64,000 bases of DNA from assembly GCA_905178155.1 (NCBI GenBank), contig CAJINV010000007.1:672898-736897 (forward strand). Reading direction: 5' to 3'. Origin of the DNA: Amoebophrya sp. A120 (Eukaryota > Protista > Dinoflagellata). Position numbers and translations under genes: made by a program. Shown here piece after piece: positions 1 to 64,000 of the stretch (the first letter of the stretch is position 1; every line of letters begins with the position of its first letter). The notes under the pieces are model-generated. The model made no database searches. It worked only from the letters and a program-made list of their open reading frames with translations, and had not been told where the DNA came from.

Positions 1-160
1 TGGCTGATTTGGGGGTCAGCATTTCCCTCGAGATCTAGGCTGGCATCTACGCCAGGCAAGCCGCCTCGCCTCGCGCGTTCCTTGGTACGCGGAGCAGGCT
101 GCCCGTCTTTTCTGCCTCCGGATCTCGCTCCGCAATCTTGCGCGGCGACGTGCGGAGGGA

Positions 161-281
161 GAGGTAGATCACCTTCCTGGCCAGCCACAGTCCATACTCA
201 ATCAACATTCTGACCACAGAGGTAGATCACCTTCCTGGGGAGGTTTTTTCAATCCATACTCGATCAACATTCTGAACCACA
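161..281. repeat. Imperfect tandem duplication (~60 bp unit)
   Basis: GAGGTAGATCACCTTCCTGG at 161 and 219; TCCATACTCRATCAACATTCTGA at 191 and 253. Confidence 0.8.
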
Positions 282-2668
282 ATCGGAATAACAATTTCAT
301 CGCTAGCGGCAGCTCCTCTTCAGCAGCTCTCACAATGACGACTGGTGGCGGACCGGAGTTGGCGCAGGTATAACGTATGAGGAACTTCTTGATGTTTTGG
401 GGTCGCCTGCTAAGAGCATAGGAAAGATTTTTTCGTGTGCGAAGATTATGTGTTTTAACAGCTTTAGTACCTTTAGCAAATACCTCCCTGGTCCTTTTCA
501 TTGATTTATTGATGTTTGAACTCCTTCTCCTTTCTTAACATTTTTCCGCCGCCTTGTGTCAGGTCGCCGTGCTGGTGCCTAGTGTGAAGACGAAAATTTC
601 ATCCGTGCAAGAAATGGCACGGAACATCCGGAAGAAGCGACAAGCCCTCAATTTCAACGCCAAGGATTCCCTCGTGGCCACCTCGATGGCTTCTTTGTGC
701 ACGACAACCACTGGGCTTTCTAAAACCGCGGAAGAAATAGCGACCGCGGGTGCAGCTATTGTAACGGGTAGCACTGCCAGAACTAGTACACCAAAAACAG
801 CTGCATCCAGTGCAGATTTAATGCCGATTTTTTCATTAAGTACATCCACTATGTCGACTTCCAGACTAGAACAGAATGCGCCGCTGCTGAGGCTGGTGGA
901 CTCGGACCTGCTCGGGCCACCGACTGTGCTGCGGAATCGCAATGGTATGGAAAGCTAGCGGACCTCGTCCAGGGGAAGATGTGCTAGGGTGTAGTTTGAT
1001 CATGTAGAGTCACTACAGCATGAGCGTAATCCATCGTACTCACGCTAAAAAGACGCTTACACTGGTAAGTAGTAGTTCTAGTTGTTGGGTTGCATGGTCG
1101 TACTACTATATTTATAATCTTCCAGAGTCTTTTCCAGGCTCGAGTGAGTTGTGGCATTTTTTATACGACAAGAAATCCCCGTTGGTGACAGACTCCGGCT
1201 TCCTTTGAATACTGATGAAGAAGTTCTACAACTATGCCAGGACAACGAACAACAGCACCCTGCTGCCCACTGTGCGCGAGGAGCTCTTGGGAATGTGATG
1301 AAGAGAGAGTAGCTCAACGTCAAGCAGGAAGCAAAATGCTGTTAGTTTAAACATATCACACGATCACTTCGAGTGGCTGTGGCTATCGACGTACTTAGTT
1401 ACTTCCGCGTGTACCATCAAAGCGGAACGCGCTGGTAGTTCTTTTTTGCGTCAGTACTTTAGGGAACAAAGGGTTTATTTCGTAGGATTCATAAGCCTAA
1501 GCGCCATAGCCATTCAACATCTTTGCTTTGCTTGGTACAACTTATGGATACGAATGCTACTTCTATTTCGACTTTGAGAGCAGTCAGGAGGTTCCGCTGC
1601 ACGAGGACCCACACGATAAGTAAGTACTTACAACTGCGCTTATGATCTTATGTGAGAATCACGCATGATCTGGACTACAACTCGCTCTTTCTATTGCCCG
1701 AAAGGGATGGTGATTCCAAATCTCATGCTGAATACGATTCGAAGATTCTCTTGGTACTACACATAGCGATTTATTCTTACATGCAGCTATTGCTATTTGT
1801 AGTCCATCTCGTACTACTTTTCTAGGACAAAGTCGAACTTCTTTTGTGAGCATGACATCGCAAAATTGACGACATCTCGTGATCATATCAAACATCTAGT
1901 GAGCAGGGGCATATGCATATCACGCTACGAATAAATCGAAAAGCTGGAAGGTGAGACAGCACGCCTTTTAGTGGAACGTGAATACCCTATCGATCATGCA
2001 AAATCAGGACTAAAAAACAACATGGCAAGAACAGCAAGAAGGTCACTGCAGCTCTCGAGCTAATTTTTCCTTTTCTGAAAGAGATTTTTATCAGTTTCAT
2101 GTTGGGTTGTTGTTACTTTTTGCGTCATTAAGGACCAATCCATTCGCATGCATGATGAATCACAAAAAAAAGCCTTTTACCTTTGCCATAATTGTTCGAC
2201 GCAAATCGTTCGATATTTTTGGGGAGTTTTTTTGATCGTCGGTTTTTTTTTTTGTCTCGTTCTCGTTGATGCCGTGAGATGGTTGTTCCGAGAGTGAGGG
2301 TGAGACTCGCGTTCGAGAGAGAAAAAGAGCGAAGCAAAAGAGAATACTTCGAAAAATAGTTGCTCATTTCTGTTTTTCGTGCTTCTCGTATTTTTGTCAG
2401 AAAACATAGATGATGGCAAACCGGCAATATGTCTACTTGAACAAGACGGCCACGATGATAGATTGCCAGTTATTTTTGAATTAGAACGAGCTCCGTACTA
2501 ACCCGTCTGTGGAACACCTGTAGTATCTATCCTTGCGGAACACAGTGAAACGCTTTGTGCGTTTTCGTATGTTTGTGCAACAGCAAACTTGAATTATCCG
2601 CTTCCAAGTACAACCCTACTGAGAAGTACTAGTATCGCTAAACTTCGTTCGATATTACCCCCAGGAGC

Positions 2669-5600
2669 ATGCCGTCGCCGGCGAAGAGCTTCAAGCAGCC
2701 GCGGGTGCACGTTCCCGGCGCGTCGCCGCCCACGAAGCGGTTGCACACTGCAGCTTCGGGAGTTGGAGCAGCTGCTTCCGGAAGTTGTATCGCCACTGGA
2801 GCAGGAGCTCCTGCGGGCGGGGCCATCATCTTCGACGCACCAACACCCGCGAAGAACTACGGTGCAGCTACTACCTCGAAAATGAACCTGTTCGGGGCGG
2901 GACAAGAAGCTGTGCCTGCTGCAGCGGGGTCGTTGTTCGATCAAGATTCTTTATTCGACGCTGAGATAGCGCTGGCTCTTCAGGTATCAAATGTAAAACT
3001 GTCTGGGTCTGGAAGTTTGGAACTTGTGATGCTGGCTTTGGACTCTAAGAAAATCTGTATTGCATGGCCAGCAAGAGGGTTCCAGTTTGTGCTACGCGGG
3101 GAGGGCGTTTGTCATGCGGAATTATAGGCATCAGGAAGCCTTCTAGAAATCTGCGATGCAAGATCATGCATTACAGGCATCATGGGTCATGTAAAACAGG
3201 CATGACAAACCTTGCATTCTTCCAGACCCAGACATTTTTGCATTTGATATCAGGAGCACCAGCAGGAGGATGTGGATGATGTGCTCATGCAGGAGCAACA
3301 GAACAACAGCCACGTTCTGCAGCAAACAAGAGCATCATCTTCTTCGTCCTCTTCTTCCTCTTCGGGCGCTAATATCATCAAAAATCCCGCATCGGCATCC
3401 TCTTCCTCTTTCGGTGCAAGCAGCTTGTTCCACCAGCACCAGCGGCGACCACAGTCTGCTGGCGCTGTCAACGGCAACATCTTATCTGCCGGAAATAGCA
3501 ATTTACAACTTGTCACCAGAAATGCTGCGACGCTGAATAACTTCAATCTCAACGGGTTGCGGATGAACCAGCCGGCGCAGGGAATTCTGTCACGGAACAA
3601 CAAAGATAAACCGTTGCGGGACGAGTTCGGGGAGTTGGAAGAGGAGGAGGACGACGATGAGGGAAACAAAAGCGAACTCGAGGACTTCGACAACGATACT
3701 AAAAATAATCTCTCCACCGACGAGGTGGAAGAAGAAGATGAAAATGAAAATCAAGCCTTGCAGCTGCTGGCCGCCGACGGTTTGCAAGGTGATCTTCTCG
3801 AAACAACTTCTACCAACGAAAACGAGGAAAACCTAAATCACAACCCCTTCACCCACCTTCCGATTGCGGACCAGACCGCAAAACTCCCCGCGAAGAGACC
3901 CACGGGACGCAACGTTTTGCGCCAGGGAGACGAGGGCTTCAACCAGTTCTACCGGCAATGGCTGCGGGAAAAAGGGATCATCAACACCAGCGGCGCAGAC
4001 AACCACATGGTCAACGGCGTAGTACAGCAAGACGAGTTATCTACTTCTTGCAAACCGCTGCCGCAGCAGGCTGTGGTTCTGGCCGGTCTCCGCTCGGGGT
4101 TCACGCCGAAAATTTTGGTAGACCACAGAACCGGCGCCGGAAAGACCAGAACGATGATTCAAGTCATCGACGAGTTTTTTCTTTCCCCGAACCCGAAGGT
4201 GGTCATCGTGCCGACGGACAACATTCGCCGGAATTTCCTGCTCGAGTTAATCCGCTGGCCCTCGAAGTGGAGAACCTACTGGGCGGCGGAGAACCAAGAG
4301 TTTGCCCGGACTGCTGCGAGATCGAAGTCTTGGGCGAAGAGGCTCGATCAGGAGTGGACCAACCCGAAGCGGGAGATGATTTCTTCCATGGAGGCCGCGA
4401 TCGGCATGAAGTCCTTGATTCGCAACGGCCAAATCCGCGACGGCTTCGCGGAAAAATTCATCGAGCGGTTTCCCCAGGTTTGCTTCCCCAAAGCGCCGGT
4501 CCGGGTCCTGAGCTACGGGTGCGCGGGCGGCATACGGATTGCAACTATGTCTGGGTCTGGAAGAGTGGAACTTGTAGTGCTCTCTGCGGATTCTAGAAAT
4601 ATCTGTGTTGCATGAGCAGCAAGAGGAGGCAGTTCTTGGCACGCGGAGAGAGCATTTCTCATGCGTGATTAGTATCAACATGCTCTCAAAAAATCAGTGA
4701 TGCTAGCACCAGCATCACAGACCTCACGGGTCATGCAAAATGTGCATGACAAGCCCCGACTCTTCCAGACCCAGACATTTTTACATTTGATACGGCAGTG
4801 CGATGAACAAGAAGAATCCGGACGTCATTCTCCGGTTTGGAAAGAAATTGCCCCCGAAGGTGAAGAGCGCTGACGGATCGAAGAAGCAGGAACAGGATTG
4901 GTCGGACCAAAATCTGTACGACAACACGATTGTCCTCCTGGACGAAGCGCACAATGCGGTGAAGGAGCAGTCCCAGTACCGCGCGCAATTGGAAAAACTC
5001 TGCGACGCTTTGAAGCGAACGAACGAGAACACCCGCGTTGTCTTCCTCACGGCCACGCCCGCGCCCGCGGTGAGCGGGAATCAGGCCGTGAATGGGAGAT
5101 CATCTGTGAACCCGCAGAAGTTGTTGGATTTGGTTAAAGGACTACGAGACGTGCTCCTGAGCCGCAACAACGAGGGCTACGTGAGCCATTTTGATGGCGT
5201 TGCCGGGTTCCCGAAAATTCTGACCACCAAGCGGTACAAGTACGGGCTGGGTTTCCAGGAGTCGGCCATGGGGACGGTTGGCAAACTGCCCTACCGGGTC
5301 GCGAACGTGGTGCGCGTGCCGATGGGCAGCGGGGTCTACCTGCGATACCTGCGGACCTGGATGGCTTTATCCGATCACAACAGCCTGGGCGACCCGGCTT
5401 CGAAAAAACGGCTGCTGGCGCGCGGGGTGGTCTGGATGCCGCCGCTATCAAATGTAAAAATGTCTGGGTCTGGAACAAGGCAAGTTGTCATGCTAAATCT
5501 GGATTATGTAAAAATCTGCGTTGCGTGATTACCAAAAGCTGTCCACTGTTGACCTAATCGAGAGGCAGTTTCTCATGCAGGATACGCATGATAGAACTCT

Positions 5601-8600
5601 CACAGAATCTGTCATGCTCTGTCCTACAGACTAGAGCTCATGGGTCATGGAAAACCTGCATAACAAGTCTGGCATTCTTCCAGACCCAGACATTTTTACA
5701 TTTGATAGCCGCAGAGCGCGTCGCGGGAAGACCAGAAGGCGAAGCTGCTTACCGCGGATGAGTCCAGTATGGGAGTGTCAGAATCGAAATCAACAAAATC
5801 GAAATGATTTGTGATGCATAAAATCGATACCACTTGGAGCCTCAGTTTCCACGTGGCGCATGACAAATTTCGGGAGCGCCAAAATCCAGTCTGTCGTGCT
5901 GTTTAGGCAAAGAACACTGCTCCTGTCGTGCTACTCTGGCAGCGCATCTTCTTCCCCTAAACAGGTTCACAATCGGTCTCATTTGCCTACTCCCCAATAC
6001 AGGCCTCCAGTGCCCTACATTTTATGCATCACAAATTTTTCTTTTTTGTCGATTTCGACCCTGAAACATCCATATCCAGCATCGAGGCGTTTGCGTCGAA
6101 GGTGTATCGTGTGGGGGACCGGGTGAGGGAGATGGAGTTGAAGGCACTGGTATATCCTGTGTAAAAACGTCCCCACCCCAGAGTTGTAACTGTGCTTTGT
6201 TTTGTTTTTGGTTTTTTTCAGTACATAAACACCCCAGAGGTGTAATGCGAATCTGCGTGGTTGAAATGTTTCTCATGCGAAGACGCATGAGAAGCTTTTT
6301 CTAGTGGTGTTTTGAGATTTGTGATGCCCAAATCAGCATGATAAACTGGATCTGTGATGCTGCTGCACTAGCTAAACGTGGCTACATTACTAGCCCAAAT
6401 TTGTCATGCGCAACAGCCAAAGCTTGATGATTTGTGTAGCAGCTTTCCCATCTTGACTATGGGGTGGGGACGTTTTTACAAATGATATGGCGTTGGTGTC
6501 CAAGCAGCAGGGGTTCAACACGGTCGTGGACATTTTGGGCGAGATGGTCGGGAAAAATCGGGTATCAAATGCAAATATGTCTGGGCCCGGAAAGATCGAT
6601 GGAACTTGTAATGCTAGTCCTACATGCCTGTAAAATCTGTATTGCGTGACCAACCAGAAGACGCCTTCTTTTGTCATACAAAAGCGCAGCAGGTTCTCAT
6701 GCGGGCTGCGCACCATGAGCAAGTATAATTGCGCAAATAACTTGTCATGCTTGGCTGAATTGGGAAATCTTTCAATCATCCACAGCTCAGCATCACAAGT
6801 TTCCAGACATCTAGACATATTTGCCTTTGATATCGGGTCCTGTCCTTGCGGGAGAAGTCGCAGGTGGCCGGCACCATGGAAAAGTTCAACGCGGACAACA
6901 ACTTGTTCGGGCAAAAATACCTCGTGCTTGTGGCCGACACGGACACCTGCGGGGAAGGCGTCAGCTTCATGAGCGTATTGTTTTGAGACAGAACTAGAAG
7001 AAGCACTGGTGATTTTTTTGTTGTTTTTCCTTCTCGTCAACATGATGACCAATTGCGAGTGCAGGATTTTTAATGTTGTCCAATTTTGGACTCAAAATGA
7101 AAATTCTCTTTGTCGTAAATGAGAAGATATATCAAAATCACTTCATCATCATCACAGGTCCGTGAGTGTCACCTATTGACGATTCCGCAGTCTGTCAACG
7201 ACTTTTACCAGTGGTTGGGGAGATCTAACCGCCAGGGTAGTCACAAGAAGTTAGACGCCGAAGATCAGGACCTCGAGTACTTTTATGCATTGCAAAAAAG
7301 TTCCTGCACTGCTACCACAACATACTTCCACCATCTTCAATGCATTTTTACAGACGAAAAACTTCCGTCTGCCCAAATAACTCACTCGAACAGAGCAACC
7401 TATCGTGGTCAGTCAAGGCTGGTACTGCTATCACAACCACTTCGACTTCCGAACCACTGCATAATATGCAGTGGTTCGGAAGTCGAAGTGGTTGTAACAT
7501 TTTTGCACAGCATAATCCCCTGTACGTGGCTACCTTCCCGCGAGACTGGAAACCCAGCACTCTGTCTGTGAAAAAGCGGACCTTCCTGCGGTCGGCGTTT
7601 ACGGGGGCGATCCGGGACAAGACGGGTATGCATTGCAAATATGTCTGGGTCTGGAAGAGTGCAACTTGTGATGCTAACTTTGGAAGCTAAAAAAAATCTG
7701 CATTGCATGACCAGCAAGAGGTGGCCTCCAGTTTGTGCTGCGCCGGGATGGCATTTCTCATGCGGAATAGGCATCAGGAAGCCTTCTACTAAAAATCTGT
7801 GATGCTAGGTCATGCATTACAGGCGTCATGGGTCATGCAAAGAAGGCATGACTCTTCCAGACCCAAACATATTTGCAGTTGATAACGGGCAAGGCCGAGC
7901 GAAACCTGCTGAAGAACGTGAACAAGCTCGACATATGCATTCTGCAAATGTGTCTGGGCCAGGAAAGACGCGATTTGTGATGCTAATTTTCGATCACGCA
8001 AAAATCTGTATTGCATAAAGCAGCAAAAAATAAAGGCACTCAGATTGGTGCCACCCTGAGCAGACGAGGGCCCTTCTCATGTCGGCTAGGCATGACCAAC
8101 CCTTCGCGAAAGCTCCTGTGATGCCCGAGCATGCATCACAGGCGTCGCGGGTCATGTACAAGTTGCATGACAAACCCCCCCAACAAGCTCTTCCAGACCC
8201 AGACATGTTTGCATTCGATACGACAACGCCTTCGAGTCGTCAGCGGAGTTGGGCAAGGCGGTCCGGCGGGTGCAGAACATCCGGAAGAAGCACGACGGCG
8301 ATTTCCTCGAGCACTACATCGATGCGGAGAAGGAAAACCTCCCCGGAATGCGACTTTTGAACGAGATGGAGATGCGGTCCGTTTCCCACCAGTCCAGTGC
8401 CTGTCTCGCGTACCTGACCCAGACCGAGGACGAGAAGTCGCTTGCCGTCCTGCGGTATCAAATGCAAATTATAATATGTCTCGGTCTGGAATAAACTTGT
8501 GTTGCTGATACTTGCACTGCAGACTGACTGCTTGTACGGCGTAACAGCATGAGAAGTTTATTTTCTGCTCAGTGCGAATCCATTCGTACTTAGCATTGCA

Positions 8601-9269
8601 AACTGTCATGGACAAAAAATTGGCCGAGTCGCATTTTATGGATCACAAATGATCATTGTCGTCCTTCTTGAAGTTGTCCCGCATCACAAACCCAGACCCA
8701 GATCGATATTTGCAAAGCATATGCGCGGCCAAGTGACCCGGTTTGAGAAGTTTATGAAGACCTGGCGCGAGGGGGCGGCCTTCGACTACCACGGCGTGTA
8801 CGAGGAAGGTGTAGAAGCAGCTGTTGCAGCGTATGACCTGCTCAAACGTTACAATCTCAAGCGTTACAATAGAATTTGGAAATCTGTGATGCAAGAAGTG
8901 CATAATCTAGCCAAGTCGCATAGGACTGCGCATGACAAGTTCCGGAGTCCCAAACCGCACTACAATCTGCCGAAATTTGTGTTGCAAGAAGTGGAGTGGT
9001 CTGCGAGTCTGTCATGCTCATTATGCAACACAAATGCCAGATTCTATTGTAACGTTTGAGATTGTAACGTTTGAGCAGGCCATACAGCAGCAGCTCCGGT
9101 CCAGGTGGTCGCGGAAGTAAACGGAATGGTGAACGGGCTGCAGGGAGGAAGAGAACGTGGGGAGCAGGAACAGTCCGCGGGACAAGGAGAAGAACAATCC
9201 AGCCACGACCAGCCGCAGTTGGACAGCGTGGTCGCTCTGATGCGGGCCATGCAAAAGGAAAACTTCTAG
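2669..9269 (+). CDS. SF2 DExH helicase, poxvirus/NCLDV D6/D11 (VETF/NPH-I)-like; ~1122 aa, 13 exons
   Basis: Exons 2669-2984, 3255-4532, 4798-5445, 5713-5767, 6080-6152, 6493-6562, 6838-6974, 7158-7283, 7520-7626, 7890-7933, 8226-8455, 8727-8831, 9090-9269 join in frame (3369 nt). Motifs: HRTGAGKT (I), LLDEAHN (II), FLTATP (III), GEGVSFMSVRECHLL (V), QWLGRSNRQGSH (VI). Confidence 0.85.
2985..3249. mobile_element. Introner, TIR family A (TATCAAATGCAAAAATGTCTGGGTCTGGAAG)
   Basis: ~30-bp TIRs; DR TCAGG/TCAGG; element+5 nt removal keeps frame; also GT-AG compatible. Confidence 0.9.
4533..4792. mobile_element. Introner, family A
   Basis: DR CGGCA/CGGCA; joins ORFs 3272 and 4803 in frame. Confidence 0.9.
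5446..5707. mobile_element. Introner, family A
   Basis: DR GCCGC/GCCGC. Confidence 0.9.
5768..6074. mobile_element. Introner, family B (TATGG..TCAG..TCGAAATC)
   Basis: Imperfect TIRs; DR TCCAG/TCCAG. Confidence 0.85.
6153..6487. mobile_element. Introner, family C (TATCCTGTGTAAAAACGTCCCCACCCC)
   Basis: TIRs; DR TGGTA/TGGCG; frame restored (KALVLVSKQQGF). Confidence 0.85.
6563..6832. mobile_element. Introner, family A
   Basis: DR TCGGG/TCGGG. Confidence 0.9.
6975..7157 (+). other. Canonical GT-AG intron
   Basis: GTATTG...CACAG; joins GEGVSFMS to VRECHLL. Confidence 0.8.
7284..7514. mobile_element. Degenerate introner with internal palindrome
   Basis: TATGCATTGCAAAA...TTTTGCACAGCATA; DR decayed (ACTTT/ATCCC) but element+5 removal gives EYFLYVAT. 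Confidence 0.7.
7433..7495. repeat. Perfect 31-bp inverted repeat with 1-nt spacer
   Basis: ACAACCACTTCGACTTCCGAACCACTGCATA-A-TATGCAGTGGTTCGGAAGTCGAAGTGGTTGT. Confidence 0.95.
7627..7884. mobile_element. Introner, family A
   Basis: DR ACGGG/ACGGG. Confidence 0.9.
7934..8220. mobile_element. Introner, family A
   Basis: DR CGACA/CGACA. Confidence 0.9.
8456..8721. mobile_element. Introner, family A (diverged)
   Basis: DR TGCGG/TGCGC. Confidence 0.85.
8832..9084. mobile_element. Introner, family D (TATGRCCTGCTCAAACGTTACA)
   Basis: ~48-bp near-perfect TIRs; DR CAGCG/CAGCA. Confidence 0.9.
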
Positions 9270-12200
9270 TCTACCGCAATGATGCGTTCGATATGAAAGA
9301 GGTGCACCTCCCGAATTTACTTATCCGAAAGGCTCTCCAGCAGATCTTTATATATCAGCATCAGGAAATTAACTAATGCGAACCTTCAAGAAGAGAACAG
9401 CCCTCCGCTCGTTTACCGTAGCTGGTTTTCCAAAACAAAAAAAATAACCTACAAAATGAGAGAGGAAGAAGTCAGTAGGAATGTGGAAGTTTACAAATAG
9501 AAACTGTGTTTACCACCGCTAATAATGAACAAGTTTAGAATTAAGTCTGATTTTACGCTTGATGTGACAGCATCGAACAGGCACAGAGTGAATCTGCATT
9601 CAATTCAATCAGTCAATCGCTCATCAGAAATTCTTTTGTTTGAAGTCCCCAGTATGGATGGAGCAGTCTTCTATTCCGTGACTGATTCAACACAACCTAA
9701 AGATACTTCGATCGAGAACCTATATAATCATTTTCGTTGTATCGACTATTGTATTCCGTCGTCCTCCGCGCAATCTTTCGTGGTTTTCCTTTTCGTGAGT
9801 TAAAGAACTTAATCTAACCCCTTCTATTTTGGGTATACATTGTTTCATCTCATCTAGAACTTTTCTCTTGATTTTCCCTTCTGTACAAGATTTTTTTCTT
9901 GATTGAGAGCTCTCACTTGACATTTTTCTGCTATGCGTTTAATGTACTCGATCCCAGTAGTTCGTATGAATTTCCTGTACATTTTGGCACAAGCACACGA
10001 CTGTTTGTCTAGCAGCATGTAGTTGTAAGTAGTTTCCTTTGCAGGAGGTAGGAATCGGATACAGTAGGAGCATCGAACAGTCATTGAAGTCGTAGTAAGT
10101 CCACTTATTTTATGAAATTCGTCTCATTTTCCACGTAAGATAAATCGAGTCATGTTCTTTCACAGTTTTCTGTTGCAGCGCACACGCAATTGTGTTATTG
10201 TTGCAGTTCGTTGCAGCGCAACACGAAGAGCATGAGAAACATTTTACGAGTAGAGCTACTTTTCTTTGTCCGAACATCCCGCGATCTTTTTTTGTCATAT
10301 TTTCCAAAACGTCTTCCACGCTTAGGTAGAGTTCGCGTCTTTAAATACTCGGACGTGAAGATCGCTACCAAAGCGGACAATGTGGCGGCAAGGCGTTTTT
10401 ATCCTAGAGCTTCCATTTCTGTAAATTTTGAGCCGTAGCACCGCGAAAAATGAATTTACATCGTCAACGCGAAGGAGCGGCGGAGTGCTACATGTTGTGA
10501 GGAAAGTAGCGCAGGAAGGAAATTGAATTGGCTAGATGAGCTGAAAAAATGCCACGATGTACATCTCTAGTCCACCGCAGCACGTACTACCTGCTCGAGT
10601 CAAGACGGAATACGAAGCGGCTACTTTCCACAACTTCTGTAGAGTACATTCAAGGCGAACTGAACATCCAACACAAATTTCTTTCCTTGGATAGCGTACT
10701 TACATCGCTTCAGAGATGACTCAGATAGTGCGACGCTTCTCGTGTGGTGCAAGCAACGTAACCCGTTCACTATGCAAGTGCTCTCTTTGCCGTTACCGTT
10801 TCGCTTGATTAAAAAGAATTTTCGCCGGTGGCGTCGTAGTAGACAAGAGATCATTCTTCTTCCTCATTCTCCCTGGTCCAAGAAATCGCAGATAATTTCG
10901 CATCCGTGTTCCGTTCGTAATTTGTGCGGTAAGAGCCGCGTTACTCCTGCTACAACAAACACGCATGTTTTTGCGTTCTATCGACTAGTAGAGAAGGCAG
11001 CGCCACATTCATGACCGTCGACTCGTCCTATTTCATCGTTCCTCGTCAGAGGTCAAACAACAGTCGTTCCTCTACTTCCCGGTCGTGGTTAGTGTGTTTC
11101 TACACGAACTGAACAAGTCACTGGCTTCGTTACTCTGGGAAGGCTCCAACTCGTTTCTGTAATAAGTCAGGTCGTGCCGCCGGTGGGCAGGAGACGCATT
11201 GAAAGCTTCTCCTGTATACTAGTAAAGTTCGTGCACTCACGAATCATGCGTATCACTACGATTACCACGACGATAAATAGAATTTCGTCAGACTCAGATG
11301 AATCGTATTCGTACTCGTTTTCTGTGGGTGAAGATCTTGTCCGTCGAATTGGTAAAAGCGACAGTTCCTTTTGTAGTTCGTAGTTCGTGCGAAGTAGTAT
11401 TCGCGGGCCACTTCGTCGGGTGATGTGACCTCATCGTACTTCTCCTCGTCGATAGTAAAGTAGTTTGCTCGTCGTGATGTATAAAAAAATGAATTTACGC
11501 TTTATGTCCTTGTTCCGCACAGAAAAGTAAAACCCTGAAAAACGTTCGTCGTTCTGAAGGAAGACAACCCTCCTGCTAGGCTTGCTTAGCTTTCCAGAAT
11601 AAATACCACTCGGGTCATCTTTTGGAATCGCAAAAAACTTAAGTAAAACTCACAACGCTCCTACGTCGTGCAAATATATCACTCCAGCACATTTTTTTTC
11701 CCACATCACAAGTTTACGTTTTAGTAGCTTGTAAGTAAGTCTAAGTCACATCTTGTTCAGCTGCACAAGAACCGAGAAAAAGCAAGATGCGTGTCTTCGC
11801 GAAGGTTGCTGTCGCCGCCACTTTATGGACGAAGAAGAGGGTGCGTTGGTCAATGAAGGCTTGTAAATGCATGACTTGAAAAGTATCCGAGTTCAGGGTC
11901 TTGCACATAGTAGTTCCCAAGAATTTGCATTGCTTTGGCACGGCCAAGTAGAACACTACTTACCTCTACGACTACGACTTCTACAGCGTTCTTCACTTCC
12001 GTGAGATGAAAACGAAAAGCTCCCGTGTCGACCCTCTAAGATGTCGTGTCGCTGACCACGCCCTTTTTTTCTGTTCCATACGCACTTACCGACGAGGTGG
12101 CTGGCAAGCTGTTCCGGCACCAGACCGGTGCGGCAGTCGGAGCAGGCAACAAGCCGAAGGGGGTATAGACCTTTAAATAATATATTCCAGCAACAGCATT

Positions 12201-12407
12201 TTTCGTACCTGAGGCTGTCCTTGCCGACCAATTTCACATTCAATTGTATTGATGTAGAGGAGGACTCTATTTTCAGGAGCTTGAACTTTATGTAAGTGCT
12301 TGCGAAGAAACAGTTTCGGACTTTGCAGAACAACTGTTCCAAAAAAATAGATTTACGTTATTTATTTCCTTGAAAAAAATACTTATTTATTTCCTGGTTT
12401 CCAACAG

Positions 12408-25618: not shown

Positions 25619-28600
25619 ATGAGCGGTTTTATAATTCCCACACTCCTTTCCCTGCTGGTCCAGCTTCAGCTTGCCGGATTGCAGAAGGAATCATGGGGCT
25701 TACAAATGGAATTGACTACATCCTGCCGCACCACCTTTTTCTGCGGTGCTGGAGGTGATGCAGCGATGAAGCCGGGAGACGATGACGATCAAGCTATTTT
25801 CACAGCCGCATTAGGGCAGGGCGATATATTTCGAGAAGACCCCGAAGCTGAAGAAGCGGTGGTCGAGATTAATAAGAGTCCGGCGGTCCAGCTCATGATG
25901 GCAGGAGGAGCTAGAGTAGTGAAGAAGCCCATCACTCGTCCACCCGAACAAACTCGAGGTGGAGCTGCCCACCGTGAACCAGTGGGAGATTCTTGTGCTA
26001 GTATTCTTGCAAAAACTACATCCATCGAGCTGAGTCTCCCCGTGGACAGACAGGCCGGGATGGACGCTGCGAGAATTGTCGAAAGCCGAGCAGTATCAAA
26101 TGCAAAAATGTCTGGGTCTGGAAGATTGCTAGCTTTGTCATGCAGTTTCTCCAAGCTCCGCCAAGTCTGGAATGCAGAACCTAGCATCACAGGTTCTGCA
26201 GCCCCTTGGTGATGCCTGTCCTGCATGAGAAATGCCCTCTCAGCGTGACCAGAAGTGGGCAGCTTTTCCGAGTCACGCAATACAGATTTGTGTATGATCT
26301 GCAACATGCATCACAAGTTCGCATCCTTCCAGACCCAGACACTTTTGCATTTGATAAGCAGATGCTCAGAGCCGGGCCTGGAGGATCCGTGCTATGAAGA
26401 GGAACACTAAAATGAAACAAATTCGGGTAGTACGGCGACATGGTCAGCAGCAGCGAGGGCCGCGAGATGATGGTGGTGGTGCCTCTTGCGATGAGATTAT
26501 CTGGGACGATAGAGACGCTGCTGCCGCGACTTCGTTCTGCTTTGGACCTACACGAGTGGTAGGTTCTCTGACCCGTCGTGGTGCCCACGCGGTCGCAAAG
26601 AGGCTTGTAGTTCCGATAGGTAAACTTCGAAAGAGGTCGACCCCGGGTGGTGCTAAAAAGCAAGCTTCTAGTGAAACCTCCTTCCAAGTGATTCAGCCAA
26701 CCACTCGTGGGAAACCACAAGGACAAGCCGCGATGTCCATGTCATCTTGTGCGGCGGGCACTGGAGACGGTCCTAGTGGCAAACAAGCTGAAGGTGAAGC
26801 AGCAACACCGGAGCTGTCGACATCTGGTTCTTGTTCCCCGACCACCTCTGCCGGCGCGGATTTCACAGTACAGCAAGCTGTAGAGTTTTACAAGAACTTG
26901 GTGAGCAAGGTCGAGGAGATGGCGTCGCGAACAAAGATCGAGGACGGAAATAGTGCGGGACAACAGGTTGGCGAAGGACCACCTTTTCCGTCCGCTCATG
27001 TGAATGCTACACCAGTACATTTTCACGCGCCCTCGCCCGCAACCAGGCCGGCGGAAGGTTTGTTGGGACAGCCGCGCCTCCAGGGCCTGATGAATGATCG
27101 GAGGTTGTTCAGCAAGGGTTTGATTCCCACCAAGGAAGATGAAGATAATAGCTCCATACTCTACTTCGAAACCTTTGACCACAGGGAAGAGGCAGGAACG
27201 GCAACTGCAGACGACGACGACCAGGTTCGAGGACCACATCAACAAACGGACACTCATGTGCTGTTCGATACAAGCCCGGCGCAGAGTTCATTATCCACCG
27301 ACACGCATCCGAATCTGTATGAAAACTTGTTCCAAAACGGGAAATCCACTTTGGTTGTGGAAAAGCTGTGGGAAGTGATTCAGCATGAGGAAAGAAAATT
27401 GGAATTATCGGAGAGGGAAAGAACAAAGAGAAATACTAAAAAACTCCTTTCGCAGGAGCTCCCGGCAACGACCGTTGTGACGGCTGCAGCTGCTGTTCCT
27501 GCTCCTTTCCCGCCCCGCCCGTCGCAGCTCAGTCAGCAGTCGACCGCGTCGTCGAGTGGAGCGGGTGGCAAAGAACGGGCGCAGACGGATCTTGAAACGG
27601 GAGCCGCGTCAGGAGTGTCCTCTTCCGCACGATCGTCGAGATGCTTTTCTTCCGAAGAAGATGGCAGTGTTATTAACGCGCCGCTCCCTACTTACGCGCC
27701 GGCTACTTCCACTCGTGTGCCGCTGCCTCCTGCGCAACTGCGGCAGGATTTGCTTTTTGCGGCTCCTTCGGCGCGGGGGACCCAGCATGTTGACTCAAAG
27801 CGAGAGCATCCACACGGAGTGGTCAGCGCACAGTTGCACGGAGGTATCGGAACAAACTTTTCCGCTTTCGATGGAGAGGAACCGTACCCGGATGATGTTT
27901 TCGCCGCCCCGGTGGGGACGAGGTCTCAGCACGGTCGATTGTCGTTCCCGAAAAGAAATGAACAGAAGGATTTGCAAGCAGCCAAAAGCCGAACGCCGAG
28001 TTGTAGCCACGGCCGCCGCCGTGCCCGGTTTTCCCCGACCGTGACACAGCGGGAAGACAAAATCATCGCAGGTACTACTACGGTTGTAGAGGACTCTTCA
28101 TACGTGATGCCGGAAGTGTTTCGCCCGGAGGGGAGTCATCTGAAGGAATTACTCACGCCGAGAATCACTGTCGCTGTCAAGTACGCACACGACCTGCAAA
28201 GGGTAGATGTGGAGGAAGGACTGGAGCGGCAATTGGCGTTCGCTCTCAACTCGAAGCTGCAGATGCCAAAAAAGGCTTTATCCACTTCTACGGGAGGTCG
28301 TGCTGATGAAAACTACGAAAAAGTACTTCTAAAAGATGATGAACAGCAAGCACAACCACTCCCTGCTTGGCTCCGACCGGGGATGATGATCGGAGACGGA
28401 AAGAAGAACGAAAAGGCCGGCGAACTGTACTCGGCTTACGTGGTTCACGAAGACATTTATCAACCACAACAGGACTCTGCCGCTGTTCCACCGCCTTTTA
28501 TTTTCCAAGATCTGCTCAACAAGATCGAAAGTGACGAACAACCAGCACAGACGAGCTCCAGAAAATTCCTGGACGTGCAAGTCTTTCGGATTCCGGTGAA

Positions 28601-30015
28601 AAAGTTTCTCCGGGTGCCGGAGTTTTTGAGCACTGGAACAAGTCCGGGCGAGGAGGAGGACATCACAAGCAGTGAGGACAAGGTCGAAGAAGGCGGAGGT
28701 GAACGACAATGTCAAGGTACGGCGCAACCATTCCAATTCCAATATTCATCCGAGCAATCGGAATCGTCGGGATCCACATATAGTACTTCTGACGATGACA
28801 GTGACACAGATGGTGTCAGGAAGAGAACATCACGTCTTGTTCAGCCGAGAAGAAAGTCCTCACGAAGCCGGCGCTCTGCTGGTGCGCAGGAGGACCGAGA
28901 GCGAGGGACGACAGCTTCCCGTCAAAGAAGTACAACTACGCGCGGGGGTCGTTCTAGTCTCAGAAGCGCCTCTTCTGCCGCCTCCGGAAAGGGAACAAGT
29001 ACAAGAACGAACACGCGGCGCAGAATAAAAGACGACAGAGTCGAGTATTTGATTAGCATTTCATCTGTCGTGGACGATAAAATAAATCGAGACGGAGATG
29101 AGGACTCGTCCAGTGAAGACGCGTCCGGTTGTTCGGGGACGTCGGCTTCTTCCGGTGCTGGAACGCCGCCGCGATGCAGCGCTATTGTATCGCCACAACA
29201 AAAAATCTTGGTGCAGCAAACAAGAAAGAGCTGGCTGCGGGCGGAGGTGTTCTTTCAGAAGCACAATTTTTATGCCTCGGACGGAGAAGATACAGCGGCC
29301 CAGTCTTCCCAGATGATGAGGCAGTGCAGATTCTATATCAAATGCAAAAATGTGGTTTTCACCCCGTTGTTCACGTCTGTTCTATATCAAATGCAAAAAT
29401 CCCTGGATGTCTGGAAGAATCCAACTTGTCATGCTGATTTTGGATTCTAAAAAAATCTGTATTGCGTGAGCAGTAAAGAGAGTCCAAGGATGCTACACGG
29501 AAAGAGCACTTGTCATGCGGTATAGGCATCAGGAAGCCCTCACAAAATCTGTGATGCTAGGGCATGCATCACAGACATCAGGAGTCATGCAAAATGTGCA
29601 TGACAAACCTGGCAATCTTCCAGACCCAGACATTTTTGCATTTGATATTCTGGAAACCACCCAACCGAGACAGAAGACCGGAAGATCTTCCTCCTCCTCG
29701 TCAAGCGGATCTTTATCCAGGAAAAAAGTGTGTAAGTGTAACTTTGTTGAAGGAATAGCATCACAAGTTTGCTCATCTGCATGACACAGAAAACCTGTCA
29801 TGCGTAGCTAGTACGTGAAAACACGTACGAAAAGAGCCTCTGGCGCATGTCCAGCATGACAAGTGTAGGCGTTTTGCATCCTCTGCAACACAAATTTACA
29901 CTTACACAGTTTTTTTCTTGCATAATCTTCAGGTTCAAGTTACTCTTCCACGGATCCAGCAGCTGGATCCTGTTCTAGTGGGAGTGATGAAAGTCAAAGT
30001 GGGTCGGATGATTGA
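25619..30015 (+). CDS. Hypothetical Ser-rich protein, ~1214 aa, paralogue of 19321-22139 (start codon uncertain)
   Basis: Exons 25619-26093, 26362-29384, 29653-29713, 29930-30015 in frame; motifs VFRIPV, EYLISI, TRKSWLRA, FTPLFTSV. Confidence 0.8.
26094..26356. mobile_element. Introner, family A
   Basis: DR AGCAG/AGCAG. Confidence 0.9.
29385..29647. mobile_element. Introner, family A
   Basis: DR TTCTA/TTCTG. Confidence 0.85.
29714..29924. mobile_element. Introner, family G (TATSCAAGAAAAAAACTGTGTAAGTGTAA)
   Basis: TIRs; DR ATCTT/ATCTT. Confidence 0.9.
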
Positions 30016-32758
30016 ACATCAAGGCGACGAAGTAACAATGAGGAAGTTCCTTTCGGCACGTCGATGTAAGTAGAGACAGCGACATGCCAAATCATCATTT
30101 TTATCACACTTTGTGCAGAAGCAGGCCCGACGAGGAACGGAAGTTCGCTCTCCTTTAGGCAAATACTTTATAGTATTTTCCAAAAGGTAAAAACAAACAC
30201 GAAAAGACGGTAATTTTCTACAAGCTACCAGTGAGACCACAAAAGCTAGATACCAGAAGTACCAAACAAGTGTAAGATTGTGCATCCCAATTAGCACTAG
30301 AAATTTGAAAACGGTATATGAGTATGGTACTACAGGCACTGCTTGCTCCTATGCTTTTCCATTCACGACACTAATTTCGAATACAAAGAACAAAGCCTCC
30401 GACCGTTTTTTTTGTCTTCGACGGTACTACTACTTTGGGAAACAAGCAAAAGTCGACGTGCTTCTTGTTGATTAATCATCTCTAGCATGAACGACGATTT
30501 TTGTTTCCCAAGTATACCATTTTCGAGGCCGATTTTCCGTTTTTTTCCAAACGATAAAGGCAAGCTGCATTCCGATGCGGCTTGGCGTCTTTGAGACTGT
30601 ACTTTTTACTATATAGCACTTTGGTTCTTGTAGTAGTTCTTTCCAAGTTATTTTTTCTACGATCTTCATTTTCCACGTCCAGCGCAAAGACAAGGGAGCA
30701 AAGCCAGTATACTATAGTATTCAACAGAAAGAGAAATAGAACCGGCGCTACGAGTACGGAGATTTTTTCCGGCTTACAGCCAGAAGCATGATGGTGTAAA
30801 CACTATCGCTATCTGCTACTTTGCTTTGGTGCGGAGTAGGTAGAGCAGTAAGTACAGGAAAAACTACAACTGTCACTGGCCGACGACGCCGAGGTAAACA
30901 AAGGACCATGAAAAGGTTCGCGTGCACAGCACCTCTCTACTGTCGGGCGCTTGTTTTTGTTTTTACTATTCTTCTACCAGCTCTTCACTTTGTTTCTCCT
31001 GACTTTTGCTTCCCATCGCATAGCACTGCCGAATTTCTACTAGAATTTCCAATTTTGGCGCGTTTACTACGTCGATTTGGCCTTGCAGCACTTGACTTGA
31101 AAGAAAACTATGCATAATATGGGTAATAGCTAATAAGCACTGTCAGAGGCAAAGCTGCGCAGGACATTCATTTCACGCATGGTGCTACTTACAACGACTT
31201 ACATACGTGACTTTTACTAAAGAAAAAGATGTCAGAGCAAAGGACTGCTTGCTCCTGCTATCAGTAGATACTTGTCAGTATTCATCAGTACGCAACATGG
31301 CACAAATCGCGCAGACTGTACTTACACCTCGCCAGGAGGAGAAGTGTCAGTCCATTGCAAGAACAGCCGCGGAAGATACTCTCAAGAGCTACAAGCAGTT
31401 ATGCAGGAGCTGTTTCCCAATCCTAAGATAGTACTTTCAAGAACTACGTCGAAGCAGTTTAATGCAGAAGCTGTTTCCTAATCCTTTTGCAAGACCAAGA
31501 AAATGAATGCAATCAAACCGCATTATCGAAATCAATCTTTCATCTTCACACTAGTAGCTCCAAGTAGAGTCTACTTAAAAACCCACTACTAAACCAACGT
31601 TACGGCGAAACAAGAAATAGCGGAACCTTTTACGTACTACTCTTTCACAACAGCAGTTCTACTGCGTCGCGCAGCTGCACTTATTTTGGAACCATCTAGC
31701 TTTCTGTCAAAACGAGAGAAAGTAGCAGTGGGTGCAGCTCGGGGTCAGGGCAGTCTGTCCCTGCTTGTACTAGCGCATGACCACGACCATGAGTTGGTTT
31801 GACATCCGCCACATGTTGAAGCGGTCCGGTTGTATTCAGGTCTTCAAGTAGATCTGTCACAATACAGAGCAGGGCCGAAATGAGTAAAAAATGCAAGGAT
31901 CTTCATCGGCTGAGTATGAATAGATTTTGGTGCGGCTCGAGCCTTGCAGTTACGTTGACAAACCGTTTCGCTTTTTTTTTTACCTCAGAGCACTTTTTTA
32001 TAGACATTCAGGCGGTGGTGCGACGTGGCACGAGAACGGGAAAAAGTTGTAGATGCGCAGTAGTTGTTTTGCAGTGGTACGCAAAAATAGCCGCTGAAAA
32101 AGAAACTAGTGAATCAAAATGTACTTCCTCGTCAAGTTGAGCTGAAACAAATTTTCCGACCACATCAAGTTGCCGTGCGTAAACTTTGCGATAAGTACGT
32201 CTTACACGATTCGCATGCAGTGCCGTAGGACAACTTTTGTGTTCAAAAAACACGTCGGCTAATATAATTTCAGCAACCAGTCAGAAGGATCTTCACGAGC
32301 GACTGATAGCTATCTCGCAGGTAAAGATCTCACAGTTCCTAGGTGCATGATCACAGTACAACTTCTAGCGAACTATTTACTGTTAGAAGCAAGATCAATG
32401 GATGCCTACATACTCGCAAGTAGCAGGTAAAACCATGGTTGTTATTGTAAATGCGGGAGGTCGTGTCTCAGTCCCTGCCGCACGATGGCGATCCATTTTC
32501 AAGAAAACGGGATCTAGTTGAGCAGTGTGTTTTGTTTCGGATTTCGGGATCCGAAATCGTATACTAATGGAAACTCTTGTTGTAGTTGTCTTCCTCTTCT
32601 GTATCTTCAAAAATAGACGGTCATCCTTGATGTGGTCCCTTCCGGTGCTAAATACAGTAAAAACTTGTCGTTCGAATCGAATGCGAATCGAAAATAACTC
32701 TGTGAGCTGGGAAAGTTTTACAAAAACACAGCTCAAATAAAACCTGGAAAAGAACAGA

Positions 32759-35700
32759 ATGAAGGATTTATCCACAGTACTTGTTTCCCCGCACACGACA
32801 AGAAAAAAATGTGGTTTCTGCATGACAAAACTTGCTTTCAATCCTGCTTAGCATGACGGGTAGCGCACGCGTCCACGAAAGCGAGATTTGTCTATGCATG
32901 TTGTAGTAGGCACGTGTACGTGCGTGGGAGATTTGTATTGCATAGGATTGGGTAGTTGGTCCGCACGGTTGGAACGACAACCGGCTGTGGGACGCGCTGT
33001 ATGAAAACGGGAACATTGTAAAGCTCGACCCCAATGTATCCCAGTGCACAACTCCCCCTCGTTCTCATTTCTCATGCAAAATACCAATTCCACGCTTTCC
33101 CTCCTGTCACTATTGTGCATGACAAATTCTGGTAGCCCAAACAGAACTACTACACTCCAGTGCAAATTTGTCATGCAAAACCCGCAGTCTTGCTGATCCT
33201 GATGCTTCTATTTTTGCCGTGCATGCTACACGAATGGGGGGGAGGGGGAGTTGGGCACTATCATACAATGGCCTGCCGGACGAGGATGGAAAGCCGATCG
33301 GTCACATATTGCGAGGAAAAATCCCCCCTCCCCATATAATTGAAAACGCAACGCCTGAAAATTTGTGATGCAGATTTGTGACCACAAATCCTGTCCGTCT
33401 TGCAAGAAGACAAACGCAGAGAGTCCGTCCCATGATGCTGGCAGTTTGTGATGCTGTTGCGCTTACAGCGTAGACGGTTTTCATGCTAGGCGCCTACGGC
33501 AAATCCTCTCGACTCAGGCTTAGCATATAGCTGCAGTCCCCCACTGCAAGACAAGTCTGATTTGTGTACTGAGATCCAGCGTCAGCAGTTTCGTTTGGAT
33601 ATTGGTCGGGGACGTTTTTACATAGGATAGCACACGACGCACAACATGTTTGTCAAGTGCAAAAAAACGAAGGAAATGTACCTGATTACCGTTCGCCAGA
33701 AATCAAAAATCGATCTGAAGAGCTTCGTATCAAATGCAAATAAGTATGTGAAGATGTAGGTCCGGATCAGTGCTGGAACCGTTTGTTATGCTGATTTTCC
33801 ATGCCTTTGGGTTTGGCTTTGCCTGCTCGCGATGGATCGCGAACAAATCTCTGATGCAGGGTAAACGTAAGTAGTTCCTGTAAGGCCTTCGCAATGTGGC
33901 TAGAAGTTGCCTTTCGTGCATGAGAAACAGCCTCTCTGTGTGATCAAAAGCGGCGCGCTTTTTTTGGTACGTGGTATGCAACACAAATTTTATTTGTGTG
34001 ACTTGCACCAGCATGCAATTGCATCATCACAAGTGTGCAAGAACCTTGATGACTTTCCAGACACAGACATACCTATAATTTGCATTTCATACTGCGCGGT
34101 GGCGCTGGGTGCGAAGGAACTCCGGCTCTGCAAAGATAGGGAGGTACAGCGTAATTATATGACTATAATACGGCTTTTTTTCTCGCAAATACGATTCGGA
34201 TTTGTACTATTTGATTCAATTTCAATTCATTTCTTGTTGTGTGTGGAACAAGAACAGGAAGGATGTGATCAAAATAGTACAACCCAAGTGAAGAACGCAA
34301 ATGACACACAGGACTACTTGGGCTCAACCCGCGGATGCATTACAGCGTTGGCACTGTTTTACTATCGCAAGAAAAATGAACTGCCTGTTCATTGTAGTGA
34401 CAGACCTTGTGATGCAGAAACTACCGCACACGCACACACACACAAGTCTTTGATGTCCTGTTTTTAGAAAGCTGCCAAGATAACCGGTGGGATCTTTAAG
34501 TAGTACAGCCGTGTCTTCATCCCATGGAAAGCACGCATGGCAGGTTCGTTAATATTTCGCTGTCATGGTAAAGTAACAAACAACTTGTGATGCAGATCCT
34601 GCATCAAAATCGTCACAGTGTTGAGCAAACAGTTTTCTCATGGGATATCTACGACGAGGGCTGGAATGTGAAATGGGTATCGCAAGAAAAAAACTGTGTA
34701 AGTAAGTATAAATCTGCAATGCAGAACACGCAACAGAGTTATGCCTGTCATGCCAGACAGCCACGAAGTTCTCTTTTCCTGTGTAATTTCCCTTACAAGC
34801 CACGCATGACAGGTTTTCTCTGTCATGTAGAGCAAATTTGTGATGCTGTTAGCCAAACATAGTTACACTAACACAGTTTTTTTCTTGCATAATGGGTGGT
34901 AGAGACCGAATATCCAGTGCAAACATGTCTATGGGTCTGGAAAGTTGTCATGCTAAAGATCGTTCTTTATGTTGGTCAACAAACATGACAAACATGCATC
35001 CTTCAACACCCAGACAACAGATTTGCAATTCATACCGAACTGATGGCCATGCCGGAATGGGTTTTGTGTGCCGGCTGTCAGGTATGAGAGTGCACAACTC
35101 CCCCTCATTTGTATGGCATGAGCAGCAATACAAACAGCAGCAAACGCGGAGCCCATGCATGACAAATTTATGTGCCTGATATAGTACTGTTTGGGCTTCC
35201 GGATGAATTTGTCATGCAAACAGTGCCACAGGGCAGCGACTGGATTTGGGGTTTTGCATGACAAATGACGGGGGGGAGTTGTGCGCTGTCATATCAGGAC
35301 CCGCTCCAGCACGACCAGCACAATCTAACCACGGTCCGTACGGTGTTCTCAAATGTGACATTCTCAACTGTATAGTAGTAGTAGTAGTGATTCCCAGCAA
35401 GGGGAGAGAAGGGGGCGCCATCTCTCACCTCACTAGCTTTTCACCACTTTTTTCATTGCGCGTTTGGGTTTGGGCTGGTGATTTGCTCTCTTCTCCTTCG
35501 GTTTGCATGCTCCCTCATGCGCAGCCATCTTGCTAATTCGCAAGGACTCACTATGGTCATGGGGACGCTCCACCCGATTGTCGTGATTGAACAGAATCTT
35601 GTACGTTTTGCATTTCCTGCATCGTAAAAACTCGCAGCCCGCTCGGTTCGTGAAAAGTGCATCGCGAGGTAGAACGTTACGCCAACCCTTCGCATCAGAT

Positions 35701-38700
35701 CCAAAGTAATACCGACCCGTCCAGTGGTTCCATAGGTGTTGCTCCGGTCGGTAGTCTCCTGTTGCTCTGCCCTGTGCGTCTTTTTTCCTGCCTGTCCTGA
35801 TGTATCCATTCTGCCTGTGGACCTGCGCGTGCTTTTCCATGGCCCCCGCAGTGGAGGCGTACATAAGTTCGCACGATTTACAGAAAATTTTTTTGATATG
35901 CGCCGCCGGCCCCCTAGCCATTTTGTCGCGTAGGATGTCGCTGTTTCTCTCGATGATCTCACACCGTATCTCCTGGTCTTGCTCATTACTTATTTGCTCT
36001 GCCTTTTTCATAACTAACGCCTTGACATCCGTGTTGGTCGACTTTTTCACCGGATGCTCTTGCTGCATGTGAGCTATCATTTCCACCGATGGCCCGCCGT
36101 CCGTTGTTCCCCACGAAGCCGCCTGCGGATAGTTCTGCGCGCACCACATGCACTGGCGCTGGGCGTCAAAATGCTCAAGGGCCGACGGCTGTCCTGTCGG
36201 GAGCGCGTGCACTACATCGCCCTCACGTACGTCCGGGTCTTGTTCCTGCGCGGCCTTGATTGCTTCTGCACGCGTTGGCGTCTGCCCTGGGTTGCCGAAA
36301 TACTTGATGGCCAGATCATCCGTTATCTTCTGTCGTAGGTCCGCGTCCCCATTGCTCCAGTCTTCAGCTGTTTCCCGGATAAAACACTGCCGCGTCATTG
36401 CATGGAAAAGTCGCTTGTTGGCCGCATAGAGCGCGGAGCCACTCGGTAACTCTTCAGGCTGCCGCGCTTGTGTTGCCTCCAGGTCCTCGGTGAGAAGCTG
36501 CACCATTTCCAGCGGCATTTTGCATTTTTTTGTCAAATGTTCTAGGGCGTCCTGGAGGAAGGACTCTACCCGCCGCTCTTTTGCGTCGACTTCTTTGAGC
36601 TCCTTGACTGATCGCAGAACTTCTGCTCTGGCCCGAAGACCGTCTTCCAGCGCGTTGCCCGCACTAGCGCCCCGGTATAAAATCGGCACAAACTTGCCCA
36701 CGAGTGCGCGTCTGGCTAAATCGGTCGGCTTCCGTCGTAATACGTGTCCCACAAATCGCATCTGTAGATACTTCAAGTGCACTCCGAACGGCGGGACTTT
36801 CAACTTGCGCCGAAGATCGGCCGCGCTTTTCTTCTGCAGCACACGCTCCCACCAAGGAATGTCTTGAATCCTCTGCATCATCGCAATCTCCTCCCGCTCG
36901 AGGGCTCGAACTTCGTCTGGACTCACGTACCTTGCCGCCAGGCCGTACAAGAATATGCTTCGGATCATAATGATGATTAGCTCGCCACGCCGCTCTGCAA
37001 AAAGATTCGAAACGCCGCTCATCTTCGCCCGTAACTTGTTGTAGGCAGTCCAAGCCTTTCGCTTTTTTTGTCGAATGTCTTCTCGGGGGTCCGTGTAGCT
37101 TCCAAGATTTCTTACCGACATGTCACAGATGTTGCCGCTAAAACGCTTCGCGTCGTTTTCCCGACACCCTGACTCCCGCAGTGCCTTTGTCAGTAGCTTC
37201 ATGGCCTTCGACTCAGATGGAGCAAGCTTTTTCCCGATTAGCTCCGCATTGATTTTCAAGAACTGCTGCAACTCCTCCTCGGTCATGTGTTCCAGCAGCG
37301 TCGTGTCATCAGCAAACAACAGGTCCATCACGTGGTCGATACTCAGCTCCGGCTCGCCTTCTTCTGGCTTCTCGCCCCCGGTTATCTCATGCAGCTGATC
37401 GGTTCTCTTCATGTGTCCCAAGTCGGCACGAGAGTACAACCGCACCCCTTTCAGGGATTCTGAGCCCTCCTGCCTGCGTAGTAGTCTGTGATATTTCATT
37501 ACTGCCGTGCAACTAATCAAGAAGACGAGGGGGCTGCTCACACATCCTTCCTTCGTTCCATTTTCCAGCGTGAATCGGTTTCCCGGCTTCTTGGTTTCTG
37601 GGTCGTAGAACTCGTGCTTGGCATGCCTATGGCTACTGTTTATCACACTCCAGCACGTTGCTTCTCCTATTCCCAAGGTGTCCATTACCGCCGTCACTAA
37701 TCTCCAGTCCAGACTTGGGAACGCTTTTTTCAGGTCCACCAACGTCGCCAGCAGTCTGCTTGATTTGTGTCGCGAATAATGAGACAGGTCTTCCTTCATT
37801 CGGTTCCAAATCATAATGCTTTCGAGCGTGCCGCGATTTGCCCGAAACCCAAACTGGGTCTCGCAAAAGTATTGCTTGTCCTCCAGAACCTTGTAGAGCC
37901 GATCGCTGTAAATTTTTGTACATAATTTCAACAAGCACGGCGACACTACGAGAATACATGAATTTGTAATGCAAGAATGGCAAGATGAGAAGAGTGAAAG
38001 GGGGACGAAGGTTGATGCGCCTTTTGCATTACAGGTTTGGAGCAGATTAAAGTGCTATCTAGCGCGTCGAGAACTTGTCATGCGGAGAAGGTTTGAAATT
38101 GTGAGAAGTGATTGCGTTTTTGCATGACAAATCATGTAACAGTTGAGAATGTAACGTTTGAGAGCCCCATAGTCCGCACCCTTGTCCCGGGGGATAAGGG
38201 GAAGTTGAAAAGTATCATCCCCTGGCATTGGGAACACAGGATTGAAGTGGAGGGATGGTACGATTTCACCTTGATCAGATTTTCTTTTATTCGTTTTCGT
38301 GTTGATCTCGATCTTGATTTTGAAGCTCTGTATGTTTCCGTAGTTTTGTGTCCTCACAATATATTTATAAATTCAAGTGTCAAGAAGAACAAGGACAAGC
38401 CACATCCGACCATCAACCGACCGCAGATCATGTCACGATACTGCAACCATAGCAAACTCATCACGACAGCAATACCGGCGGGATTTTGGCAATAAAGTTC
38501 GATGGTACCAAGGCGAAAAAGGACTCTCCTGTACACAATATTAAAGTTGTGGCGTCGAAAAAGGTGGACGAACAAATGCCCGGCCAACAGAACAAAGAGG
38601 AGTTGTCAACATCAACGACTAGTAGGAAAGGCACGACACAAGCAGTGGAACAACCCGGGAACAACAAGCCAGCGGCTCAAGCGAATATCAAATGCAAAAG

Positions 38701-39262
38701 TGTCTGGGTCTGGAAAGTTGGAACTTGTGATGCTAACTTTGGACTCTAAAAAGATCTGTATTGCATGAGTAGCAAAGGGAATGTAATTTTTGCTACGCGG
38801 ATAGAGCATTTCTCATGCGAAATAGGCATCAAGAACCCCTCGAAAAATCTGGGATGCTACGACATGCATCACAGACATCATGGCTCGTGCAAAACGTGCA
38901 TGACAAGTCTCAGAATCTCCCAGACCCAGACATTTTTGCATTTGATAGCCAAGAAACAGCAGCAATTTGCCGAGGACCATTTGTTCACTCGCCGCGATTA
39001 TGAACTGAAGAAGTATCGTCGCACTAGTAGTAGTTCGTTGTACTTGCAATACAAATTAGCTTAGCATGGCGAATGAAGCTTGTCATGGTGATTCAACTCG
39101 GGAAGAAATTTTGTTTTGCATGACTGCAATTAGAAGTACGAGCAAGTCGAAGATACTTTTTCAATGCATAGCGATAGTAGCGAAACGATTTACGCGAGTG
39201 CATTTGAGCGGTACGAGCAGCGGCAGGGCGGGGTGGTAAACTCGGCGCTGAAGGGGGCGTAG
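32759..39262 (+). CDS. YbaK/ProX-family aminoacyl-tRNA editing domain protein, ~291 aa, 14 exons
   Basis: Spliced product GHTTHNMFVKCKKTKEMYLITVRQKSKIDLKSFAVALGAKELRLCKDREDYLGSTRGCITALALFYDEGWNVKWVVETEL matches the ProX pattern (KNLFLKDKK..YL..VDLK..LG..LR..LG..PG.VT.LAL). Exons 32759-32768, 32950-33036, 33271-33306, 33635-33727, 34097-34143, 34312-34362, 34653-34677, 34897-34910, 35040-35082, 35299-35338, 38177-38257, 38470-38685, 38953-38998, 39176-39262. Confidence 0.75.
32769..32944. mobile_element. Introner, family H (TATCCACAGTA..TTTCCC)
   Basis: DR GGATT/GGATT; ends resemble 58990-59140. Confidence 0.8.
33037..33265. mobile_element. Introner, family I (TATGACAGTGCACAACTCCCCCTC)
   Basis: TIRs; DR CAATG/CAATG. 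Confidence 0.9.
33307..33629. mobile_element. Chimeric introner (family F body, family C right end)
   Basis: DR TCACA/GCACA; left TATTGCGAGGAAAAATCCCCCC, right GGGGACGTTTTTACATAGGATA. Confidence 0.85.
33728..34091. mobile_element. Introner, family A (diverged)
   Basis: DR CTTCG/CTGCG. Confidence 0.8.
34144..34311 (+). other. Canonical GT-AG intron
   Basis: GAG|GTACAG...ACACAG|GAC; joins KDRE to DYLG. Confidence 0.75.
34363..34647. mobile_element. Introner, family G (diverged)
   Basis: DR TTTAC/TCTAC. Confidence 0.8.
34678..34891. mobile_element. Introner, family G
   Basis: DR ATGGG/ATGGG. Confidence 0.9.
34911..35034. mobile_element. Minimal introner, family A (124 bp)
   Basis: DR CCGAA/CCGAA. 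Confidence 0.85.
35083..35293. mobile_element. Introner, family I
   Basis: DR TCAGG/TCAGG; GT-AG compatible. Confidence 0.9.
35373..37954 (-). mobile_element. 5'-truncated non-LTR retrotransposon (LINE-like)
   Basis: RT ORF, short 3' UTR and (CTA)n tail (TAGTAGTAGTAGTAG on + at 35373); introner sequence resumes at 37955. Confidence 0.85.
35433..37946 (-). CDS. Non-LTR reverse transcriptase (N-terminally truncated) with C-terminal Cys/His motifs
   Basis: 837-aa ORF; QFGFR, LVDLKKAF, GTKEGCVSSPLVF, LLFADD, NLGS motifs; three CxxC...H clusters. Confidence 0.92.
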   Translation of the reverse strand: MSPCLLKLCTKIYSDRLYKVLEDKQYFCETQFGFRANRGTLESIMIWNRMKEDLSHYSRHKSSRLLATLVDLKKAFPSLDWRLVTAVMDTLGIGEATCWSVINSSHRHAKHEFYDPETKKPGNRFTLENGTKEGCVSSPLVFLISCTAVMKYHRLLRRQEGSESLKGVRLYSRADLGHMKRTDQLHEITGGEKPEEGEPELSIDHVMDLLFADDTTLLEHMTEEELQQFLKINAELIGKKLAPSESKAMKLLTKALRESGCRENDAKRFSGNICDMSVRNLGSYTDPREDIRQKKRKAWTAYNKLRAKMSGVSNLFAERRGELIIIMIRSIFLYGLAARYVSPDEVRALEREEIAMMQRIQDIPWWERVLQKKSAADLRRKLKVPPFGVHLKYLQMRFVGHVLRRKPTDLARRALVGKFVPILYRGASAGNALEDGLRARAEVLRSVKELKEVDAKERRVESFLQDALEHLTKKCKMPLEMVQLLTEDLEATQARQPEELPSGSALYAANKRLFHAMTRQCFIRETAEDWSNGDADLRQKITDDLAIKYFGNPGQTPTRAEAIKAAQEQDPDVREGDVVHALPTGQPSALEHFDAQRQCMWCAQNYPQAASWGTTDGGPSVEMIAHMQQEHPVKKSTNTDVKALVMKKAEQISNEQDQEIRCEIIERNSDILRDKMARGPAAHIKKIFCKSCELMYASTAGAMEKHAQVHRQNGYIRTGRKKDAQGRATGDYRPEQHLWNHWTGRYYFGSDAKGWRNVLPRDALFTNRAGCEFLRCRKCKTYKILFNHDNRVERPHDHSESLRISKMAAHEGACKPKEKRANHQPKPKRAMKKVVKS
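38258..38469 (+). other. Probable canonical GT-AG intron (acceptor uncertain)
   Basis: TG|GTACGA...CGACAG|C restores frame into ORF 38486. Confidence 0.5.
38686..38947. mobile_element. Introner, family A
   Basis: DR GCGAA/GCCAA. Confidence 0.9.
38999..39170. mobile_element. Introner, family E
   Basis: DR GCGAT/GCGAT. Confidence 0.85.
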
Positions 39263-40975
39263 GGGAGGTCCTGCAAATTTGCTGAGGAACAGGAACACAT
39301 ATAGTGGTTGACAGCGTGGCGCAATTATCTCAACAACCGATTTAGCTATTGCAGTTTTATTTCCAAGAATAAAGCAGCAAAATCCTTTACGCGCAGCATA
39401 AGCAATCTGGCCTTTCTAGTTGTCGCTTTGCACTTGAAAGTACCACGTAGCTACTATGGAGTTTTGCTTTCGTGCTGCTATTTTTCGCACTGAAGTACTT
39501 ACTTATTTTCCTTTTCGTACCAAACAGAAACACTTCTTTGCTGACGCAGTCGGTCATTCACATTCTGGCGGCTTCGCAGGCAGTTCTTGTTCCGCAGATT
39601 TTGGTACTAATTCTAGCGCATGAAGTGCCACATCAAGATGAATCTCCTTATCAAGAACTTGAACTTTGAAATAAATAGCTTGGTCACAGTCACATTTAGA
39701 CAAAACAACAGAACGCAGACATGCAGCAACCTCATTTTTTTTGCCGAGATGTATCTACTTCGTGTGCTACTTCTGTCTCTGTGTCAACATCGTGTGTTCC
39801 ACCCTCGGACCACAGAGCTTGTTGATGTTGCTGAGCGAGAAAGCAGAAAATCTTTGAGAAGTAGTCGCACTATTGAAGCACAACGCAAACGCCAGACCCA
39901 GAAAAACTGACTGAGAGTCTTGCTTTCTCTACTTGGGATCTTCGAGATGGATATTTTGCAAAATCGCATTAGTTACACACGATGAAGATGAACCCGATGG
40001 ACGGGCCCATCGATCTTCCACTTATTTGTCACTCAATCTCTTGCCACCTGCTTGTGATTTTGCTAAAGGTAGTACAGGACAGTTGTCAAGAACCCGATGG
40101 ATCATCATCATATGTAGCGACGCCACAGCTGATCTCAATTTATTAACTTAGCCGTGATATGAATTATCGTGGCAGAAACGAAATAAACGATGGAAATCAT
40201 ACTTCTGAAAAATGCAGGATGGCCAGGCAGTGGCTGCACCCACTAGCTACTGAGAATCGAAGAAGCTCCTGCGGTATCTTCGTCTTCCCTGCCACACTGC
40301 TGCATCTGCCCGCTAGCCTGGGTGCTTAGAAGACTTTGCAGGTGAGACTACTCAGGTGGTCGTAGAAGTGTCGACAGCCTGCGAAAATCCACGAAGATCC
40401 AACCACGTTCGTTGTTTTCGTCTTTTTCTCTCAGCAACGCGTAAGAGGAGACACTACAACTTGGCCAGCTATGGCGACTGTTGCAGGTATTGTCACACTT
40501 GATGATCAATTGCTTGCCTGTATGGAGCGGCCCATGTTGTCATGCAAAAAGAACTGTATGAAGATGAACAAGCCTTATAGTTATATATACGAAGCCCATT
40601 CTTGATTTGTCCGACACCCAATTTGAATTTTCTTGTTCAGGCACTACGTGTCGAGTTTTTAGTCCTCTGCGTTTTTACTCTAGTTAGAAAGATTCACAGT
40701 AGAAATTAGTTTTTTTTAGTTGTACGCACGCATTTATTTCGCTTGTATACCTCATTCTGATGGCGTTGTCACCTCGCTCAAAGCAACGAGGGCTTTGCTC
40801 CGCCCGGATGAAGAGGCGTACAAATTGTCAAACAAATATTTATTCGCCATCTGTACTGATCTGTTTTTTTTGATACAGTTCTACCCTCGCGTTGGTCCTC
40901 GCCGACGCATACTAAGATAGTTCTGCTGTACCCATCTCTAGTACTTGTACCCGCATTTATTTTGCGGCAGACAAG

Positions 40976-43900
40976 ATGACAGTCCTCTCCCCGGAAATCT
41001 ACCTAGACAGCGACAACGACCTTGTTCTCCCCTACAACAATAGCGACAAAAACAACAACAACCCAGCGCAACAACCACAACCCGGCGCGGCTTCCAAAGC
41101 CCCGAGAGGTCTCCAGAAGGTGAAGCCGAAAGAGGGCGCGCCGAAGGATGACTTATCAACTGCAAACATGTCTGGGTCTGGAAGAATGGAACTTGTGATG
41201 CTGTCTTTGGATTCTGAAAAAATTTGTATTGCATGACCAGCAACAGCAGTCCACTTTGTGCTACTTACACAGAGAGGGCGTTTCCCATGCGGAAAAGGCA
41301 TCAGAAAGGGTTCTAAAAATCTGAGATGGTAGGGCATGCATCACAGACAATCGTGGGTCGTGCCAAATATGCATGACAAACCTGGCAATCAATCTTCCAG
41401 ACCCAGACATATTTGCATTTGATATGACTGGCAGAAGTACCAGAAGCTGTCTCTGCACGAGCACATTTTACTCCGGGGCGACAGTTATCAAATGCAAATA
41501 TTCCTGGATGTCTGGAAGATTGCGAGACTTGTCATGCCAGTCTGGCATGTCTCTGCACTCTGTATTGCGTGGCCACCAAGAGGTCCTGCTCTTGCCTGTC
41601 ATGCAAAAGCGCAGTTCCTCATGCGGAATGCGCTTCACAGAATCACGAAAAAACTTGTCATGCTTGGCGGCGCCGCATTACAGAGCACTTATTGTTCACG
41701 GAGTTGCGTCACAAGTTTCCAGATCCAGACATATTTGCATTTGATAACAGTTACGTCGGGAGTTGCGAGCCGGAAGATGGGGACTTCTGGGTCGTTTCGG
41801 AAACCGACGCGACCAAGATGGAGAAGCGAACGCTGAAGTACGCCCCGGGTCTGTTTTATCAAATGCAAATATGCCTGGGTCTGGAAGACAGGAGTAACTT
41901 GTGATGCTAAGTCTACACCCTGTGAAAATCTGTGTTGCATGACTGCCAACAGTTGTCCACTTTTGACCAAGTTGCGAGGGAGTTTCTCATGCAGGACAGG
42001 CATGATAGAGATCTCACAGAATCTGTCGCGCCAGGTCCTGCATTTCAGACCTCATGGGTCATGGAAAATCTGCATGACAAGCTTCCACGCTTCCAGACCC
42101 AGACATATTTGCATTTGATATGTTCAAGATCTTCGACGAGATTCTGGTCAACGCCGCGGATAACTTGCAGCGGGATGATAGTATGAGCACTATCCGGGTA
42201 AAGATCTCTTCCCAAGAGATCTCCGTCGAGAACGACGGTCAGGTATCAAAGTGAAAAATCCCCCCTCCCCATATTGAAGCGGAAACTTCTGTTGCTGGAT
42301 TTGGGTACACAAATCAGCCCTGTCTTGCAGTGAGGCACTACACCAGGCAAAGCCGCAGCCTGCGTGGGGGTGTTTTGCTGTAGGCGCTTAGCATAACAGA
42401 GGCCTGCCATGTAGGTGAAACAGCATTACAAAGCGCCTCCATAAGGCGGCGGATTCTCTGGGGTTGCCTTCTTGCAAGAGAGACAGGATTTGTGGTCACA
42501 AATCAGCATCACAAACGTAACGTTTCAATATTTATGGTGAGGGAGGATTTTTCTTCGCAATATCAGGGGGTGAGGATAGCTCCGCACCAGAAGGAAACCG
42601 AAAAAACTGCCGACGGGAAGCACGAACAAAAAATCATGATCCCAACGATGATTTTCGGTTCCTTGCTATGCAGTGCAAAAGTATCGTACTCGTATAAAAT
42701 GCATTACAAATTTCCGCAGCATGAGAAATTAAATTTGTAATGCGGACGATTTACCTTGTAATACAATACGAGTGCGATACTTTTGCACAGGATACTTGCT
42801 CGCCGGTGACAACTTCAACGACAACAAGAAGCGGTGCGCGGGGGGACGGAACGGATACGGGGCGAAGCTAGCGAACGTGTACTCGATATCCTCTGCAAAA
42901 ACATCACCACCCCAGAGTTTTCATGCGGATTTGCAATTGTAGGAACATTTGTAATGCGCATCCCCATGAGAGGCATTTCCAGTCGTGTTTCGGAATTTCT
43001 GATGCTGTAAACAGGATAAGCAGATGGCCCTGTGATGCGGCTGCACTTTCCAGACTGCACTACAATGCAGAGAGGAACTTGTCATGCGTGACTCCCAAAG
43101 CTTCTGGATTTGTGTTGCGAGATCCCCATGATCTTGACTCCGGGGTGGGGACGTTTTTACACAGAATACTCGACCATGTTCCGAGTGGAAACGGTGGATA
43201 AGAAGGGACAGGATCGGCTCGGAAAACCGGTGAAATACTTCTCCCAAGAGTGGACCCGGAACATGTTTGATAAACAGGAACCAATCCTGTTGCCCGAAGT
43301 CCCGGAGGCGGCGTCAAAAAATTCCGGGCTGAAGCAATTCACCCGGGTGACGTTCCGGCCCGATATGAGTAAGTTCCAGTCTAAAGCGAAAAGTGCAAAT
43401 GCGAGTAACCCGTTGGAGTTGAAGAAGGAACAACTTCTTCTAGAGGACAACAAACAGCTCGAAATGGACGCCGACATCCTCGCCCTGATGACGAGAAGAG
43501 TCTACGACTTGGCCGCCTGCACCCCACCGCACGTCGCGGTTTTTTTGAACGACAAGGAGTTGCCGATTAGAACTTTCAAGGACTACGTCGGGATGTTCGA
43601 CGCGCAATTTTATGACAATGCACAACTCTCTCTCTCCCTCAGCATTTGTATGGGATGAACAGCAGTACAAACACCAGCACACGTAGAGCCTATGCATGCC
43701 AAATTTGTGCACCTGATCATGTAGTACTGTTTGGGCTTGAGCTTGTTTCGCATTTGTCATGCAAACAGTGCCACAAGGCAGCGACTGGATTTGGGATTTT
43801 GCATGACAACATTGACAAATGAGGGGGAGTGGGAGTTGTGCACTGTCATAAATTTTCCACCAGCACCAAAACACAACTCAGCAATGTGAAGAAGGAAGAG

Positions 43901-46900
43901 GTGGAAAAAATAGATGAAAGCGGTGGAATGAATAACGCAAACAACAAAATCATCTCCGACGAAGATGATTCTCAAAATAACTCTAGAGAAGATTCTCTCT
44001 CCGAGCAGCACAAGAACCTGATCAAGGCCACCATTGTCGACCCAGAGGAGTGCGATCACGATCCAACCAAGGTTCGCCCCTCGAAAAGATGGGAGGTGTA
44101 CATCGGGATGAGTGAAAAAACGCAGTTTCAGCACGTTTCCTTTGCGAATTGCATCGCGACCACGAAGGGCGGAACCCACGTGTCGCACGTGGAAGCGCCG
44201 TTGGTGGAACGGATTTGGGAGAAAGCTAGGGATAGTTACGACGGGAAGTTTAAGATCACGAGGCCGCACATCAAAAACCACTTGTTTCTGTTCATCAACG
44301 CGTATGTGGAAAATCCTACCTTTAACTCGCAAACGAAAGAAGACATGACGAGCTTGCCGAAGGACTTCGGGTCGAAATGTGTCTTGTCGGAAGAAACGGT
44401 CCAAGCGGTTTTGAACTGCGGGATTGTAGACACGATTGTGAAGTGGGCGAATGCGAAGCAACAGGCGGAATTGGCGAAAAGGTACAACTTCGATACCAGT
44501 TGGACTTACCTAGTAGAGTGTTGTTCATGCAAATGAAATGCATTTCCACAAATCGCCAACTGTGACCGTAATCCAATCGAATTCTGCACACGAAAGAACC
44601 ATACATAAAGATGAAAAACCATTACTTAAATTTCTATCAGGGCCAAGATCTCCAGCAAGTCTTTAACGAAGCTGATCATCCCGAAGCTCGTATGAAATGT
44701 AAAAATGTCTTGGTCTGGAAGACTGCATGTTTGTCATGCTTGTCTGGCATGACTCTTAAATCTGTCATGCACGTTACCCAAGAGCTCCATTTTTCTGTGA
44801 TCCAGAAACGCAGTTTGTCATGCAGAATAGGCAAGAACACCTAGAAGCTCAGAAACTTGCCATGCTGAGCCAGCACTTGTGGCCTCATCATGAGACGCCA
44901 CCCAGCATCACAAGTTTCCAGACCCAGACATTTTTACATTTGATAGCTCGAGGACGCGAACCATGCGGGAACCGCCGCTGCAATGGACTGCACGTTGATA
45001 TGGCGTTCTCAAATCGGTTACCTTCTTAACTGTTAGTACACGATTTCTCTTCATGCAAACTTACAACCAGAATCGACGCGATCAAGCTGCATCGCATGAC
45101 AAATGCTCGAAAAGGAGCGAAACAGGCTAAGAATCTGCGCCAAGTCTGTCATGCAAGACGCGCAAGGTCACCCATTTCACTTTTGCCATTCTTGCATCAC
45201 AAATCCATGTAACAGGTGAGAATGTAACAGTTGAGAGCGCCATAGTCGATCCTAACAGAGGGAGATTCCGCGAAAGCCACCGCAATGGCGGGTCTCGGCG
45301 TGGTCGGCCGGGACTACTACGGTGTGTTCCCCCTCCGCGGAAAAGTCTTAAACGTCCGGAACGCGAACCCGGCGCAGGTGACGAACAACAAGGAAATCGT
45401 GAATTTGTGTAAAATTCTCGGGCTGGAGATCCCGTCCACCGCGTTATCCGGGAAGAACTTGGCCTTGGAGGACAGGATAAAGGAAGAGGAGCTCATGGAG
45501 TCCCAAGTCGAGGTGCTGAAGAAAAAGATGCGGTACGGCTCGGTCACCATCATGACGGATCAGGATTACGATGGCTCGCACATCAAGGGGCTGCTATTGA
45601 ATTTACTGCAGTACTACTGGCCAAGTTTAATTCGTCACGAGCCGCAGTTCGTTCGGGAATTCGTGACGCCGATCGTGAAAGTCACGAAAAAGAAGGAAAC
45701 GATCGTGTTTTTCACCGTAGCGGAGTACGAAGCTTGGAAGGAGAACACGCCGGCGGAGGAACGGAAAAGGTGGAAGGCCAAATACTACAAAGGTACAGAC
45801 GTTTCTTTTGACTGACTTTTTCATGCGCTCAGAGTGTCGCTTCTTGTGGTTGTGCCTGTTATGGACAGAAGCAGAACTGCATGTTGACGAGTACTTACTA
45901 GTAGAGAAAAACTACAAAAAGGCTAAGCCACAAAATCTTCTATATTTATTATCCCCCAGGTCTCGGAACCTCCACCGGAAAAGAAGCAAAGCAGTACTTC
46001 GAAAAGTTGGATCGTCACTCCCTGGCTTTCAAGTACGAGAACGATCATGATGACGACAATCTCTCGATGGCGTTCGACCAAAAACGCGCGGACGACCGGA
46101 AAGAATGGATCCGGAATTTGAATGCGGATGAGTACATCGATCACAACGAATCGGAACTCACGATCACGGAATTTATCAAGAAGGAGCTCGTCTTCATGGC
46201 CGAATACGACGTGATGCGGTCCATTCCGAACGTGATGGACGGGTTTAAGCCCACGCAGAGGAAAATTCTCTACTGTGCCTTCAAGAAGAAACTGAAGAGC
46301 GACATCAAGGTACAGTATTTTTACCCGTACAGCAACTCCAACTCCTTTGGCGGCATGCTTCATTTTGTCGTGTTTTGTCATGCACAATCTCAAAGAGGTA
46401 CGTTGCTTGTCATGCTGCAAGGCGAGGACGACGAACAAATCGATCAGGTCGCGCAACTCGCGGGGTATGTTTCCGAGAAGGCAGCTTACCATCATGGTGA
46501 AGTCTCCTTAGAAGGCGCGATCGTCGGCATGGCGCAGGACTTCGTCGGCTCGAATAACGTGAAATTACTCGTCCCCAGCGGGCAATTCGGAACGCGAATT
46601 GAAGGTGGAAAGGATCACGCTGCGAGCAGGTACGGGAAATCTGTATTGGAATTTCGAAACAGTAGTAAGTACTATGCGTAGGTACTGAAGAAGCGACAAG
46701 AGGCACGTTGACAAATCTAGATCTGAGTATAGAATTTTCGCATGAGATGAAACTAGAACTATTACAACATCCAGAGAAACAAGTAAAGCACTCTCTGCTC
46801 GTAATATTCAATCTTCAGGTACATCTACACCCGGCTGAACAACCCCCTGACCCGCGCGATTTTTCTATGAAATGTAAAAATGTCTGGGTCTGGAAACTTG

Positions 46901-49900
46901 TAATGCTGCGTTGGGAATGGTGAATGCTCTGTAATGCACAGGCAAGCATGAGAAATATCTGCGCTTCTTTGTGTTGCGTTTTTCGCATGACAAACTGCGT
47001 TTTTGCATGACAGGCAAAAGGGTCTCTTCTTGGACACGCATCACAAACTTTCTGGTCATGCCAGAAAAGCATGACAAATCTCAAAATCTTCCAGACCCAG
47101 ACATTTTTGCATTTGATATTTTCACCCCGATGACGACAAAATTCTCGAGTACAACCAGGAGGAGGGAAAGTATCAAATGCACATACGTCTGGGTCTGGAA
47201 ACTTGTGATACTGGGTGGCGATCATGATTGAACATACTCCTGAGTGCGACCAAGCATGACAAATTTTGCGGAAACTTTCTCATGCGTAGTGTGCATGAGA
47301 AACTGCGCTTCTGCATGACAAAGGAAGGCTCCTTTTCCTGGTCATGCAATACAGATTTTACAGGAATCCAAGTCACGCAATACAGGTTCCACTCTTCCAG
47401 GCCCAGAAACTTTTGCATTTGATAGGAAGTGGATTGAACCCAAACTTTTCTGCCCGGTCATCCCGATGGTGCTAGTCAACGGCGCGGAGGGTATCGGGAC
47501 CGGTTGGTCGACCTCCATCCCGAATTACGACCCCAGAGACGTGGTGGAGAACTGCCGCATCTTCATCAAGCGACACTTATTGAACACGAAGCACAAACGA
47601 TCGAAATCGAAGCAGCAGAGTGTCGTGGAAAACGAGAACGGGGACGTGATAATGGTGGATGACGATGATGATGATAAGGATGCTATCCTAAGTAAAAACG
47701 TCTCCACCCCATAGTCAAGTTGGGAACTTTGCAACACAAATCCACCAGTTTTGCGACTCACGCATGACAAACTTTCCCCTGTATTGTAGAGCGGGTTAGC
47801 AAGGAAAGCTGCATCACAAATCCATCTCTTGATCTTGTTTACAGCATTACAAATGCCAAAACACGACCGAAAGTGCCTCTTATGGGGTTGCGCATGGCAA
47901 TTGTTTCTGTTATTGCGAATCTGCATGACAACTCTGGGGTGGGGAGGGTTTTAAACAGGATAGATGCCGAGCAACAGAATGCGAATCTTCCGAATTACAT
48001 CGAGATGAAGCCGTGGTTCCGGAATTTTCGCGGGGAAGTGCGGGGGAAGTCGGGCGCGAAGAATTTCACTACGGAAGGGTGCGTGTCGGTCACAGTCCAC
48101 GAAGATGGATCGAGCACGGTGGAGATCACGGAACTTCCGATCAGAGTGTGGTATGCATTGCAAAAGAATCGTACAACTTTACTACGTGGTAATTGCATTT
48201 ACAAATTAGCCCAGCATGACGACAAGTCAGTGGAATTTGTCATGCAGATTCACCTTGGGAAGGGGGTTTGTAATGCGTGACTGCGATTACATTTAATTTA
48301 CTACCAGTGCGATACTTTTACAATCCATATGTGGACGCAGGCTTACAAGGAGAAGTTGCTGAAAATGATCAGCGACGACAAGCATGGAATCCGGGATTTT
48401 AGAGAGTATCGAAAAATGTCTGAATTTTTGGTGATGTAGTTTCCTGTCACGCATAATTATATTGGAGAAAAACTATCTCTATCGCGATGAAGTTGATTCG
48501 AAAAACCATCGCGAGTGCCGCAGCCGAGCATCCTTGGTTTCAGGGTTTTAGGATTTAGGGTCTCTGCTCCCGACTTCGCTGTGCCGCATCGAGCTGCACC
48601 ACGGAGTAAGTAAGTAGTTGTTTCGCAATGAAAAGACAAATAAAAGCCTCGTCCTAAATCACAGGCACCACACCGATGTCACCGTCCACTTCTCCATCGA
48701 CTTGACCGAGCCGGGGCAAGTGCAGGCCGAGGCTGCGGGTTACATGAAGTACTTCGGTCTGTCCTCCTCACTCGCTACCAGCAACATGATGGGTTTCAAC
48801 AAGGAGCACAAGATCTACAAGTACGACAGCCCCCTCGACATCGTGAAGGAATTCTGCGGATTCCGGGTGGAATTTTATCAAAAACGGAAGAAATACTTGC
48901 TCGACAAATTAAAACAGTCCGAATGCGAACTGGAAAACCAGCGCAGGTTCGTGTTAGCCGTGGTGAAACGGGAGCTGATTGTCCGGAAGCGGAAAATTGC
49001 GGACATTTTACAAGACTTGCGAGCCATGAACTTCGTGACAAAGTCGGTTTTGAACTCTATGGCGGCGAGATCCGAGCGGGAGGAGGAGGAAAACGCGGAA
49101 AAGGATGAAGAAAACGAAGATAACGACAACGACGGCGACAATAACGACCCTGGTTCCGACGACGAGGCGAATGAGGACGATGAAAATAATCGGGCCAGTA
49201 ACAACGCGGCAAACAATGCGAGGAAAGAGTACGACTACTTGCTCGGCATGCCGCTGTCCTCCCTGACCACCGATAAGGTGAAGGAACTCGAGCAGACGTA
49301 CAAGGGAAAAGTAGCGGAAAGGGAAATCCTCGAGAAGAAATCCGTCGCGGATCTGTGGCTCGCGGATTTGGACGATATGCATTGCACAAAATATATCTGG
49401 GTCTGGAAGATTGCCAGATTTGTCATGCTTGTCTGACATAGCTCGGAACTCTGTCATGCGTAGGTGCAAAAAGATCGCTTTGTCTGTGATGCAAAAGCGC
49501 AGTCTGCCATACGGAATACGCTACACGTAGCAGGAGCCCAAAAACTTGTCATGCTTGGCCACGTATGACAGTGTGCCCAGTATCTATTCCCTGGCTTGCA
49601 TCACAAGTTTCCAGACCCAGACATACTTGCAATGCATAGACGAGATCATGGTGCAATTGGACGCCGAAGACGCTTTTTACGACGCGGAATTGGCGGAAGC
49701 GCGGAAACAGCAAGAAAAGGCAATGGGGTTCAAAATCGGCGGTGCGGCTGGGGATAATAAATCGAAGATGGCCAAGAAATTGAAGAAGAACAAAGAAGGA
49801 GGTGGAACATTAAATAATGCAGGAGATCATGACGACAACAACGACGCTCCCGGTGAGGACAAGAAGCCGAAGGCGCCGAAGATGAAAAGGAAAATTAAGG

Positions 49901-52212
49901 AAGAAGGTGCGGAAGGTGCTGCAAACGACCAGGACCCGGACCTAGCTGGTGCTGGCCCCGCATCCCAACTGGATGATCGAGCCGTTTCAGGAGATCTTCA
50001 AGCCGCGGAAGACCCAGCTGCGGGTGGTGCTGTGGACAAGCCGCCGAAAAAGAGAAAAATGAAGAAGGAAAGATTACTGCCGGCGGAGGACGAGGAAAAT
50101 GATGAGACGAACGAGGAAATAAATGCTGGTCCATCTTCAAAGCCGCCTGTTGCTGTTCCTCCTCCTGCTGCTGCTGATCAGGATGTGAAAATGGAAGTAG
50201 ATCCTCCTGCTCCGGCGACGTCAAATGCGATAAACTACGACGACGGCGTTCTGAGGAACGAAGACGGGACGGTGAAATTGAACAAAAACGGCAAACCCGC
50301 CATGAAACGCGGGCCAGCACCGAAGAACAAGCAGATGAGAGATATCAAATGTAAAAATGTCTGGGTCTGGATGTGGAAGAGTGCATGTTTGTCGTGCTTG
50401 TCTGGCATGACTCTCAAATCTGTCACGCACGTTACCCAAGAGCGCCACTTTTCTGTCATACAGAAACGCAGTTTGTCATGCAGAATAGGCAACACCTAGA
50501 AGCTCAGAAACTTGTCATGCTGAGCCAGCAATTGTGGCTTCCTCATGATACGCCACACAGCATCAGAAGTTTCCAGACCCAGACATATTTGCAGTTGATA
50601 AAAGAAGATTCCAAGCAAGTATCTGCCTCGGTCGAAGCGAGTCTAGAAGGGAGTAAGAAGCCAAGTAAAGAGGCATCAAGTAAAGCTCCTACTTCTTCCC
50701 AGCAGGACAACATAGAGCTGACGAAGAACGGTGTGCCGAAGAAGAAGCCAGGCCGGAAGCCGAAGCAGGATCACAATGTCGAAACGAGTAAAAATGCAGA
50801 GGAGAAGACCTCTTCCATCCAACCCTCGCCCGCAGCGGGAGGCGAGCAACAAGAAGCTGTTAAGAAAAAGCGCGGCCGGCCGTCGAAGGACGAGTTACTG
50901 GCCAAGACGAGGCAGGGGAGTAAGGAAAAAGAAAACAGTGGCGAGAACGAGGAAAATCACCGAGCGAAATCTTCAAAATCCAGCAAGGCGCCGGTACAAA
51001 ACGACGACGACGAAGAGGATCACCCCCCGGCTAAGAAGCAGAAGGTAAAGAAGGAGAAGAAGAAACTGTCGAAGGAAGAAGTACCTGTAGTACTACCTCC
51101 TGGTATGCAGATGAAAGAGTACACGTACGAAGATTACAAAAAGTTGGAAGACGAGGAAAACTCGCTGAAAGGGCAGCCCCGACAGACCCGGATCACGAAA
51201 AATCGACTGCATGAAATCGAGAAAGAGAAAAAGCGAATCATCTCCTCCGGCTGGAAATTACCAGTTGCGGTTGTTTCAACGACTGCTGGTGGTGGTGGTG
51301 CAGCAGCTCCAGCAGCTGCGCTAGGCGCTGGTGGTCCTGCTGCTTCCTCTTCTTCTTCCTCCTCTGCGGCCATTTCAAATCCAAATCCGGTGATGCTTTT
51401 AAACCCGGACGTCCTCGGTGGCGGCGCACCTACAATTTTTTCAACGTCTTCCGGTCCTGGTGCAGCAGCAGCCCCAGCCACTGAAGGCCCCGGACGAGCA
51501 GGTGTCGTGGGCAGTAGTGGTAGTTCCTCCTCGTCTTCCTCCGCCGCGGGAGGTGGACAACTACCACCACCGCCAGCTGCTTTTGTACCCGACGGGGGCG
51601 CAGCAAAGCCAGTGTCCATCCCGATGAAGATTTTACGGAAGGAAGATGGGAGGAAGAAGAAGGATATCAACTGCAAAAATGTCTGGGTCTGGAAGATTGG
51701 AACTTGTGATGCTAACTCTGGACTTTAAAAAAATCTGTAATTGCATGACCAGCAATAGGAGCCCGGTTTGTGCTACGCGGGGAGGGCATTTGTCATGCGG
51801 GATAGGCATCAGGAAGACCTCTAGAAATATGTGATGCCAGACCATGCATTACAAACGTCGTGGCTCATGGAAAATATGCATGACAAATCTAGAAATCTTC
51901 CAGACCCAGACATTTTTACATTTGATAAAGGAAAACAATAAACCTGCGGGCGGGCTGAACATTCCCGGGAAGGGGGCGGTGCCAAAGCTAACCGGACCGA
52001 AGGCGAAAAAGAAGAAAAATGAGGGCGGTGTGGCAGGCGGGGATTTGTTGCAGGAAGGAGGGCGGGCTGGTGCTGGGCAGATGAAAGAGGAAAAGCAGGA
52101 AGATGGTGCCGGCAATGATAAACAGCCGGAACAAACTTCTTCGAGCAAGGAACCGGTGAAAGAGGAGGCTGCAGGTGATCCGGCTCCGGAAGCGGCTGCG
52201 AAAGAAGAGTAA
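40976..52212 (+). CDS. TOP2: DNA topoisomerase II, ~2076 aa, 22 exons
   Basis: After splicing (6231 nt, in frame): YQKLSLHEHILLR, FKIFDEILVNAADN, GGRNGYGAKL, PKLEDAN, TLILTEGDSA, PLRGK, MTDQDYDGSHI, YYKGLGTS, DGFKPTQRK, YHHGE, catalytic SRY, LVNGAEGIGTGWST; long K/E/A-rich C-terminal tail. Confidence 0.97.
41154..41424. mobile_element. Introner, family A
   Basis: DR TGACT/TGACT. Confidence 0.9.
41486..41746. mobile_element. Introner, family A
   Basis: DR ACAGT/ACAGT. Confidence 0.9.
41857..42120. mobile_element. Introner, family A
   Basis: DR TGTTT/TGTTC; restores PGLFKIFDE. Confidence 0.9.
42244..42562. mobile_element. Introner, family F
   Basis: DR TCAGG/TCAGG; GT-AG compatible. Confidence 0.9.
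42667..42794. mobile_element. Introner, family E (128 bp)
   Basis: DR CTTGC/CTTGC. Confidence 0.9.
42887..43168. mobile_element. Introner, family C
   Basis: DR CTCGA/CTCGA. Confidence 0.9.
43611..43850. mobile_element. Introner, family I
   Basis: DR AATTT/AATTT. Confidence 0.9.
44482..44640 (+). other. Canonical GT-AG intron
   Basis: AG|GTACAA...TATCAG|G. Confidence 0.8.
44691..44945. mobile_element. Introner, family A
   Basis: DR GCTCG/GCTCG; restores PKLEDAN. Confidence 0.9.
44999..45244. mobile_element. Introner, family D
   Basis: DR GTTGA/GTCGA; restores CTLILTEGDSA. Confidence 0.9.
45793..45959 (+). other. Canonical GT-AG intron
   Basis: Restores YYKGLGTS. Confidence 0.9.
46310..46447 (+). 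other. Canonical GT-AG intron (stop-free, 138 nt)
   Basis: Restores IKVAQL. Confidence 0.85.
46630..46818 (+). other. Canonical GT-AG intron
   Basis: Restores SRYIYT at the catalytic Tyr. Confidence 0.9.
46866..47118. mobile_element. Introner, family A
   Basis: DR TTTTC/TTTTC; restores IFHPDDD. Confidence 0.9.
47171..47424. mobile_element. Introner, family A
   Basis: DR GAAAG/GGAAG. Confidence 0.9.
47684..47962. mobile_element. Introner, family C
   Basis: DR GATGC/GATGC. Confidence 0.9.
48152..48329. mobile_element. Introner, family E
   Basis: DR TGTGG/TGTGG; restores ELPIRVWTQAYK. Confidence 0.9.
48406..48664 (+). other. Canonical GT-AG intron with TIR-like 5' end
   Basis: GA|GTATCGAAAAATGTCTG...CACAG|G restores DFREHHTD. 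Confidence 0.8.
49376..49638. mobile_element. Introner, family A
   Basis: DR GACGA/GACGA. Confidence 0.9.
50343..50600. mobile_element. Introner, family A
   Basis: DR AGAGA/AAAGA; close copy of 44691-44945. Confidence 0.9.
51665..51927. mobile_element. Introner, family A
   Basis: DR AAGGA/AAGGA. Confidence 0.9.
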
Positions 52213-53796
52213 ACAAGAGGGAAAAGAGATAGAGGGGAGTATGTACTATTCTTTTATTTTTTTCGGAAAAAATCTTTACAGACGACGACGACGACTTTGA
52301 ATTTTACTCTTCATTTGGGTCGTTTAACTGGTGGCGGTCCTGCTTACTTTTTAACGTGAAAGATTTTTTGGGGAGGACTCTGTCTTTCATGTCGAGCCTC
52401 AAGCCGGGATATGAAAGAGACAGAGAGACTCAGCAACAAGATTTCGTTTCCAGGGAGAAGGCAAAAAGCTTTCAAGAGGTTCCACGTGACCATCCACAAC
52501 AAGCAAAAAACTGTTTTAAGTATTTCACTGGTACAAACAAGAGTCAACTTTTTTGATGAGTTTTTTTACGCTAATAGTTACAATGGTAAACAACGCAAGA
52601 GAGTGTATGGGGAGCAGGAGAAATAGTAACATTCGAAAACTCCATCTCCACCGGGAAAAATAGGATTACTTACCTATAGTTTTTCAGACCAAATTCAATA
52701 AATTTAGCACAACTCTTTATTACAGCGACTTGAAATTCAAATTGCCGCACTGGTTAAGAGGATAAAATGCATCTCTGGGGAAACTTTTTTGGGCCGAATT
52801 GGAGGCCTGCAATCGACAACTTCAATTGCTTCATTGCGCAGCATGGAAAATGAACTTGTTTAAATTGCTGACGAATGAAATAACGAACGTGATGAGGCCC
52901 CTTTATTCTTCAAACTGCTGACTACGCAGTTCAAAACAAACTCGATGGGCCGTGCTTGGTCGGGTATTTTCTTTTTTCTGTGTGATGTGTTCTGATGTGA
53001 CCTATCGAGTAGGCTCGTTGCGCCATGATCTATCTTGCAGCGGTGCAGCAGGCTGTTTCATTGGGGGCTGTTCTTGTTTGGTCCGGGACGTATTCTTCGT
53101 GTTGGGCCGTTCTTAGAAGGAGCAATGCGACCACACACCTTCGAGCCGAGCGGGCTGCCGCTGCTTCACCGCGGCCCGTTATTGCGGCGCGGGTGATGGG
53201 CGGGCAGGTGGTTAGTCCTGGCGCGCCAAGGGGCCGCGCACACCAATGCCATCGGCTTCGCCGCCAACTACCAGCCACCCGCCGGCGGCCGGCCACCGCG
53301 CAAAGCAACAGCCGAAACGGCCAGCCCAGACCACAGGCACTATGGCGGTGGAACCGATTCGCGAGCTGTGCAAGGCGGCCGCGTGACGATCGCCATTTTT
53401 CCCAAGGAGACCGCCCGAGGCAGCGCCTTACGTGCGTAGCGAGGGCGCGACCCTGATCGAACTCAGCGCGCAGCTGAGTAAAAGGGAAAGCGCCGGGACG
53501 CAAAACCGACCAAACCCGGGCCACCCGCGTCAGCGAAGTGGAAAAGAATCGGCGGCGGCGTGGGCCGCGGTAAGCATCCGCCGAATGAGCAGGGGCAGTA
53601 GAATTTGCCAAGGAATGCCATGGCCTAATGATGATGTCGCGCCCAGACTTGGCCCGCTTGTATGTCCGACACGTCAGAAAGCTGCGAACGCAACTCAAGA
53701 CGGGGCGGCAGGGCTCCACGCTGCTCCTGGTAGAACTCCAGGAGGAGCCGGAGCTCTGCCGGGCTTTGTCGTCGGAGCTCGAACAGGGGACGACAA

Positions 53797-54952
53797 TTAA
53801 GGGTGCACAAAATACATACTCAAGAACATACTTAAAAACTTCATATGCACTAGCGCAAGCGCGGAAAAAAAATCATAGATATGCAGTGCTGTGTGATAAC
53901 ATGGCTGCTCTGGATTTTATATGTGAGCAATTCCTGAAAAAAATAAGCGCCAGCTTTATATGTGGTTGACTGTAGACGTAAATGAGAGCGATGGCATAAG
54001 TTACCATCTGGAACTTGCAGTGGCGTAGTGCTAGCGAAAATGATTCCAGAGGTTGATATGTAGACGCGGCGTGTGAGTTCGAGGTGGCAAAAAGGTGGCA
54101 AAGAGAGTTTGGCTTTTGCAGAGCCTCTCTTTGAAAAAAAGGCGGCTTCGGCAACGCCTCAAGTCGGGAACATTTTAGGGTTTTCAAACGCTTCCGCTTT
54201 TGGTAGTTATTTGCTGCTAGATCAATCTCCGCGCTTGCGCATCACGTCAAAGCGCAGCGACTGCTCTTCTCGCGAGAGCGCGGAGATGCAGCATAATTTT
54301 CAGCATAAAAAAGAGCAGAAAAACAAGCAGAAAAAGGAGCATAATTTTGAGCACATAAACTTAAACGCAGAGCAATAGGCGCAGTCTAAGAAATTTTTGG
54401 GTACTCAAAAACGGAGCCACTTTTTCAGCATAAAAAAAAGCATACTTTTAAGCATAAAACAGAGCACATTTTTGCACGTCGTAGCGCCACGAGTATGCTC
54501 CAAGTTGGAGCCCCGCGCCCGAGCCCCACGCCCGAACTCCTCGCTCGAGCTCGACGCTCGAGCGCGACGCCATTACTTCGCGCTTTGTTTAGCGTTGTGA
54601 GTGCAGGCAGCGCGGCGGCATATTGCTGGCGCGTCATGGCTGCGCATGATAGTGATATATCCAAAATTGCGCAAGAAAGCTAGCGCGCGCGCGTTGTTCG
54701 CGTTTGGGTTGGTTGTTGTCGATTTGCGCATCTTTTTCTCTTTCCGGTCGTGAAAAAATAAGAACAGGCTCGGCACCTGATCAATGAGAAGGTCAAAACC
54801 GCACCAAATACCGCTCTAATCGTTTCAATAATAATAAATCCGTACAACATATCGGCCACTTGTGTCTATTTCTGATCGTGATAATATATATAATTTCCGC
54901 GCATATAAAGTTTTTAACTATGAAGAAAAATATGTATTTTGTGTACCTCTAA
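53797..54952. mobile_element. Non-autonomous TIR DNA transposon, 1156 bp
   Basis: ~52-bp imperfect TIRs (TTAAGGGTGCACAAAATACATA..CATACTTAAAAACTTCATATGC vs reverse complement TTAGAGGTACACAAAATACATA..CATAGTTAAAAACTTTATATGC); flanking GACAA/GACAA; internal AGCA(TA)-A-tract repeats at 54290-54470. Confidence 0.75.
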
Positions 54953-55844
54953 GACAAAGGAGCAGCAGCCGCGGACCCTGCGCCAAGGAAAGCAATTTCA
55001 AGACCGGGGAAGACACGCAGCGGGCAAAGGGCGCCATCGCTTTGCTTGCGCGCATCAATTGAGTAGCCCGCTCCGCGGCGGGGGCGGGGGGGGCGTGGTG
55101 GGCCGGCCGGGAGGTGGGGCGAGCGTCCGTGCGAGAGGCCGCGCCCAGCTGCCCGCTGGCAAAGCGTGCCCGCCCCGCGTTCGGCGGGGCGCGTTGGGCT
55201 ACTCAGCCGCCGGGCCGACGGGCGCCCCCGCGCGGCGCGCGCCCGCGTCGGTGCTTTGGCAAGTGGCGCCGGGTGGTTGGTGTTTCATTCCTTCGCCCCG
55301 ATGTCTGTGTGGTTGTGGGCGAAACCGCCGCCCACTCTGGCCGTGCCGTGCAGCTAGCTTTTCACGTCGCTGCCCGGCCCATATTGCTAATGGCCTACCT
55401 CCGTCCCTGTGGTGCCTGGGCCGCCATGTCCTACCTTCCTTCGGCGACTGCCATGCGACGTGTTTTTCCTTCGCGCCGCGGCCGCGCCCTTTTTATTTCG
55501 GCTTCGCTGCGGACAGCCTGGAAGCATGGCCGCCCTGTCTGGGGCGGCCACCCGTATCGTATTAGTTTGTGTGTAAGTGTATGTAGCGCTGGCGTGGGGT
55601 TACTTATTGCGGATGCTTCATTCATCTCTTCATACGGCCGCACTGAGGAGGTGATTGCCACTGTTCGGCTCCGGCGAGGGTCGATTAGCCCCGCTTCAAG
55701 CCTCCGCTGCTGCTTCGTTTCTCGTTCTAGCTGTCTGCGCAACATGGTTTTTCATACAGATAGCCTCCCGCTTGTACTTCGTTCAACACTTATTTCGAGT
55801 TCGTTCATCTCTGTCTCGTCATTCCCAATCTTATCGTCGTCGCT

Positions 55845-55920
55845 AGTTGTTTTCGTTCACGGCAGTTGTTTTCGTTCATGGCAGTTGTTTTCGTTCACGG
55901 CAGTTGCTTTCGTTCACGAC
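55845..55920. repeat. Minisatellite, 19-bp unit x4
   Basis: AGTTGTTTTCGTTCACGGC. Confidence 0.9.
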
Positions 55921-56424
55921 ACCGGCAGTCCTTATTTTCGCAGCGTACGAAAAACGGCATGGCATGTCGTTCAGGAAGTTCCACTCGCTGCGTGTAGGAT
56001 GTTGATGGCCCTGTTTTATTCCGATGTGACATACTTCTTTCCGTTAGGTATCGCACAGTACGTCTTCAGCCTACCCAAGCTGTACCCTTCTGAGAAGATA
56101 TGACTTCATCCGAAGACGATGCAAATGTTGCAATGCGTAAATAAAAAACTCTTTGCGCTTGTTGCGTGAGGCCCATTCAGATTGGCTAGAATATGATTTT
56201 GGATGAAGGAGTAGACTTTTGCTCGTTCCTCGCCTAGCAGTGGTAGAATTTTCTCCAGAAATGCTCTGCGTCGTCGGTCGGCGCTTAATATCCACGAAAG
56301 TGACATGATATCGACCCCCTACCCCTAGTTGTCGCCGCGGCGTGTCTCTGCACACAAAAATCTGAATTTAGATTTACAGTTTATCCTAGGACGAGACAAT
56401 TCCTTTAATACCAAGAAGATAAAA

Positions 56425-59400
56425 ATGCTGCTCGCCATTTGGCTGAGGCTATTCCTGCGTGGTCCTGGTTCTCTGCTTCTTGCATCAGTGCAGTTGCAGT
56501 TGCTCTCGTCGTCGTCCATCCTAGCCGGAGTTTTGCTATATCATGTTCATCCCATTTCTAATTTCGCCTTCGCAGTCCACCTCGTGCCTCCAGCCAGCGA
56601 GGGAACAACTGGTGGAAGTACTACCGCTGGTAAAAACGGTTCATCAGCAACAGCAGCGTCAACATCTTCTACTCCTGCCGGAGATGAAGTAGATCAAGAT
56701 GTTGACGATAGGGATAGCCACGCCGTCGGGGCCCGGTCTTCCACAGAACAAACCACGCTGCTGCAGCAGGGACGACCGCGACCAGATGATGAACGAAGGG
56801 ACTACACCAGAGCTGGGAATCATGTTGGTACAGGCGTTGCAGCCCCATCTACTGTCGCGGAACAAGCAGTCCTGGACTACGAGTCGGGAGGGGAGATTAT
56901 TTCCTCGTCTTCTTTCAGACGGGAGGAAGATGGAGCATTCGAATCTTCTTCTTCACGAGGCCGGCGCTCCTCTGTTGCTAGTGCAGCTCCTCGCCGCGCA
57001 CCAGCGTGGTCGTCCACCTCTTTTACATTGATGAGCATGATACCGGTCGGCGGTGCTGGGGAAACAACGAATCAGAATTCTAGCTCTGAAGACGAGGAAA
57101 ATCACAACGAGGATGGCGACGATGTTGTTGTTGATGTTGTTGAGCACGACCACATGGATGATGAAAACATGCTGGCTACAACTAGAAGCACTTCTGTAGA
57201 TGACGCCGGAGAACTTGTACATGAAACAACGCCAGATGTAGTCGCAGTTGTGCCGAGCAGCCCTGGGACCGTGAGCCACGAACTCGTCACAGCAGATCAT
57301 GCAGAAGATGAAGATGAAGCTGGTGTCACGACGACAATCGTCTCGCCGGATGATGATGATGATGATGCGTCTGCTCGCTTTCCGTTTGATTTCACAACCG
57401 ATGTTCACGAGCCTGAGCAAATGGAGGACAAACCTCCCGGGGGTGGATTCCTGCAAAAAGCTACAGCACCCCAAGAACAACTACACCAACGGCGACAGAA
57501 GAAGATCGAAAGGAAGGCATCAGCGTATGCCAGCGAAGCAGGTCCACGACCATGGATAAAACAGACGAAGCTTGGACGGTCGAAAATGAGCGCAGAACAA
57601 CAGGTACAAGTAAAAGCTCAGGTGTTACACAACCCTGCTTTGACGATGGCACCCGAGGTGAAGGACTACAAACTAGTACAACCAGAGGGTACAACTTCTG
57701 GAGCACCACATCAGGAGGGACCACGCACCGGTACTAGCGCCTCCTCGTCTTGTTGCGATGAGGATGATGGCATCAACGATGCGAGAGTGAACGCCACGGA
57801 CGGAGGTCGGGGAGTCGCCAGGCTGCAGCAAACAGAACGGAAACTCGTGCGCAAGGTCCGCACCACTCCGACACTACTTTTTTACAAGCGGCTTCGCGAC
57901 AGCGCCGATGATCGAGATCACGAGAAACACGGATTGAATCGGACGAGAATAGATCCGATCTATCTTCTATCCTATGGAAAAACGTCCCCACCCCAGAGTC
58001 ATCAAGATAGGGCTTTTGCTACACATCAAATCAGCAAGCTTTGCCTGTTGCGCATGGCAAGCTCGGGTCTCTAGTGTAGTTGTGTTTATTGGCTAGTGAT
58101 GCCGCATCACAAATCCTGCTCCCTATCCTGAGTAGAGCATGACAAAGTACTAGAAAGCATGAGAAAGCGCTGCTCAACATGGTGTTGCGCATGAGAAACA
58201 ATTTAGGCTTGCAGGTTATTTGCATGACAACGAACTCTGGGGGCGGTGGGGACGTTTTTACTTAGGATATCTTTATAAGGCTAGCACGCACGTTCTAAAG
58301 GATCTAGACACAATGGGGCTCGACAGAAAAATCCAGGCCGCTCTGGACGAGACGCCGACCTTGGCGCTCTCGGATGTGGTATTCGATTTGCGGATGAGCG
58401 ACACGCTGAGAGCGGTGTACGAAGCCCGGGAAAAGGAAGATTTGCACAAGTACCGCAACGTGCGGGACCCCGCTTTAAAAAGGGAGAAGGTGAGGCCGTG
58501 GAAATGTGTCCAGTTTTTGCACTATCAAATGCAAAAATGTCTCGGTCTGGAGGGTTCTAAACTTGTAATGCTGTCTCTGGATTCTGAAAAAATTTGTATT
58601 GCGTGACCAGCAAGAGAGCTCCAGTTTGTGCTACGCGGAGAGGGCATTTCTCATGCGGCAGAGGCGTCAAAAAGTCCTCTAAAAATCTGTGATGCTAGGG
58701 TATACATCACAGACATCATGGGTCATTCAAAATATGCATGACAAAGACAAACCTGGTAGTCTTCCAGACCCAGACACTTTTGCATTTGATATGCAGCAGG
58801 TGTCCACGCGGGATGCCACGCTGAGCAAGAAGGAACACCACAACGAAGTGGTGCACATTCGGGGTGAAGATCTCTCGTATCCTAAGCTGTGGAAAGGAAA
58901 GCAACTGCCGTGGGAGATGCGCCTGTACCGCGGGAAGGACGTGCGCATGGGGAGTTGCGAAGAGTGCGGCATTGTGTGGGACCCGCCAGTATCCACAGTA
59001 AATTTCCCGTACACGTACAAATGCGGTCTCTGCATGACAAAAATTGGCTTTGATCCTAGTTTAGCATGACAAGTTTTACTCTCCAAATTGGTGAAGTTTG
59101 TGATGCATCCTGTACATGTACGGGAAATTTGTATTGCATAGCCAGACGACAAGATGTCTTGCGTGGAAACCTACAAAGTCGGGCTGCGGGGAGAAGAAAC
59201 GCTGCTAGAGTACTCCACCTACTACCTCATCAACGAAGAGACGAGGGCAGCGGACTGGTTCAACGTGAAACTATGCATTTTTGCAAATGTGTCATCTGGG
59301 TCCGAATCATGCAAAAATCTGTGTTGCATGATTAAGTACCAATAATGCTGTCCACTTTTGAGCAAAGCCGAGAGGCAGTTTCTCATGCGGAAAAGGCATG

Positions 59401-60836
59401 GTAAAGATCTCACAGAATCTGTGAAGATGCCAGGAGATGCATCTTCACAGACCTCATGCGTCATGCAAAACGTGTATGACAAATGTTGCACTTCTTTTCT
59501 AGACCCAGATCGATATTTGTATTTGATAGAAACTGCTAAAAGACGACGAGCAGCTCCGTCTGGACGTAATTCAACTCGCCGACCAAGATATGCACTGCAA
59601 AAGTATCGTACTAGTACAAATCGCAATACAAATTGGCTCAGCATTACAAATTAAATTTGTAATGCGGATTTACCTAACCAACTAGATTTCGATTTGTGAT
59701 GTATAACTGCGATTACTATGAGTACGATATTTTTGCACAGGATACAAGAGAGCGGAGGCTGCAGCACGTGCTGTTGTGTCGTGGTCACCTTGGTGGTGCT
59801 CCTCGTGGTGCTCATTCTCGCGATAGCCGCCTACCTTTACTTCTACCGTTGGGGGGATGGGGATGCCTGGGAGCACGAAATGGACAACGAAGATTTAGAC
59901 AAGGCTAATACGGATGACGAGAACATCAATACAGAGGCAGATACTAGCCTGAGAAGTCTTCACGGTCAGGACCCTGAGGAGGCCGAGCAGCTTGGGAACA
60001 ATTTTGACAGTGAAATAAACGACCGCAGTGGACAGGATCATCGGGGTCGTGGTTTATTCCAGAACAAAATGCCCCTGCCCTCCCCGCCGCCGGGATTTTC
60101 TTTGGCCCCCGAAAACGGCAGGAATTTGATTTTCTCCCCACCGGTCAGCAGTTACGAACAGATACAGAAACTGCAACGAGAACAGGGCGTGGGTACGACG
60201 AAAGTGGACGAGGATGCGAAACAAAAAATCATACCGCAAGTCGTCCACGTCCAGTCCGCGGCGGAGAATGTGTTTTACGCGCCAACCACAATCGAGCCCA
60301 GCATGAACACAGAACCGAGCTTGACAAGCTTCGTGCCGCCTTCCGGCCTTGCAGGAGTCCCTGGGTCTATCTTCGCCGCCGGCGCGCCACTGTCAGGTCG
60401 TGGGGGATATGAAGAAGAAGAAGAAGCGCCAGGAGTAGCAGCTCTAGCGCTAGGTGGGCAGCCTGTTGAAGAAGAAGTAGACCATGGGTCAAAAAAAACT
60501 CCACTGTCGATGAAACAGGCGTACGAGCGGACGCGACGAGGGAAGATCGGGTTTGCCTGGGAGGGGGAGCAGCTGCCGTACTATGATGGCGGAGATTTGA
60601 ATTATTTTAACCACGACGGGAGTCGTGCAGTTCTTGACAGCACCTCCTCCTCCTCCTCCTCCCGTGCGAGGCAGGGTGTGCACAAAAACCTGCGGGGGGA
60701 TGAAGAAATTCTGCAAGAGCCATCATCTGGTGCGGGGACGAGGGTGAAAATATTAAACACCCGAGATGAAGAAGAACCATCAACAGGGCAGGCTAGAAGG
60801 AGCAGCGGGAATAGACGGAGTAAAGGCACTGCGTAA
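56425..60836 (+). CDS. Predicted type I membrane protein, ~1083 aa, 6 exons
   Basis: Exons 56425-57967, 58275-58522, 58797-58989, 59146-59271, 59534-59588, 59750-60836 in frame; hydrophobic N-terminus; TM segment CCCVVVTLVVLLVVLILAIAAYLYFY. Confidence 0.75.
57968..58269. mobile_element. Introner, family C
   Basis: DR TCTTC/TCTTT. Confidence 0.9.
58523..58791. mobile_element. Introner, family A
   Basis: DR TGCAC/TGCAG. Confidence 0.9.
58990..59140. mobile_element. Introner, family H
   Basis: TIR core AAATTTCCCGTACA; DR GCCAG/GCCAG. Confidence 0.9.
59272..59528. mobile_element. Introner, family A (diverged)
   Basis: DR GAAAC/GAAAC. Confidence 0.85.
59589..59744. mobile_element. Introner, family E
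   Basis: DR CAAGA/CAAGA. Confidence 0.9.
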
Positions 60837-61740
60837 AGATAGTAAGTACCAAAAGTAACCATAGCTGCAGAGGACGTATAGAACGAGTCGTAAAACTCGA
60901 CGATTGAATAAAAAATCGGATAAACTCAAAGTTAGTAATCGCATTATACAGTATGAAATAATTCTATCTTGTGTTGAAAGTCCAAACTTTTTATCCTTCC
61001 GAGCAGGGGAATAACGTTCGAAAGAAAACAAGCCAAGTCCTCTTCTACAGACGAACCGTACTCCTGCGGCCTCCAGTTGTCGCTCGTTCTGTGGTGAAAC
61101 GTCCGGGAAAGATGTTCTTTTCAGTGGTCATTACTCTTACTTTTGTTAACACCATCGCTTTATTCCCATCGTTCGTTTTTTCTTTATCGGCTGACACGGC
61201 CATGATTTGGTATGCAAGTAGCCACGAGGACGACCTGTCTTTTCATAAGTACTTAACCTGCTTCGGTTTCTTCTTCTGAGAGCTATTGTAGGGAGAATCT
61301 TCTTCTTGTTCAAAAATAAAAGTACTTAAAAAAATCTTGTCTTGTTGTACGTTCGTGCACACCTTCCTCCTTTTTATTCGAGAGCGTAGATCTTGGCTTG
61401 GAAGAACTGCACGTGAGTGGATAGTCAATCATGTCGAGTAGGCGTTTGAAGTGCTTATTTCCATACGTCTGGCCACTGTGGAGGTACTTCTTAGTCCTGC
61501 AAAGGGTTTATCGTGTTGACTAGTGACTGTCGTGTTTGTTTTGATCATATTGGCTTGTCCTGAAGTAAGAGTAGACGCAGTCCAGTCCTGCAGGTGGACC
61601 ACATGCAAGGCAAAATGTTAACAAGGACTATTCACCTGCTCTGTGCAGCCTGAGGACCCCCTGGGCTTGGCGGCAAGAAGCTTGTTGTTTCGTCTTCCGC
61701 TGATCACATTTGACAACACGAGGCTACTACATCAAGGAGG

Positions 61741-63900
61741 ATGGCCTGTTTTGGTGGAGGCAAGCTGAAAAAGGAGCGCGATGCCTTGGCGCAGCAAAAG
61801 CAGGACCTCGAGGCCAAGGTCGCGCAGCAGCAGGCCGAGGCACAGCAACTGAGGCAGAAGCTGCAGCAGGTTCTTATTTACATTCTTGTTTCACGAATGA
61901 TTTTATGAACTGCAAAAGTATCGTACTCCTACTCGTATAAATGCATTACAAATTTCCTCAGCATGAGAAATCAAATTTGCAATGCGGATTTACCGTAAAA
62001 AAAAGATTTGTAATGCAAGACTTGCATTTAATTATCCAAAAGGCGGAGACCCAAGCCAAAACCGCGAAGACAACCGCTGACGAAGAGAAGGGGCAGCGGG
62101 AAAACGTTATGCATTGCAAATATATCTGGGTCTGGAAACTTGTAATGCTGAATGGCCATGATTCACCGTGCCTTTCAGTGCAGTGCAGCATGACAAATTT
62201 TTCAAACGCTCTGTCCTGCGCAGGACGCATTACAAAGTGCGTTTTTGCAACATGAGGAAAGCGTGGTGCTTCATTTGCTGCTATATGCAATACAGATTTT
62301 TTAGGAATGCGAAACACGCAATACAGGCGCAATCATTCCAGACCCAGACATATTTGCATTTGATAAACGTGCAGAATCAACTGAATAAGGAGTTGACGAA
62401 GCTGCAAAAAGACAAAGACAAGGTGGACAAGAGGATGAAGATTCTCCAGCAGGAATTCACGATCCTGCAAATATCAAATGCAAAAGTGTCTGGGTCTGGG
62501 AGATTCTGAGACTTGTCATGCACGTTTTGCATGAGCCATGATTTCTGTAATGCATGCCGTAGCATCACAGATTTTTCGAGGGGTTCCTGATGCCTACTTC
62601 GCATGACAAATGCCCTATCCGCGTAGCAAAAATTACATTCCCTTTGCTACTCATGCAATGCAAATTTTTTTGGAATCCAAATGCAGCATCACAGGTTGCA
62701 TTCTTCCAGACCCAGACATTTTTGCATTTGATAGCAAACCGAGGCGGACAAAACCATCCAGCAATACGCGATAGGGGATTTGTATGCTCTGCAAGAAAAG
62801 TATCGTAGTACTAATCGCATTCATGCATTACAAATCTGGTTCCATATTAGGCAAATCAGCATGACAAATTCCATTTGTCATGCTGAGCGAATTTGTATTG
62901 CAATCACTACTAGCGCGATACTGTTCCAGTTCATAATTTGCGGAAGAAACCCTTTCTGCTCCTTTTCGAAGCCTACGACGGCGACAACGGGACCTTCCTG
63001 GGGGAGCAGCTTCTCATCGGAACGGGCGAGTTCGCGCTAATGGACCGCGCGGTGCACTCTCGCTACGACGTATGCAAGAAGAAAACTGTGGAAGTGTAAC
63101 TCTGTAATGCAGAATATGGAAGAGAGTTACATCTGTCATGCCAGACAGCCATGAAGTCCTCGTTCCATGTCAGTGTTTTCCCTTACAAGCCGCGCATGAC
63201 AGGTTTTTTCTATGATCATGTAGAGCAAATCTGTGATGCTGTCAGCCACAGAAAGTTACACTAACACAGTTTTTTTCTTGGATACGACGCGAGTAAGGAA
63301 CAAGCTTCCGCCAGCAAAAATCCGACGCGAAGGATACACGTGGTGTGTGAAGAGAGCAACGACCATATCCAGGAGAAAAACTGTGTTAGCGTAGGTGCTT
63401 TGGTGGAGTGATAGCATGACAAATTGGCTCTGCGTGACTTCTGATCGAGCCTGTCATGTTGCACAACTAGTACGTGAAAAGGAAAACGCACATGGAAACA
63501 AGTGGACTGCATGGCTGTCTGGCATGACAAGTGTAGCTGTGTTGGTTTTTGCTGCATTACAGAATTACAATTCTTAGGCAGTTTCTTTCTTGCATAGACC
63601 AGCTCGCGGTCAGATCCCTGTACCAAGAAGGCGGATCCAGTAGCTCCACCGCGTTTTCGCCCCCCTTGGCCGGCGGGACGTCTGCGAGCAGTCCACCGCC
63701 CGGGACGAACAGCAACAAAGTCGACTACCATTCCGTGCTCTACAAGGTTTGGCTGAAGCGGGGCAAGATGACAGCAAAGAGTGGAGCAGCAGCGGGAGGT
63801 TCTGCTGGCACGGAGCAGCCATTAGATTCGGAGCAGGAGCAAGACGAGGGGAAAGAAAAGCCCGCTGTATGGGAGCAAGTGGCGATGGAGCACAGCGAGA
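61741..63900 (+). CDS. Coiled-coil protein with possible C2-like segment; 3' partial
   Basis: Exons 61741-61869, 62043-62107, 62371-62471, 62739-62782, 62941-63070, 63290-63365, 63602-63900; MACFGGGKLKKERDALAQQKQDLEAK...; LLFEAYDGDNGTFLGEQLLIGTGEFAL. Confidence 0.7.
61870..62042 (+). other. Canonical GT-AG intron containing a truncated family E element (from 61904)
   Basis: CAG|GTTCTT...AAAAG|GCG; TATGAACTGCAAAAGTATCGTACTC at 61904 without a right TIR. Confidence 0.7.
62108..62365. mobile_element. Introner, family A
   Basis: DR AACGT/AACGT. Confidence 0.9.
62472..62733. mobile_element. Introner, family A
   Basis: DR GCAAA/GCAAA; inverted copy of 38686-38947. Confidence 0.9.
62783..62935. 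mobile_element. Introner, family E
   Basis: DR ATTTG/ATTTG. Confidence 0.85.
63071..63284. mobile_element. Introner, family G
   Basis: DR CGACG/CGACG. Confidence 0.9.
63366..63596. mobile_element. Introner, family G
   Basis: DR GACCA/GACCA. Confidence 0.9.
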
Positions 63901-64000
63901 TATTAAATGCAAAAGTAACTATGACTGGGTTGGGAAATTCAAATTTGTGTTGTTGAAGCTGCTTTATTTACAGAGTGGCAACTTGTACAGCATAGCAGCA
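63901..64000. mobile_element. Introner, family A-like, cut by window end
   Basis: TATTAAATGCAAAAGTAACTATGACTGGGTTGGG left end only. Confidence 0.65.

Follow-up and report, generated by a model that had tools for sequence, protein, structure and literature searches.

Transposon-derived introns of a published class number in the tens of thousands in the marine parasite Amoebophrya sp. A120, and the register of the cut bears on how they are removed. We analysed a 64-kb stretch of DNA (the window) in which such elements interrupt coding sequence. They belong to the introner elements that Farhat 2021 (PMC7789003) published for Amoebophrya A120, a class that the original prediction had rightly called already described. 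The organism is the same by protein identity: the spliced window gene at 56425..60836 is identical to A120 protein P0121 at 1083/1083 aa. Also shared with the published introners (PMC7789003) are TAT-led inverted repeats with an A-run, a 5-bp direct repeat (DR; Fig. S19 legend), a length of ~240-260 nt and RNA-seq-supported removal. The published definition is an inverted repeat (IR) of 'TAT + 7 nt + AAA' bordered by a DR of 3-5 nt. The class is known; new are the cut register, the independence from the DR, the constraint on the terminal TA and a common internal motif.

Relaxed scans and reading of the flanks confirmed 60 elements between 2985 and 63596, the number originally predicted (Table 1). 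A strict scan (TA..TA, perfect 5-bp DR, terminal inverted repeat (TIR) identity of at least 13/20) recovered 34, against 0-1 in each of five Markov shuffles. Element sizes are 124-364 nt, plus a single 2833-nt copy with a nested retroelement. All 60 start with TA (57 TAT, 3 TAC) and end with ATA. There are nine TIR types and one eroded copy. Type A accounts for 31/60, of which 26 form a single interior-similarity cluster and 5 have A-like ends; about nine families, with 31 copies in family A, had been predicted. The predicted 5-bp flanking DR is present in the class but perfect in only 42 elements; it matches at 4/5 bases in 16 others, and two single elements match at 3/5 and 1/5. In related loci, a 5-bp DR was found in 320/435 elements and a 6-bp DR in 0/435, by a pairing procedure that favoured the 5-bp length. 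The elements are repeated in families, with 12 clusters of at least three copies among 306 elements. Among 405 elements, TAT is conserved in 98-99% and A at positions 11-13 in 87-94%. The terminal TA shows extra conservation, deviating at 7/1498 sites versus 446/13718 inner TIR sites, and both element orientations are tolerated. At the third base, 10 variants (mostly TAC) occur at 5' ends versus 3 at 3' ends, an asymmetry that is not significant (p 0.09).

With element plus 5 nt deleted, the frame is open at every site, as predicted: a script showed this for 59 junctions, and reading of the flanks for 35339. The conserved motifs said to be rebuilt are recovered in two of three cases. In TOP2, whose nearest named relative is that of A25 (73%), comparison with five homologs shows no alignment gap at element junctions within conserved regions, and the helicase motifs match Pfam DEAD/ResIII. 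ProX, however, gives only a weak tRNA_edit match in a 31-aa exon (E 0.027), below the cut-off.

Element plus 5 nt is absent from transcript contigs at no fewer than 23/60 sites, 11 seen directly and 12 through summed length, in a comparison that covered 33 of the 60. As predicted, this one rule applies across unrelated families, and at these sites the contigs neither retain the elements nor use nearby GT-AG sites. In 6076-9300, 4/4 runs skip 7/7 elements as element plus 5 nt, and their contigs also lack a GT-AG intron. TOP2 transcripts show four sites directly, and 12 are consistent with summed lengths of 548, 98 and 1137. This RNA evidence consists of assembled contigs, from which rare forms are dropped by assembly, in two samples of one study; the RNA nature of runs X3-X6 is a guess, and raw reads of run X9 did not map. 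At the DNA level, in one sample, contigs of run X1 carry the whole elements 33728, 34363, 38999 and 48152, and element depth is single-copy (27-36 versus 25-38).

Farhat (PMC7789003) gave no exact border, stating 'IRs located 1-5 nt from the splice sites', and described no family-spanning signature. Imperfect DRs make the cut position readable. At 6153 and 7284, the intron takes in 1 nt upstream of the left TA and 4 nt downstream of the right TA. These two junctions, both in one gene, carry the exact register. Bounds from RNA junctions at 8456, 8832, 44999 and 50343 are compatible with the 1+4 split, and annotation of the A120 protein gives further bounds at 57968 and 58523. The 5 nt retained at junctions combine 4 nt of the left copy with 1 nt of the right copy, in the direction of transcription. 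The 1+4 rule likely extends to all elements. Of the fixed 5-nt offset in the original prediction, the loss of 5 nt stands. The duplication itself is not needed, since the two DR copies at 7284 agree at 1/5 bases, and the 5 nt are split 1+4 along transcription.

Table 1. Host genes and TA..TA elements in the window
Position	Strand	Type	Features	Transcript or other evidence
2669..9269	+	host gene	helicase-like, 1122 aa once 11 elements and 1 GT-AG intron removed	
40471..52212	+	host gene	TOP2, 2051 aa once 16 elements and 6 GT-AG introns removed	
56425..60836	+	host gene	1083 aa	annotated Amoebophrya sp. A120 protein P0121
2985..3249	+	A	DR TCAGG, GT-AG in 1+4 register, helicase-like gene	
4533..4792	+	A	5' end TAC	
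5446..5707	+	A		
5768..6074	+	I		
6153..6487	+	B	DR TGGTA/TGGCG; intron 6152-6491 (AT..GC), exact register	RNA joint 6151->6492, zero slide, 4/4 runs
6563..6832	+	A		275 skipped at RNA joint = 270+5
7284..7514	+	eroded	DR ACTTT/ATCCC (1/5), without internal motif; intron 7283-7518 (TT..CC), exact register	RNA joint 7282->7519, zero slide, 4/4 runs
7627..7884	+	A		263 skipped at RNA joint
7934..8220	+	A	spacer after 5' TAT longer by 2 nt	RNA joint skips 292 = 287+5
8456..8721	+	A-like	DR mismatch at position 5; right copy kept in RNA	joint 8450->8722, slide 4
8832..9084	+	G	DR mismatch at position 5; GT donor, CAG acceptors in flank, non-AG site used	joint 8826->9085
12949..13258	+	A-like	DR 4/5	
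15960..16240	+	A-like	5' end TAC, DR 4/5	
16282..16442	+	C		
16475..16796	+	D		
16841..17092	+	A		
17190..17444	+	A	DR CGAGG, GT-AG in 1+4 register	
17514..17765	+	A		
17819..18080	+	A		
20310..20600	+	B	DR 4/5	
26094..26356	+	A reverse		
29385..29647	+	A	DR 4/5; left-end decoy copy at 29336	homolog P0122 agrees with 29385 reading
29714..29924	+	F		
32769..32944	+	H		
33037..33265	+	E	ProX-like gene	
33307..33629	+	D/B-type ends	DR 4/5	
33728..34091	+	A-like	DR 4/5	complete within single DNA contig
34363..34647	+	F-like	DR 4/5	complete within single DNA contig
34678..34891	+	F		
34911..35034	+	A-like	shortest of set (124 nt)	
35083..35293	+	E	DR TCAGG, GT-AG in 1+4 register	
35339..38171	+	G	5' end TAC, DR GTCCG, nested minus-strand non-LTR retroelement	frame by eye; no RNA join seen
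38686..38947	+	A	DR 4/5	
38999..39170	+	C		complete within single DNA contig
41154..41424	+	A	TOP2	RNA summed length 548
41486..41746	+	A	TOP2	RNA summed length 548
41857..42120	+	A	TOP2, DR 4/5	RNA summed length 548
42244..42562	+	D	TOP2, DR TCAGG, GT-AG in 1+4 register	RNA summed length 548
42667..42794	+	C	TOP2	RNA summed length 548
42887..43168	+	B	TOP2	RNA summed length 548
43611..43850	+	E	TOP2	adjoining RNA pieces ..43605 / 43851..
44691..44945	+	A	TOP2	RNA summed length 98
44999..45244	+	G	TOP2, DR mismatch at position 3; left copy kept in RNA	RNA piece starts 45248
46866..47118	+	A reverse	TOP2	RNA summed length 1137
47171..47424	+	A reverse	TOP2, DR 4/5; GT..AG 1 nt further unused	RNA summed length 1137
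47684..47962	+	B	TOP2	RNA summed length 1137
48152..48329	+	C	TOP2	RNA summed length 1137; complete within DNA contig 47908-49425
49376..49638	+	A	TOP2	adjoining RNA pieces ..49370 / 49639..
50343..50600	+	A	TOP2, DR mismatch at position 2; left copy kept in RNA	adjoining RNA pieces ..50339 / 50603..
51665..51927	+	A	TOP2	adjoining RNA pieces ..51659 / 51928..
57968..58269	+	B	DR mismatch at position 5	annotated A120 protein: Y515 = right-copy base
58523..58791	+	A	DR mismatch at position 5	annotated A120 protein: Q597 = right-copy base
58990..59140	+	H		
59272..59528	+	A	spacer after 5' TAT longer by 3 nt	
59589..59744	+	C		
62108..62365	+	A reverse		
62472..62733	+	A reverse		
62783..62935	+	C reverse		
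63071..63284	+	F		
63366..63596	+	F reverse		

DR identity, G at +1 and AG at the 3' end are all dispensable for removal. In the window, T occupies +2 in 60/60 elements, G is at +1 in 22/60 and AG at the 3' end in 7/60. GT-AG can be read in 4/60, as originally counted. In 246 related copies, G is at +1 in 73 (background 32%) and AG at the 3' end in 20; their flanks show no preference for G or AG, and no +1/-1 covariation was found in them (p 0.14). At 8832, CAG acceptors lying 1 nt upstream and 2 nt downstream of the cut are ignored, as is an AG 1 nt past the cut at 47171. In Farhat Table S4 (PMC7789003), T is at +2 in 9/9 predominant A120 non-canonical ends, and 9/9 in A25 are TT-NN. The canonical introns start with GTAY in 7/7 and end with CAG in 7/7, and the element 5' end N-TAY equals it from +2 to +4. 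As for Table S4, its T at +2 could reflect BLAT gap sliding.

The mobilizing enzyme, described as unresolved in the original prediction, is a less open matter than claimed. Gozashti 2025 (PMC12130899, Dataset sd07) lists A120 family 38 as 'Ginger; 5-bp TSD, TA/TA termini'. By description it resembles the window elements in its TA/TA ends, 5-bp TSD and TIRs, but it is ~810 nt long with ORFs resembling Copia/Gypsy, which the window copies lack. The same dataset labels most of the remaining A120 families 'Unknown' and gives them TSDs of 2-6 bp. IS3EU and GingerRoot (PMC10045372, PMC6839031) encode an integrase-related DDE enzyme and share TA..TA (TAY..RTA) termini and GC-rich non-specific targets. 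In contrast to the 5 bp of the window elements, their TSD is usually 6 bp, and no autonomous copy was found among related-loci ORFs. No transposase was present among 126 long ORFs (of 725 ORFs in 634 kb of related loci).

Our preferred reading, with a probability of roughly 0.5, is that these A120 introners are non-autonomous TA..TA DNA transposons with a 5-bp target duplication, removed by a relaxed host spliceosome whose 3' cut is set by a ruler. One integrase-type (Ginger/IS3EU/GingerRoot-like) transposase would act in trans, bind the common subterminal TGTNATGC motifs and generate the 5-bp duplication. During removal, the 5' end N-T-A-Y would be read as the local donor GTAY with a relaxed +1, and the inverted repeats, which pair well from about position 8 inward and are often frayed at 4-7, would keep both element ends together. 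The 3' cut would be placed by distance from the terminal ATA, not by AG. An adenosine of this ATA (-7 or -5) may be the branch point; in Yarrowia introns, the branch-to-3'-end distance is <=10 nt in 94%. Because 1+4 equals the 5-bp duplication, each insertion would be removed scarlessly in either orientation. Of 89 spliceosomal proteins, Farhat found all except 6 in A120, along with U2, U4, U5 and U6; U1 was not found (PMC7789003). Mass non-GT/AG introns are also present in Fritillaria borealis (PMC13326754), where a modified U2 spliceosome removes them. However, their ends keep signatures (AG/AC, AG/AT, YAY), whereas the A120 +1 and last four bases are arbitrary. The ignored CAG beside the cut counts against the preferred reading: with 7/7 canonical introns ending in CAG, an ordinary spliceosome should have used it. 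Nor did the contigs show a lariat or an intermediate.

That disregard of AG gives some room to a separate, non-spliceosomal RNA machine (an endonuclease with a ligase, or a pathway of the Euglena kind) that would read the hairpin TA ends and cut at fixed distances by the same 1+4 rule. We consider it possible but rather doubtful. The unbiased 246 flanks, the missing U1 and strong end-to-end hairpins (z -12.3 and -5.9) favour it. So do the Euglena nonconventional introns (Nomura et al. 2025, PMC12501133), which are of MITE-like origin, have TIRs and no GT-AG, and place a short motif at a fixed distance from each cut; their authors favour distinct factors. The Euglena code differs (N3CDG..CH'GN5-6/R versus N1-TAY..ATA-N4 in A120), A120 has no purine rule at the exon start, and the lineages are unrelated. 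Excision as circular RNA is a further feature of the Euglena introns. Against a separate machine, the element 5' end matches the local donor. In the stems, G-U pairs do not outnumber A-C mismatches in any marked way (227 versus 216), so RNA pairing of the stem, which the structure-guided option first proposed would need, is not shown to be selected or to guide the cut; this weighs against the preferred reading as well. We know of no candidate enzyme. The Mutator-like A120 family 65 (GG/CC ends) is also annotated with GT/AT at the 5' end and a non-canonical 3' end (PMC12130899), which suggests a general host machine. Equally tentative is a second splicing code, N/N-TAY...ATA-NNNN/N (slashes, cuts), without GT, AG or U1. 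Its machine would be distinct from that of the CAG introns, both cuts would be measured from the TA ends, and the ruler would match the 5-bp stagger of the transposase.

Programmed DNA excision in a somatic genome copy, as raised in the original prediction, would give identical-looking transcripts. Ciliate IES are likewise transposon-derived, have TA at both ends and are precisely removed from coding sequence; the TA ends and TIRs here fit, and the single DNA sample is possibly the window's own source. However, ciliate IES leave one TA at the junction and are absent from somatic DNA, whereas the A120 elements lose both TAs and persist whole, at single-copy depth, in the DNA contigs examined. 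Since the split is also polar, with the retained 5 nt following transcription, DNA excision is not supported. Canonical introns are gone from the same contigs, and we judge this explanation very unlikely. The least probable account is that the RNA joints arose when reverse transcriptase switched template across hairpins at direct repeats, or that the real sites are nearby GT-AG. Template switching classically occurs at a hairpin with a DR, and the guessed identity of runs X3-X6 leaves it some room. Yet the joints at 7284 and 6153 share zero bases between sides, TOP2 and helicase are untranslatable with elements in place, and same-length GT-AG alternatives at 8456 and 42667 yield junctions differing from RNA and homologs.

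With a fixed 1+4 register, a set of 'signature-less' introns can be written as a one-line code. The register makes a genome-wide check possible with existing reads, indicates where a branch point might lie, permits correct re-annotation and accounts for the harmlessness of insertions in either orientation. If it holds without a lariat, it would be the second motif-plus-ruler splicing system, after Euglena. If a second splicing code is true, host and transposon would jointly turn coding DNA into a free landing zone.

Under strict criteria (TA at both ends, a perfect 5-bp direct repeat (DR), and at least 13/20 identity between the terminal inverted repeats (TIRs)), the window contains 34 segments, and five Markov shuffles contain 0-1 each. 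Relaxed scans, together with inspection of the flanks, brought the total to 60 elements, located from 2985 to 63596. The counts in the original prediction were recovered: 60 TA-ended elements, nine TIR types and 31 elements of type A; one further copy is eroded. Every element starts with TA (TAT in 57, TAC in three) and ends with ATA. The claim of a 5-bp DR at each element is correct for length but not for identity, since the DR is perfect in 42 of 60, matches at 4/5 in 16, and at 3/5 and 1/5 in one each. As had been proposed, only four of the 60 can be read as GT-AG, and deletion of the element plus 5 nt opens the frame throughout, as a script showed for 59 junctions and inspection of the flanks for the one at 35339. 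In TOP2, alignment with five homologs is gapless at element junctions in conserved regions. Coding sequence (~21.9 kb) holds all 60 elements and ~24.2 kb of non-coding DNA holds no intact copy, with gene bounds that are our estimates. Two additional partial copies are found, one truncated at 61904 and the other cut by the window end. Exons between neighboring elements are as short as 14-50 nt, and some exons of 1.5-3 kb are element-free. An Rfam search of the window gave no match.

The transcript contigs (runs X3-X6) come from two samples of one study. None of the listed runs is registered as RNA, and the RNA nature of these is our guess; we took them as spliced transcripts because GT-AG introns are also missing from them. 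Between 6076 and 9300, all seven elements are skipped as element plus 5 nt in all four runs. In TOP2, four elements each separate two neighboring contig pieces, and another twelve are accounted for by gaps of 548, 98 and 1137 nt between listed pieces. The gap of 1137 nt is predicted directly, and the predicted 835 and 349 nt become 548 and 98 after subtraction of the slice-last elements (287 and 251 nt). Removal as element plus 5 nt is supported at no fewer than 23 of the 60 sites among the matches listed; ten other elements were compared but fall beyond that listing. Five of the 27 elements outside the RNA comparison agree with the annotated protein, although this annotation itself derives from the published pipeline. 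Raw RNA run X9 yielded 41 partial reads out of 3.3 million and thus no evidence.

The elements could instead be excised from DNA, as the original prediction had allowed. However, contigs of the DNA run X1 contain elements 33728, 34363, 38999 and 48152 whole, each within a single contig and at single-copy depth. No joined DNA form is among the 15 joints listed, which is weak evidence because repeat noise dominates the joint table and 1456 further joints lie outside that listing. Contigs hide rare forms, X1 is possibly the window's own sample, and other life stages could differ. We consider excision from DNA unlikely.

A perfect DR lets the cut slide over six positions, a freedom that a DR mismatch removes. 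The joint at 6153 (TGGTA / TGGCG), 6151->6492, shows zero slide and gives an AT..GC intron. At 7284 (ACTTT / ATCCC) it is 7282->7519, again with zero slide, giving a TT..CC intron. In the sole register satisfying these two sites, a small sample from the same gene, the intron includes 1 nt upstream of the left TA and 4 nt downstream of the right TA (1+4 register). Retained bases at four other sites are compatible with it: at 8456 and 8832 the RNA keeps the right-copy base of DR position 5, whereas the left-copy base is kept at 44999 (DR position 3) and 50343 (DR position 2). At 57968 and 58523 the annotation retains the right-copy base of DR position 5. The four GT-AG cases share the register. 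Spliced by the 1+4 rule, the gene at 56425-60836 gives a protein identical to an Amoebophrya sp. A120 record at 1083/1083 residues.

Element 7284 is cut exactly despite a DR match of 1/5 and no internal motif, therefore neither is required. This site also rules out template switching as the source of the joint. At 7934 the spacer behind TAT is 2 nt longer and the cut position is unmoved. By the original prediction's own terms, use of nearby GT/GC-AG sites that remove a different length would refute it. Neighboring acceptors are unused in the majority form: at 8832, which has a GT donor, CAG acceptors 1 nt upstream and 2 nt downstream of the cut are ignored, as is an AG 1 nt downstream of the cut at 47171. 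Alignment by BLAT may bias where gaps are placed. The intron models of Farhat et al. derive from BLAT alignments (PMC7789003). In their Table S4, T is the second base of each of the nine predominant A120 ends, and the nine A25 ends are all TT-NN (PMC7789003), a previously unnoticed pattern that fits the 1+4 register.

A TIR pattern search gave 145 related loci, 634 kb in total, whose elements belong to the window's families (70-94% identity); 444 elements were called in them. Of 433 tested, 246 were oriented by a coding model and 187 dropped. DR bases in the 246 are near background (+1 G in 73, terminal AG in 20, GT-AG in seven), with no +1/-1 association. Two trends of the window disappear in related copies, G enrichment at DR positions 4-5 (22/60 each) and a mismatch excess at position 5 (8/18 in the window, 10/41 single mismatches in related copies). 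Insertions occur in both orientations within families (type A, 95 vs 62), and RNA-supported sites cover type A in both. Where both flanking frames are clear, the length of element plus 5 nt modulo 3 is needed in 105/113 copies, and in 5/6 at DR matches of 3/5 or worse.

With a detection that ignored the last three bases, the terminal TA deviates at 7/1498 sites, compared to 446/13718 inner conserved TIR sites; including unoriented copies the count is 11/1932. This suggests that selection acts once an element has inserted. At the third base, variants occur at ten 5' ends and three 3' ends (p 0.09). Pairing is lacking in 38% of cases at TIR positions 4-7 and in 11% at positions 8-14. A test for RNA stem pairing was negative, since G-U is no more common than A-C (227 vs 216, or 70 vs 75 among rare variants). 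Length changes between TAT and the inner TIR are multiples of 3 in 7/10, compared to 40% of interior indels (p 0.05). In related locus L047:6329-6608, which carries an 8-bp duplication, removal of element plus 5 nt leaves one extra in-frame codon (weak frame call), the outcome expected of a fixed ruler. Three elements carry additional bases, always a multiple of three, separating the DR from the TAT/ATA end: L025:5472-5802 (3), L044:354-567 (9) and L047:11612-11883 (6).

We favor removal by a relaxed spliceosome with the 3' cut measured from the terminal ATA, at a probability of about 0.5, because the N-T-A-Y 5' end matches the local donor GTAY at +2 to +4; canonical introns in the window have a GTAY donor in 7/7. 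The 3' cut would be set by distance from the terminal ATA. The U2 spliceosome is capable of retuning in Fritillaria (PMC13326754), and branch-to-3' distances are very short in Yarrowia (PMC13309789). Ab initio canonical introns of the related loci, a noisy set (GTA..CAG in 17/113), yielded no branch motif. A separate machine is a less probable candidate, kept because the 3' cut is blind to AG, no U1 was found and Euglena provides an example of introns defined by a motif with spacers of fixed length (PMC12501133). In A120, Farhat et al. 2021 found nearly all spliceosomal proteins but neither a U1 snRNA nor a transposase (PMC7789003).

The 8-mer GCATGACA is present in 21/27 element groups, at 3.96 per kb compared to 0.054 outside. 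The wider pattern TGTNATGC, selected post hoc on data already seen, is found in 26/27 groups and is directed inward at either end; we read it as a likely transposase-binding motif. TA..TA ends are a hallmark of IS3EU/GingerRoot, whose target site duplication (TSD) is usually 6 bp, unlike the 5-bp DR here (PMC10045372, PMC6839031, PMC12730594). A120 family 38 of Gozashti 2025 (PMC12130899, sd07) is Ginger-like with a 5-bp TSD and TA/TA ends; there, most other A120 families are listed as unknown and splice calls are mixed. The mobilizer is likely an integrase-type transposase because of these IS3EU/GingerRoot-like ends and the Ginger-like family 38. In the search for long transposase-coding elements suggested by the original prediction, the 126 ORFs of at least 230 aa, out of 725 in the related loci, gave no DDE/integrase Pfam match. 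No obvious long element was found at 52 unpaired ends. Long TIR-bounded copies proved to be short elements with secondary insertions, and two viral-contig matches were chance 22-mers from AT-rich coding DNA. Nested retroelements, such as that at 35433-38054, can mislead transposon family classifications like those published for A120.

Positions of host genes and other features in the window
Position	Strand	Feature	Observation
2669-9269		Helicase-like gene	
7425-7500		Hairpin	Near-perfect, 30 bp, within eroded element 7284
12480-12750		Tandem repeat	~39 nt, a 13-aa unit, in host gene of element 12949
29331-29385		Decoy end	21-nt DR and left-TIR copy, 49 nt upstream of true element end
35339-38171		Type G element	Contains nested retroelement; DR of the element intact
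35433-38054	-	Non-LTR retroelement ORF	873 aa; RVT_1 E 9e-14 (Pfam); (TAG)n tail near 35390; no RNA depth
40471-52212		TOP2	
46310-46447		TOP2 GT-AG intron	Contains TGTNATGC motifs
46630-46818		TOP2 GT-AG intron	Contains TGTNATGC motifs; starts with 20-mer, 18/20 like type H end
53000-55900		GC-rich and A-rich region	Unlike adjoining intergenic DNA; no clear gene, no Rfam match
56425-60836		1083-aa gene	
61870-62042		Probable intron	Type C copy 61904-62033, right TIR lost

Readings at 29336 and 29385 both open the frame. The decoy end near 29336 is likely exonic because P0122, a homolog with 83% identity, agrees with the reading at 29385. The two TOP2 GT-AG introns may be old introners that became canonical.

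The nearest named TOP2 is that of Amoebophrya sp. A25 (73%; proteins up to 2000 aa searched). Farhat et al. 2021 (PMC7789003) describe A120 introner inverted repeats in which TAT is followed by seven variable bases and then an A-run; the DRs measure 3-5 nt, one example being 5 bp, and the border position is stated as unknown. This description and the protein identity to A120 place the elements in a class already published for A120, in agreement with the original prediction. The elements, their 5-bp DR and their TA/TA ends are already in print. The 1+4 register, DR independence and the shared internal motif were not found in the literature searched, mostly outside subscription papers and including the accessible parts of PMC11282704, PMC9860276 and PMC12005148. 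The elements of Amoebophrya sp. A120 are a known class with a new splicing rule, which is directly testable.
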